Shown here: one piece after another, positions 1 to 64,000 of the stretch
Layout: each line of letters starts with the position of its first letter
Numbering within the stretch: the first letter of the stretch is position 1
The notes under the pieces: model-generated
Databases searched by the model: none
What the model was told of the DNA's origin: nothing
What the model saw: only the letters and a program-made list of their open reading frames with translations
Origin: Fimbriosthenelais zetlandica
Lineage: Eukaryota
Assembly (NCBI GenBank): GCA_977030845.1
Contig: OZ365112.1
Location: 35,216,001 to 35,280,000 of the forward strand
DNA length: 64,000 nt
Direction of reading: 5' to 3'
Made by a program: the position numbers and the translations under genes

Positions 1-668
1 CACCCCACCCAAAGGATTCTTATTTACCAAGTGTAATCAATTTCTAACATTTTTTATTTGGGAAGAAATGGCATTTAAGAGATTTCATACCCCTGACCTA
101 ATTACACATAACTAATTAGGTCAAACGTCAAATATGTAGGTCAATTCATAGTCCATCATGTATCTTTACACTACATACCATTCATCTTATTCTAGATCTT
201 CATGGGTCAAAAAAAAATTACAATCAAATTTTACCAATACATCATTGTGACGTCATGTGATGACGTATGACATCCATTCATCACATGTGACCACTTCTTA
301 CTATGGTCTACATTATGTGTGAAATCCAGATTCCTAGCTCTAATCTAAACCCGTTTTTCATCATTTGTCTAACTACAACATTAAAAAAAAAAAAAAATAA
401 AAAAAAAATAATAGTGTAGAACAACGAGCACAAAATCTACAACCCCATTTTCCCCATAAAGGGGAAATGGGATTAATTTGCTATAGCTGCCTCTCCTGCT
501 TCTTTCAGGCCAATGATCAGGTCATGGTGGCGGGAAATGCGAGTAGATCTGTGCTTTCCTCGCAAATCTGTCTATTTCCCTGTAAAAAATACAAAGGGGG
601 CTCTGAAAACATTTTTGTTTCAACACATCCGAGATTACATGAGGAGGTAGGCTATATATTGAATGATG

Positions 669-1598
669 CAGGCCCGTAGCCAGGGGGGGGGGGGGGGGTC
701 CTTTTTACTGATATAATGGTAATATCTGAACATGCCAGAATTCAGTATCAAATTTAATTGTCTAATTTTTAGGGCCCAGTCTCCTATGCAGGACTGGGTA
801 GGAAACCCCTGGTTAACATGATAAGAAAGCAATTATGATGTCCGATGGACCTTGGATGACGGACCTTGGCCCGTGGGAGGGTCCCTGGCCCGTGGGATGG
901 ACCCTGGCCCGTGGGATGGACCCTGGCCCGTGGGAGGGTCCCTGGCCCGTGGGATGGACCCTGGCCCGTGGGATGGACCCTGGCCCGTGGGAGGGACCTT
1001 GAGCCGTGGGAGGGATTTTGGGTTGTGGGGAGGGACCTTGGGCCGTGGGAGGAACCTTGGCCCGTGGGAGGGACCTTGGCCCGTGGGAGGGACCTTGGGA
1101 GGAAGCTTGGCCTGTGGGAGGGACCTTGAGCCGTGGGAGGGACCTTGGCCCGTGGGAGGGACTTTGGGTTGTGGGGAGGAACCTTGGGCCGTGGGAGGAA
1201 CCTTGAGCCGTTGGATGGACCTTGGCCTGTGGGAGGGACCCCTGGTTAACATGATAACATGATGGGTTGTGGGGAGGGACCTTGGGCTGTGGGAGGGACC
1301 TTGGGTTGTGGGGAGGGACCTTGGGTTGTGGGGAGGGACCTTGGGCTGTGGGAGGGACCTTGGGTTGTGGGGAGGGACCTTGGGCTGTGGGAGCGACCTT
1401 GGGTTGTGGGGAGGGACCTTGTGTTGTGGGGAGGGACCTTGGGTTGTGGGGAGGGACCTTGGGCCGTGGGAGGGACCTTGGGCCGTGGGAGGGACCTTGG
1501 GCCGTGGGAGGGACCTTGGGTTGTGGGGAGGGACCTTGGCCCGTGGGAGGGACCTTGGGCTCTGGCAGGGAACATGCCGTCCACTGGCTACGGTCCTG
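669..1598. mobile_element. Non-autonomous DNA transposon (MITE, possibly hAT-like) carrying a minisatellite
   Basis: 15-bp terminal inverted repeats, 1 mismatch: CAGGCCCGTAGCCAG (669-683) and CTGGCTACGGTCCTG (1584-1598). Flanks GAATGATG / TCATGGTG match at only 5 of 8 positions as a putative 8-bp TSD. Confidence 0.5.
846..1562. repeat. GC-rich minisatellite, ~19-20 bp unit (GGAGGGACCTTGGGCCGTG-like)
   Basis: Unit is directly visible in dozens of copies; it produces repetitive ORFs in several frames on both strands. Confidence 0.95.
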
Positions 1599-2775
1599 TC
1601 ATGGTGCAGCTACAGCTCACCTCCAAATATGCCCCCCCCTGACAAATATTTATTGGAGTGACATGCACTTAAACAGAGAAAATTCGTTCATTATTTTGTG
1701 ACAATACAAGGAAAAAAATTTCCCGAAAAATAAGAATCTGGAAATTTTTTCTGGAGAACAGTAGCATTCACTATAAAAATCAAATTCATTTTTCATTGCA
1801 GATAAGCGCTTTAAACACACAATTATGCTTGCCTTAGCTTTTCCTTATATAGCCTCTAAAATAAATTAAAAAAAGTATTAATTTAAATTTCAGACGTGTT
1901 GTGTAGGCCTATTGCCTGCCCCCCCCCCCCCCCCCCCCACCCACCCAGTAACGAGTGTGTATGTGTCCGTCCCACAGTGGATGAGACCAACATGTTAGCT
2001 TAGCTTGGAGTAGTAGATACTCTACATTTTTGCATTATGTTTTGGTATTATTTCCCAGCTTTATGTTTGTAGAATATTTATGGGGCATTATGACATGCTA
2101 GTGAGATTCAGTCATATATATACATCCAGTATTACTCAATTCTAAGTATTAGCTTATTGGTTTATTGTGTTATATCCCCCATTTTACAGTACTTTTGATT
2201 GTTGTATGTAATTGGACTTGATGAGAATTATATTCATTATTTTATTCATTAACTCATTTAATGATCCTATTCACTCCACTCATAAGTGTGTAGTTCATTT
2301 ACATGAGCAGCGCTAGTATCCTGCTCCGCACCCGGACAGGACTCCTCCTCCTCCTTCTCACTATACATGGCCATGTAAAGTGAACAGTTTACCATTGAAA
2401 ACCCCATACTTTGCTTTAGCTGGTATCCCCACTAACATGCCCAAGTATATGGCTTATACAGGAAAACCACTGTATGAGGGGTAAAAAGAGGTAGAAAGCC
2501 CACATTCTGGGCAGGTTCGCCTCCATTCGATTCTTTGCCTTTTCACCGTGTTGAGCTATTGAGCTTTGACATTGTACCATTGTAATATGGAGGAATAACA
2601 CCACAAACCTACAACACTACAATTAGTCTTTGAGTTTTCTTGTACCAGAGTCACTCTCATACTGTGACACTGTGTTGAAGGTAGTGTAGCGGGGGTGTAT
2701 GTTGGGTTTATATTACACTGGACTATCTGTTGGGGAGTCAGATGGTATTTAGCGGTACCGACTGGATCGTCAACG

Positions 2776-3170
2776 ATACAAATCAACTTAAACAAATGGT
2801 TACGATTTCAGGCATTTATTGAAGGTTAATAGTATATTCGATGGACAACAACGAGGCTTATGCACGTACTTCTTAAGAGATGTTTCTTAGGAGTTCTTAG
2901 AGGGATGCTCTTCTTCCTTCACTCTCTCTACTTTATATTGCTCATAATGCCTTAAATTGTATTCCAAGGCTCCAAGGGGGGAATCTGGAGGGTAAATGAT
3001 TATGGAGAACAACGTGTTGGTGTAGGAAGATTTGGCCCGAGAGAGAGAGTTGACTTGGTGAGAGAGTGAGTGGATGGGAAGAGATCCCTCCCTTTTATAT
3101 CAGGCTGAGCACAAGTCTCGCCATTTCCCCCTCGCTAACGAGGGAGAAATTGGAGGCAATTTCCCCCGCC
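2776..3170 (-). mobile_element. LTR-like fragment on the minus strand
   Basis: Minus strand reads TATAAAAGGG, then CT-rich sequence, then AATAAA, ending in ...CGTAACCA. It abuts another LTR-like end (...ACGATACA) on the plus strand. Confidence 0.4.
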
Positions 3171-3430
3171 TTTTTTGCATGGCTCTGAAAATAGTGAGTG
3201 GGCACTAGGTGTTTGGAGGTAGACTCCAGCGTTTGGATCTACTCCAACACATTCACCGGCGCCCCGACTGAAAATTTTGTCAATCTTTTTGTAAAATTTC
3301 CCCAAAACTATATTTTTCGTTTGTTACTCATATACTTGTCTAAAATGTCTAAAGAAATGTCTAAATTTGAAATATATTTGCCCGGGTTCGGAGCCAGAAC
3401 CACCCATGGAAAATTCTCTGCAGAAGTTGC

Positions 3431-3890
3431 ACAAAACTAATAAATAATTGTGCTGGTATTGTCCGATGCACAGAAATTAATAAATAATTGTCCAGGTATC
3501 GTATGACGCACACAAAACTAATAAATAATTGTGCTGGTATTGTCCGATGCACAGAAATTAATAAATAATTGTCCAGGTATCGTATAATGCATACAAAACT
3601 AATAAATAATTGTGCTGGTATTGTCCGATGCACAGAAATTAATAAATAATTGTCCAGGTATCGTATGACGCACACAAACTAATAAATAATTGTCCTGGTA
3701 TTGTCCGATGCACAGAAATTAATACATAATTGTCCAGGTATCGTATGACGCACACAAAACTAATAAATAATTGTCCTGGTATTGTCCGATGCACAGAAAT
3801 TAATAAATAATTGTCCAGGTATCGTATGAAGATCACAAAACTAATAAATAATTGTGCTGGTATTGCACAAATATTAATAAATAATTGTCA
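3431..3890. repeat. Tandem repeat, ~81-bp unit made of two related ~40-bp halves, ~5.5 copies
   Basis: CTAATAAATAATTGTGCTGGTATTGTCCGATGCACAGAAATTAATAAATAATTGTCCAGGTATCGTATGACGCACACAAAA repeated head to tail. Confidence 0.95.
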
Positions 3891-4539
3891 GAGAACATTA
3901 CGATATAGTGTGAAGCACACAAACTAATGAAATCCGTATTAAGAGCAGTGTCCGAACTTTAAGTGTCACATCAATCTGTGGATAGGAAGTTTCCACACCG
4001 CGTTGTGGCTCATGGGGAGACAGATTTGAGAGAGGAGGAAGCCCGAGCTGGTTGTTGACTCATACCAGCCGTGCTTGGAGCAGTGGCAGTGGTGGTGAGT
4101 GATAGGGGCCTGCACATGCAGGTGGTGGTACAGTATCCTTGCGAGGCGGAGCCTGAAGGAGATGGGGCACATACTGAGGAGAGGAGGAGGTGGGTGGTTG
4201 GTCGTTGGGCCGAGCATCTGCAAAGGACGACCAACCCAGTTCATCCCAATCCTCGGTTTTGTGTGGGATCCTGTTAGTATGGTGGCCCTGGGAGGCAATT
4301 AGGTGGATAAGGACCTTGGAGGGATTGGTGGGAGACAGTTCATTGGCCATAGCACGGTCGATCGAGAGAGAGGCAGGCAATGGAATCGAGGTGATTATGG
4401 GCATGTAGTACCCCATTCCAGCGGATATGTAGGATAGATGACACTGGGTTGACTGAAATGTTGCATCGTTCCACCATATTGTAAGATGAACATCTGAGAT
4501 ATTCAGGGGGGGAAAGGTGTCTCATTCAGCTTGTACGTC

Positions 4540-4855
4540 CTAGTCAGTGTGATAGTAGAAACTCCCTTCTTCTGCCCCCTTGTATGGTCGTACGACAGGA
4601 CAGGCAATTGACTTGGATATTCCAATTTTTGAAGGGTCGCTGTGACCATTGATCTCTACCAAGGTCGTTGGGCCATAACACGAAAAATTCAAGGATACTG
4701 GCATGTGTTTCACTGGAATCTCCAAAGCTAGAAGGATACAAGTGGATACCATGGTCGACAGTCTTACACTGCAAAGGGTTCCTGAAAAAAGGAATACTCG
4801 GGACGGAAAGATAGGACTGTCCACCTATTTCTGACTAGTTTTGCAATAGGCCTAC
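4540..4855 (-). mobile_element. Retroelement fragment (possible env C-terminal region); inverted homolog of 17018-17500
   Basis: Its reverse complement aligns by eye with 17213-17500 (CTAGTCAGAAATAGGTGGACAGTCCTATC...). Both give the peptide DSPIFPSRVFLFS..VRLSTM.ST.ILLA.EIP.KHMP.SLNF. Confidence 0.55.
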
Positions 4856-5369
4856 ATTTCCCCCTAGAGGTGGCAGAATAATAATAACAAAACGTTGGAA
4901 AATTGGTTTCCTGACACCCCAATGACAGAAAGCAACTTCTGTTCCCACCTGGACCCCAGTAAACAATACAATATAGAAGACAACCTGTCATATAATACGG
5001 GTTGTGTACTAAGACGATGCACTGCTACTACCACTTTAATCCGATCATATATAGGAGTCAAAACCCAGTTGATCTCCAAATCAACAATATTTATTTTCTA
5101 CACTCCATTCACCGCATCCTCCTTTCACACACATCAACAAGAAATGCTTATACACACATAGATACAAGAATTCATACTATAGTAATATGGGGAAGTGCTT
5201 ACACTAGTGTACATGAAAATACCCCGATGTCATGTACAATGATTTGCCAATACAGAATGCTGTGTTAATTGATTATTACATACTGTGTATTCGTGGAAAC
5301 ATGTAGTAAGGTTGCACTACCCGACTGGCCCCTAAACCATTGTACTCAACTGTTTTCGATGGGTCGGCT

Positions 5370-6110
5370 AGACATGAACACATATATTCATCCAAACCTT
5401 CAAAACACCATCCGCCAGCCGTTTGAAGTAGTGGGGCCAATAATGCTCAACATAATCTACATACCAATGGCGGCAGAGGATGCCGAATAGACAAGACAGA
5501 TTAATGTAAAATTAATTGTTATATCATTTTCCATCAAAGGAAACATGTGTAGAATATGCCACCTTTACCTATGGACAACTGGGCCTCCTACCTAAGGGCC
5601 AAAAGTTAGAGGATGCCAAGATGAAAACTCTGCCTAATGATAGGGGTTATGCATATCAAGGTGAGCATGCGTTTGCTAGTAACTTTTACTCCGCATCATT
5701 GAACTACAATGGTCAAGAATTCAACAATGCTGAGCAGGCGTATCATGCTACCCATGCACTCCACTGTAACAAGCATCACATACATACATCCATCAAGAAT
5801 AACAGCAATCCACGCAGTGTGAAAGATCTGTCTCGATTCCTCCCTAGGGATAAGGCATGAGATAACAAGAAAATTGACGTCATGAGAGAAATCGTATACT
5901 GCAAATTTGCACAGAATCCACAACTAAAAGATCGCCTTCTAGCCACTGGACATGGACAGCTGATTGAAGCTACACTTGACGAGTATTGGGACGCTGGGTC
6001 CCTACTCCACCATCGGAAACCACTAGACAACAAATGGACTGGATCCAACATACACGGTCAAATCCTTGTTGAAGTAAGGGAAGTCTTACGTGGTGGGCAA
6101 ACATACAAAG
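5370..6110 (+). pseudogene. NADAR (YbiA/DUF1768) domain pseudogene with a LINE-ORF1-like N-terminal region
   Basis: Motifs SNFY...F.NAEQAY, MREIVYCKFAQNPQLKDRLLATGHGQLIEATLDEYWDAG, W.GSNIHGQILVEVRE. In-frame TGA at 5858-5860 where Trp is expected; upstream part is frameshifted. Confidence 0.8.
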
Positions 6111-8905
6111 AGTACACTGAATCCCGCAAATCTCAACTAATTTTCAGGAAGAATGAGAATAACAGTGGAACTCCACGTGGCCATGTTGACAAACACTCGA
6201 ACCACACTGCAAGCCACACCCCTGTCTCCACCAATAGGGAAAGTTGGAACCCCGACCCAAAGCAAGCCTCCCCTTAGGCCGAAAGCAGGCCCAAAGAGGA
6301 CGTCTACTTCACCCACTGACCACCCGATCATGAATGACAATGTTGATAGTATCAGGCAAACCAGAAGTGTAACATACCGAGATAAAGTCTCATCCTCACA
6401 GCCCGTAATGGGTAATCCTAGTAGTATTGATTCCGCTGATGAGTATCTGTAATTCTGTGAATAGTGGACTCAACCCAGAGAACTATTATCAGTGTAAGTC
6501 TGTGATCACAAGCGAATGGAACTGTACACTAGATCAGACACGCTGGTTGGTATGAATAAATTAGACGCTGTTAGAATATTTCAGTTTGCATTGTTTAGTG
6601 ACATTTGTTATATATTTAGAAACATAGTTATTATTAGAAGACTTGTCTTGGGCTGTTCCTACTCCAATGAATGATAGCACTAAAATTGAATTTCTAGGGG
6701 TCATTCCATGCCAGTTCAACAAATGGCCCACGCACTTAGTCTAAGATTTTCTTGATTCTCACATCAATTGTTCCTAGATATGTTACTAGAACAAATCCAT
6801 AATCTGAGCTTCCTGCTGCAAATATTTTTTGAGATATTGCAATTTAAGCAGATAAGGGTCAGGACAAAAATGGCAAGAGATTTGCCAGGTTTCATTTGGA
6901 AGCCAACTTTGTGCATCAATAGCTCAGTGAGTTTTTGAGATAGCTCCTTTAAATTTTCTGTGCTTGTTTGTATACTATTTAACTCTAGGAATATCATTAT
7001 ATCTACTTCTAAATAGTCTACTAGAAAATAGAGCACCCAGTTTAAGTTTGACCAAAAATTGGATTTCTTTGAAAAATAGACATGTTTGAGCCCAAGAAAA
7101 TTGCATTTAAATTGAACTTTGTACCTACCAAGTACTAGGCTTCTGTGAAACAGATCTCCTGAGATATACTCAGTCAAAGTTGGATCATATGCAAAAACGA
7201 CCATTTTTCATTTCCCTTAAACCCAATGTGGGCAAACTAGAAGAACCTTGAAAATGCTTTTAAATGAAAGATGGAGATATATACTTTACTTGCTGATAGT
7301 TTTGAACACTCTTCCAAACCGCCTTCTTGGTGAAATAATCAATTAAATAAACATGACCGTCATGTAGAGTTAGAGTTGGACGGCCATATTTTCGGGCTCT
7401 TTTCGATTTTATTGTTAAAGGTCATTATGAAACTAGAGCTCTTAATGCCCCAATGTTCAAACTCCCTATCCCCAGGAATGCTAAAACTCAAAGGTCATTT
7501 ATCTACAATATGGTTACAACTTGCCAATATCTCTGCGCTCAATCGCAGATAGAAAGAAGTTTAAAGAAAGAATTAAATCACTACTAGCTCAAAGCAGATT
7601 CCCCGATTAGATTTAAAATGACATTATGTATAACTGTTTGCCTGTTTGACCTTTTTTCCTCCATCTCTGAATCTGTCATGAAAGCTGGATTAATTCAAAC
7701 AAGAAGACAATCTAATAATATGTATAAATATGTGTATGAACATCCTGCCATATGGTATGGATTTTGAAAAAGGTAATGAAAAATAATTGGTGTGTACTTT
7801 TGTGTTTTTTCTGTATATAATTATTGTGTTTAATGTTTTTGTGTGTGTGTGTGAATTTTAACTGTTTATTCTTTTTTTTTAAACCTCGGAGGTGATTTGT
7901 AACCCACGTGAGCAGGAAGGGGAGGGAAGACCGGGCATGCCCGACTCCTCTTGCTACAATATGAACAATGTGTTGTATGTGTTGTACCTCCTGTGAAAAT
8001 ATAGATTAAATAAAAAAAAAAAAAAAAATCATAAGGAAGGACAATAGATAGAAAGAAGTTGCTACCCTGTACACGCCCATTCACCCAACCAGCTGATCCA
8101 TGCTCCCTTCTTCACGGTTCCACAACAAGACTCCAGTCTGCTAACGCCTGCTATCCTGGCTTTTATTCCTAAAAAGACCATGGAACGCACCACTGCCCTT
8201 CATCAAGAGCTTGGAGACCTGAGCCTACCTTCATGGCATTCATGTGTTACCACTATACGGCCATGAGAGGGAACAACTATGACCACTGTTCAGCAGGAAG
8301 GCGCGAAACTGCCCGCCAGGAAGAGTGGGATCGATGGAACAAGGAATGCATTGCAGAAGAGACAAGGAGACGGCAGGGATATCTGTTACGAACCAGAGCA
8401 CAGGATGACCATGAGCAGGAATTCAGAGCGACGTACAAATGACTTTATGGGCTGAACCTACAAACAACCAGATGGCAGAGGAATACTGCTCCTGGGCTGG
8501 AACCAATTCAGCACATGTAGGAGCAGTCAGCCGTTCTTCGGCCAGATAGACCTGGCCTGTCACCTCCACTGGTCAATGTCAACTGACACTGTGCCCATGA
8601 CAATTACAATAACAGTGATCTGCAATCCACTGCAGATTTCAGATCTTCCCCTCTACAAACAGTTCCATTGATGAGTGGTGGCACCAACGCCACCAACACC
8701 ACTCAATGGGTATCTGAGCGTGCCAGACAACACTCCATGGTGGGGTGCGGTGGCAGACCCACTGCCATGCCATCACCCAGATTGCAAGGGCCCACGCTGC
8801 ACCTCTTGGCATCGAGCCCTCCACAACATGTATATCCCCCCACCTCCGCCATCCCCCCCACACCACCCCAGGTCTGTACAAAATAATTGACAAGTAAATG
8901 AAAGA

Positions 8906-9900
8906 ATGGCTCATCCTTTTTCTCTTATTACAGACATGATGGCCAACTTTTTACTCATCCTGCTACCATCATTCCTTTGGGCAGGAATCGAGGTGATTCC
9001 GCGCCTCCAGTATGGGACAATGTTCATTGACAAAGGATTGCGGAGTACCACTGAAACGAATAATTTTAACCTGGCCTTACATATCCCCATTCCGGAGATA
9101 GATCTCTCTTTAATGAGGGCGCCAGACTACTGTCCCTCTGCCCAGTGGAGGAAGTATCCTGATACATGCCGACGTCTCTGACCCCTAATTAAATCCTATG
9201 TCGCTGACCGCATTACCACCATACAAAACATTATCATAACTAGAAAGGACACACTCAGCCTTATCCCACCATGGCCAAAAGCCAGGGAGACCAGATTCAT
9301 AATTCAAGGAATTAAATATTTATTAGGAATAGCTGACCGGGATGAACAGAGCTGAATCTCCTCTAGACTGGAACAAGTAGAAGCAAATATTGACAGCAAC
9401 ATAAAACACACAGAAGAAAGATCAAGACAGCTGGAGGCTTCCTGAAGTCGACACTACCAAGCTTAAGGAACTACCAAGGCGGAATTGTAAATAATAGTAA
9501 AGCTCTAAAAGAAGTCTATTCTTCATGGAGGACAATGCAGTCCAACTTCACCAATATGAACAACGCTATTACCTTAGTTACGTCCATCATAGCATGAGCG
9601 CAGAAGGATCTGTTTCTACTCTCCAACATACATCAAACATATTTAAAGCTTCAGTCAGGAGTTACTCAGTTGATACAGGGTAAACTTTCCTCGGACCTGA
9701 TATCACCACAGACACTCCAGACGGGTGTGGAAAAGGCCCAAAATATCCTACAAAAGAACTTTCCTGGCTTCGGGATTCAATTTCCCCACATCTCTTACCT
9801 GTACTCTGGCATTGATTGTTATTGAGACAAAAACTTAACAATACCTGTGTGAACAAACCTGAAAACAGGAGAGATTGTGACAACTGCAAGTCGGGTATTG
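8906..9900 (+). pseudogene. Gypsy env (F-like class I fusion protein), disrupted
   Basis: Signal peptide (MMANFLLILLPSFLWA), RLQYGTMF motif, and RETR followed by FIIQGIKYLLGIADRDE (cleavage site plus fusion-peptide-like segment, from 9284). Stops and frameshifts present. Confidence 0.7.
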
Positions 9901-10138
9901 GTCGGGGGTGGGGAGAGAAAAGAACAGGGGGGGACAGGCAGGGGGGTTGAGGTGGGGATGGCGTGGTGGGGGGGGGGGGGGAAGGGGGTGAAGTCTTTAG
10001 TAGGGTATGTGTGGAGGGTTAATGTGGGCATGTAACACTCGGGTTGGGGGGGGGGGGGCGGGGGGGCAGGGGTGGCCAGCGATGGGACCAAGGAGGCTGG
10101 GACAGCCAAGACGCGTCACTTGCTATCAAGACACCAAC

Positions 10139-10345
10139 ATGGCCGCTTATCACATTCTCCTGATTATCCCCAGCGGAACCCTGCCTGTGGAGATGGGCCC
10201 CCTCGGGCCGTTGACCCTGGGGTTCACCCGGTCCGCGAACAACGAAATCGTGGTGACGGAACGGGCCAACGCTGGGCCCCTGACCGCCAGTGTTCGCATT
10301 CCAACGCCATCCTGCCCACCGCTAACGCAGACGGCTCATACGTAA
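10139..10345 (+). CDS. Small accessory ORF (68 aa) downstream of env
   Basis: MAAYHILLIIPSGTLPVEMGPLGPLTLGFTR...; homologs at 12979, 30354-30584 and 31666-31800. Confidence 0.55.
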   Translation: MAAYHILLIIPSGTLPVEMGPLGPLTLGFTRSANNEIVVTERANAGPLTASVRIPTPSCPPLTQTAHT

Positions 10346-10676
10346 GTAATACGCTTTTTGCTAATACCACTCATTACACTTGTACTTTGTGATAGGCTTG
10401 TGGGGGCATGAGCCGGCAAGCGCCGGGGCAGTGGGTCGTACGGCGAGCCCCCGGGGGCAGGGGGGCCATGAATGGATAGTTAGTCCGATATAGTATCATA
10501 TTGCATGTCTTATTCTATTGATAGAAGGTCGCTTTATGATTGGGGGAGAAAGAAAGAATGTCCCATAGTTGTACATTTCATGTGGACGGAAATGTCCCTA
10601 TTCATGACTGTAGGGGGAGTAGAAAAATCGACATGGACGCATGATAGAAAGGAGAAAAGAAAAGGTCCAAGTTTCT

Positions 10677-10910
10677 TGCTATCCCAAGGTATAGATTAAG
10701 TGTGGCATGTATGTATAATGGTTTTAATCGTATGCTAGATTGACCGTGCTATTTGCGGTTGACCACAGGATTATATGTTTTTATTGGTGGGGGAGGCCAA
10801 GGGAGAGCAGGCGGCTAATTGGCCTCTCACCCCAAGCCTCACGCTGAGCGCCACGCGTGTGTGCGTGTGAGTGGCTCGTGGCAAGGGCTGGGTGGAAGAA
10901 CGATGTGGTG
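10677..10910 (+). mobile_element. LTR-like repeat starting TGCTATCCCAAGGTATAGATTAAGTG (also at 13517, 30858, 41529)
   Basis: Same sequence at four positions. The 41529 copy begins exactly at TG in an unrelated context; a purine-rich tract lies shortly upstream in the other copies. Confidence 0.6.
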
Positions 10911-11743
10911 AGTAGTTTATGGTTCAGAAGAATCATTCGTGCTTGGTGTGCATACATAAGTCTTCCTAATATATTTTGCAACTAAGGTGGTCACATAAAT
11001 GACGGAAACCCCTATCCTATTTTTCAGGATAACCAGGTGAACGATGGGCTGGAGACATTAGACCATTATCTAAATCCCTAATGATTACGGGTGCCTTATC
11101 TTTGTAAATCAAGCTTGAATAAATTACGTCGGCAAGTCTTACTTGTGTTATATCTCAATGTGTAATACAGTTCCTCCTTGTCTTTAGACTACATCTGTAA
11201 GACACGCCCCCTTCTTCCGATGCTCATATATCACGTCTACCATGCTCCCCCACGCATCACTATATAATAAAGCCCTTAAGCCACGCTAGGACACTTACCC
11301 ATATACTCACTAGAAACTAGACGTAGTGTTGTGTGTTCTCGCTTACATTATATTCAGCATAGTTATATCTACATAATCATCCAGCATAACCAAGATATAA
11401 CACTTGTAAGTTATGGCGACTAAGGTGGTCATATAAATGATGGAAACCCCTTCTTTTTCAGGATAATCAGGTGAACGATGGGCTGGAGACGTTAGACCAT
11501 TATTTAAACCTTTAATGAGAAAAGGTGCCTCATCTGTGTAAATTATGCTGAATAACCTCAAACTTAAAGATCCTTGTTATGAAATGTTCCTACCTGAGTT
11601 TCCCCTTCTCCATGTGCACAAGCACAAAATAACTGTATTGTTTGCCGCCTACAACGAGGCTGGAATTCTTCAATTGTTCCTAGTTACTTCAATCAACACA
11701 CCACCCCAGGTCTGTACAAAATAATTGACAAGTAAATGAAAGA

Positions 11744-12740
11744 ATGGCTCATCCTTTTTCTCTTATTACAGACATGATGGCCAACTTTTTACTCATCCTG
11801 CTACCATCATTCCTTTGGGCAGGAATCGAGGTGATTCCGCGCCTCCAGTATGGGACAATGTTCATTGACAAAGGATTGCGGAGTACCACTGAAACGAATA
11901 ATTTTAACCTGGCCTTACATATCCCCATTCCGGAGATAGATCTCTCTTTAATGAGGGCGCCAGACTACTGTCCCTCTGCCCAGTGGAGGAAGTATCCTGA
12001 TACATGCCGACGTCTCTGACCCCTAATTAAATCCTATGTCGCTGACCGCATTACCACCATACAAAACATTATCATAACTAGAAAGGACACACTCAGCCTT
12101 ATCCCACCATGGCCAAAAGCCAGGGAGACCAGATTCATAATTCAAGGAATTAAATATTTATTAGGAATAGCTGACCGGGATGAACAGAGCTGAATCTCCT
12201 CTAGACTGGAACAAGTAGAAGCAAATATTGACAGCAACATAAAACACACAGAAGAAAGATCAAGACAGCTGGAGGCTTCCTGAAGTCGACACTACCAAGC
12301 TTAAGGAACTACCAAGGCGGAATTGTAAATAATAGTAAAGCTCTAAAAGAAGTCTATTCTTCATGGAGGACAATGCAGTCCAACTTCACCAATATGAACA
12401 ACGCTATTACCTTAGTTACGTCCATCATAGCATGAGCGCAGAAGGATCTGTTTCTACTCTCCAACATACATCAAACATATTTAAAGCTTCAGTCAGGAGT
12501 TACTCAGTTGATACAGGGTAAACTTTCCTCGGACCTGATATCACCACAGACACTCCAGACGGGTGTGGAAAAGGCCCAAAATATCCTACAAAAGAACTTT
12601 CCTGGCTTCGGGATTCAATTTCCCCACATCTCTTACCTGTACTCTGGCATTGATTGTTATTGAGACAAAAACTTAACAATACCTGTGTGAACAAACCTGA
12701 AAACAGGAGAGATTGTGACAACTGCAAGTCGGGTATTGGT
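11744..12740 (+). pseudogene. Duplicate of the env pseudogene at 8906
   Basis: Part of the tandem duplication; identical translated ORFs in the track. Confidence 0.7.
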
Positions 12741-14539
12741 CGGGGGTGGGGAGAGAAAAGAACAGGGGGGGACAGGCAGGGGGGTTGAGGTGGGGATGGC
12801 GTGGTGGGGGGGGGGGGGGGGGAAGGGGGTGAAGTCTTTAGTAGGGTATGTGTGGAGGGTTAATGTGGGCATGTAACACTCGGGTTGGGGGGGGGGGGCG
12901 GGGGGGCAGGGGTGGCCAGCGATGGGACCAAGGAGGCTGGGACAGCCAAGACGCGTCACTTGCTATCAAGACACCAACATGGCCGCTTATCACATTCTCC
13001 TGATTATCCCCAGCGGAACCCTGCCTGTGGAGATGGGCCCCCTCGGGCCGTTGACCCTGGGGTTCACCCGGTCCGCGAACAACGAAATTGTGGTGACGGA
13101 ACGGGCCAACGCTGGGCCCCTGACCGCCAGTGTTCGCATTCCAACGCCATCCTACCCACCGCTAACGCAGACGGCTCATACGTAAGTAATACGCTTTTTG
13201 CTAATACCACTCATTACACTTGTACTTTGTGATAGGCTTGTGGGGGCATGAGCCGGCAAGCGCCGGGGCAGTGGGTCGTACGGCGAGCCCCCGGGGGCAG
13301 GGGGGCCATGAATGGATAGTTAGTCCGATATAGTATCATATTGCATGTCTTATTCTATTGATAGAAGGTCGCTTTATGATTGGGGGAGAAAGAAAGAATG
13401 TCCCATAGTTGTACATTTCATGTGGACGGAAATGTCCCTATTCATGACTGTAGGGGGAGTAGAAAAATCGACATGGACGCATGATAGAAAGGAGAAAAGA
13501 AAAGGTCCAAGTTTCTTGCTATCCCAAGGTATAGATTAAGTGTGGCATGTATGTATAATGGTTTTAATCGTATGCTAGATTGACCGTGCTATTTGCGGTT
13601 GACCACAGGATTATATGTTTTTATCGGTGGGGGAGGCCAAGGGAGAGCAGGCGGCTAATTGGCCTCTCACCCCAAGCCTCACGCTGAGCGCCACGCGTGT
13701 GTGCGTGTGAGTGGCTCGTGGCAAGGGCTGGGTGGAAGAACGATGTGGTGAGTAGTTTATGGTTCAGAAGAATCATTCGTGCTTGGTGTGCATACATAAG
13801 TCTTCCTAATATATTTTGCAACTAAGGTGGTCACATAAATGACGGAAACCCCTATCCTATTTTTCAGGATAACCAGGTGAACGATGGGCTGGAGACATTA
13901 GACCATTATCTAAATCCCTAATGATTACGGGTGCCTTATCTTTGTAAATCAAGCTTGAATAAATTACGTCGGCAAGTCTTACTTGTGTTATATCTCAATC
14001 TGTAATACAGTTCCTCCTTGTCTTTAGACTACATCTGTAAGACACGCCCCCTTCTTCCGATGCTCATATATCACGTCTACCATGCTCCCCCACGCGTCAC
14101 TATATAATAAAGCCCTTAAGCCACGCTAGGACACTTACCCATATACTCACTAGAAACTAGACATAGTGTTGTGTGTTCTCGCTTACATTATATTCAGCAT
14201 AGTTATATCTACATAATCATCCAGCATAACCAAGATATAACACTTGTAAGTTATGGCGACTAAGGTGGTCATATAAATGATGGAAACCCCTTCTTTTTCA
14301 GGATAATCAGGTGAACGATGGGCTGGAGACGTTAGACCATTATTTAAACCTTTAATGAGAAAAGGTGCCTCATCTGTGTAAATTATGCTGAATAACCTCA
14401 AACTTAAAGATCCTTGTTATGAAATGTTCCTACCTGAGTTTCCCCTTCTCCATGTGCACAAGCACAAAATAACTGTATTGTTTGCCGCCTACAACGAGGC
14501 TGGAATTCTTCAATTGTTCCTAGTTACTTCAATCAACAG

Positions 14540-15745
14540 CCTCAGTTCAGGAGAAGTCCTTGCTTCTTCTGTCATTAAAAAACTCCAAGCCTGTGGATGT
14601 TTCCAATCAATGGGGGGAAAGATATGACCTTTTTCTGAGGCTAGGTTGCCAGCAAAATGCAACCTTTTGTCAGCATTATGAAATGATGCAGCACTTGGAT
14701 GATGTGGTTGCAGTAGCTTTAGCTGAACAACTTGGTAGACCACAGGGTTACAATTTGCTGTTGACATCCCTGAAATCTTCATTGCTGTCTTCATTCTTGA
14801 ATGGTGCTGTAGCTTATGCACCTTTTACACTCCAGCTTATCATGGAACATTATCAAGCAAGTGTATTCCACAAACTTCCCCAAAAAAGTCAAAAAATGTG
14901 TACGCCAAGAAAGAAAAGAACTTGACCCACTTATTCTTGATAGCGTCAGGCTCCCACAGTTGGCGTCTACCTTATGCAGAAGAGTGCTTGCAAAATGGGT
15001 ATTCTTGGCCTAACAGAGTCAGACCTACCAAAGACAGATTCGATAGAAGGACCATTTCATTTGATCCAAAGAGTAGCAAAATCCAAATCAACTACAATCC
15101 GATGTGCTACAGTCAGACCATCAAGAAGAGAAAAATCAATAGAAGACATAGAAGAACACAAAAGACAAACGATGAAGAACAAACAAATGAAGCAAATAAA
15201 GAGAATTACATCCAAAATGAACACCTGCCTAGCATTGTTAAATGAGGATTACACCAAACCCAAGTTAGCAAAATCTAAAACTGCATTAGAGGAGTGCATC
15301 AATTCAGCATTGGCAAAGACTCCCTCACATCGCAGACACTCTATTGACAAATTGATTTCTTTCGATCAAGCTCTGTGTCAGCTCTGCATCAGATTAAACG
15401 CTGCACCTAAGTTACAGAGTATCACAGGTCACGGATTGCCCATCCGTGGTGCATGTATATTAAAGATTGGTGGGCATCCTACCGAAGTGTTAGTGTGTGA
15501 AGAAATGACTGGTGTTGATTTATTGATTGACATCAACCTATGCCAGAGGTTGTGTGTACTTCACACATAATGAGATGAAGTTAGGGACCAAAACGTACCC
15601 TATCCAGAGGTCTCCTGCCCTTGACTTTGCCACAGTTTTTGAAGTAACACCATTAGTCCCCACGACCAACTGCACAGTGGTCGACAAGGTGTTAATTGAA
15701 TATAAAGATGTGATTTGTGCCAAGAATACCCCTAACAACAGTTGA
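14540..15745 (+). mobile_element. Gypsy gag-protease remnant
   Basis: Gag-like helical ORFs followed by the C-terminal half of a retropepsin (LQSITGHGLPIRGACILKIGG...EVLVCEEMTGVDLLI). Confidence 0.55.
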
Positions 15746-16754
15746 CTTAAAACGTAAAAATTAGTTAATGGTTCTTTTTTTTTAAAAGAGCAAAAAGTGT
15801 GTCTAAGGTAATTTAACTAGTCAGGAAGCAGGAGGAAGACCGGTTATCATACCGATCCTGCTTATCGTGAATTTTGTATTTTATTCATGTCTCCTGAATA
15901 AATTAGATGTTGTAAAAAAAACAACAACAGTGCTCTGTCACTGCCACCAGCAGTGATAGACACTGGAGATACATATCCTGTTATGTATCCCTTGTTTATA
16001 GGGTTTGAGTAATAAACTCTGGTAACCAAGGAAACCAAAAACTCATGATATGAGTAAGGGATGTTATATGCTTTGACTATTTTATTAATATATTATCATT
16101 ATCACACTTACTCAATTGCCATTGAGTACATTAAATAAAGGAGACTGATTAATTAATTGTTTAATTAATTAGTAATTAATGTACGGTGCTAGATTGATAT
16201 AATTCATGTTATGCTATTGTTTCAGTTATTCAAATTATGTATCATAAGTATGATGTATAATCCCAAACCAAGTTAATAAGCCAAAAGCTAATTTAACTGA
16301 TTGGTTAAAAAATGACCTTAATATCACCACATCACCAATATGGGAGTGTGTAGGTCGGTAGCCCAGCATCCAGACCCCCAACAAGGATTGATACATACTG
16401 CGATATGTATCAGCCTTCTGGATGCAGGAGTTTACCATTGCTCCCTATGGAGTTTGCAACGATACATATCGGATACGTATTGTATGCATATCGCCCTTGT
16501 GTTAGGTATATAAGCCTATACAGAGGTCTGAAGAGGGCTCCCTTCACTTACACCATGCTCTTGCTATGAGCAACATGTGCTTGGAGAATAAACTGGAAAT
16601 GTAACTACTGCTAATCTACTTCATCTTGGATATTATTTCTAGGAGTCACTTTACCATGTGACACTCTGTTGTCTTGGTAAAGGCTTTTGAACACACGCGT
16701 CTATATTCGCGGGCACCTGTACCAAAGGTGTCCAATATATCCTATCTGTAAAAA

Positions 16755-17010
16755 TCCATATAGAATGCCATTAATGAAACGCCATAAAGTAGAGGAATGA
16801 ATGAATGAATGGTGATTTAACGCCATGCCAAGGCTTAAAGTAGAGGAATTAGTACAACAAATGTTAGATGATGGGATCATTAGGCCTAGTTTATTCTCCT
16901 GGGCGTCCCCTATAACCTTGGTTCCAAAGAAAGATGGGAGCACAAGGTTTTGTGTAGACAACCGTAAACTCAATGTTGTGACCCTAAGAGACACATGTAG
17001 GCCTATGTAG
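16755..17010 (+). mobile_element. Gypsy reverse transcriptase N-terminal fragment
   Basis: After removing a 37-bp insert and one TSD copy it reads PYRMPLMKRHKVEELVQQMLDDGIIRPS...WASPITLVPKKDGSTRFCVD.RKLN. Confidence 0.9.
16799..16835 (-). mobile_element. 5'-truncated (ATTC)n-tailed retroposon, 37 bp
   Basis: GAATGAATGAATGGTGATTTAACGCCATGCCAAGGCT flanked by a perfect 14-bp TSD TAAAGTAGAGGAAT (16785-16798 and 16836-16849). Confidence 0.85.
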
Positions 17011-17649
17011 GTGAAATTTAGGCCTATTGCAAAACTAGTGTTATAGAATGTATCCAGTGAGGGCAGCACTAGCTGCCCACAGGAACTTCCAAAGTAAGCA
17101 TCCGAAAATAAAATCAGTAGACCCCTAGAAGCCATCCGAGTTAGTCTACTCATTACACCTACTCCAGCACCCTTGTACCACCACTGGGCAGCCCCTTTCT
17201 ATATTCTATCTCACTAGTCAGAAATAGGTGGACAGTCCTATCTTTCCGTCCCGAGTATTCCTTTTTTCAAGAACCCTAGGCAGTGTAAGACTGTCGACCA
17301 TGGCATCCACTCGCATCCTTCTAGCTGTGGAAATTCCACTGAAACACATGCCAATATCCTTGAATTTTACATATTATGGCCCAACAACCGTGGTAGAGAT
17401 CAAGAGACCCTCTTGGTCCCAGAGAGCCTTCAAAAATTGGAATATCAAAGTCAATTAATTGTCTGTCCTGTTGTATGACCATACAAGGAGGCAGAAAAAG
17501 GGTAAGTAATATTCTTCATTGTGTCTTTTTTTTTGTTTTTTTTTTGCTCTGTACTGTCATGTGGAGAGGTCAGGAAAGTGATATGATAGCACTAGTTATT
17601 ATATTCATAAGCTACCCTTTTAAACAAATGTGTTAAAATTGAGTATAGA

Positions 17650-18230
17650 TACTGGAGATCATAAGCCTATCCAAAGTAGACACTACCATGTCCCTTTAGC
17701 AAAACGGGAAATCATAGATAAACAGGTCTCTGAAATGTTAGATGCGGGTGTGATAAAGTCATCTTACAGTCCATGGTGATTGCCTGAAGTACTAGTAAAA
17801 AAGAAAGGGGGAGAGTTCAGATTTTGTGTTGATTTCAGGAAATTAAATAACATCACAGCAAAATATAATTGGCCCTTGCTTGTAATCGATGACATTCCCT
17901 TACTTGGATAATGTGATCATCTCCAGTAAGAGTCCTGAGGAGCACCTGGAGCACCTACAATTGGTTTTTGATAGGTTTAGAAAGTCTAACTTGAAATTAA
18001 AGAGATCAAAGTGGGAGTTCTTCAGGGAGGAATTGAAATATTTGGGACATGTTCTAACTAGAAGGAGAATACTACCTGACCCTGACAAGATAAAAGTGAT
18101 TCAGGAATCGTCACATACAAATAATGTAAGGGACATAAGGGGATATATTGGGATGACCTCTTTTTATAGAAAGTTCATCGAGGGCTATTGCTCTGCCTTA
18201 ACTAGGTTAACGAAAAAACCTGGTCAGGCT
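17650..18230 (+). mobile_element. Gypsy reverse transcriptase fragment (internally deleted)
   Basis: KKKGGEFRFCVDFRKLN; YLDNVII (decayed YLDD); LKYLGHV; IRGYIGMTSFYRKFI. Confidence 0.9.
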
Positions 18231-18959
18231 TGTCCACACTAGTATTTTTCATCACTTTTCCTCAAAAACATGTCACCATCTATGCATGGTATTTTATAAT
18301 TCAATTTACATGGTTCTTTTATGGGAAGGGTGCAGCTGCCACCTCTCCTCGGCATGAAACGCGAGCCAGTAATGCCTCCTTGGCTCCACCAGCCCCTCAG
18401 GCAGGAGGACAGGACCCCCCCCACATGAAAGAACTGAGAGGTCCTCTGGCTCCACAACTGTGCTAGGGAACTCGCCCTATGTGAGGGATTCATCAGAGAC
18501 CTCCAAGATGGGGACCTTCAGAAGTACCGAACAAAGTTAATGGGCAGGACGACGGTGGCCAGGGACTGGAACCACAGCAATGCCACTAACGCCACAGACC
18601 TGATCTTGGATCAGGCTGAGGTGCTTCGCCCGTCATAGTCATAGGGGATGACACATAGACGGACAAGGAGACGGCCCCTCAATCAAGCAAGAGCCAATGG
18701 CCAGCCCTGCATCTCCCCCACGCCCCACCCAGAAGTGAAGGACGTCATACAGGCATAACCAATTCTACTTCAGAAAAAAAAATGAGAAAATGAATCTAAT
18801 AAAGGCAGACATATAATGCCAAAAAAAAAAAAAACTGAAATAAAAAATCAGACGGGCGGCCACAACTGTTCCGTCCCCCGCCCCACCCACACCTCACCAC
18901 CAACTTCCCCCAACCCCTCTTCACCTACTTCACAGGGGTACCAACACACCCGCACACAT

Positions 18960-20700
18960 GTGCTGGCCACCTTATAGTGGACGAGCAATTTGCTTGGCCT
19001 TAACCAGCAAAAGGGCAAATTGGTCCAGACTTTCTCTGACCATCTCTTAGAGACTGCCGAGGAGGCTTATGGACGGGACAATTTAGGTGAGCCCTTTATG
19101 CAGCGTCAGCTGTCACAGACTTTCACTAATGGGCTGGTGGACCAGCATATGGTCCGCCAGATTATAAAGAGTATTGCCACCCTTGAGGAGGCAGTATGCA
19201 TTGCCCCAGATGAGCAGAGTGTAAAGGTGACCATGAGTCTTTGTTCTGGGTGGTCGGAGGAGCCCATTGAAATGGACTCCTTCTCTGGGGCTGTCAAGAT
19301 GCAGAATTTGGAGGAGGCGCCGGGTTAATAGCAAGCCTTAAGGAGAGTAAAGTAATCCCTCCCACGGGTAAGTCCACAGGTAATTCCGAGGATAGACGGA
19401 AATGGATGGCTGATGGACGCCCCATCTGCCTTTATTGTAAGCGGCCAGGCCACTTGAAGAAAGAGAAGAAAACTAAACAAAAAGACACCAAAAAACGAAT
19501 AGAAACCTACGCAACTGCAGAGGCAACATAATTGGTGATGCCTGTAGGAGGCGCTTGAGACCTTTTATACTAGTCAAAATTGGGGAGGTGGAAGTGTGGG
19601 CACTCCTTGATATGGGCACCGATACATCCATCATAGCTCAGGGGTTTTTGGCTCAAATTACAGGTGAAATTTCGGGCCTCAGCAGGGAGGAACAGGTCCT
19701 AGAAGGTATAACTGAACATAGGCCTTTTGTACTTGGGTCCTGTGCCGTCACTCTTAAATTCCCCTCCAAGACCATTTATCAGGAATTTACAATAGTTTTG
19801 GGCATCACCAAAGACATTATTCTGGGAAGCGATTTTCTGACTGCCAATGAGGCAAATTTTGGCTTCTCTGACAAAAGTCTGTCGATTGGGAGGGATGTTA
19901 TCCCTCTCATATATAAAGATGAATTAGACAAACGACTATCCTTGGCCCGGGCCAGGGAAACCATGTCGGTTCCACCTTTCTCAGTGGTGTATATAGATGT
20001 TATGTTTAATAAAGGTCTGACAGGAGATTACCTCATCATTCCCCAAGGTAATGCTCCTGTCCTGACTGATCAGCCAGTGATAACTATGTCTAATGTACTA
20101 ACCCGTATTACAGAGGGGCACGCAGTTCTGCCTATTTTGAATAATACAGGTGGTCTATTCAGGGTGTCCCTAGAAGGACCGCAGTACCAGGCTTTGTGTG
20201 CATTTCCATAAAGTTAATGGAGTGCTAACTCAAAACAGTTATCCTAAGTGTTGCCTAACATAAGACATTTTTACACATTTAGGAAAAGCAAAATTCTTTA
20301 GTTCTTTAGATCTCAAAAGTGGTTTTTGGCAAATAGAAATCAAAGAAATTGATAGCTGTAAGACAGCATTCGTCACTCATGACTCATTGTATGAGTTTAA
20401 TGTAATGCCTTTTGGTTTGAGCTGCGCCCCCTCTGTCTTCCAAGAATTAATGAACAAGGTCTTTGTGGCATACAAAATAAATATGCCATTGCATATCTTG
20501 ACGATGTGGTCATATTCAGTGAAACTTTTGAGGACCACTTGAAACATCTTCAAGATGTTTTTGAAAATGTGAGTTCTTACAGCCTGAATTGAAATACTTG
20601 GGACATATTGTCTCATCGGAAGGGATCTGTCCCACTAATGAAAAGATTCAAGACATTCAGAAACTATCACCGCCTAGGTCGGTCAAAGATAAGCGTTCTT
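18960..20700 (+). mobile_element. Gypsy gag-protease-RT remnant
   Basis: Gag with CLYCKRPGH knuckle; protease ALLDMGT...ILGSDFL (ORF 19555-20211); RT motifs LDLKSGFWQI, EFNVMPFGL.CAPSVFQ, and a frameshifted LDDVVIFS. Confidence 0.9.
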
Positions 20701-20932
20701 TTATTGGGGACGGATGGTGAAAGACTATTTACAGCGCCAATAAGGGTATAGGAAATAGGATATACATTGAATCATACTTCCTGCTCCATCATGGCCATGT
20801 GTAGACTTTATTGGTGAGTTCACTGTTTAAAAACTTTCCATTTATGGCTATCTGCATCATCATAATTATGAAAAATTAATGAACATTATATCAGAACTTG
20901 CCGTGAAATGATATATTATTGAAGAGTGTCCT

Positions 20933-21305
20933 TTGGTCTACAGGATCTGGACTTTGTTGATTATGGGAACAACACATGCTGCGATATTGAGACACAACTA
21001 TGGTGCAGTACTCAGGCCTCCAGCTCTGAAAAAACATTACTTTAGAGATCTCACCCCCATTCCAGTCAGAAAAATTGGACAGTTTTCAAGATCATCTATA
21101 TCGGCTTTGCAATGACGCATATAAGAAGTTTAGGGACATCCTAGATGAATTTAGTGAAGGAAATCTAGTTAGGAAACGAAATAACTGGAGAGGATTACAA
21201 GTAATTGGCGATGGTCTGAGTTGGGCTTTTGGCACAGCCACTGAGATAAAGGGCATATCCTCTGACATGTACAAGGTTATTATGACCATGCATACTACCC
21301 AGGTC
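20933..21305 (+). pseudogene. Gypsy env N-terminal fragments (F-like)
   Basis: Signal peptide plus AILRHNYGAVLR; RKRNNWR followed by GLQVIGDGLSWAFGTATE. Confidence 0.7.
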
Positions 21306-21399
21306 AAAGGAAGACCCTGCTGATGTTTATGTCAAGGCGCGGGAAGAGGACATTAGAAAACAGGGCCTTTTCGCTGTGGCCTCTGAACTGCAGGCTCAG

Positions 21400-21950
21400 A
21401 GAGAAGATATGGTGAAATTGATGGAAAAAATGGTAAAAGGCAGGGCAAGGCTGCATCTGAGACCGCATCAGCCTCGCTTATGAAGCACTTCACCCAAGTG
21501 CCGGAGAAATTTGCCAGACCAATTGCCAAAAGGTCAGTGAATAGATTCATGAGGGAGTATCAGCAGTATGCAGGAAACATGAGGGCAACCCCTCGAATCA
21601 TGTTCGAGGGTATAGGTCATTTCTTAAACGGCAAGGCAGAGGCCTTTTATGAAGCCTATAGAGCAAAGGAATCACCTATAGACTTTATGACCTTTGAACG
21701 ATAGTTTAAAAATGCCTTTGAAGCGCCCCCCTTTGAGGAGAAACTGAAGGGTTATACTATAAGAAACAAACATCTATTGAAACGGTAGAAGAGTACAACC
21801 AGGATATGCTGATTCTGCTGGTGAGATTGGGGTTGCCAGAAGTCACCCTAATTGAATTTTACATCACCAATTTACAAACGGACCTTGTAAAGCTAGTAGC
21901 AGCTGACAAACCTAAAACCCTGATGTGGTAGTCACCATCCTAAAATACGA
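21400..21950 (+). mobile_element. Gag fragment of another retroelement
   Basis: RFMREYQQYA...IGHFLNGKAEAFYEAY...FERxFKNAF, then a frameshifted IEFYITNLQ..LVKLVAADKPKTL. Confidence 0.6.
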
Positions 21951-22415
21951 ATTAACCATTCAAAAAATTGAGTCAAAGAAAATGCTTGATGTTAAATCTC
22001 TGGCAGACAAATTGGTACAGGTCTGGAGAGCCAATGCACTGAGATCTCTGTCGGACTCCTTGTCCACAGTGTGGTCAATGTTGTTGCACTCTCCATCTTG
22101 AGAATGCCGCCAGGTCCCATGGCTTCCACATAAAAGACAAGATAACCATTAGGGGACCAGCTGTGGTATTAAAACTTCACTCATACGCTTCCCGCTCCTA
22201 GTCTAAAATGTCCCATTTTCTCTACTACTACTCTGCCACTTACTTTCTTGACCTACATTCTATCGGCTGATCCGTGTTTATAAACATAATCCAGGTCAAC
22301 ATAGCCTCAAAACCGGAAGTGAGTCAGTCAGTCACTGGTTGGAGGCTACGCACATGGCCATTGTGACTGAAGACAAGAAGGCGGGATACCACATCGCGAG
22401 TTAATCAACTCGTCC

Positions 22416-22667
22416 ATGATGGGTTTAGACCTGAAACCCATAGGGCTAGACTGTTTCACCCGGGCTCCCAGGGTATCAGTTGTGCCCCCATATATAGATA
22501 TGCGTTCGGGGTGGTCTTGGGTGACAGTGGTTCTGATTGTGGGACTGGTTGAAATCGGTCTGTACGTGTTGTACCATAAGTGCAGCTGTAAGGGTCTGCG
22601 GGGCTGCAAGCCGAGGCGGACAGAGGACGTAGAAGATGGTTCCGAGAGTCTGAGGTACAGCAAGTGA
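22416..22667 (+). mobile_element. Env-like transmembrane anchor and cytoplasmic tail fragment
   Basis: WSWVTVVLIVGLVEIGLYVLY followed by a Cys/basic tail (HKCSCKGLRGCKPRR). Confidence 0.4.
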
Positions 22668-25640
22668 GCTATCATTCAACCATTTCCATATACCTTTTCT
22701 AATCACATTCCCACCTTCCTTTTACACATATTTATTCCTTCCACTGCATAACTTCCCGATCCGCACACAGCTCATGGAAGGAGTGCGCTCATATGTGCGA
22801 CACTCTTTTCAACACACTGCATTCCGTTTGACCAGCATTTTGTTGCTGGTCAGGGGAGCACCCCCATGTGGCTTTATAGATAATCCCCCGCACACTTAAG
22901 TGCGCTCACTGATGCTGTGGGGAGCTCACTTCTTGATTAGTAACAAATTACTTAAATTGATAATTCAAATGAACCGAAAAACCTACATAAATAGAAAAGA
23001 GACATTATGAAACTGATATATCGATTTTGGAAAGAAGAAAACGTTACTATATTAGTCTGACTTCAATCAGTCCCACCAGCATGATGTTGTTCGTCCCTGC
23101 ATCATGAGTTTGTTCACCCCAGCCGCATATTGTTGCTGCTCCTGTGCGCATGTGTTAGCGCACACATGCTGAGTACATGATTTCGTAAAGCTTCCTTTTG
23201 TTTCGCCCCCACCCACCTCCTGCTCCTCGGACTAATTATAGTTAGCCTCATATCGCTACCCACAGTGCATTGCAGTTTTTAAACTTCACTTCTCTAACGG
23301 CTGTGTTGGAGTTTGGACATGGAGTACATGGATCTGAATTCTTCAGGTAAGTAATTCTATATTTAATATCCCTTTAGAAAGTCCAATTCCATCCAACATA
23401 CAATTCCCATCCTTTTCTTCCTAAGTAATGCTGTATTACACCACCACTTCACATTTATGAAAGTTTATAAGGGCTATAATCTGTGAAATATTGCGAGTGT
23501 TGCGAGTGCACATTCCACCCCGCTACTATGGGTGTATGAGGACCGTCCTCCTCCCATCCTATCTCAGAATAGATTGTGACTATTACATGTACTAAACACT
23601 AGCACTTTACCATATCTTTGCATTGATTTAATCTGGAATCTAAATTTCTTGTACTGTCAACTTCATCATGTACATTTTAAATGGAACAGGTATGATGCGG
23701 GATGAAATAGGAGGAGACGAGACTAGAATGATACTGCCATGCCGGCGTGGGACATAGGCCTATACTCAACTTTACTTAGCGTGAGATATTTGGTAAGCCT
23801 TACATGAACATGTACATCATATACTATACTTACTTATATTGCAGCTCTATTTCATTTATCATAAAGCTTTTTATAAATTTGTTACACTAAATGATTCTTT
23901 TGTTGATATATTTAACTCCAGTTGGTAACATTAAGATGGATAGGTGGGCCTAATGAATGGGGTGGCTGGAACATGACAAAATCATTTTCTCCATGTAGCC
24001 TACATAAATATGTGCATGATAGGCTTGTGTTATTATACTTAAAGCACTCGTATATATACCGTTTCCAAGTTGTATCAAATATAATTTAGTTCAGACATAG
24101 CTAGTCCATCTGCATAATGCAAAATTAATTGTACAATGAAGTAAAAGCTAAGTTACTATTGTGTTTTAGGCGTGAAAGCTTGTAAGAGGTTTCACTTGGG
24201 TCACACCTGTCATGATACATCCAACGCTGCAACACCTTCCCCGAGAGTGTGGACCCAAAAAGTGTGAGGTGAGGATATTTCGGCCTTAATAATATACATG
24301 ATATCATGCCAATTTTGAGTTTTGTTTTTTTGTAAAATAAATATACATGTAACATAGTATATGATATTGTACTGAATCTTGTTATAGGAGTTATGACTTG
24401 ATCTATCCATCCCGATAAGTGTTAAAATATTGTTTTATGATTTCAGCGCTAACCAATCCCTCTCTGCAGTCACCACACAAACCAAACTGGTTGGGCAACA
24501 ATTGAGCACACACCATGCTAGATATTATATCATCATCACCATAATATAATTTATATAATTGTGTAACAATCTTGGGTCTAAACAGCCATAATTGTACTTC
24601 TGATAAAAAAAGTTTCCAGCTAAAATGTTTCCTAACCCAAATCTGATAATTACATCGACCCTACATGTATAAAATGTATAAAATCCTTAGGCATTTAGGA
24701 AGTCATAATATGTAGTTATATATTTTTTCTCTAATATGTAAAGGGGGGAAAGTTATAACCTATATATAACTATATCTATGGATATGTTTGCTAGAGATTT
24801 GTATATGCCTAATTAATATATGCCCGACAAAACATTCCGAAGTGCTTTAAAATCAGTAAGCCACATTTATATGAACCGCATATTATTTAATTATTACGGA
24901 AGTATATACATACATACATGCCATTAATATTCCAAATATCTATGATATTTTTATGCATTATCAACCATCATTGAGAACCGACCATACTACATAATTATTA
25001 CATTCATTGTCACCATTCTATAATTCCATAATGCTAAAGTTAAAGAAATTAACAATATGGTTTGCTATGTACGGTATGTTCTACAGTAAAGTCACTGGTC
25101 GGTGACCAACCCAGCATGTCTATTATAATAGTTGGTCGCATATGTGCCACTAGTGGCGCCTTGTAGTTATGTCATGGGAAGGGAAACAAAGGGAGGCTTT
25201 GTTTAGCGTCGGTGGGGAGAGGGGTGTCTGAGACTGACCCATGGCGAGTCGGCTTTCTTGGGATGCGGGATTGGTCTTTAATGATAATTATGCTTGAATG
25301 TGAAAAATATATGTGACAAATAATTATCATACGTCACTTATATCTACCGACGCATATAATGCTAGATATTAATAATGATTAATAGAGATGATAATATGTA
25401 AGCGCGACAATATATTCCCTAGAGCTTTATAATTGACAAGAAACATTTGTATGAACTCTGTATTGTGATGTCTATGTTTGGTGTGGTTTCATTGTGATTG
25501 TAAAATCTGTCTCTCATGAAATTGTAAATAAAAGTGAAATGCAATTGAATCCTTGCCTTATATTTATATATAAATGAAAGGAATAATTCTGGCTAATAAT
25601 TTATGATTAAGCATAATAAAGCATAAAGAGCATTAATTAA

Positions 25641-26045
25641 CAATGGGGTGTACGTTCCTGTACCCCCACCCCCGCGTCTATATTACATAACAGTCTGTGT
25701 TGTGATTGGTCAGTGAAGATTAGCCACTGTCCAATCACATGCTATTAGGCGGCCGCGCTCAAGAGCGCGCTCATTTGCGGCACTGGTGCGCGTCAGACAT
25801 CAAAGGGGAAGGGGGAAAGGTGTGAGGTGTGATGTTAGGCCCACCGCGCTACGACCGCGGAGCGTGTGGAAACATGGACGCGCTTTTTTCAGTGCGGCTT
25901 GAGCGCGCACATGTTGCTGCAAAACGTGTTGACAAGTCGCTGGTGAGGGAAGTTTCAATTCGCGCAAAATGTTGTGCTTACCAATCGGCAAAGTGAAACG
26001 TATGTGTCGATCGGGTTGCTTGGGACGCCTATAGAAATACCTCAT
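25641..26045. promoter_or_regulatory. CpG-rich island with CCAAT boxes, possibly a P-element 5' end/promoter
   Basis: Begins CAATG (P-like terminus); ATTGG near 25706 and CCAAT near 25731; retains many CpGs; lies just upstream of P transposase fragments. Confidence 0.3.
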
Positions 26046-26227
26046 TGCATGATCCTAATGTAGCATTGCATGCATGCATGTTTATTGCAGCCTCGTGCTG
26101 GACCATCAACTGCAGCTCAGACCAGTACCACTGATGATGATACAATGCTTAAGTCAATAATATAATCTTGTGTGTATGCTGGTGTTTGGAACTTTGCAAT
26201 ACTATACAGGTGCTAACCAAATCTAGG

Positions 26228-26230
<3 letters not shown>

Positions 26231-26285
<55 letters not shown>
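26231..26285. repeat. (TA)n microsatellite
   Basis: Direct observation. Confidence 0.99.
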
Positions 26286-26287
<2 letters not shown>

Positions 26288-26349
26288 TTGTTCATGTATC
26301 CTTATTCTGTGTTACTCAGATATACATACATACTTATCCATGTATTTTA

Positions 26350-27849
26350 GAAGCTTTGTGCATTGATCTTTAATCAGATGTCCATTAAAGAGTTCACACA
26401 ATATAACCAGTCATCTGATGTTGTGGAGGGATTTGTAGATTATGGTGAAGGACTTTGACAGGAAAGATTTCTTGCCAACCATGCATTGATACGAGGGCTG
26501 CATTCAAAATGGAAGCAACCCATTGGGTATGTGCTAACATCAGGACCTATTACTAATGACAAACTTCATCTTGTTCTACAACATTGTATGGAGAAAGTTA
26601 GTGAAATAGGTTTTGTTGTAAAAGCACTCATTTGCGATCAGGGTTCAAACAACAGGTCCTGCATGAAAACGATGTTTGGCGAGGGCCACCTGATGCACAA
26701 AAACAAAAAGGTCTTTCTGTTCTACGATCCACCACATCTCTTGAAGAGTGTCAGAAATAATTTTATGAAGCATGGCTTTCAGCTTCATGGTGAGAATATC
26801 AGCTGGGAGTTTGTTGAAAAGTTTTATTATATTGACAAACAAAATCCTATTTAAATGGCTCCAAAACTTAATTACAACAGCACAGCACATCACTGAGTGG
26901 TCGTGCCCTCAGAGCTGGGAATCCCCTTGGCCCTGCTGAGGGCATGACCGGTCAGATGAACACGAGACCCCAGAGCAGTAAGACTGTACACAGGCCACTG
27001 AGTAACTCAACCTCACACCCTTATTGCCCGTCTCTATCATCTCACCCTTCTCTACCTTTATACTACAGTAAGTAAATCGTATACACACACATAGGACATA
27101 CATACATATATCGGACATCATAGAGTATACAATCCCCATAGGCAAAAGTACAACATTGGTATTGCCCGTCTCTATCATCTCACCCTTCTCTACCTTTATA
27201 CTACAGTAAGTAAATTGTATACACACACATAGGACATACATACATATATCGGACATCATAGAGTATACAATCCCCATAGGCAAAAGTACAACATTGGTGT
27301 CAGAAGTCCCGATTCGAAACCATATTATAACCATATTAATATACCACCATTTGGTAAAATGAAAGTTAACCTTGCAGCCCAAGTGCTCAAAGCTATGATT
27401 CTGGTGAAACACGCTAATGTGCACCCAATAACAAGAACATCCCAGCATTATGCACTCTCCAACGAATTTCACAAGTGGAATACGAAAGATCCAAAAGACC
27501 AACTCTGTGATGTGCAACTTGTGCCAGAACTTAGGGGAACAACAAACACGCAATTATGTGAGCAGTTGTTTAGTGTTCTGGACCGAGACACCTATTTTCT
27601 TGATAGGATGTCTCCAAATAAACATATGGTCGTTCTCCGGTTAATACTCCACCTGAAAAACTCTGCAAGAAACAGGAAATCCAGAGACCTAATGCAGAGC
27701 AAACTGAGAAAAGGTTGGCATCTAAAGGTAACATGTCTGATAGAAATAGCTGTACTTCTGAAGGAAGTTCTTGTTGTTTTACCTGAATTGGGAATATATT
27801 GTTCAGGGTACCCGGTACAGTGATACCCTTCGCAGGGCCAATTATTTGG
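26350..27849 (+). mobile_element. P-element transposase fragment fused to a KDZ/HMGXB3-like transposase fragment
   Basis: P motifs KLCALIF.QMSIKE, WKQPIGY, ALICDQGSNN, YDPPHLLKSVRNN, KMKVNLAAQVL; then FHKWN...VPELRG.TNTQ.CEQLFS...YFLDRMSP..H. Confidence 0.8.
26878..27320 (+). mobile_element. Inserted LTR 3' part plus tRNA-Leu-type PBS, containing a 138-bp tandem duplication
   Basis: ...AGTACAACA T TGGTGTCAGAAGTCCCGATTCGAAAC (PBS from 27295). Duplicated unit 27023-27160 / 27161-27298. Absent from the homologous copy at ~48380. Confidence 0.7.
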
Positions 27850-27883
27850 TAAAAAGTGGAAGACTGAATTCCAAAAAAACGAT

Positions 27884-28290
27884 CTGGTGAAACACCCTAA
27901 TGTGCACCCAGTAACAAGAACATCCCAGCATTATGCACTCTCTGACGAATTGCACAAGTGGAATACGAAAAGATCCAAATGACCAACTCCTAATGTGCAA
28001 CTTGTGCCAGAACTTAGATTTCTTGGCCTTTATGATATGAGGGCTGCATAGAAAAAATGGAAGCAGCCCATTGGGTATGTGCCAACTTCAGGACCTATTA
28101 CTACTAGCCTTTATTGGCTCGAGTGGCTTGTAACCAATTTTGTAAATTAATTATTTTGCAGAACCGCATATCGGCTATCGTTCCGGCAAATTTTCTAGAA
28201 GGGGGCACTACAACACTGTATGGAGAAAGTAAGTGAAATAGGTTTTGATGTAAAAGCACTCATTTGCGATCAGCGTTCAAACAACAGGTC
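27884..28290 (+). mobile_element. Further short KDZ-like (27884-28017) and P-transposase (28020-28290) fragments
   Basis: Near-copies of 27400-27535 and of 26500-26660 (WKQPIGY; ALICDQ.SNNR). Confidence 0.75.
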
Positions 28291-28293
28291 GCT

Positions 28294-29165
28294 TTAGCTC
28301 AGCAGGGAAATGGTCTTCTCTGTTTCGCTAAGACTCACATGAATGAGGCTTCTTTTCTTTTTTAAAATTTCACCCAAGAAATTAATTCCTTTATCTCTGA
28401 GTCCACCCAACAGACCGCTGAATTCAGGAAATTCAATAAGAAACTTTTCAAATACAGAGACCGCTTCTGCAGAATGGGTTGGCCATAGATGGACAACTCC
28501 AATATTTTCAGGCTAGTGATTAAATTTACAATGCCCTATTGCTACTTCTTGATGCTGAATCATCTCCCACTATTCTTGACAAATCTTGGATGGTAAGTGA
28601 CAATAAAAGATCAGCTTGCCGAATGCAGCCCATATGGCGAAACTATACTCTGTGCCTCAGGAGTTGTGGAAAACACAGGGATGAGACACAGCTGGCCTTA
28701 TATAACAATGTGGGGAAAGAAGTATTAAGTCACTGTCAAACTAAGACATTTCTCTCCATGTCTATCAGTCCCACACATGTAACTTTGAATGACACCAGGC
28801 ATGTATTAATAGCACAGGGTACCACAGGTACAGTCTGTCCAAACTAAGTTGACCCGAAACTACAGTACAAATGTATGGTGGTTTCGGGTCAACTTAGTTT
28901 GGACAGACTGTATATCAAAGTGTCCAGACCATCCTAGCCAATACTTGAGCCTGGGTTTTTTTTATGATGTGTTGATGTGCTTTGTGGGTTTGAGTTGGAA
29001 TTGTCTGAAGCTACCTTGCACGCAAAAATCTCGCCATGAGGTTCAAGTCAGTAGTTTCGAGCAGCTCACGAGTTGGTCTACTCATTTTTCCTTCTACTCA
29101 CCCCCATACCTTTATCATCTAGGTAAGCTACTCTTACTCCATAGATGCAGACACCTCATCATCAC
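28294..29165 (+). pseudogene. Env fragments related to the 38130-40250 env, out of colinear order
   Basis: 28294 matches 38655 (AQQGNGLL); 28660 matches 39101 (CASGV.EN); 29030-29165 matches 38855-38990. Confidence 0.7.
28831..28910. mobile_element. 80-bp Tc1/mariner-type MITE
   Basis: Perfect 30-bp TIRs CAGTCTGTCCAAACTAAGTTGACCCGAAAC, 20-bp spacer, TA on both sides. Confidence 0.85.
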
Positions 29166-30353
29166 AGTGGCTGAAATATTTTGGCGCCATGGCCGGGCCA
29201 CGAGGTCCAGGGAGAACTAAGTAGGCAGACCACCTTCAACAACCTACTCAGACGGGTCATGGCGAGAGAGCTGCAAGTTCGCAGATGCTTTGTGTGTGAG
29301 GGTTTATAAATAGCATCACAGGTGGGTGAGGGTTTACAAAAAGCCCCAAAGGTTGGTGAGAGTGTACAAATAGCCTCAAAGGCTAGCAATTGAATGGTTT
29401 TGAGCAGCCTAGAGTGTGGGCTTTTCAGCTCTTATATACACCATACACTGATGCACCCTACATCGATGCACCCTACACCGATGCACATACATTGATGTGT
29501 ATGCTAAAATGAACCGAGCAGGACCATGCTGGGGTCACATACTCCATACTACCACATTGCATAGGGATATTCAATGAGTTTTCATGTTAAATGCACATAC
29601 AACATTGCAAGTGGAACAGGAGGAGGAGGAGGGGATCCTGTCCTGATGGGAGCAGGCCCTTACCTGCCTTACCACACTGTCCACTAATTACTACATAATA
29701 TATACTACAATTGATTGGGAATTATGGTTAATTGGGAATTATGGTTAATTTGGAGATTAACTATGGCCAACAATTTCTCCTCAAGGCCTATTTCATTTCA
29801 TGCACAAGAATTACTCTTACCTTACACACTTGATTACAAACTTACTCCTGCTTCTTACAGATAACATAAGATACTATAAGATACATGACTTATATGATTA
29901 ATTGTCAACACATGTTACATGGGGGGGGGGGAGGGTATTCTCAACATTGTTAACCAGGGCGACTGGCGTTGGTTCATCAGTGGGATGGGCAATGGCCTAC
30001 ACACTAGGGCCTGCCTAGCTCGGCTGGCCTAAGGGGGGCATGAACACTATGATTGATTAATCAATCCTGGCGTTAAGTATAGGCATTTACTGAAGCTGGC
30101 ATTTGCTGCTCAGACAGAAAGCCAAGGTGTGAATCCCCAGATGTCTATTGTATGGGGAATAATGCAGGTGTTTTGATTATATACAGGTTCGTCATACTGC
30201 TGAGTATTCACTGTACTCAGGCCTCTGAGGTTGAGGTGCAATCACCGGTATTGGCCATAACTATGGAGCAATATTTCGGGAGAAACAGAATCACAGGGAA
30301 GGCGGGGGGCACAGGAGGCCAGTGGTGGGCCCAGGGAGGCAGGGGAAGCCAGG

Positions 30354-31150
30354 ATGCGTCACTCTCCATCGAGCTACCGTCAGGATAACCGATTACCGCT
30401 AATCGTCCCTGCTGGACTAATGCCGGCCGAGAACGGCCCGACCAGGTCCTTGACCTTGGGGCTGGCTCGGGTCCCGAACGGGGTGATCATCGTTACAGAG
30501 CGGGCGGCGGTCACCGGCCCCTCGACCAACAGTGTAAGCGTACCCGTCCCGTCATGCTACCCACTGACCCAGGGGACACAGTAAGTAATACACCTTTCTG
30601 TCCTTATTACCTTCTTTGTGGTAAGGGCTGATAGCTTCCGGGGGTAAAGTGTGAAGCGACCGCACCCCGGTTTCATATTGCATTTCTTATCCTATTGCTT
30701 TGATAGAATAAACTCCTTTCAGGGGAAGAAAGAAAAGAAATGTTGCATAGTGGTAAATGCCATGTGGATGGAATTATCCATATTCATAATTGCAGGGGGA
30801 AAAAGAAGAATCAACCTGGATGTATAATAGAACGAAAAAAAAACTGTCCAAGTTTCTTGCTATCCCAAGGTATAGATTAAGTGCTGCATGTATGTAGAAC
30901 GGTTTAATCGTATGCTAGATTGACCGCGCTACTTGTGGTTGACCACAGGATTATATGTTTATCGGTGGAGAATGGCAAGGGAGAGGAGGTGACTAATTGG
31001 CCTCTCCCCCTGAGCCTCATGATGAGTGCCACGCATGTTTGTGTGTGAGTGGCTCGTGCCAGGGGCTGGGCGGAGGGTGGGTGTTAGTGTAGATTATGCA
31101 GCCTCCGTCTATAGGAGAAGGTAATCATCATAAGTGGTGCTATTTGGCCG
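30354..31150 (+). mobile_element. Gypsy 3' region: small accessory ORF homolog, 3' UTR and LTR start
   Basis: LIVPAGLMPAENGPTRSLTLG...VTERA...PSCYPLTQ; UTR and LTR align with 10500-10900. Confidence 0.7.
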
Positions 31151-31240
31151 GTACTGCCATCAGCGCTTTCCTTCCGGCTGGGAGCCGAGAAGGATGATAC
31201 TCCACTCAATTATAATCTGTGTTTGTCACCGAAAGTGTGA

Positions 31241-31560
31241 GTGAACGATATCGCCATGCACAAAGTCAACTTCGGTTTCCCTATGGTGATACCTGAGCCG
31301 ATTGTTCCTATTAATATTAGTGTGCATGCTAATAATCTAAACCTAACACAGCTGGATAAATTGGAGTCATTTCAAGATTATCTCTTTGAAATTAATAACC
31401 AAACTTATTCGAAAATACACATAAGACACGGACCAAAAGAAGGGGAATTCAGTTGGTGGGGGATGCATTGAACTGGGCCTTTGGCACAGGAACTGAGCCA
31501 GAGATACAGGATGTATCCTCTGATCTACATCGCGTCATTCGCACAATGCAAACAACGTAA
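31241..31560 (+). pseudogene. Gypsy env fragment with furin site and fusion peptide
   Basis: Alternate frame from ~31429 reads RTKRR then GIQLVGDALNWAFGTGTEPEIQDVSSDL. Confidence 0.75.
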
Positions 31561-31665
31561 CTGAATAATTTGCAAAGAATGATTATTTTTAGTCCAAGGT
31601 ATAGGGAGGCAGGGAGGCAAGGACGCGTCTCTTTTGATCGAGCTGTTCGTCTGACCACTTTGAAA

Positions 31666-31800
31666 ATGGCCGTGTACCATGTCCTTATTGTCCTGCCTGC
31701 AGGAAGCATGCCGTCTGAGAGTGGCCCTTCAGGGCCTCTGACTGTGGGGTTGAGTCTTGCCCCGGATGGCCAGGTTGTTGTCACCGAGCAGGCGGCGGGC
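31666..31800 (+). pseudogene. Third lineage of the small accessory ORF (truncated)
   Basis: MAVYHVLIVLPAGSMPSESGPSGPLTVGLSLAPDGQVVVTEQAAG. Confidence 0.6.
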
Positions 31801-32348
31801 AAAAAAAATATACTCCAACACTTCATCAGAGCTTAGGTCAGAGGATAAAGGCTAGGTCCTTCTCAACTGAGAAGTACATTGAACATGTGTCATTGTACAA
31901 AATCGAGGATGGTAACAATGATCAATACAATGATCTCTACAATGATAGAAGCACCACAGCCAGAGAAAAAATGAATCTCCACAGTCATAAAGTATTTATT
32001 TCTTGGGGCACAGTGAAGATTTTGGACGGGATGTTTCCTTTACTCCATCAGCTCTTATTGTATCGGGATACTCAGTTGTGGGGCCTTTTTCACCAACAAA
32101 ATGCTATGAAAATTGATTAGGTATAATATTAATCTTTTGTTTTACAATCACGCCAATATTAATAAAATCATTTCCCAAAAAGAATAGTTCAGTGTATACA
32201 AAGCACTGAGTGACCGAGTGACCACCTCGTGTTTGTGGCCATTTTGGTGACCAGCGTCCCAGGCCACATGTGGGACGAGTTTGTTGTGAAAAATCTGCCT
32301 CCTGATTGGCTTAACGCCGCACACAGGGAGGGCCTGGCTACTGGTCAA

Positions 32349-32790
32349 TTACAAAGAAGAAGGGAGGTAGTGACAGTTAATGCAGGTGGCATATGAGATC
32401 CATGTGATGGAGGTGCCACCTGCACCGTGACTTGAGTCCATAGGGCTCACCTTTGGATGGTGCAGTTGTCGACCCGTCCTGCATCTCTGCTGGCGAGCAG
32501 ATCTCAATATACAAGTGTATGGCATGCAACGGAGGATCTCACTCCAGTCGAAGGTTGTAGTTCCCTTTTCCAAAGTCGACAAACTGACAAAAGCCTGTGG
32601 GGACAGCCAGACCGACATAGTCCTGACGGTGGTGCCACCTCAAGGGGGACATCACCAGCTGGCCTGGGCATCCCATTATACTGGACGGATTCCGTTCACG
32701 GAATTCCAGTGAGTTATCATTTCTGTTTTGGGGTGGCGTAGAATGATTGGCGGTGCCTAAAGATCGATATACCTTTCCAGGGGAACATTA
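32349..32790 (+). pseudogene. Env C-terminal cytoplasmic domain fragment
   Basis: Homologous to 52620-52820 and 53440-53800 (LQRRREVV...MEVPPAP.LESIGLTFGWC.CRPVLHL...VYG.QRRISL). Confidence 0.75.
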
Positions 32791-33089
32791 TGGTTTAAGT
32801 ATTGAATCTGGTATTGAAGCTGATAGCCTCCAAATACCCCCATCTGTAACTGACAACACAAACGGCAGCTCCCGAATAGATATTAAATATAATGGGAACG
32901 TTGCTAGGGGCCATGACCAGGAAGAGCTCCCTGGTGTTGCTGTTGGTGGCCGACCCAACCTTTCCCAAACCTCCCCATACTATGAGACTGGCACTGCCCT
33001 GTCTGGCATCACAGAGTAATTTGTCTAAAGTAATATGTCAGCTGGTTGGTCTCACAGGCAAGAGCCCTGTAATACTCCAGACAAAAGGA

Positions 33090-35226
33090 ATGTCTGATAA
33101 GGTCAATAACCGAAGTTTTCTAGAAAAGGGCCTCAAAGTCCACCACGGAGAAATTGTATTTTGTTCATGAAGGCAAACATATCTATGTAATGTATGACCC
33201 TCCTCATTTGTTAAAAAATGTTAGAAATAACCTCATGAAGCATGGTCTAATGTATAAAGGAAACAAAGTGTAAGTGTCTTGGGATCATCTTGGGATATTG
33301 TTTTTAATAAAAGTTGTTCTGTGAGAATGGCCCCTAATCTAACAGATAAGCACATAAATTTACCACCATTTTCGGCCATGAGAGTTTGCTTAGCAGCACA
33401 GATTTTTTAGCCACTCAGTTGCAGCAGGGGTGGCTGTAATGAGCTCAGATGGGTGGAACATGCTGTCACCTGAAGCACGCCACACTGCAGAGTGAATGAA
33501 TGAATGGTGATTTAACGCCATGCCTGCTGCTAAAGGCTATATTCATGGCGAGAAATAGTTTGTCAAACAATTAATATTGAAACATTAGGACCGAAACCAT
33601 CAAGATGTAATCAATAGGGTTAAAAGAAGTATGTAGATGAGTAATAAAAGTAAAAAGTTGAGGTAAAATTGCAGAAAGTAAAAGGATTGATCTATATAAT
33701 CAGCAGTGTTTATTAAAGCATGTAAATTCTGACAGTCTTCTGCTTTCACTTTGCAGAGTTTATAAATGACATGGACAAGTTATTTAATAGTTTCAATAGT
33801 TCCACTTTGAGAAGTAGCCAGCCCTTCCGTCATGCTATTCGAAACGGGAGTGGCCATGTGGAACATAAAAAAATGCCCTTGTTTGGATGAAGAGTTTGAC
33901 TTTACCATCTGGAAAGCAAGTCCCATGTTTTCTGGGCTGGCAAATCTCTATTCAGAGTGAACTCTGTTTGTGGGAAGACCTGAGACAAAATCATAATTAT
34001 TCCTATCTGCTCACAAATAGACTGAACAAGGATTGGCTGGAAAATATGTTTTCTATCATTCGAGGAAAAGGGGGGCTTCAGAGACAATCCAAACCCTGAG
34101 CAGTTTTGATCCGCATTCCATCAGGTCATTGTTGACCAGCTCTTGGTTCAAAGTGATCCCAGTAACTGCTCTGCGGATCTAGATAAAGTTCTTCTTGATC
34201 TATCATCAATAAATGCTTCCTCCACATCTAACATTCCTGTTTCAAGTCCATCATCTCTTTCAAATGCACCCCTTGATCCAGTAAATCAACAAGACACCCC
34301 CTTGCCAGATTTTGAGGTTTTAGTTCTTTTTCCCCAACTTCCATCTCTACCTGAGCAGAACAGTCTGACCTATATTGCAGGATACCTCCTCAGAAAAAGT
34401 GAAATTATTGGTTGCAAAACTTGTTGCTCCATTTTTACATATATAACACCGCCAGAAGAAAGCAACTATGATTTTGTCCGCGCCAAAGCTTACAGATTGG
34501 AGGGAACTCTAATATATCCATCTGTACTATTTGTTGCATTGGTGACCAAACTAGAGTCAAGGTTTAATTTCATTTTCCCCTCTGTCATGCATACAGCTGG
34601 GGTTATGTTAAAATTGTGTACCACCTCATTTACTTGTATCAAAGAACTTGCAATAGAAACATGTGGGGAGAAGGAATGCCAGAGCAGCTTAAAAAAATGT
34701 GTAACACTTTTCATGAAAGTGCGCCTTCACCTCTGTTTAAAGATGTCAAATATAAGTAATAATGATGAGTCAAAAGGTACGAAAAGGAACAGGAAGGTAT
34801 TGAAGTTGATGCACTCATGATGTGTGATTATGTTATCGAAGATGTAGTTAAACTAACTTGGGTGAACAGCTCTCATTGATGGAATCATAAGATCATACTG
34901 TTTCACTTCGTTTGAAGTGAAGTCACACATAATTTTATTTTGAGCTGATGATTTTTCTCCTTGTATATGATAATACATGTTTACTTTGTTTTAAGTAAAA
35001 ACATTCACGCATATTTTTAGCTGATGCTTTTTGTCATTGTGTAAGATAATGCTGTTTTACTTTGAAGTAAAAACAGTTGCACAGGGTGAAAAGACGAGAT
35101 CCATAATACTTAACACTTAAGCACAATTTAACTCTGCTTTTGTCATGGTATACATATATGATCTCATATTGAATAGATATTGTTGGCCACAGATGCCCGA
35201 GCAAGCTCTACTTTAAGACTTCATTG
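33090..35226 (+). mobile_element. P-element (THAP9-type) transposase remnant with C-terminal region and probable 3' terminus
   Basis: YDPPHLLKNVRNN, MAPNLTDKHINLPPF, DKLFNSFNS, LTNRLNKDWLENMFSIIRGKGG, C-terminal YIAGYL...YPS...RLH. Ends ...GACTTCATTG (reverse complement CAATGAAGTC). Confidence 0.9.
33494..33751 (-). mobile_element. (ATTC)n-tailed retroposon inserted in the P transposase
   Basis: Starts GAATGAATGAATGGTGATTTAACGCCATGCC; 8-bp TSD TGCAGAGT (33486-33493 and 33752-33759). Removal restores the reading HTAEFINDMDKLF. Confidence 0.8.
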
Positions 35227-35479
35227 TTTGTTATTCAAATAATGTCAGATTAGAATACTGCATGTACATTTTTTGTGCATTTAGCCTACATCCTATTTCT
35301 CGTGAAATTTGCAAATTATTGTTAACGTGCCCTGGTGAGGTGAGCAGGGAAGAAAACATGTCCTGGCAACGTCAAGCAGCCAGAAATAGCCCATTAAGAA
35401 AGTCATTAGACTCTCTAAGCGTGCCAGAACTCACCACCAGGCACTCGGGGAAGCGATACCCAATGTTGATGATGAGATT

Positions 35480-36740
35480 TATGGGGAAATTGGCCCTGAG
35501 TTGGGGATACCTGTGAGTTTGGAGCAGTTAAAGAAAATGCAGGGGGAAGATCCTGTATGTAAGGGTTACATTCAGTTCATAACCAATGGGGAATTGCCAC
35601 TTGAAAATAAAACAGCGAGAGAAATCATTCTTTCACACAACAAATTCTTTATCAAAAGTGGTATATTACTTAGGGTCCCCAATAAAATGAAAATAGACAA
35701 GATTTTGGAATCAGTTCAAATTGTAATACCCTCTAGTTTGGTGCAGCAAATACTACAGGTGTTGCATAACTGGCCCACGGGGGTCATTTGGGTATATCCA
35801 AGATGATGGGAATCATCCAGAAACGGATGTACTGGTCAGGGTTAGCGAACGACATAGCACAACATGTAGGCATGTGTAAAACATGTTTGCAAACTAAGCC
35901 TTCTTTGCATCCTGTTAGACCACCAATGACCTTGCGTGACCTGGCTCCAGCACCATGTGCTCACGTTATGATCGATGCTATTGGGCCTATGACTGTGACT
36001 AATTCCGGAAACCAATATATACATGTAGCTATCGACATGTAGCTTTACACATTATGTTATAGCATGGCCCACCACAAATTTAACAGCTAACACCTCCAAA
36101 AAGGAATTCTTCCAAAAGGTATTGTGTGTCTGGGGAATACCACACTGCCTGTATTCGGATAACGGAGTGCCATATTCCGCTAAGGAATTTAAATCATTTT
36201 GTCATACTTTCGGAATTAAACAAATATTTGGCTCTGCATATAAACCCACTATGCAAGGGCAAATTGAACGCATGAATAAAAACATAGTGCATTCCATTAG
36301 GGCCTTTGTTGCAAAGAACCAGAAGAACTGGGATGTCTTTATACCCGCAGTAACGTTTGCCATTAATATTTCTGACTCCTATAGTCTTGGGTATTCACGC
36401 TACCTGCTAATGCGGTAGAAATGCAACCGCACCCCCAGAGGCCGTATTAGGAGAAGTGGAGGAGTGGAAGCCTATTCTGGAGCAGCTCACAGAGCTCATG
36501 AATCGGCAGTCTGCAGCTGCTGAGCAGGCCATGAGAAACCTTGAAATAACTCAGGGTAAAATGAAGCGTCGCTTTGATGAGGGCGCCGCCTTGCCTGCTC
36601 TAAGGCCAGGCATTATTGTGTATGTCAAAATTAATAGGCTCTTGCATAAGAAAACATCTCGTAAGCTTCAGCCCGTTTATAGGGACCCTATATCATTACT
36701 GGTATGCCATCACGCCATACAGCGCAATTACATAATTTAA
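35480..36740 (+). mobile_element. Gypsy integrase (H2C2 finger, DDE core, C-terminal region), frameshifted
   Basis: LH..PTG/GHLG...MYW...CKTC; IDAIGP; YSDNGVPY; QGQIERMNK; GIIVYVK...KLQPVY. Confidence 0.92.
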
Positions 36741-37809
36741 ATAATGGTAAACAGGAACCTAGACCTGTAAGTATCACTGGTAGGTCCGGTGTAAGGGGTG
36801 GCCTTGGCGCCCAAGTCATTAAGCTTAGCCGGCAAGCTGCTGTAGGTATATACACGCAGCCGCCAGTCCCTGGTGTATCAGTTCTCTCAGCAATTCACAA
36901 GAGCACAGACGGGAAACTGTAAAGCCTCCTCCTCTCCATCAACTCTAGCAATCACCATGATGTCTCTCATACTAATGTGGTAAGAGTTTATAAATTCTTT
37001 CGTGCCTACTTTCTGTTTTAAAATGTATTTGTGTAAATGTATTTACTCTGGAATTACAAGGGATTAGCACCGCCTGGAGTACATACTATCATGGAGAGCA
37101 CTTGTTGTCTTTTTGGGATCTCCCTCCTGGCCAGTCAGGTGTGTGGTGCAATAGCAACAGCAGGCACTACAGCAGCGCCACCATGTATACTCCGCCAGAA
37201 TTATGGCATAATCTTTGGCAGAAAACCCTTTCGACTTGAAACTCAAATCTCCACCCAGCATGTAACGTTTGACATCCCCATACAGATTCAACTCTACATG
37301 AACCCACAACTCATCACCCTGCACCCTCAATGCTGGATCCCACTCTATCTGCACCTACTCAAGAGGACTTGGGTAACATAGCTTTCCACCCAGGGCCTTT
37401 GACAAGGTCCAGGGCTCACCAACTCCTCTACAAGAGGGAAGCTACTCCCCCAGCCGAACCACCAACCCCTGAGGAAGTCCAGGCCACCAAGCGAATTATA
37501 CTTGAAGATGAGAGCAGTTAAACTTAGTTAAGTTTAGGAAAATATTTTGCGTGCGAGAACTCGCCCAGCCAAAGATCAGGCAGGCCAAGTTTGACCGGGG
37601 TCATATGCGCAAACATATAGATAACCATAAATAGAAAGGTACTAAGCAGACATAAATTCTAAAAGGAATTTCTCCCAGATGTTAATGGAATCTTTGGCAA
37701 AGGTAACCATGAGTTCGGGTTCAGTGTGAGGTTAACGAGATTCATATCGCTGTATACATACAGGATGAACATTGCAGAAGTTATTTTGAGTTCCTAAGGA
37801 GGGGCGGCC

Positions 37810-40250
37810 TCCCAGAAAACAACCAACTGGCTCCTGGTATTATTGTTTATGTCAAGGTTAAGAGGTTGTTGTGTAAGAAAACTTCACGCAAATTACAACC
37901 AGTATATATATGGGACCATTTATTATTACAAATATGGTTTCTAGGCACAATCCAGGCTGCGAAATTTGCAAACGGGGAATCAGGTCCCACGGCCTGTTAG
38001 TGTAACATTGCTAAAACCTTTGACTCGACCACTATCTCGTAAATTCATAGAGCGGGAAGTATTGGTTGAGGATCCTCAGGAGGAATAATAAGCAGTAGTA
38101 TAGTTTTATACCAAGCCATATTAGGGCCTCAGATTACACTCAAGCGCTCAGCTAGAGCTAAGAGTGCACAAGGCTTGGATTTAAATGGACACAGTCTATG
38201 GTGAGAGATTTGAGTGATGTGTGGATGGAGGTAGCTGGAGTTGGTTTTGTAGGAAAAACCAATCTGGACTCCTGCAGACCGATGCACGAGGAGGCGGTGG
38301 CCTTCCTATTAAGAGTGGCCATAGCCAAATAAGTGCATGGTGACAGGGGATACTCTTGAGCCCTTTGGCCCCTTTCCATGAATAATCTCACCCTTTTACA
38401 TGACCACCTATATAATACCAACAATAGAACATATAATCGTATTCTGGCATTATTAACCGATTTTGAATTGAGTACTGGGAGCAAGCTACGTGTCAAAAGG
38501 ACTGGAATACAGTTCCTGGGCGATATGCTAAATTGGGCAATAGGTACTGGGACTGAACCAGAAATAGAAGATGTGGCCTCGGATTTGTACATGGTAATTC
38601 AGGCAATGAAAACTACGCAACTAAATATGGCACAGAGGGACGCTATCCTGGTGGCTTTGGCTCAACAGGGAAACGGCCTTCTGCGTTTTGCTAAAACTCA
38701 CGACATCGTGTTTCTGAATATTCTAATTATAATGATGGAATCCTCCACTTCCATCATCACAAAAGAAGAGAGGGTAATGTTATATATCAATGGTGTATAC
38801 ATTTGACCTGCCATAAAGGCACACTTCTGTACCTACATGATTCTATATTGAAATACAAGCAGTAGCATTTCGAGCAGCTCACAAATTGGTCTACTCATTT
38901 TTCGTTCTTCTCGCCCGCCGTACCTTTACCATCTACGCTAGCTACCCCTACTCCATAGATGTAGACACCCCAACATAACACTATACAGAAATTCAGGGCA
39001 CTTTGCCAAGGTATCTAGTAGTAAATAGGCATGCATAACGGCATGTGCTCGTCACTGAGCACTTGCTGAACGGCTGTTCTGAGTACAGAGACAACCTTGT
39101 GTGTGCCTCTGGGGTTATTGAGAATACACCTGAGAGGAACAGTTGTATCTGGGCCTTATATAACAAGGAGGGCCAGGCAATTGTGGACTTATGTCTGATC
39201 CGGACATTCATCAGTAACAGGGTACCTCCTGTCTTGGTGAATGTCAATGAGTCTCGCCATCTGGCGACCACTAAGGGAAAGAGTGGAATATTGAAATATG
39301 TCGGTCATCCTAGCCAGCATATTGTCCTGGCACTCTTTGTAGTAATTGACGTACCCTGTGGTTGCACTTTGGAATTAACGGATGCAACTCTACATGCTAG
39401 AGTTGCTCCCTGTGGGATTGATCACAATAATTACAAAATTAAGGTTCAAACGGGGTTCAATCTACCTTTGGCTATAGCGTTTCATCTACCTGTACCCCAA
39501 TATCATGGAGCTAGTTTACATGATTCCCTTGTCCATTTGCATTTGCCCACTGCCCGTCAAATACATGATGTTTTGCACAATATTCCTAAAGAGTTGATAC
39601 AGTATGGCATGAACATTAAAACGGTTGCTGAGCATGTCCAGCAATCGGATAGTGATAGCATGAGTACTTGGAGTAAACTGCATGTCCAGGACTACTCGCC
39701 TCATGTGTCTTAACTTGGTTGCCGTTGTGGCTTTGGTTTTTTCTATAATCTCCAGTGTGTTTTCACTTTACCTTTTCTATAGGTTGCATGCCATTGGAGC
39801 CATCCTCACACTGACGAGGCGATCGTTTGCGTATGAGGTGGCGACACTAGGCCTAACCCCTCTACACATTCCGTGGCCGATAGAGGGTGAATCCACCCCT
39901 GCCACGCCCACGGAATCCCCGTTCAGGATACTCCACCAGACCACTAACCAGTGGATCCCTATTGTGTTAATTTGGCTTGTTGTGTGTGTTACTGAGTGGT
40001 GCTGCTGGAAGAGAATGAAGGGCCTCAGATGATTCTGTCGTTGTGACACGACAATCAATGAGGCTTCTTCATGGATCGTGCTCAAGTTACAAAGGCGTTG
40101 GGAGGTGGTTTCTCTCCGGGTCATGCTACTTGCCTATGAAGTGCATGCGATGGAGATACCACCAGCTCCCGGAATTGATGCCATTGCATGCCATGCATTT
40201 GATTGTGTGTTTGAGCATTGTACCAATAATCATCATACTTACTATGGAGG
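37810..40250 (+). mobile_element. Integrase C-terminus followed by a decayed F-like env with two-TM C-terminal extension
   Basis: GIIVYVKVKRLL.KKTSRKLQP; RVKR then TGIQFLGDMLNWAIGTGTE (38489); Cys-rich ectodomain; TM1 LVAVVALVFSIISSVFSLYLFY; TM2 WIPIVLIWLVVC..WCCWK. Confidence 0.85.
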
Positions 40251-40391
40251 AATAAAACTACTAAACGCTTTGGTTTCCTTAATGGAGTCCAATCATCCTG
40301 GGATGCTATGCATTTGGATGGTTGATGAACACACATAACTAAAAGTGTGTCTAAATGCACAGGGGGCTAAGTAACGAGCCCCATCATTTAG

Positions 40392-40409
40392 TGGTGACCC
40401 CAACATGAT
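40392..40409 (+). other. Primer binding site, tRNA-Trp type
   Basis: TGGTGACCCCAACATGAT versus the tRNA-Trp 3' complement TGGTGACCCCGACGTGAT; the two mismatches are G-to-A at CpG sites. Follows ...CCATCA and precedes gag. Confidence 0.8.
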
Positions 40410-40822
40410 CTCCCAATCTCCATGGATCACCAGAATCTCCAGGATCACCAAAATCTCCACTCCAGTGCCAAACCAAGTGAGTGAGAGTGCCTGTAACTAC
40501 CATGCTATCATAGCAAGCTCCCCCAACCTCTCTATCAAGTCAACCAAGTCTATGAGCAACCAGCTCAAGTGTCCAATGCTAGTGATTACCAACCAGGTAA
40601 TCATCCCAGTGATGTGTCAGTAATCGTGCCAAGTGAAAGTGCTTACCCAAGTGTGTGCTCTGTGTTGTGTGTGTGACATTCAGTGACTATACTTTATCAG
40701 CAGACCAATAAGTGACAATCAACCAAAAGTGCAACATGTTCATGTGGGTTACAGCTACCTGCCTTGCCTGGTGAGTTCACTTTGTTCAGTAGAAGTCTCC
40801 TAAGGTGTGAGTATCATGCCCA

Positions 40823-41480
40823 ATGTTAGGTAAAATTGTTAAAAGATATAATACCAGAAGTAGTAAACCAATACTTTCCCCAGTCCCGAAGTATCAGTTC
40901 AGTAGTAGCAATAATGATGAGTCTAATGCGAGTAGAATGGGGTGGCACCAGCCCTGCCAACCCCAGCGTCGGTACATTAATTTGTGTATTAAAGAGTAAC
41001 CAGGTAGTGGAAATGCAGCCGAAGGCAGAGGTAACACTCTGACCGAAGATGATAAAGTCCTTCAGCTGTTGAGTGCCGTTGCCGACCAACACTCAATCGA
41101 GCGACATTGTAACGATGTCGGGCGTTGTGATGGGGGTAACCCGTTAAAAACCTTGGAATGGCTTCGGGCCATTGATAGGGTCCCCAAGAACGTGCAAACG
41201 TCCATTGCGCGACTCACTACCCATGACCCGTTGCTAGCATCCCTACGACAACACCTTGAGAATGGGGCAGAGTGGCCCCAAGTGAAAATGGAATTGGCAC
41301 ACTATTTTTTTGTCAGCTGATTTCCGCCGTACACAGCATGACAAGCCTTAGTCAGAGGTCTGGCGAGCCTATCCGTACCTCCCTGCCGATCAGGGTGACC
41401 TAATTAAAGATCTCCTTAGTGGGATGGACGCCAGGGGCAGAGATCTGATTTCTGGCGGCCCCACCGTAAGACAGGTAAGA
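40823..41480 (+). mobile_element. Gag N-terminal remnant
   Basis: Downstream of the PBS; MLGKIVKRYNTRSSK...; CDGGNPLKTLEWLRAIDRV...WPQVKMELAHYF. Confidence 0.65.
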
Positions 41481-41528
41481 CCAGTGCTATTGATTCCGCG
41501 CCCAGCGAGACAAAAATGCTCACAGAGG

Positions 41529-41826
41529 TGCTATCCCAAGGTATAGATTAAGTGCTGCATGTATGTAGAAGGGTTTAATTGTATGCTAGATTCACCATGC
41601 TACTTGTGGTTGACCACAGGATTATACGTTTATCGGTGGAGAATGGCAAGGGAGAGGAGGTGGCTAATTGGCCTCTCACCCCAAGCCTCATGATGAGTGC
41701 CATGCATGTTTGCGTGTGAGTGGTTTGTGGCAGGGGCTGGGCGGAGGGTGGGTGTTAGTGTAGATTATACAGCCTCCGTCTATAGGAGAAGGTAATCATT
41801 ATAAGTGGTGCTATTTGGCCGGTACT
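41529..41826 (+). mobile_element. LTR fragment of the TGCTATCCC family
   Basis: Aligns closely with 30858-31153. Confidence 0.7.
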
Positions 41827-42568
41827 CCAAACTTTACTGGACAGCCATGATGCCGTCGAGAAAGATGTTGTGCCTTGCGATCGAGGTTACGACCCTGAGG
41901 CTCCAGCGTTTTGGAGCCTGGCTGAGGGTGGAGACCGTCGGCGACAGCGGCGGCCCTCAGCACAGGCTTGCTGAGTTGTATTTGACCCCCTGTGACCCCC
42001 TGGCAAGCACATACCAACAGGCACAGTGACGGGATAGACCGAGGATAAGTGGAACAGAAGAAAAAGAATGGTTTAATATCCATAAACTCTTTTCTTGTTA
42101 TACTCTTACAGAACCAGGATGAAGGCGGCCTTGATTCTAGGGCGATCATGACTTCGAATCGTAAGGAAACTGTACATGGTGAATTTTCAAGGAAAGTGTT
42201 CATTACTGAAGGAATAGTGAATTTTTGAAACTTGAAGAACTTGTAAGGATGGAAAGGTAAAGATATTTTTTAAGTTAGCACAGTCTGAGTGTGAAAAAGT
42301 ATCAATTGTGAAAATTGCATCACTTTGAACTATGAAGAAGTAAAGACAACTTGAAAAACTGGAAGTGAAACTAATGAACTACAAGTCTATTTCATCTGTC
42401 GGTGTAAGACACTCAATAATATACAGTGTGGTTGAAACGTTGACAGATTATTCCACAACTTGGACTCCTGGCTGACTGGACTAATTTGCCTTTTTTTTTA
42501 TTTTAACATAAATGGTGTGATTCGTTGAACTTTAAATTATAAATTGTGTAATTTTCATTTTCAGCACA

Positions 42569-43276
42569 ATGGCTCAGCCTGCTCCGGGTGGAGCAGAGCA
42601 GCCATTAGCTAATTATACTCGTTTGAAGGACCTAAAGTGGAGGCGGAGGGTCGATTTAGTTAGACAGGGCTATTACCAGGATATGTATGATTACTCTGTT
42701 GCTTTCAAACAGGGAATCAGTCAGTTATACAGTAGCTAGGAATTGGGGGTTCAATCAGTCGTTTCAAAATTGATAGTAGATTTTATAAATGGCATAGCAA
42801 GCCAAGAACTGAGAAAAACGGCCTTATCTACTATCCTAGAAAAGGCGCAGCCGACGTATGTCGCCAATACTAATTTCCAGAACACCTTACTCCTGGAGTA
42901 CGAGGATTTTTGTGCACTAAGCAAGGTGTATTCTCGTACGGAGCATAGGGAGCGTCTCACTGTCCCTCCGCAACGGATGGAAGAAGTACGAGTGTCTGGG
43001 TCGGATGAGGAAAGACCGGCCAAACGGCATCTCCCTGATGAAACCTTGATAGGGAGACTTACAAGCCTCGATGCAGCTTATAGAGCTGCTTTCACTGCAG
43101 ATAGAGCTTTCAGGGATGCAGCTGAAAGGAGGGGGGAAGCCATGGCGCCGTGTGGAGCGGGAGTCTTTTCTTCTTTCGAGAGCTTCAGAGAATCTTTGTT
43201 AAAAGAATTTTTGGACGACTACTTTAGTAGAGATGAGTCTGACTATCAAGTTTCTTCAGCTTGCCATCAACTTTAA
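42569..43276 (+). pseudogene. Gag-C-terminal-like accessory ORF behind a splice acceptor; one in-frame stop
   Basis: TTTTCATTTTCAG then CACA ATG (42569); VRQGYYQDMYDYSVAF...LIVDFINGIASQELRK; TAG at 42737-42739 in frame with track ORF 42743-43276. Confidence 0.5.
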
Positions 43277-45164
43277 CTGAGTTTCCCTTCCATTGTCAGC
43301 ATTCAATAATTTTACTTTGAACACAGGTGTAGTAAAAGTATGTGTGGTTATTAATGTTGCTTCAAATTGTGGAGATGGTATGGTATGAGGAGGTTGAGTC
43401 TCTATGTGTAATGTAAGGCATAAAAGCCAACTGAGCTTGCGGGTGGTGCCTCTAGTATTATTCTTAGAAATGATTAATTGATTACTCTCCCTGTCACTCG
43501 TGTGATAATGAATAGTACCACACTATTACTTGCAAAGAAATGAACCCATAACTGTTAATATTAAAAATAGCATAGACATGTTAATTTTGTTAATTTTCTT
43601 TAACGATACCAATATTGCCACTGATTTGAACTAATTCGTTTGTAATCTATATGTTTGTGACTATAATGTAATCCTAAAAGTAAAGATAATCTATGTGACG
43701 TATGTAATGAGTCCATTAAATTAAATTAGATCCATATCATTAAAGGCGAATGTCCTTAGGATATGGGCAATCAAGTCACTGTAACAATAGTGTATATACA
43801 CATGTCTGTAAAGTTCGCCCTATAGTGTTCTATTGACGCACGGAAATAAAGACCTACAATTTAATTGCTTTCGTTACCGGACCTTCAAATTTAATTAACA
43901 TATATAAGTGACCGGAATACTTGCACGTACTGTCTTATAACTAACTTGTGCGTTTTTGAGACTAATTTTAGCATGACTGGGCCAACAAGCATGATGAAAA
44001 CGGCAACGGCTGCAACCAAAATTAGCACAGGCAGCTTCTTAACAACAATTATTCTTACATGTGTTGTCATATATCTAGAGTCAAATCAAAATACTGAAAA
44101 TATGTATTTATTATGTACTTTTAGTGGTATACAAAAAATCAAAAACGCCCCTATTCAAACATGGCTAATATGCAAATCGCTTAATCACGGAAGACGGCCA
44201 GCCGTCATGAGGAGTCGTAATAAGCCCCCCCATTTTCACAATTTCACACTGAAAAATATGACCAATTGATCTGATTACCGTTTTTTTTTATATACAGCCC
44301 GAGAAATATTCAGCCAAATAGTAGAGGAACTCATGGAACCACTTGAGGAAGAATTAAGATGGGAGAGAGTGGACCGCGCGTGGTTTGCGGCCATACAGCG
44401 GCGCCCAAAGCGCTCACAAGATGCCACAACAAGCGTGGACAAACAAATCCATCCACGAGCAGCACCAGCAAGCCCTCTTCACAAGCAAGTGAAGAGCAGC
44501 CATAATAACACCAGACAACAGACTATAAAAACGTTGACCCGGTGCCGCTATTATATCTAATACACAAAATGTGTGTGTTATTCAGACTTTGCGGATAAAC
44601 AGCAGGACAATGATCTGTGTATTAGATATAATTCACTCCCTCATTTTTCTTCTTCATATATATTTGTGTGTGATTTTTTGTGGCCCCCACAAGCTGCGTT
44701 ATCCTCATTTTCGATATTATTATACATATTGAACAAGAGTTAACATGGAATGGAAAACTCTTACCGCAAGGGAAACATCGCGGGAGACTCCCCACGCACA
44801 GCAAGGTATCGCCAAATCCAAAGACTCGGTGGTGGGCGACAAAAGGAACGAACTTGTTATCCCTCCCCCCCAAGTGATTGTGGAAATGCTGTGCAGTGTT
44901 CATAATGCCGTTGAATATCCTATATACAGGGGAGATGGACGAGGGCGCACATCTTGCCTGACATCGGACAACGCCCTCCAAGAGCAACAACGCTCCTTCC
45001 TGTCACATCATGACGGCTGCGTGGTGTGCCAATGACGGCCACCAGCTGTAACATCCCCGCTCGCTGGGCGCCAGACGCCAGCCCCCCGCATTTTGATGAG
45101 AGGTTCCCGTTCAATGTTCCGCTCTCGTTCAAAAAGTATAAAAAATATCTGTAGAAAATATATC

Positions 45165-45790
45165 ACATACAGATATAAAATAACATCCGTCTTTTCCCTC
45201 CACCAGAGAGATATACAAAGTTTGCTATCCCTGCATCTGGGATCGGGCCTCGAGCCTTCAGAGCCATTGATCCCGTTAAAAAAGGAGGCAGGTCTGGTGA
45301 TGGGCAAAAGAATTTGTTTTTTTCTATCTATCTTGCCAAAGGAAGTAATGTTTTCCTCAAGGGCTGTTCGTATGTACTATAATATACACATGTAGTACCT
45401 TTGTGAGAATCCAATCTTTTCTTTCCTCCCACCAGAGTGCAAGGGGTCCGCGACGCACTTCTGTCTCCAAGTGGGTCAAAATTGGCATCGAGCCTTCAGA
45501 GCCAGTGACTCCCTGTTAAAAAAGAGGCAGAGGGGGACAGCGGCCCCTTCCTCTGGTGGGGGAGAGTAAAAGAAATTCTCGTTTATCATATTATGTCCAG
45601 ATATAAAATAACAACCATCTTTTTCCCTCCACCAGAGAGATATATGAAGTTTGCTATCCCTGCATCCAGGATCGGGCCTCGAGCCTTCAGAGCCATTGAT
45701 CCCGTTAAAAAAGGAGGCAGGTCTGGTGATGGGCAAAAGAACTGTTTTTTTCTATCTATCTTGCCAAAGGAAGTAATGTTTTCCTCAGGG
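45165..45790. repeat. ~195-bp dispersed direct repeat (45165-45360 and 45595-45790)
   Basis: Near-identical copies; core GAGCCTTCAGAGC also at ~45490 and, as AAGCCTTCAGAGC, at ~47443. Confidence 0.9.
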
Positions 45791-46414
45791 TAACTTTTGT
45801 ATTATATATAGCGAGTGTCATATTATCCTCTCCCTTCCGCCCTTCCCGTGGGGTCTCCGGGATAGAATAGGTCCCCTGCCATCTTACCAGCGAGCCGTAA
45901 AAACCGGCTAATGGTTTAGAAAAGTGCAAATCCAACAAAAAAAAAGTTACCAAAAATATTTAACTCTATACTAATCTTTTCTTTCAGTGTGCAGTTTTAA
46001 TTCCCCCTTCCCCGTTTATAATAATTATGGCAAAGAATGAGTTTAAGATAAAAATAATAGATGAAGAGTTATTGAAATCCCACTCCCCTTATTTTTACTG
46101 TTTAGATAAATATTCCATGGAGTGGGAAAAAAAAGACTGGCGAGATAGCATAGAAATGCCAAATTTTCTTAGGGTAAGGGACTATCAAAAGATCTTTACC
46201 ATATTAAGTTCTACTAAAGACATCAAAGATTGCGCAAAAAGTTTATGGTTAGACATGGGGAGAAAAATTACTGACAAAATTATTATTCGGATTCATTAGG
46301 TTTATTGATATATTTTTAAATGAGGCCCTTATTAAAAAATTATTATATCTCGTCATCAAATTAGAACTAAGAAACTGTCATCACTTCATCTGTTATTTCT
46401 TAAACCATTTAGAA

Positions 46415-46902
46415 GTGGGGCGTATTGGTATGCGATCCGTCATTCTCATGACCTTAGCTGAAGAGTTAAACACGGCCCCCAATATAATTGCAACAAAATC
46501 TAAAACTAAGAGTAAAACACACTTTTCAGTATATACCTTGAAAGATCTCATTTATAAAAGCTCTAAAGCTAAACTTTTTATTGAAATACACGAAAAAAAT
46601 TGAGAGTGCATTTATTGTAACCTTCCGCTAAGGTACCACTGCATAGACGAGTGGCAGATCCATGGGCTTCCAGGACCCCCTGTTGTGGATCCATAATCCA
46701 CGCACCGTGCTTTTGGAAGCTAGTCTCCCGGTCATATATGTACTGGGAGACGTGTCCAAAATGCAATAACGAATTCCAAGAAAACGGGCGGGTCCTGCGA
46801 CAAGACGCTGGCCCTTTGTTGCTTGCCCTTCGGTATCTATCGATACGCCGTGACAATGGCATGCCTTTAGATGTAGACATTCCTCTTCCACCTAGAATGT
46901 AA
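46415..46902 (+). pseudogene. RING-finger-like ORF with one stop and one frameshift
   Basis: In-frame after TGA 46601-46603: ECIYC; shifted frame: TPCCGSIIHAPC...CPKC, giving a RING-like ligand set. Confidence 0.6.
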
Positions 46903-48133
46903 AATCAACCGAGACCCACTTGGAATGCCGATATTTTATGAAATTAATTCGGGGGTAAAAAAAAGAATATTGTATTTAAAAGAAATATCGGCTAATTAGA
47001 TGACATTTTAAAGACGCGGGGAGAGATAATATTGCCCTCCAAGTGAACATTGTTGACTTTACATTCTCATCTTATAAAATACACGCCACTTCTTTTCCCG
47101 TGTGCTTACTAACACCCCATAACGGCCAGACTCCCTGTTGCCTATCAAAATTTAATAATAAAGTCAGCCCATTTACCACCCCATGTCCAGCATGTCGACC
47201 AAAACGGAAGACAAGACTGGAAAGACGGGTCTTGCTTGAAACAGGAATCCCGTTTCGACCCGTCCCGTGTGGGGGGGTGGACATCGGCCCTTGTTTTAAA
47301 TTATATTTGCGACTGGGAGTCTTTTTCTCCACCAAAAAGGTTATTTGCTTCTTGTGTCAATCTTCCTAAAAACAGGAGAGTGTACCCCTCTCGATAGGGA
47401 GATTGGCACATACTTTAACCCCCCTCGGGGTCGCCTGCATCAAGCCTTCAGAGCAGTGATAATTCCCGAGGGGGGGTAAGAATTCCACTGAAAATATGAC
47501 ATGGCTTTATTTGCCTCAAAAGGGCCTTCTGTCATCATTTTTAAAATTCTACTGGATTGTGATAAGAAAAAAATAAAAAAACGACTAACCTAAAATTTAT
47601 TTGCCTCTAGTTATTATTTTCTCATATACCGCATATGAAAATTATTTCATCTATAATTAAAAACCTACTGCAGCTATACTTATGGAATGACCGAACATCG
47701 ACGGAATGGAATTAAAATTATAGTATGTTAATCTCTTCCACATATCTGTGAGGTGTACAGTTCAGTTCTATAGATCGGTGAGGGGTGTGATTTCAATTCA
47801 TAATAGTTTCTATTTGTGGGGGACAGAAAAGATGGGGCAACGATACCAAGCCACTTGGCGTGATATCTGCATCATGAAGATAGACGAAGAGTTCCCCATT
47901 GTCATGTGTGGGGGTAGTATGTTCCTCAAAATAAAAAATGAAATTGTGGCATGTGAAAACCTATGCCTCATCTATATGGTTATCATTGTAATAATTAACA
48001 GTTTTAAATTATGTTTAAGTTATCTGATGTTTATTGTGAATTATCTATAGGAATAGTCTAATCCATTTATTATTTCTGTATTATTTCTGTATCTCCCTTC
48101 TAAATCATCCCTTCAGAGATCTTTGGGGAAAAA

Positions 48134-48901
48134 CACTCATTTGCGATCAGGGTTCAAACAACAGGTCCTGCATGAAAACGATGTTTGGCGAGGGCCACCT
48201 GATGCACAAAAACGAAAAGGTCTTTCTGTTCTACGATCCCCCACATCTCTTGAAGAGTGTCAGAAATAATTTTATGAAGTATAGCTTTCAGCTTCATGGT
48301 GAGAATATCAGCTGGGAGTTTGTTGAAAAGTTTTATTATATTGACAAACAAAATCCTATTTAAATGGCTCCAAAACTTAATCACAACCATATTAATATAC
48401 CACCATTTGGTAAAATGAAAGTTAACCTTGCAGCCCAAGTGCTCAAAGCTATGATTCTGGTGAAACACGCTAATGTGCACCCAGTAACAAGAACATCCCA
48501 GCATTATGCACTCTCCGATGAATTTCACAAGTGGAATACGAAAGATCCAAAAGACCAATTCCGTGATGTGCAACTTGTGCCAGAACTTAGGGGAACAACA
48601 AACACGCAAGTATGTGAGCAGTTGTTTAGTGTTCTGGACCGAGACACCTATTTTCTTGATAGGATGTCTCCAAAAAACATATGGTCGTTCTCCGGTTAAT
48701 ACTCCACATGAAAAACTGTAAGAAACAGGAAATCCAGAGACCTAATGCAGAGCAAACTGAGAAAAGGGTGGCATCTAAAGGAAACATGTCTGATAGAGAT
48801 AGCTGTACTTCTGAGGAAGTTCTGGTTGTTTTACCTGAATTGGTAATATATTGTTCAGGGTACCCGGTACAGTGATACCCCTTGCAGGGCCAATTATTTG
48901 G
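48134..48901 (+). mobile_element. Second copy of the P/KDZ chimeric segment
   Basis: Aligns with 26625-27849 minus the LTR/PBS insert; same P-to-KDZ junction (AAQVLK then AMILVKH). Confidence 0.85.
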
Positions 48902-48919
48902 AGTTGTGGGAGGCCGAAT

Positions 48920-49075
48920 GGGAAGATCGCCTCTGGGAAGATCGCACCAACACCCGAACGAGTGGTGCACTTGTCAGAAATGTGCAGAAATGCCCACGGC
49001 AGGGCAATGTCTTTGTTGTCGTGAGATCAAAGCTTTAAATGCAAAATTTGGAGATACCATGTTTGACGGTGAGTA
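48920..49075 (+). pseudogene. Cys-rich fragment resembling the P2X7 intracellular domain
   Basis: WCTCQKCAEMPTAGQCLCCRE matches the remembered WC.C..C..MPT..E/QC.CC.E pattern. Confidence 0.65.
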
Positions 49076-49337
49076 TTTTAGCATTATGTACTCTCCGACG
49101 AATTTCACAAGTGGAATACGAAAGATCCAAAAGACCAACTCCATGATGTGCAACTTGTGCCAGAACTTAGGGGAACAACAAACACGCAAGTATGTGAGCA
49201 GTTGTTTAGTGTTCTGGACCGAGACACCTATTTTCTTGATAGGATGTCTCCAAATAAACATATGGTCGTTCTCCGGTTAATACTCCACCTGAAAAAATCC
49301 TGAATTATTTGAAGCCCTAAAATTAAAGTCGAAATCT

Positions 49338-50460
49338 ATGTCAAAAAATGACAAACTTTGTGCGCTTATTTTTGATGAAATGTCCATTAAGGAATTTGTA
49401 CAATATAATCAGGGATTGGATACTATTGAGGCATTTGTAGATCTTGGAGAGTTGGGACAGGAGAGATTCATAGCCAACCATGCCCTGGGATTCATGATCA
49501 GGGGACTGAATTCAAAATGGAAGCAACCAATTGGATATGTTTTGACATCTGGTCCTATAAACCATTAAAAACTGAATCCAGTATTGCAACACTGTTTGCA
49601 CAAAATTGAGGAAGTGGGGTTTATAGTAAAGGCATTGATTTGTGATCAAGGGTCCAACAATAGGGCATGTGTTCAGTCTCTTTTTAATGATGGTGTCATG
49701 AAATTCAAAAATGAAAGTGTTTTCCTTTTCTATGATCCCCCTCACTTGCTCAAGAGTATCCGAAACAATCTAATGAAGAGTGATTTAGTTGTGAATGGTG
49801 AAAATGTGTGCTGGGGTTATGTTAAACATTTCTTTCATCTGGATCACTCACAACCTGTAAGGATGGCACCAAAACTGAGTGAAAAACACATCAATCTTCC
49901 CCCCCTTTGCAAAAATGAAAGTGACTTTGGCAGCACAAGTCCTGAGTCATACATTAGCTGCAGGAATATCAATTCTTGTCAGGACTAATGATTTGCCTCC
50001 TGAAGCTATTCATACGGCCCCTTTTATTGAAAGAATGGATCAACTTTTTAATTCATTCAACAGCAGAACCCTCAAGAGTAAGCAGAAATTGGGAAATGCC
50101 TTTTCAGATATCTCTGGTCATACCAATTTTCTTTCTGATTGTATCCCTTTATTTCAAAATATGACACTGGCAGACGGGAAAAAGGTTCCATGTATTGAAG
50201 GGTGGGTAGTCACCATAAAATCATTACTTCGTTTGTGGGAGAACCTTAGGGATGAGTATGGATTCAAGTTTCTCGTGACTAATAGATTAAACCAAGATTG
50301 TATTGAAAATTTGTTTTCTGTGATAATGGGGAAAGGGGGGCATCGAGATAATCCAACACCACAACAATTTCGGGCTGCATTCAGAGTTGTAGTTGTAGAG
50401 AAACTCCTAATACAAAGTAAGGGGAGTAATTGTCAGGAAGATCAAACTTTTATTTGCCCT
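49338..50460 (+). mobile_element. P-element transposase catalytic core, two frameshifts
   Basis: FDEMSIK (D), ICDQGSNN (D), LNQDCIENLFS (E); GTP-binding insertion region MAPKLSEKHINLPPFAKMKVTLAAQVLSH. Confidence 0.93.
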
Positions 50461-51876
50461 TAGCAATACCTCCTCCAGTTGTGCCCTTAAGCATGAATTG
50501 TACTGTATAAAATAGAACTGTTATAAATCACTGTTTTGCAACAGTGATTTATAACCACGCTAGGCCTACTGTAGGATTACATAGCATAGCGGTATTGGCA
50601 TGTCTCATATAATCATCAGATGATTAGAACTACCGGTACCGGTATGTTTTAAAGTAAATATTGATGGGGAAACCCAATTTTTTTTTACTAGGCCTGCATG
50701 TAGGCTCAACATGTTTATGATGTTAACAAAAAACTCGTACAGAAAAGGCAGCATTGCGGTTATGGTATGCCAGTATTATTTTGCTATTAGGCCTATATAG
50801 GGAAATTGAGACACAATATATACTGATGTTATGACTAATCCTATCGAACCCTTGCTATATTTTAGGTATTGTCTTATTGATCAAAGATTTATCTATAAAT
50901 TTGTCAATAAAATGTGTCAATAAAATTTAAAATCTTTCACACTTTTGCAACAATTCGACTTTTGAAAGTTCTTGGCTTCAGAATTACTATCTTTGTGTGT
51001 GAGGAGGGCAGTTAGGCCTACATTTGTTTAAGCGTGTGTTGAGTTAGGTAGGCCTACTTTAGTTCAAACTTTATCCATCCATGGCACTACCGAAGGCCCC
51101 AGGGCCCAATGCGTGATTTATGTATTGGAAAAGAAGGATCCAAATGTATAGTTAGTGGAGACCAACAGACATACTCAATCATGAAAAATCTCATAAATAA
51201 ATACCCTGATATTTATCATGGATTATTCCCATGCCAGGAGATTGGCACTTGTTAAAACTTGCCGCAGAAACAACAAGAGAACGATATGGGACGGAGGGTT
51301 ACATGACCTTGGCAAAATATGTGGTCACCACAAAGAAATTAATCAGTGGAGACACATCAACAATATACTAATAGGCCTTCACATAGCTCTTCTAATGGAT
51401 CTTCTAACCATTGTTCCGGCGGCAGATCTATCCCTGCCAGTGCTGGCTCCCTCCCTTTTGGAAGAGGTGTTGGGGCGGGGGGGCTTATGTGAGTACTTGG
51501 GAGTTCTTGAACGACCCCTTAATGACCACATGATGGGCGGGGGGTTCGGGGGGGGGGGGGGAGCCCCTGCTGCAGCTAGGGCAGCAGTCAGCCTTCCCCG
51601 AGGGATTTGACGCGGTGGGCCAGCTGGACAAGCACCAGAGTGTGTGTGTGACTGCAGGAGCGTGAGTAGGAGCGTGAGTAGGAGCGTGAGTAGGGAGTAG
51701 GGAGGCAGCATGGAGTGCCGCCCCTTGATGTACATGTATATGTAATTTAAGTAGTAGAACCCAGAGCTGTGTTGAGTTCATATCGACTCCTCTCCTCCTC
51801 ACCCCTAACGGCAGGGATAAGATCCCCAGTATAACATATTGGTGGAGAACCTAGGCATCCTAGTAAACGTCTAAAT

Positions 51877-53748
51877 TTGGGGATCTTTATAATATTGGAT
51901 ATTCCGTGTGGGTGCACTCTTGAACTGGGGGCCGCGACCTTACATGCCCAGGGGTGTCCCTGTGACTCACAGGGTGATAATTATGTCATAAATGTCCATA
52001 CTGGCTTCAACCTGCCACTGGCTATGGCGTTTCATTTATCAATACCGGAGTATCATGGGGCAACCATGCATGATGCTTTGATCCACCTACACATCCCTAC
52101 AGTCCAGCAAATTCACAAGACCATCCAGTTATTACCCCCTGATTTAATAAGGAACGGCTTAAACATAAAAACTGTAGCTGAACACGTCCAAAAAACGGAT
52201 AGTAGTGAGTTAACAGCATGGGATAATTTGCATGTAAAACCCATTGGTACGAACTCGTCGCATACCCTTGGCGTTGTGGCTTTGATTTTGTCGATGATAA
52301 CATTAGCGTTTGCCCTTTATTTGTTTTACAGGGTGCATGTCCTGACGAGTGTGCTTTTGATGGCCCGTACAAGTTTTTCGTATGATATTAAAAACCTCAA
52401 CCTTACCCCCATCAATATACCATGGACTGTTGGGCCTGTTGTGCAGCCCTCACTATCGACAGAAACCCCTTTCAAAACCCTCCATAGAACCACTCTTGAT
52501 TGGGTTCCATTTATTATCATGGTGGCGGTGGCTGGAGCAATACTGTGGTGCTGCTGGAAGAAGCTAAGGGGCATTGGCCGTTGGTGCCAGTGTGGTTCTG
52601 TAGAAGACATCGACGCCTCATGGATTGTTCTGAAGTTGCAGAGGCGGCGACAAGTCGTTACAATTCGACTTCTGCAATTGGCTTACGAAATACATGCTAT
52701 GGAAGTGCCACCTGCACCGGGCCTCGAGTCCATAGGGCTCACCTTTGGGTGGTGCAGGTGCATGTGCAGGCCAGTATTACATCTCGGCTGGCGAGGAGAT
52801 CTGGCCATACGAGTATATGGTGTATTTCATTTGTCAGTACCGGAATATCATGGAGCAACCATGCATGCCGCTTTAATCCACTTGCACATCCCTACCGTCC
52901 AACAGATACATAAAACCATTCAGATGTTACCCCCAGATTTGATAAGGAATGGATTAGACATCAAGACAATAGCAGAACACGTACGGAAAACAGATAGTAG
53001 TGAAATGACAGCGTGGGAAGATTTGCATGTTAAACCCATTGGAACTAACTCATCACATACCCTTGGCGTTGTGTCTTTGATTTTGACATTAATAACCTTA
53101 GTTTTTGCCCTATATTTGTTTTACAGGGTGCATGGCCTTACAAGTGTCCTCTTAATGGCACGTACCAGTTTTTCATATGACATTAGACACCTAAACCTGA
53201 CCCCCATCAATGTACCGTGGACTGTTGGGCCTGTTGTGCAGCCCTCAACGGAGACTCCATTTAAAAACCTGCATAAAACCACCCTTGATTGGGTTCCGTT
53301 TGTCATTACGGTGGCGGTGGCTGGCACGGTACTATGGTCTTGCTGGAAAAGAACGAGAGGCATTGGCCGTTGGTGCCGGTGCGAGGCATCATTGTCCTCT
53401 GTGGAGGACAATGATGCCTCGTGGATCGTCCTCAAGTTACAAAGAAGGCGACTGGTTGTTACCATTAGACTGATGCAGTTGGCATATGAGGTCCATGCGA
53501 TGGAGGTGCCCGTCCTGCATCTCTGCTGGCAAGGGGATCTCGCCATATGAGTGTATGGTGTCCAACGACGAATCTCGCTCCCGTCGAGGGTTGTGGTTCC
53601 TTTTGCCAAGGTCAGCAAGTTGACAAAGGCCTGTGGGGACGGCCAGACCGTCTTGGTCCTGACGGTGGTGCCACCTCAAGGGGGACATCACCAGCTGGCC
53701 TGGGCATCCCCTTATACTGGACAGATTCCATTCACGGAATTCCAGTGA
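51877..53748 (+). mobile_element. Env C-terminal half as two diverged in-frame copies
   Basis: 557-aa track ORF with an internal repeat; continues in frame past TGA 53548-53550 (CGA in the first copy) to 53748. Confidence 0.85.
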
Positions 53749-54030
53749 GTTATCATTTCCGTTTTGATAATGATTGGCGGTGCCTAAAGGTTGATATACC
53801 TTTCCAGGGTAAGTAATGCTGGTGTATATTATGGTTTAGGCATCAAGACAAGGGACAGGGTCTATTGATTGAAAATAGTGTACCGTATTTCCATTGTTAT
53901 ATTTAACAGTTATATTATGTATATATGCATTGCTTTCTGCATATATATGTTCTATTTATTTCTTATGATTTCCCTTCTTAGACTCGATGATGTGGTCGTT
54001 GACCCCCCTCATCCTCGAGCCTCCCATGGT

Positions 54031-54700
54031 GAGGGGGAGTGTAACGATATCGAGATGTAATGTACCTGCAGTGTTGAGCCAGGGACAACTGGCGTGTGAA
54101 CTCAGCTTATATAAGTATAATATGTAATGTAAATTCGATATAGCGGGAACGATTGACTTTTAAATACCAGTACTGCACATATATTGTTATATTATTCTGG
54201 TAGATTAGTTGTGGTAGATTAGATACACATTATATTCATTTGAACTTATGTATTAATAGATCGATGGGACGGTGGACCGGGGTGCCCCTCCAACTTGTGT
54301 CCTCCTACTAATACAGGTTGCCTGCAGTACGATAATTAAAGTAAAGTAAATTAAAGTAAAGTATAAAGAAGTAAGTTAGTATTGCAGGCCTAAGTAGAGG
54401 TGTAATAATGAAAATTAAGTAGTGGCCCTTTTCCAAAGTAGTAATGAAAAAAGAAAAAGGATTACTGCTGCTCCTAAAGTACTGGGAGTGCGTGCACGAA
54501 GGCCAGTCGATCTATATATGTATATTTGTCGGACTTATGATTTGATTATCATTATAATTCATGATTAATGTATTGGGTATAGTTTATCAAGGTCCTTGTC
54601 AAAGCAATATTTATGTTTATAATATCCCCTAATGCTTGATTTTGTGATCTCGGTAGTACCCATATTTTATCGTTTGATATCTTGTGTTTGATACATATGT
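54031..54700 (+). mobile_element. Polypurine tract and 3' LTR of the 51877 element
   Basis: GAGGGGGAG (54031-54039) immediately followed by TGTAACGATATCG. The LTR end is uncertain. Confidence 0.7.
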
Positions 54701-54904
54701 ATATATATATATGTATATATACCGGAACCTCTGGTCAGATTATATTTATGTTACAAAATTAACAAACCAAAAAAAAATAATAAAACCAGAAAACGGGAAC
54801 TCCTATGTTTAATAAACACTTTAGGCCATTTGCAAAATTCATGACAAACCCGAGGTTTTGTCATCATAAAGAAAGGGGGAGTAATGTTATTAATGTAATA
54901 CTGC

Positions 54905-55160
54905 TTGCTCATTCCACACAGCAACAGCTATTGTGAAACTGCTGTCAGCATAGTCAAGAAAATTCAGACTGATGTGAGGAGTCAGCTTGGAAAACAGAAG
55001 GGAGGTCACTCAAACACTAGTGTGTATACTGTCCACCAAGGAGATGTAAGAAACAAACTGTGTGGTTTGCTGGTTGCAAAAATGTCTTTGTAAAAAAAGC
55101 ATGTCAATGATGTCACACATACAAACCAAGCCTATCAGTGTTAACCAAAGCAAAAAAAAC
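54905..55160 (+). mobile_element. hAT-type transposase C-terminal (dimerisation-like) fragment
   Basis: LIPHSNSYCETAVSIVKKIQTDVRSQL resembles the L.LPHSNA.CER.FS.V....TD.RS.L motif. Confidence 0.6.
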
Positions 55161-55389
55161 GCAACTTATGGTCCTTCGTGAGGCAGAGCTCATTTTCTGA
55201 ATAATGTCAAGTCAAGTACTGTACAAGAACCAGTTTGAGTTTCTAAGAACTTGTTAACTTGTCCTTACTGGTCGGCCGTTCTTGGGGGCGGGGGGGGGGG
55301 GGGGGGTAGGTGGGAGGTGGGAGGTAGTTTTTTAATATAACTACCAACACTGGCTACAAATAAGTTCAATAAACCAGTCACAGAAGACC

Positions 55390-56280
55390 TATAGATACTG
55401 AAAGACTAGAACAAGAAAATGTCGACTCTAAGGCCAATTCTCAGTCAATGTTGAGACTGAATCTAGCCTTACTCGCCAAACATGCTGAGACGCTTGAGAA
55501 ACATGCCTTATTCATGGCGAGAACTAATTCACATTGAACCATTAATAAGACTGAACCATTAAGATCAAACCAATAAGGTAGACCTTTTTGAAACTTCTGT
55601 CCATGAATAAATACATGAATGAATGAATGAATGAATGAATGAATGAATGAATGAATGGTGATTTAACTCCATGCCAAAGCCTTATTCATGGCAAGAACTA
55701 ATTCCCATTGAACCATTAAGACTGAACAATTTAGATCAAACCAATAAGGTAGACATTTTTGAAACTTCTGTCCCAAGACAGAAAGAATGAATGAATAAAT
55801 GAATGAATGAATGAATGAATGAATGAACGAATGGTGATTTAACGCCATGCCAAAGCCTTATTGAATGAACGAATGAATGAATGGTGATTTAACGCCATGC
55901 CAAAGCCTTATTCATGGCGAGAACTAATTCCCATTGAAAAATTAAGGCTGAACCATTGACATCAAACCAATAAGGTAGACCTTTTTGAAACTTCTGTCCC
56001 AAGAATGGGGTGACAGTTGCTGTAGACACAGCTCTTCCAATCACAGGAGACTTAAAGACACTAAAAGACTTTGTTCTTTGTTGGCAATAATATATTGACT
56101 CCAACTCCAATTCTCGATACATCTCCAACATACAAAAACTGGCGATCACTTTGTGAGATTCTCCTCACAAGAACTATCCTTTTTAACAAAAGAAGACAGG
56201 GAGAAGTTGAAAACCTTCGAGTGCAAGCCTCCCGAGAACAGGCAAATTAGCAAGAAAGACAGAACAAGGAAATTGAGTCG
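55390..56280 (+). mobile_element. Tyrosine-recombinase-like gene fragment interrupted by a retroposon array
   Basis: LPITGDLKTLKDFV and SLCEILLTRTILFNKRRQGEV (R..E motif of the first catalytic Arg). Confidence 0.55.
55506..56003 (-). repeat. Tandem array of (ATTC)n-tailed retroposon 3' ends, ~3 units plus a fragment
   Basis: (GAAT)n GGTGATTTAAC(G/T)CCATGCCAAAGCCTTATT begins at ~55617, ~55800 and ~55863. Confidence 0.85.
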
Positions 56281-58064
56281 TTGAGCACCCTAGAAAAAGA
56301 ATGATGTCATTTGAATGGAAATGAAATAAAGATTAGAATTAGAATAGCGCTGTTTAGAGTTGACGTTACACATATTAAGCTTCTCAGTAATGAGTAACTT
56401 CTAAAATACAGTCTCAGCTAAAATAAGTGCACGTTCATAATTTAAAATATTATTACCTACTGAAATAGACCTACGCTTGTGTACGAACTCGTGATACATT
56501 GAAAATATTGCATTTAGATAACACTATGTCTTATATCAAAAATGAGGAATAATACAAATGTATTGGTTTCTCCGTATCATGTTGCAACTGGCACCCTCAC
56601 CAGTCATTCTAGAGACTCACTGAAACTGTCTCGGGCTAATATTTATCACACTTTGTATATAATGATAATTATTTCCTTAAATATATCCTTTATATAATAT
56701 TCCATTCACCTGAAATATACCTCTTTTCCTGCATCAAACCTCATGTCCTTCATATCTAATTATTAAATGTCATTGTAACAATGTTTATCTTTTTATAACG
56801 TAACTCATATTAAATGTCATTGTTTATCTTTTTATAACAGAACTCACATTAAGTTATTCTTCACCTCACTTCATATTAGTTTATTATATAGACTTGTACC
56901 TGTTAGAGTATTGATTTGACTTGATTAACTGAAAGACAAATATATTTATACAGAATTTACGTTATATAAACAGGGCCCCTGTTCTCTATCCCACTCCCGT
57001 TGAAATGATACCCATATTGATTAAGGCATGGATGGTTTCTTACCATGTCAGCTCAGAGGAGGAGGTAAGAGACGAGAGAGAGAGAGCCCTCCTGCTCTTT
57101 ATTACAGGCGAACTCGTATGCAAATTTATGTAAATTACTTGACTGGGAGGGAGATGGTCGGGAGTCTAGGATTGACCAGTACCCCTCGCATCATCTCCAT
57201 ATAAAGGCCTGGGAGAGATGGTCAGAGCTCCCAGGAGAAGCAGCCAGGGCAGTGGGGAGTGGGGAGTGGGCAGTGGGGAGTGGGGAGTCTACTAAACAGT
57301 GAGTAGGAGGAGGGAGCAGTCCACCAGACGACCAACTACTCTGAGTTAGTTGTCATGGCAACCATCATCTCCGCTGCCCCCTCTCCCCCTGACTAATCAT
57401 CGAGCTAGCTCTATACACCCTGCCCCATCCCCTGGTCCTACTCCCTGGTCCTCAGTGGGAGACCCCCCCCCCCCCCCCCCCCCAGAAAGTGAGAAACATA
57501 GTTTTAAAACAAATAGGGAGAAGCGGCCGCAATTACAAACATGAAAAATAATTAGAAGAAATTAATCATTAAAAGAAGAATACATGAATTTAAGATTCAA
57601 TTTATATAAATTTTGAAGATTAAACACAGGTCTAACTAGAGGTTTCAGACTATCCCGAACCTATCCACACATACAACAGAAATGGCCATAACATGAGTCA
57701 TGATTTTACAACGTGGTACCAGGGTTTGAGCCCTGCTGAGTGTGTGTGGAAATTGTAAGAAATTTAAAGGAATGGTTTTTCTATTGGTTTACATGCATTC
57801 TCACTCTGCTCTCTACTGCATTATGAATTAGGAGATAGTTACTGATAATTAGTTTATATTTAATTGGATAACTAGTGATAATTAGTTTACATTTACTTCG
57901 ATAATCAGTTTATATTCATTTACACTTTGCTTATAACTTAGAAACTATAGTTGACTTAAGGAGTCCTGCTTAAATATTATAATGTATACATATACATGTA
58001 TATATATGTACATTTTATACAGGTATCTGACAAAATTGGATACATATTTAAAACCTAAATTATG

Positions 58065-58240
58065 CCCTCATGTTGTTTTGCTCCCACGTTACAAGAAGTG
58101 GGGGTTTGTTTGAATCCCATCCACACCTCGCTTCCTCCCAAAATGAGCAGGGTAGGTGTGGGCTTGTACTGACGCACAGCCCATGAACCCTCTCTGGAGC
58201 CATAAAATTCTACCACCTATAAGGGGCTTAATGGCCCCCA
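58065..58240. repeat. Diverged inverted copy of 60260-60433 (LTR-like)
   Basis: CCCTCATGTTGTTTTGCTCCCA...CCCAAAATGAGCAGGG.AGGTGTGGG aligns with the reverse complement of 60260-60433. Confidence 0.75.
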
Positions 58241-59712
58241 TCTGTCAAGGAGCAGGACCACTTCAGCAATGAATTTGGCCCGTTTCAGTAAACTTTTTCC
58301 TCAAGATATTTCAATTTCCTTCAATCTGTGCATGTTCCTTGCTCTACTGCACTCTAGTTGCCCTTCATACATTGTTGGTTAATTCTGTTTTGGTTGGCCT
58401 GAACTTATAATTATATATACCGATACCATACTAATCTACTGGGCCTAAAGTAGACCTATTGTGTAAGTATACCGGCCCCTAATTTTATTATTCTCTGAAA
58501 TTTACCGGTAGGCTTACATTTCCCTGTCTCTAGAGTATGTTTAGGACTATCTCTACAATGTTTATTGTGGATTATATTGTTCACGGCCCACCATCTGCAT
58601 AATTAAAGTTCATTTTGTCCAAACTATGCCTATACCAAATATTTAGTATGGTAAATGAACTTTATAAATGTAATGGTGTGAATTATGTCTGGTCATGGGC
58701 CGGTATGCATTGTTTGGGCCATCCAAGAAATGTTGGAAGTAGGGTTAGTATATTGTAAGCAAATGCTACTGGACTCAGTGAGTCCCTCCAGTGATTGACT
58801 CATGAACTACTCTAATGTGTTTGACCTCAATAAAGCGTCCTCCTCCTTCTCTGGCAGCCATCTTGTCTTGTTCTTAGTTACATGGATTATGTGTCTTTTT
58901 TACATACTCAAGCTCAAAACCCAGACCCCCATAAGCCCCACTTCCATCTGCAACACGTTTTATAAATTCCAAGTTTTTATTACAAATTTCACCAAACTTC
59001 CAAAGAACCATTCTTCATAATGATCAGCTTCATTATACCTAATACCACTGTACCACTAGTCATTGCAGCAATGTTTTGTTGTCGATATTTTATTGTAAAC
59101 CCTGAATTAAAAGTAAAACTTGCCAAAAGTTTGTGAACAATTTTAACACTAGTCCCTATGAGAATTCTATAATAATACCGGTACTAATAGACAACACCAC
59201 AGTCCACGCGTTGCACTGGTCACAACCCTCTAATTTCTTTTTAGCAATATGTGGGGAACTCAAAACAGCGCTATTCACGAGATAAATACCTTATTTAATA
59301 GTAATACATCTTACCTTAGTGAGAGCTGGGTCTTGTCTCTAAACGACGAATAAATTAGTTCTTTCCAGAGGGATTCGGAGATGCAGGCTTCACTCGTCCT
59401 CACTCGGTTACTACTCTCAAAGTGTGATCCTAGTATCTTTGCTACTCTCTACTTCAGAACGAGGCTCGAAAAATGGTAACTCCCACCGACCCGTTACAAC
59501 GCGAGGCCTCGCTGAGCAAACATGGTGAAACATGAAAAATATCAGCTGTGAAAAGTACGCTATTACTATGACAGTTTGGATCTTTTTTCAAAATGTAACT
59601 ATGAATAGTTAAGTTTGGTAGATACATAACATGGGAAATCACTTCTTCCATACTTGCTACAGTTATAATTAGGCTATGCTTCTTCCCAAAGTCTCAGGCC
59701 AGTGTAGTGTGC

Positions 59713-59728
59713 TACCACCTAGTGGCAG
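59713..59728 (-). promoter_or_regulatory. CTCF-like motif
   Basis: Minus strand CTGCCACTAGGTGGTA fits the CCACYAGRTGGY core. Confidence 0.4.
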
Positions 59729-60841
59729 AAGCTGGTAGTAGATCTTAACGGGTCTTTAACATGCCTCGCACTATGTCCAACACTTCTACATAATTTACAG
59801 AATTATAGATTAAAATAAAGTTGCACAAATTCAGAATTTAGTATAGAAAACATTTTATTTCATTCATATTTTCTTTTTTGTAGCTCTACATTAGTCTGGG
59901 TAGCATTCATTTTATCTCCCAATGTCACAGGAAAATAATAAATGTAGAGAGTGGTTTTGAGATATATTGTCACAGTGTATTTCGTAGAGTGGTATTTGCA
60001 GTATACAGTATAAGTATATAGTTCAAGCCGATACAAGACTGGCTACCAACAACTTATGATAATAGTTCAGTGTCACGACCCAACTCTGGCCATCTCCCAC
60101 CACGTGCAGGGTAGTCATTCACCCCTCCACCCTGTCACTACGCATGCTCAATAGATCAGGGAGCATGCGCAGATCAAAAGGAAGTGACGTCCCCAGAGGG
60201 AAAAGTTTACCGAAACGGGCAAACTTCATTGCTGAAGCGGTCCCGCGCCCCCAGAGACGGGGGACATAAAGACCTCTAAAGGTGCTAGAAATTGTATGGC
60301 CCTCTAGAGGGTTCGTGGGCCGCTCTTCGGTGCAAACCCACACCTTCCCTGCTCATTTTGGGATAAAGCCAGGTGTGGATGGAATCCGAACAAAACCCCA
60401 TGTCATAAACATGGGAGCAAAACAACCTGAGGGTTTCAATGCATACATCCAAAACTTGGCATGATATTAAATAGAAAATCGAGATATAATCTTACAAAAA
60501 GGACTCCCGGCAGATATCTGTATATAAGATGTAAATATAATATATAGGCATATACATAAGCAGGATTCCTTATAGATTCCCACAGTTCCCAAGTTATAAT
60601 ATAAGTAAAAATGTAAATAGATGCAACTTAATTATCGAATTAATTGTAAACTAATTAAGCATGTAAACTAATCATCGAACTAATTATCTCCTAATCTATA
60701 ATCACTATACAAAATGGGATATACTCAATAAGCCAAATGGGAATGGATGGAAACTAATATGGGATATAGGGGAATGGATGGAAACTAATAAGATATAGGT
60801 CCATTCCCTTAACTTTCTTACATATGTAAACAGAAAGAAGT

Positions 60842-60912
60842 TGCATCGGCCGGGAATCGAACCCGGGCCGCCCGCGTGGCAGGCGAACATTCTACCACTG
60901 AACCACCGATGC
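60842..60912 (-). tRNA. trnG: tRNA-Gly(GCC)
   Basis: GCATCGGTGGTTCAGTGGTAGAATGTTCGCCTGCCACGCGGGCGGCCCGGGTTCGATTCCCGGCCGATGCA folds as a cloverleaf. It has an extra G-U pair in the anticodon stem and no T4 terminator nearby. Confidence 0.92.
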
Positions 60913-61876
60913 CCACGATATTTCTAGCATAGAGCCTCTATGGCTCTATAGACACGACTTTACATGTAACCAAAGACTATTTGGTACACAGACTAATTTA
61001 ATAGAGGAATGAACATGTAGGCTAGGCCTAGATCAATTTATAGATCAGTTGCGCAAATGAGACCAGTCTCCTGCCTCTTGAACGGATAATTGTTCTAATT
61101 CCAGCGCTTATTGCTGTCTTTAATCGACCTACCGTCCATTGGCGCTTGGCCTCTTCATGGTCTCCCACTTGTAGCAGTGCCGCCACACCGTGGCCGGCAG
61201 CCACAACTCATTGAAAACCTCTGTCCATAAACACTAGGTGGCTGTATTGCATCATAGCCAGACTAGCAATAGGATTATACCAAAAGTCCTGCCCGGGGGC
61301 TCTGTACTTTCTCGATCATTTCTACTAGAATTATTCGTCGTATCGCCACAAGAGTTTGCCAGAAGATGCGTTAAGATCATTGCTATTTGTCCCAGGAATT
61401 CGGTGAGTAGAGAACTCGGATTTATTGGTGCATACTGCTCGAGAATAGGGATCATCATGAGCTGATAGTTTGTAGGACTCATGGCCCTGCTTAATTGGCA
61501 AGCCCTGCCACCATATTTAGCCTGGATTCCGTTTTATTTTTGTACTAGTCATGAGATCATGTGTACCCTTTTAAACTGCTTATTTTTTCGCATGTGGGTG
61601 CAATATGCTTTAGCAAATTTAAATTCTAACCAAAGGCTATTTGCTATAGCCTATATGAGGAATCAACAGTATAGTATAGGCCTGCTTCAACCTAGATCAA
61701 TTTCTCCTTACCTACCACGGGTGATAGGCTAAAATTTGTATTTGTGTAACATTATATTGTACAAAATGAGCTTAATATTTGATAAATTCAGTGCGGGTTA
61801 AGCAAATAAATTATATTGAAATTATAGTCTCAACTTGCAGGGGAAAGACATGTAATGGGAAGATAATGAAAAGAAT

Positions 61877-61948
61877 TAGCAGAGCGTGGTTTCGATCCAC
61901 GGACCTCTGGGTTATGGGCCCAGCACGCTTCCACTGCGCCACTCTGCT
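61877..61948 (-). tRNA. trnM: Initiator tRNA-Met(CAT)
   Basis: AGCAGAGTGGCGCAGTGGAAGCGTGCTGGGCCCATAACCCAGAGGTCCGTGGATCGAAACCACGCTCTGCTA: A1-U72, GGG/CCC anticodon stem, GATCG T-loop, TTTT terminator 4 nt downstream. Confidence 0.97.
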
Positions 61949-62119
61949 TCACTGAGAGGCAGCCGTATTCATGTGAATAAAGCTCCATGAGAACGTTGAT
62001 TGGAGTCGGATTCTTTTACGAAATATATACTGATTTCCACACATAAAACAGCTGGGAACTATACCAAATTTTAGCATCGGTTCTCGTCAGTGTCATTTGG
62101 GTAGGATTTTTTTTGATGT

Positions 62120-62530
62120 TGGTCTTGATGTGGAATGCCCTCCCTGAGGAGATCAAATCACTCGACCCCCATGCCTCCAAAAGGGTACTAAAGCGACACC
62201 TCTCACAAGAAGATCCTAACCAAGGGCAATACTGTTAAAACCAGCCTTGTCCTGTCACCCTCATTCATATTTCCATCCCCATCTCACATACACTCATAAT
62301 CACCCACAAACCATTACCATTAACCCACAATCCATCACTATTCAAAACTTTAACCTTTAATACTAACATCAACCTTTCTACTAACCCACTCAAAGCACCT
62401 CCCTCTCTAGTCTGCACCTAGAAGACAGCAATAGGCAGAATACCATGGAATAGCCACATTCATTGTGCCCCGTGAGCCTACGACCCTTTGTTCGCTGTAT
62501 AAATATCCTAAATAAAAAAAAATTAAAAAA
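62120..62530 (+). mobile_element. 5'-truncated LINE 3' end (CR1/L2-group-like) with A-rich tail
   Basis: WNALPEEIKSLDPHASKRVLKRHL is a typical ORF2 C-terminus; 3' UTR ends in A-runs at ~62510-62532. Confidence 0.75.
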
Positions 62531-63418
62531 AGGTTTTTTTATATAAAATAGTGCTGGATATTTTTGTTAATTTGTCCTTGTTATAATTGCTGTCAAGACC
62601 TGCGAGTCACTGTAGATGGATGAGGGAAGGTGAGAAGCAAGTCCTAGGCTCAGTCCTGTATTCATTGATGTTGAGACAATGTTACAATATAGGCCTGTAT
62701 ACATATATTAAACTATAAGATGTTAATTAATATGAAGGTTTGCCAATCATTACTATAGAGAGATGATTCAATGTGAAAACAGATAATATTATTCCATGAA
62801 GAGATTTCCTGTAACTTACCATATAAGCTGATAAAACTTCTTGAAGTTTATACATTTTACTAGATACTAACAAAATTAAGTGATTATGCATTTTTGTAGT
62901 TTTCTTACGGTTGTTTGTTTACTTTTTGTACGTTACTAAAAAAAATCGTTATATGACACCGATAGTTTAAATCATCAATCAAAAACTCAGACAAGCTTAG
63001 TGCTTCCAAACATTTAAAAATGACGGGAATATTTATTTCCAAGATTCTGAATGGGATTGAAGAGGTTCATTTCATAAAGTGTCAGGCTCAGACGAAGGCC
63101 AAGGAAAAGTCAGTTTCTTGTCATGTTTTGAGTGTCTTATTAATATTAATATATGAGTATTTATTAATTATGAATACTAAAATGGTATTTTAATAGTGAC
63201 ATGCATAGAAAAAGCAATTCTCCATGGGAAATAAATTGAAGGTTTAGGTTAAGGCAACATTTGGTAGAGCAAAGTTCAATGAATAATGTACACTTAAATT
63301 TGTTTCATGTCACCCGTAAATTCCATTTATTTTTTGGCCTGACAATCCCTGGCAAAGCGGATTATGGTAAGCAGGTTACTCTTGTAACTATGGACAAGCT
63401 ACTTACCTGACCATTAGC

Positions 63419-63604
63419 AACCAATCAGGGACGGCGTAACAATGAGAGACCAATGAACGTGCTACTAACAAACTGAGAAAGCCTGGACAAGGGAGACTTG
63501 GGTTATAAAATGCAGGTCTGAGTAGTCCAAACCACAAAGCCCACGTTTCGCAGCACATTAAGCTACTGGTGTGATCTCTGTAACTTCTGAAAAAAACCTT
63601 CAAC
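63419..63604 (+). promoter_or_regulatory. Alpha-tubulin promoter and 5' UTR
   Basis: CCAAT near 63421 and 63450; TATAAAA near 63504; CAACATG start context. Confidence 0.7.
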
Positions 63605-63985
<381 letters not shown>

Positions 63986-64000
63986 TAATTTGAAATGGAT

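What the first reader, a model, noticed from the sequence alone, without database searches (positions are those of the whole stretch)
5370..56280. Extreme one-strand bias of transposon fragments: candidate uni-strand (flamenco-like) piRNA cluster enriched in env-bearing Gypsy elements
Seen: about 30 recognisable coding fragments read on the + strand (NADAR, gag at 14.5/19/21.4/40.8/42.6 kb, three RTs, integrases, at least seven env pieces, several P transposases, four KDZ pieces, hAT, tyrosine recombinase, RING). Only the 4540-4855 fragment reads on -, plus some non-coding LTR pieces and later retroposon tails. All are short, dead and densely packed. Known: these superfamilies share no targeting mechanism, and Drosophila flamenco is a uni-strand cluster whose fragments, largely env-bearing gypsy-family elements, lie antisense to one long transcript. 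Inference: selection has kept fragments antisense to a right-to-left transcript, forming a silencing library against potentially infectious retroelements in a non-insect animal.
Basis: partly seen in the sequence, partly recalled or inferred. Interest (0 to 1): 0.85.

Follow-up and report, generated by a model that had tools for sequence, protein, structure and literature searches.

The report
One-strand graveyard of broken transposons
A 50-kb stretch holds the broken remains of at least eleven separately inserted mobile elements, mostly envelope-carrying Gypsy retroelements, all pointing the same way; this pattern marks flamenco-type small-RNA defence loci in insects, but sequence alone cannot show that this one works that way.

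Summary
The strand bias is real. In Pfam scans of the 150 longest stop-free pieces per strand, 13 + pieces hit transposon or NADAR families and no - piece hit any family. Profiles and relatives of the env-like protein, gag, pol and P transposase, run against both strands, hit 33 + pieces and none on -. Every internal repeat pair in the block is direct.

The roughly 30 fragments are not 30 events. Some are recent local duplications. Codon-position patterns show that the diverged copies come from separate element lineages, so I count at least 8-9 Gypsy-type and 3-4 P-like insertions (p about 0.001 for 11 sharing one orientation).

The env-like pieces belong to a family that sits as the third ORF of Gypsy-type elements elsewhere, and some relatives match Pfam Baculo_F. 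All gene copies are broken.

Not confirmed: gag at 14.5, 40.8 and 42.6 kb, KDZ, hAT and tyrosine recombinase. The organism was not identified.

The published sequence-only criteria for flamenco-like loci are met, except that DNA transposons here share the bias. No transcript or small-RNA evidence can be had with these tools. A minus-strand transcription unit that filters insertions by orientation is the best explanation, probably a piRNA source. Neutral duplication history is a live rival.

The parts
5370..56280 (+). Block of co-oriented, broken transposon remnants (coding sense on +). Homology-supported spans cover 52% of it.
5516..6274 (+). NADAR-domain ORF. The whole domain is present, with one in-frame stop. 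Not shown to be part of a transposon.
   Evidence: Pfam PF08719, E=1.8e-16 and 5.5e-5; break count
8859..14538 (+). Two tandem copies (99.6% identical) of a 2.84-kb unit: env-like fragment, conserved post-env ORF, LTR-like segment.
16816..18239 (+). Gypsy-type reverse-transcriptase remnant 'a', with a local duplication of its N-terminal part.
   Evidence: Pfam RVT_1 6.6e-11
17213..17502 (.). Unidentified repeat. Its only other copy (4564-4839) is inverted and lies outside the block.
18978..20717 (+). Gypsy-type gag (zinc knuckle)-protease-RT remnant 'b'. At least 4 frame changes and an internal deletion of part of pol.
   Evidence: Pfam RVP and RVT_1
21030..21320 (+). env-like N-terminal fragment.
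   Evidence: env profile E=3.4e-7
21387..21928 (+). gag fragment (at least 1 frame change).
   Evidence: gag of L006/L001, E=1.4e-11
26351..28017 (+).
   Evidence: Pfam TNP-like_RNaseH_N 4.3e-15
28016..28291 (+). Second, diverged P-like fragment P2 (49% protein identity to P1).
28252..28844 (+). env-like middle fragment.
30083..31210 (+). Post-env ORF plus an LTR copy (94% identical to 41529-41826).
31241..31833 (+). env-like N-terminal fragment followed by another copy of the post-env ORF.
32345..32785 (+). env-like C-terminal tail, 85% identical to 53432-53812, with a neutral divergence pattern.
33124..34817 (+). P-like transposase remnant P3 (GTP-binding insertion to C-terminus). At least 3 frame changes and one interruption.
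35390..36919 (+). Gypsy-type integrase remnant (at least 4 frame changes).
   Evidence: Pfam Integrase_H2C2 7.6e-12, rve 8.3e-9
37037..40335 (+). Most complete env-like copy (profile positions about 4-703 of 791). At least 2 frame changes, at least 1 in-frame stop, and one interruption of about 1 kb that holds a separate integrase C-terminal fragment (37713-37997).
41529..41881 (+). LTR copy, direct with the copies at 10.5, 13.3 and 30.9 kb.
46621..46899 (+). RING/PHD-like zinc-finger piece (weak support).
   Evidence: PDB 8jwj PHF7, E=0.0047; no Pfam hit
48117..49300 (+). Duplicate of the P1/KDZ-like composite (96-98% identical, same internal junction) plus one more copy of the KDZ-like piece.
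49293..50487 (+). P-like transposase remnant P5 (RNase H N-terminal domain, GTP-binding insertion, RNase H C-terminal domain, in order). One frame change, one in-frame stop, both ends missing.
   Evidence: Pfam 2.8e-26, 7e-10, 5.5e-10; PDB 6p5a P transposase 1.2e-16
51835..53813 (+). Two head-to-tail copies of the env-like C-terminal half in one 571-codon open frame, then the tail after one in-frame stop.
54899..55090 (+). Unverified.
   Evidence: no Pfam hit and no PDB hit
4564..4839 (-). Inverted copy (87%) of the unidentified repeat at 17213-17502. It marks the left edge of the co-oriented block.
60842..60912 (-). tRNA-Gly(GCC) gene between the block and the tubulin gene.
61877..61948 (-). 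tRNA-Met(CAT) gene.
63506..63967 (+). Start of an alpha-tubulin gene: TATA box, exon 1 ending in the ATG, a 129-bp intron, exon 2. A host gene to the right of the block.
   Evidence: Pfam Tubulin 2.6e-17

Best explanation
The block records many separate insertions: at least 8-9 env-carrying Ty3/gypsy elements of several lineages, 3-4 P-like DNA transposons, and a few others. All have since been broken by stops, frameshifts, deletions and local direct duplications. Only copies whose coding sense is on the + strand are detectable.

The most likely cause is that the block is, or long was, one transcription unit read right to left on the - strand, starting somewhere between about 55 and 63.4 kb. 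Insertions antisense to that transcript were kept. Sense insertions were lost, either because they are useless as a source of antisense small RNAs or because they would cut the transcript short. In function this would be a uni-strand, flamenco-like piRNA source locus.

Shown: the strand bias, the independence of the insertions, the env-carrying Gypsy identity, and the decay.
Inferred: the transcript, its direction, small-RNA production and selection.
For: The strand bias was confirmed by unbiased and both-strand searches.

The diverged copies differ at 54-65% of third codon positions against 13-33% of second positions. They therefore diverged as working elements and entered separately. Eleven same-way events give p=0.001.

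Two unrelated superfamilies share the orientation: LTR retroelements and P-like cut-and-paste elements (Pfam; PDB 6p5a).

Relatives of the env-like pieces sit as the third ORF after gag and Gypsy-type pol in four loci. One of these has identical LTRs. Four of 19 relatives match Pfam Baculo_F, best E=4.1e-10.

FlaHMM-style bins show Gypsy on one strand only in 9 of 10 bins (criteria from PMC11400887 and PMC10643416).

The single inverted copy lies at what would be the 3' end of the proposed transcript, where sense insertions are tolerated in flam-like loci (PMC10643416).
Against: There are no expression or small-RNA data. AATAAA is not depleted on the - strand (37 seen, 24 expected). No promoter was identified.

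The block is about 51 kb, against 227-1085 kb for the flam-syntenic clusters in Drosophila (PMC10643416). In those loci the bias is carried by Gypsy only, whereas here P-like elements share it.

About 48% of the block is unannotated, so undetected minus-sense elements are possible. Rampant direct duplication in the region shows that a neutral process preserving orientation is at work. The species is unknown, so there is no genome background.
Confidence: 0.45

Rival explanations
1. The block lies inside a long - strand transcription unit that is not a piRNA precursor, such as a large intron or a long non-coding RNA. Sense-oriented insertions were purged because they bring polyadenylation and splice signals. 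This is the well-known antisense bias of intronic transposons, in an extreme form.
For: The filter would act on every transposon class, which fits the shared orientation of Gypsy-type and P-like remnants. It needs nothing beyond a transcript.
Against: No - strand coding piece in the window matches any Pfam family. The right flank holds two tRNA genes and the start of a + strand tubulin gene with a 129-bp intron, which suggests compact genes rather than 50-kb introns. AATAAA is not depleted on the - strand. From my own knowledge, intronic antisense bias is usually about 60-80%, not complete.
Confidence: 0.2
2. Neutral history. A few founding insertions happened to share an orientation. The rest of the pattern was made by processes that keep orientation: direct local and segmental duplication, unequal exchange between LTRs, and recombination of new cDNA with resident copies.
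For: Direct duplications are frequent and of several ages: 99.6% (2.84-kb tandem), 96-98% (P/KDZ-like composite with a shared junction 21 kb apart), and 85% (env tail, neutral pattern). Two anchor pairs share an offset of 21.04-21.06 kb. Most remnants belong to one element group, for which homology-driven entry is conceivable.
Against: The diverged env, RT, post-env ORF and P pairs show strong third-position excess, so they are not in-place duplicates. The same gene segment occurs in 3-4 lineages. Four P-like copies of different lineages also share the orientation (0.5^4 relative to the Gypsy set). No inverted pair occurs in 51 kb, although inversions between copies are not forbidden.
Confidence: 0.2
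3. Orientation-specific targeting. The elements insert next to a local feature, or into each other, in a fixed orientation.
For: Some Ty3/gypsy relatives are known to target pol III genes (my own knowledge), and two tRNA genes lie at 60.8 and 61.9 kb.
Against: The block lies 4.5 to 55 kb downstream of the tRNA genes, not at them. LTR elements and P-like elements use unrelated integration machinery. The fragments sit at many different positions in each other.
Confidence: 0.05
4. Annotation artefact. Minus-sense elements are present but invisible because they lack Pfam models or relatives in the searched collections.
For: 48% of the block is unannotated. Pfam failed on several + pieces too, and two of the three word-indexed protein searches found nothing.
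Against: Both strands were treated alike. Stop-free pieces of 100 aa or more are fewer and shorter on - (38 against 54), and most - pieces of 95 aa or more overlap + coding remnants. No - piece is repeated in the window except as the mirror of a + pair.
Confidence: 0.05

Closest known systems
Drosophila flamenco and flam-like uni-strand piRNA clusters (PMC10643416; FlaHMM, PMC11400887)
   Same: Dense, broken transposon fragments. Gypsy-family, env-carrying elements dominate. Nearly all lie on one strand over consecutive 5-10-kb bins. Local duplications occur. The one opposite-sense copy sits at one end.
   Different: Here the block is about 51 kb, against 227-1085 kb for the flam-syntenic clusters. 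P-like DNA transposons share the bias, whereas in Drosophila the bias is driven by Gypsy only. The genome is CpG-depleted and the species unknown. Promoter, transcript, small RNAs and somatic gonadal expression are untested.
Somatic ovarian piRNA sources against env-carrying gypsy in mosquitoes, bees and crickets (PMC13172572)
   Same: The same class of target element, and the same idea of a heritable library of antisense fragments.
   Different: Those loci were defined by small-RNA data, and all are in insects. Nothing comparable is available for this window.
Env-carrying Ty3/gypsy elements ('errantiviruses') across metazoans (PMC13524379)
   Same: gag-pol-env order inside LTRs in the relatives. 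The relatives give an F-type signal, Pfam Baculo_F. Relatives were recovered from marine metagenome scaffolds and large eukaryotic contigs.
   Different: That study catalogues intact copies. The window holds only broken remnants of several lineages. The window's own env piece does not reach Baculo_F directly, and its fold search is ambiguous.
Antisense bias of transposons inside introns of host genes (my own knowledge)
   Same: An orientation filter imposed by a transcript, acting on all element classes.
   Different: The bias there is partial, and flanking exons are present. None were detected here.
Mollusc piRNA clusters enriched in Gypsy and DNA transposons (PMC6128900)
   Same: A non-insect precedent for clusters enriched both in Gypsy and in DNA transposons.
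   Different: Strand bias of the inserted elements was not reported in the passages I read. Those clusters are enriched in young copies, whereas here the copies are decayed.

Membership tests
flamenco-like uni-strand piRNA cluster | Transposon-fragment-dense locus of tens to hundreds of kb | tested here: met
   52% of 50.9 kb is covered by homology-supported remnants, all broken. The block is smaller than the Drosophila examples.
flamenco-like uni-strand piRNA cluster | Strong strand bias of Gypsy-family fragments across consecutive bins | tested here: met
   9 of 10 5-kb bins have coverage of 0.12-0.91 on + and none detected on -. 33 pieces against 0.
flamenco-like uni-strand piRNA cluster | Enrichment of env-carrying Gypsy relative to the genome | tested here: inconclusive
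   There are 8-9 Gypsy-type insertions with env-like pieces at 7 loci. No genome background is available.
flamenco-like uni-strand piRNA cluster | Bias carried by Gypsy and not by other element classes (PMC10643416) | tested here: not met
   Four P-like transposase remnants share the orientation.
flamenco-like uni-strand piRNA cluster | Discrete promoter at one end and a long Pol II transcript antisense to the fragments | not testable with these tools
   No expression data. No CpG island or recognisable promoter in 55-63.4 kb.
flamenco-like uni-strand piRNA cluster | 24-32-nt, 1U-biased small RNAs from one strand, loaded in PIWI proteins | not testable with these tools
   No small-RNA data are reachable, and the species is unknown.
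env-carrying Ty3/gypsy ('errantivirus'-type) element | Gypsy-type pol (PR-RT-RH-IN order, H2C2 plus rve integrase) | tested here: met
   Pfam RVP, RVT_1, Integrase_H2C2 and rve on + pieces. Collinear matches to pol of L001 and L003-L006.
env-carrying Ty3/gypsy ('errantivirus'-type) element | env-like ORF downstream of pol, inside the LTRs | tested here: met
   In the window the integrase remnant is followed by the env-like copy (35.4-40.3 kb). Relatives sit as the third ORF in L001, L003, L005 and L006. L001 has LTRs.
env-carrying Ty3/gypsy ('errantivirus'-type) element | env is a viral fusion glycoprotein of F type or gB type | tested here: inconclusive
   4 of 19 relatives match Baculo_F, best 4.1e-10, but the window piece itself has no Pfam hit. 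The model has pLDDT 65.6. Foldseek top hits are chu-like virus glycoproteins (6.8e-7), with baculovirus F at 0.013 and TM-scores of 0.34 or less.
P element / THAP9-type transposase | RNase H-like catalytic domain split by a GTP-binding insertion domain | tested here: met
   Pfam TNP-like_RNaseH_N, GBD and RNaseH_C in order in 49293-50487. PDB 6p5a, E=1.2e-16.
intron of a minus-strand host gene | Minus-strand exons on both sides of the block | tested here: inconclusive
   No - strand piece in the window matches a Pfam family. Exons could lie outside the window or be non-coding.

The most novel reading that the evidence does not exclude
An animal outside the insects, with a methylated (CpG-depleted) genome, keeps a flamenco-type uni-strand small-RNA source. 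The locus archives antisense fragments of several lineages of F-type env-carrying Gypsy elements, and of DNA transposons as well. It preferentially retains the env and 3' parts, which every transcript of such an element would contain. That would extend the gypsy-versus-piRNA arms race, so far shown only in insects (PMC13172572), to the wider range of animals that carry such elements (PMC13524379).
Probability: 0.3. Interest if true: 0.8.

Novelty: new member of a known kind. Interest (0 to 1): 0.6.

Why it matters
[quoted passage not shown] Whether hosts outside insects counter them with a dedicated uni-strand piRNA source is stated as an open question (PMC13524379, Discussion). A locus picked from sequence alone that meets the published strand-bias criteria gives a concrete place to look with small-RNA and stranded RNA data. 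If the bias proves to be neutral or intronic, the locus would instead caution against calling flamenco-like clusters from transposon orientation alone outside Drosophila.

Tried and rejected
Searches that found nothing or were ambiguous:
- Word-indexed protein searches with the 571-codon env frame and with the integrase piece. So no species identification and no close relatives.
- The P-like piece found only unnamed ENA/Logan fragments at 64% identity or less.
- PDB sequence searches with two env pieces, three gag-like pieces and the hAT-like piece found nothing significant.
- Pfam gave no support for gag at 14.5/40.8/42.6 kb, KDZ, hAT or tyrosine recombinase.
- gag of L001 did not match the window by tblastn at E<=1e-3. 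By phmmer it matched only the gag fragment at 21.4-21.9 kb, as did gag of L006. The gag-like pieces at 14.5, 40.8 and 42.6 kb matched none of the five gag proteins.
- The structure model of the env piece is of middling confidence, and its fold matches do not decide between F type and gB type.

Ideas rejected:
- The block as one or two LTR-bounded nested elements. The 94%-identical LTR copies at 30.9 and 41.5 kb do not bracket a gag-pol-env interior.
- A deep collinear 21-kb duplication. Only two short anchor pairs share the offset, and the DNA between them is unrelated.
- Depletion of polyadenylation signals on the minus strand as a sign of a minus-strand transcript. None was seen.
- Poly-A runs as markers of retroposon orientation. 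Too few to say.
- Rfam found only the two tRNA genes.

Full report
**Setting.** The window has no N. Its G+C is about 42% and CpG observed/expected is about 0.4-0.6 throughout, so it comes from a eukaryote with a methylated genome. At the right end an alpha-tubulin gene starts on the + strand. It has a TATA box near 63506, an exon 1 ending in the ATG, a 129-bp intron and then exon 2. Two tRNA genes lie on the - strand at 60842-60912 and 61877-61948. The left 5 kb holds minisatellites. I could not identify the species.

- On +, 13 pieces inside the block hit RVT_1, RVP, rve, Integrase_H2C2/zf-H2C2, the three TNP-like domains of P/THAP9 transposases, or NADAR. One more + piece is the tubulin exon, outside the block.
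- On -, none of the 150 pieces hit any family. Fisher p=1.9e-4.
- Self-comparison of the window gave 43 direct against 2 inverted DNA repeat pairs.
- At protein level every homologous pair inside 5370-56280 is direct. The only inverted partner of anything in the block is 4564-4839, just left of it. The other inverted pair lies at 58-60 kb.
- Searches run on both strands hit 33 distinct + pieces and none on -. These used a profile of env relatives, gag and pol of five related elements and P-transposase relatives; the count is.
- The supported spans cover 52% of the block.

**What the pieces are.** A 224-aa stop-free piece of the best env-like copy found 18 proteins among 1.84 billion representatives. 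Most are 700-830 aa long, and the best E-value is 3e-22.
- Where context could be read, the relative is the third ORF after gag and a Gypsy-type pol with PR-RT-RH-IN order. This holds in L001, L003, L005 and L006. L001 has 373-bp LTRs that are 100% identical.
- Four of 19 relatives match Pfam Baculo_F (best 4.1e-10), over the part that aligns with the window piece. Baculo_F is the baculovirus F protein, to which the F-type envelope of gypsy-type errantiviruses has long been likened (PMC13524379).
- The window piece itself has no Pfam hit.
- Its model has pLDDT 65.6. The fold matches are viral surface glycoproteins with low TM-scores: chu-like virus glycoproteins at 6.8e-7 and baculovirus F at 0.013. 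'Envelope-like' is therefore supported, but the type is not settled.
- The P-like copies carry the RNase H-like domain split by the GTP-binding insertion. One matches the solved Drosophila P transposase 6p5a at 1.2e-16.
- Not confirmed: gag at 14.5, 40.8 and 42.6 kb, KDZ, hAT and tyrosine recombinase. RING support is weak.

**How many independent events?** Some pieces are recent local copies.
- A 2.84-kb unit is repeated in tandem at 99.6% identity.
- A composite of a P fragment and a KDZ-like fragment, with the same internal junction, recurs 21 kb away at 96-98% identity and with no codon-position bias.
- The older, diverged pairs differ at 54-65% of third codon positions but only 13-33% of second positions. 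These pairs are env N, middle and C parts, RT, integrase C-terminus, the post-env ORF, and P copies. That is the signature of divergence under purifying selection.
- These copies therefore belong to different element lineages and entered the block separately. Neutral decay to 40-60% protein identity would also not leave open frames of 100-570 codons.
- Merging every collinear neighbour leaves at least 8-9 Gypsy-type and 3-4 P-like insertions, all in one orientation. For 11 events this gives p=0.001.

**State of the genes.** Every copy examined is broken.
- The gag-PR-RT remnant and the integrase remnant each have at least 4 frame changes.
- The most complete env-like copy has at least 2 frame changes, at least 1 in-frame stop and one interruption of about 1 kb.
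- P5 has one frame change and one stop and lacks both ends.
- P3 has at least 3 frame changes and one interruption.
- The NADAR ORF has a single stop.
- The exception is a 571-codon open frame at 51.8-53.5 kb that holds two head-to-tail env C-terminal halves.

**Explanation.** Unrelated integration machineries have no shared reason to insert in one orientation, so a filter acting after insertion is the simplest account.
- The known filter of this strength is a long transcript. In flamenco-like loci, antisense insertions feed antisense piRNAs, and sense insertions are rare near the promoter (PMC10643416).
- Applying the FlaHMM emission rule (Gypsy on one strand only per 5-kb bin; PMC11400887) gives that state in 9 of 10 bins from 5 to 55 kb.
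- The proposed transcript would run right to left from somewhere between 55 and 63.4 kb.
- Against this reading: no depletion of AATAAA on the - strand, no recognisable promoter, a modest size, and DNA transposons sharing the bias.
- The last point fits a general transcript-based filter, whether a piRNA precursor or a plain intron or non-coding RNA, as well as it fits a gypsy-specific defence.
- Orientation-preserving duplication is demonstrably active in the region. It remains a serious neutral rival for part of the pattern.

**Comparison and novelty.** Env-carrying Ty3/gypsy elements outside insects are already described (PMC13524379). Uni-strand gypsy-directed piRNA sources are described in Drosophila and other insects (PMC10643416, PMC13172572). 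Mollusc clusters enriched in Gypsy and DNA transposons are known (PMC6128900). If this locus is a piRNA source it is a new member of a known kind, in an unverified and probably non-dipteran host. The sequence evidence makes it a good candidate, no more.

Noticed in passing
51835-53813 (+): One 571-codon open frame holds two head-to-tail copies of the env-like C-terminal half. They are 86% identical in protein but differ at 42% of third codon positions against 7-9% of first and second. Either two related lineages were joined, or the frame has been kept open in place.
   Followed up: partly
inside 8859-14538, 30083-31210 and 31241-31833 (+): A conserved ORF between env and the 3' LTR, with no Pfam family, diverged under purifying selection (third positions 0.63-0.65 against second 0.23-0.27). 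It may be a fourth gene or an env tail of this element group.
   Followed up: partly
26620-27849 vs 48129-48901, and 32345-32785 vs 53432-53812: Two pairs of direct copies share an offset of 21.04-21.06 kb but differ in age (96-98% against 85% identity), with unrelated DNA between them. This could be an old 21-kb duplication overwritten by later insertions, or a coincidence.
   Followed up: partly
8859-14538: A 2.84-kb unit is repeated in tandem at 99.6% identity. It is either very recent or an assembly effect.
   Followed up: no
60842-60912 (-) and 61877-61948 (-): tRNA-Gly(GCC) and tRNA-Met(CAT) genes lie between the block and the tubulin gene. They could act as a chromatin boundary.
   Followed up: no
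63506-63967 (+): Start of an alpha-tubulin gene with TATA and CCAAT boxes, an exon 1 that ends in the ATG, and a 129-bp first intron. There is no CpG island.
   Followed up: partly
5516-6274 (+): An ORF with a complete NADAR domain and a single in-frame stop lies at the left edge of the block. Whether it is a host pseudogene or transposon cargo was not determined.
   Followed up: no
861-1571 and 3430-3865: Minisatellites of 19-bp units (37 copies) and 81-bp units (5.4 copies) lie left of the block.
   Followed up: no
58065-58349 and 60149-60433: An inverted repeat pair (78% identical) lies 1.8 kb apart, outside the block and next to tRNA-Gly. It may be the ends of a DNA transposon.
   Followed up: no
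9900-10700, 12700-13500, 30100-30800, 40900-41600: The only CpG-rich, G+C-rich stretches of the window lie in the post-env and LTR-like parts of the Gypsy-type remnants.
   Followed up: no
whole block: env-like pieces (7 loci, about 60% of the Gypsy coding bases I could detect) outnumber gag and pol pieces. The expected share is about 30% from the ORF lengths in L001. Search sensitivity differs between genes, so this is only suggestive.
   Followed up: partly

Follow-up and report, generated by a model that had tools for sequence, protein, structure and literature searches.

The envelope protein (Env) of a clade of Gypsy elements carries, behind the membrane anchor of its F-type ectodomain, a second anchor and a cytosolic domain, and this two-anchor feature is real and family-wide. 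The layout runs from anchor 1 and a basic residue through a short hydrophobic stretch, a signal-peptidase-type site and a glycosylatable spacer to a type-I anchor and a cytosolic domain of ~120 aa, the part behind anchor 1 being called the module below. The novel part is that the domain is predicted, on the basis of structure models, to have the fold of a negative-strand-virus matrix protein, membrane-anchored and within an errantivirus Env polyprotein. The explanation that we favour, with somewhat better than even confidence, is an F-M polyprotein from which host signal peptidase would release a membrane-anchored matrix-like protein for budding.

Copies in the window and layout across the family

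The window, that is, the whole stretch of 64,000 nucleotides that was analysed, lies on contig C13 of the genome searched for paralogs (447 Mb, 79 contigs). Its Env copies are dead remnants, and Ty3/Gypsy pol is represented in it by integrase and scattered fragments alone (Table 1). A single open frame of 571 codons (51835-53550) comprises two related env ends, copies 1 and 2, with a DNA identity of 79%. The frame starts at a motif resembling a primer-binding site (PBS) fused to 3' env. With env similarity beginning at 51862, the element has lost gag, pol and the larger part of env by deletion; no gag or pol adjoins the two copies. A near-identical motif sits after the 5' LTR in three paralogs (L041, L042 and L113). 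The cytosolic domain of copy 1 stops after ~70 aa at an in-frame junction with copy 2, which lacks ~21 codons and whose frame continues past its stop to 53748. Copy 3 is more distant, with a frameshift near 39710, a stop at 40030-32 and similarity that fades near 40185, and the fourth fragment is 85% identical in DNA to copy 2 across 313 bases. Since the window holds no partner LTR for copies 1 and 2, we only infer their 3' LTR.

The motifs quoted in the first-pass annotation are present where it placed them: the hydrophobic motif VLTSVLLMARTSFS at 52339-52380, with its copy at 53134-53175, that of the third copy, AIGAILTLTRRSFA, at 39790-39831, W[CS]CWK[KR] at 52546, 53335 and 39997 (WCCWKR in the last), and [AS]SWIVLKLQRR at 52615, 53416 and 40066. 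The three copies that it described do have the two-anchor layout, whereas none has a whole cytosolic domain. As each window copy holds an incomplete domain, the ~130-aa domain given there turns out to be a composite of partial copies; in open-frame paralogs the domain has ~120 aa.

Table 1. Positions of the features discussed, in the window or, where a locus is named, in a paralogous element
Feature	Position	Strand	Basis or remark
PBS-like motif, joined by internal deletion to 3' part of env	51840..51850	+	putative role
Copy 1, C-terminal part of F-type ectodomain	51862..52260	+	tblastn to paralog Env, 37%
Copy 1, first membrane anchor (F anchor)	52267..52329	+	hydropathy 2.5 over 19 residues
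Copy 1, predicted internal signal peptide (Arg, short hydrophobic stretch, S-F-S)	52330..52380	+	signal peptidase cut predicted after 52380
Copy 1, 40-aa Pro/Ser/Thr-rich spacer, one N-x-T sequon	52381..52500	+	predicted lumenal
Copy 1, second anchor, end WCCW, then basic residues and more Cys	52501..52557	+	palmitoylation of Cys possible
Copy 1, N-terminal ~70 aa of matrix-like cytosolic domain	52612..52821	+	fold from paralog model
Copy 2 overall, F end through cytosolic domain	52825..53748	+	
Copy 2, anchor 1	53062-53124	+	
Copy 2, signal-like stretch	53125-53175	+	spacer next
Copy 2, anchor 2	53290-53346	+	
Copy 2, cytosolic domain	53413-53745	+	internal deletion, stop 53548-50
Polypurine run then TG, likely 3' LTR start	54028..54045	+	sequence
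Copy 3, degraded integrase and broken env, same two-anchor tail	35432..40185	+	
Copy 3, integrase	35432-36778	+	Pfam rve
Copy 3, env	38369-40185	+	tblastn
Copy 3, signal-like stretch of tail	39781-39831	+	
Fourth fragment, broken cytosolic domain alone	32345..32712	+	tblastn
Further RT, gag and env fragments of the same clade	17901-22628, 28288-29042, 31349-31578		
P-element/THAP-type transposase fragment	49879-50463		Pfam TNP-like matches
P-element/THAP-type transposase fragments	26351-28290, 33000-34820		DNA similarity or by eye
2.84-kb tandem duplication	8859-14538		99.6%
19-bp tandem array	849-1606		
40/81-bp tandem array	3353-3946		
ATGA-rich repeats	55505-56004		
Cys-containing ~110 aa replacing F before anchor 1	L042:2600-2984	-	
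N-terminal helix of Gag	L041:830-1000		
Extra open frame beside env, 287 codons	L037:803-1663	-	Cys/His clusters
Extra open frame beside env, 301 codons	L044:5877-6779	-	Cys/His clusters
~100-aa insert between protease and RT in pol	L041:3130-3460, L035:8750-9100		

Across the family, 33 of the 48 sequences examined have both anchors, 10 the second only and 5 neither, most of these 15 being short at the N-terminus; P0033 (1510 aa, five short stretches) and window copy 2, a near duplicate, were left out before counting. The tail after anchor 2 measures 130-315 aa in 31 of 31, setting aside two truncated window copies. The layout is found in 11 full-length library proteins (758-888 aa), and elements whose LTRs are 99-100% identical have it in open frames that span 661-890 codons; in many paralogs F and the module share one open frame, and the earlier idea of a single polyprotein holds against a separate ORF for the second anchor. 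The Gypsy context is likewise supported by the paralogs, which follow a Ty3-capsid gag (matches to Ty3_capsid in 5 gag frames, all under the curated cut-off) and a pol ordered PR-RT-RH-IN (4/4 pol frames) between near-identical LTRs. The LTR pairs are 99-100% identical in 8 of the 11 paralog elements examined, and for the other three (L031, L033 and L109) no pair was found.

A paralog ectodomain model matches paramyxo- and pneumovirus F, and as modelled the Env of the clade is F-type (class I). The ectodomain profile gave weak coiled-coil matches only among PDB sequences, and Pfam no informative family for the window frames and the cytosolic domain. Word-seeded homolog searches found nothing with two queries and, with a third, 13 proteins, none informatively named.

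Codon comparisons show purifying selection on the module. Copies 1 and 2 differ in it mainly at silent sites (dN 0.088, dS 1.37, ratio 0.064 over 107 codons), so selection maintained it in their source lineages. Four young pairs give ratios of 0.14-1.4 on 4-16 differences only, too few to inform; three comparisons are saturated at synonymous sites, and the L031/L044 ectodomain aligned at just 5 codons.

The module is also kept in an open frame by two young lineages without F. In L041, which has an open gag (612 codons), an open pol (1407) and LTRs 99.1% identical, the third frame consists of a signal-like N-terminus, spacer, anchor 2 and domain and nothing else, with no detectable F remnant. 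In the L042/L043/L109 family, pol is followed by a frame, of 346 codons in both L042 and L043, with a Cys-containing stretch in the F position, for which the L042 sequence found no family match below E 0.4. In the integrase tree (9 rows), used alone as the RT tree had no starred branch, the F-less elements cluster with L033, L035 and L111, which have F (100/100), and the likewise F-bearing L037, L039 and L113 lie outside that group. The simplest reading would be that these elements lost F, once or twice, and retained the module, the start codons being presumed.

Of 7 Gag frames, not one begins with Met-Gly, which fits the absence of a retroviral MA. The Gag starts of L041, L042, L112 and L036 have in common a short amphipathic-looking helix (K/R-F-x-x-F/L-x-x-x-V/A) that could be a candidate partner of the matrix-like domain. 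The extra frames of L037 and L044 have no informative Pfam match, and that of L037, considered as a relative of the matrix-like domain, was rejected as unrelated. The pol insert gives a weak match to the herpes dUTPase family in one of its two occurrences (E 0.04), its dUTPase-like nature being putative.

The window as a whole is a nest of decayed Gypsy copies, with transposase fragments interleaved and several repeats (Table 1). An inverted copy of 51114-54291, 95% identical, lies ~1 Mb away (L002, G000:C13 near 34.22 Mb); other window features also recur there, which suggests a segmental duplication.

Predicted internal signal peptide and matrix-like domain

The site after anchor 1 was assessed with a rule of our own, set after the sequences had been seen and different from a trained predictor such as SignalP, that requires a hydrophobic core together with small residues in positions -3 and -1, 11-26 residues past the first Lys or Arg after the anchor. 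In 32 sequences with a median pairwise identity of 22%, it finds a cleavage-type site after anchor 1 in 30 (29 with Ala or Gly at -1), as compared with 6 of 31 after anchor 2 (2 with Ala or Gly), 6.1±2.1 for shuffled spacers and 14.6±2.7 for shuffles with the core fixed, where 0 of 1000 are as high as the observed count. A single aligned column holds A/G in 23 of the 32 and A/G/S/C in 27. In all 32, the C-terminal flank of anchor 2 is the more basic of the two, so the spacer must be lumenal, and the spacers contain 22 N-glycosylation sequons versus 9.9±2.8 expected, with no excess in the tails of this set. The middle stretch would make a poor lasting anchor, its best 19-residue hydropathy averaging 0.93, and 27/32 have one or more Cys residues close to the inner end of anchor 2. 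Ten later homologs, all of one subfamily, pass the rule (10/10) and have a sequon directly past the site. The internal signal peptide that had been proposed is thus supported by the -3/-1 test with its three controls, the topology and the sequon enrichment, and judged from these sequences cleavage at it is very likely.

The cytosolic domain was modelled with AlphaFold (pLDDT 95) and compared with 48,161 PDB chains, the six best matches being all matrix proteins of the Mononegavirales, with modest Z values of 5.5-3.6. Matrix proteins are the best structural matches in two alignments; the PDB matches span four virus families and a single protein class, and those in BFVD cluster on proteins that are named M or have the size of M. 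Foldseek of the domain against the PDB returned nothing at E ≤ 0.001, the domain profile 0 matches at E ≤ 10 among PDB sequences, and no sequence similarity to M families was found by this profile or in Pfam. The M families themselves are described, in the accessible part of the source, as lacking overall sequence identity (PMC3887258). A four-copy complex prediction, run without alignment, scored 0.00, but the domain's own fold was uncertain in it, and the score weighs neither for nor against.

The model predicts that the domain folds like the matrix proteins of measles, Borna and Ebola viruses, and these best PDB matches lend structural support to what had been a guess at a matrix-like role. 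True homology to M is probable, and we lean slightly towards the domain functioning as a matrix. Because it is anchored, shares a frame with F and sits in a retroelement, the module would work like M and is not a member of the Mononegavirales M class. The F model and the tail model have matches to seven long viral glycoproteins in common, of which six are chu-like.

A separate observation concerns the L031 ectodomain model, for which the best match in BFVD comes from abalone herpesvirus, an uncharacterised protein of 801 aa (A0A145VUZ2, E 3e-22). This protein has the same length as these Envs and is possibly a captured Env; it is not among the best 50 BFVD matches of the tail domain.

Proposed mechanism and alternatives

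In the proposed mechanism, an N-terminal signal peptide would direct F into the ER and anchor 1 would halt the transfer. The Arg/Lys and the hydrophobic stretch would then restart translocation, followed by a cut at A/S/V-x-A/G/S that would leave F with a short stub only. The second protein would be a type-I membrane protein with a glycosylated outer part of 25-55 aa, then anchor 2, which has Cys and basic residues at its inner end, and lastly the matrix-like domain. This domain would form oligomers beneath the membrane, bring F and the Gag capsid together there and drive budding, and would thus replace the myristoylated MA that is absent from these Gags. The single frame would yield F and M at 1:1. 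The membrane-lining role is proposed by analogy with Borna and paramyxovirus M, a tetramer and dimers of shared shape in the accessible part of the description (PMC3887258). F and M would likely have been acquired as one cassette shared with jingchuvirus-like viruses, in either direction of transfer. We regard the F-M polyprotein as the best explanation. What the sequences themselves show is that many paralogs have two anchors in a single open frame, that the site is conserved, that selection on the module is purifying and that F-less elements keep it.

The main rival, which we consider unlikely, is an accessory role of the released protein as an F chaperone, a trafficking adaptor, a defence antagonist or a cell-to-cell factor of the sORF2/FAST-like type, its matrix likeness being a generic beta-sandwich resemblance or a relic with no matrix role. 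However, the structural matches concentrate on one class, which in the PDB comes from four virus families and in BFVD consists of M-named or M-sized proteins, and the same viral glycoproteins match both halves; moreover, sORF2 is described as short, whereas the module has 200-300 aa with a folded domain.

Env could also stay uncut as a three-pass protein, with the middle stretch as a lasting anchor and the matrix-like domain as a covalent tail of F. The topology requires a crossing of the membrane but does not require a cut, cleavage being a prediction, and 2 of the 32 members fail even the loose site rule. We find this quite improbable given the small residues in one aligned column (27/32, A/G in 23), a middle stretch that is short and weakly hydrophobic, and its position in L041 as the N-terminus of a stand-alone ORF. 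Next to no weight is given to an artefact of decayed, duplicated or chimeric copies. It is true that no window copy is intact and that the frame of copies 1 and 2 is chimeric, yet the same layout occurs in the 661-890-codon frames of elements with 99-100% identical LTRs and in the 11 library proteins of 758-888 aa; the open-frame paralogs refute this reading, and it is rejected.

Relation to known systems and implications

Env-bearing Gypsy elements across animals have been described (Chary & Hayashi, eLife 2026, PMC13524379); in the accessible portions of that work, the analysis covers the Env ectodomain only, between signal peptide and anchor, the word "cytoplasmic" is absent from the main text, and "matrix" from the supplements. 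Compared with the Ty3/gypsy errantivirus F-type Env, as far as the accessible descriptions go, the present one is alike in gag-pol-env order, LTRs, class I F ectodomain, basic furin-type site and wide animal distribution, and has an additional second anchor and folded domain. A canonical errantivirus or retrovirus Env has a single C-terminal anchor and a short tail, an arrangement absent here, in line with the earlier remark that family members depart from it with two anchors.

The M proteins of the Mononegavirales are soluble peripheral proteins from separate genes, whereas the present domain is anchored, comes from an envelope polyprotein, is retroelement-borne and has no sequence similarity to them. 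The likeness, according to the models, is in a single beta-rich domain of 120-140 aa, the comparison set being Borna M (3f1j), the C-terminal domain of NDV, measles, Hendra, RSV and hMPV M, and filovirus VP40. In the envelope polyproteins of alpha-, flavi- and bunyaviruses, an anchor, a basic residue and an internal signal peptide are followed by a signal-peptidase cut that frees the next membrane protein; their fusogens are class II and the released proteins have large outer domains. By analogy the junction here would be of the same type, but a cytosolic matrix-like domain would be released.

The long Jingchuvirales glycoproteins (Aliusviridae Ollusvirus, a Mivirus) are class I fusion proteins of more than 1000 aa. 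They come from negative-strand RNA viruses, and the likeness to them is one of structure models. Besides unknown ORFs, GP, NP and L are what the ICTV profile of Jingchuvirales names, with no M among them (PMC10770922). Viro3D places the Aliusviridae class I glycoproteins in a clade of unusually long proteins, with no matrix domain mentioned in its accessible part (PMC12583693). The sORF2/FAST-like protein is a small single-pass protein of Env-less mobile MDG1 Gypsy elements, encoded by a separate short ORF, and the accessible text mentions no matrix-like domain or link to an F polyprotein (PMC11952523). A literature search that covered few subscription papers found no account of the module or of any Gypsy or jingchuviral envelope protein with a matrix fold; the module is undescribed in the accessible parts of PMC13293379, PMC11122063 and two bioRxiv preprints.

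A wider reading, which we hold tentatively and at somewhat less than even confidence, is that budding in an animal retrotransposon clade resembles that of a negative-strand RNA virus and relies on a membrane-anchored matrix protein cut from Env. The same F-M polyprotein would then be the unrecognised matrix gene of the long-glycoprotein jingchuviruses, maybe ancestral to the separate M and F of the Mononegavirales, and F-less elements with M alone would make enveloped particles without a fusogen of their own.

For the Env-bearing Gypsy clade, which lacks a myristoylated MA, the present analysis names a candidate protein and mechanism for the link between capsid and envelope. A second gene besides the fusogen would tie retrotransposons to the Monjiviricetes, which bears on the origin of errantivirus env. 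In the Jingchuvirales, where the matrix protein resides becomes testable, the tails of the long glycoproteins being a candidate location. A membrane-anchored single-domain M would, if true, be a new state in the evolution of matrix proteins.
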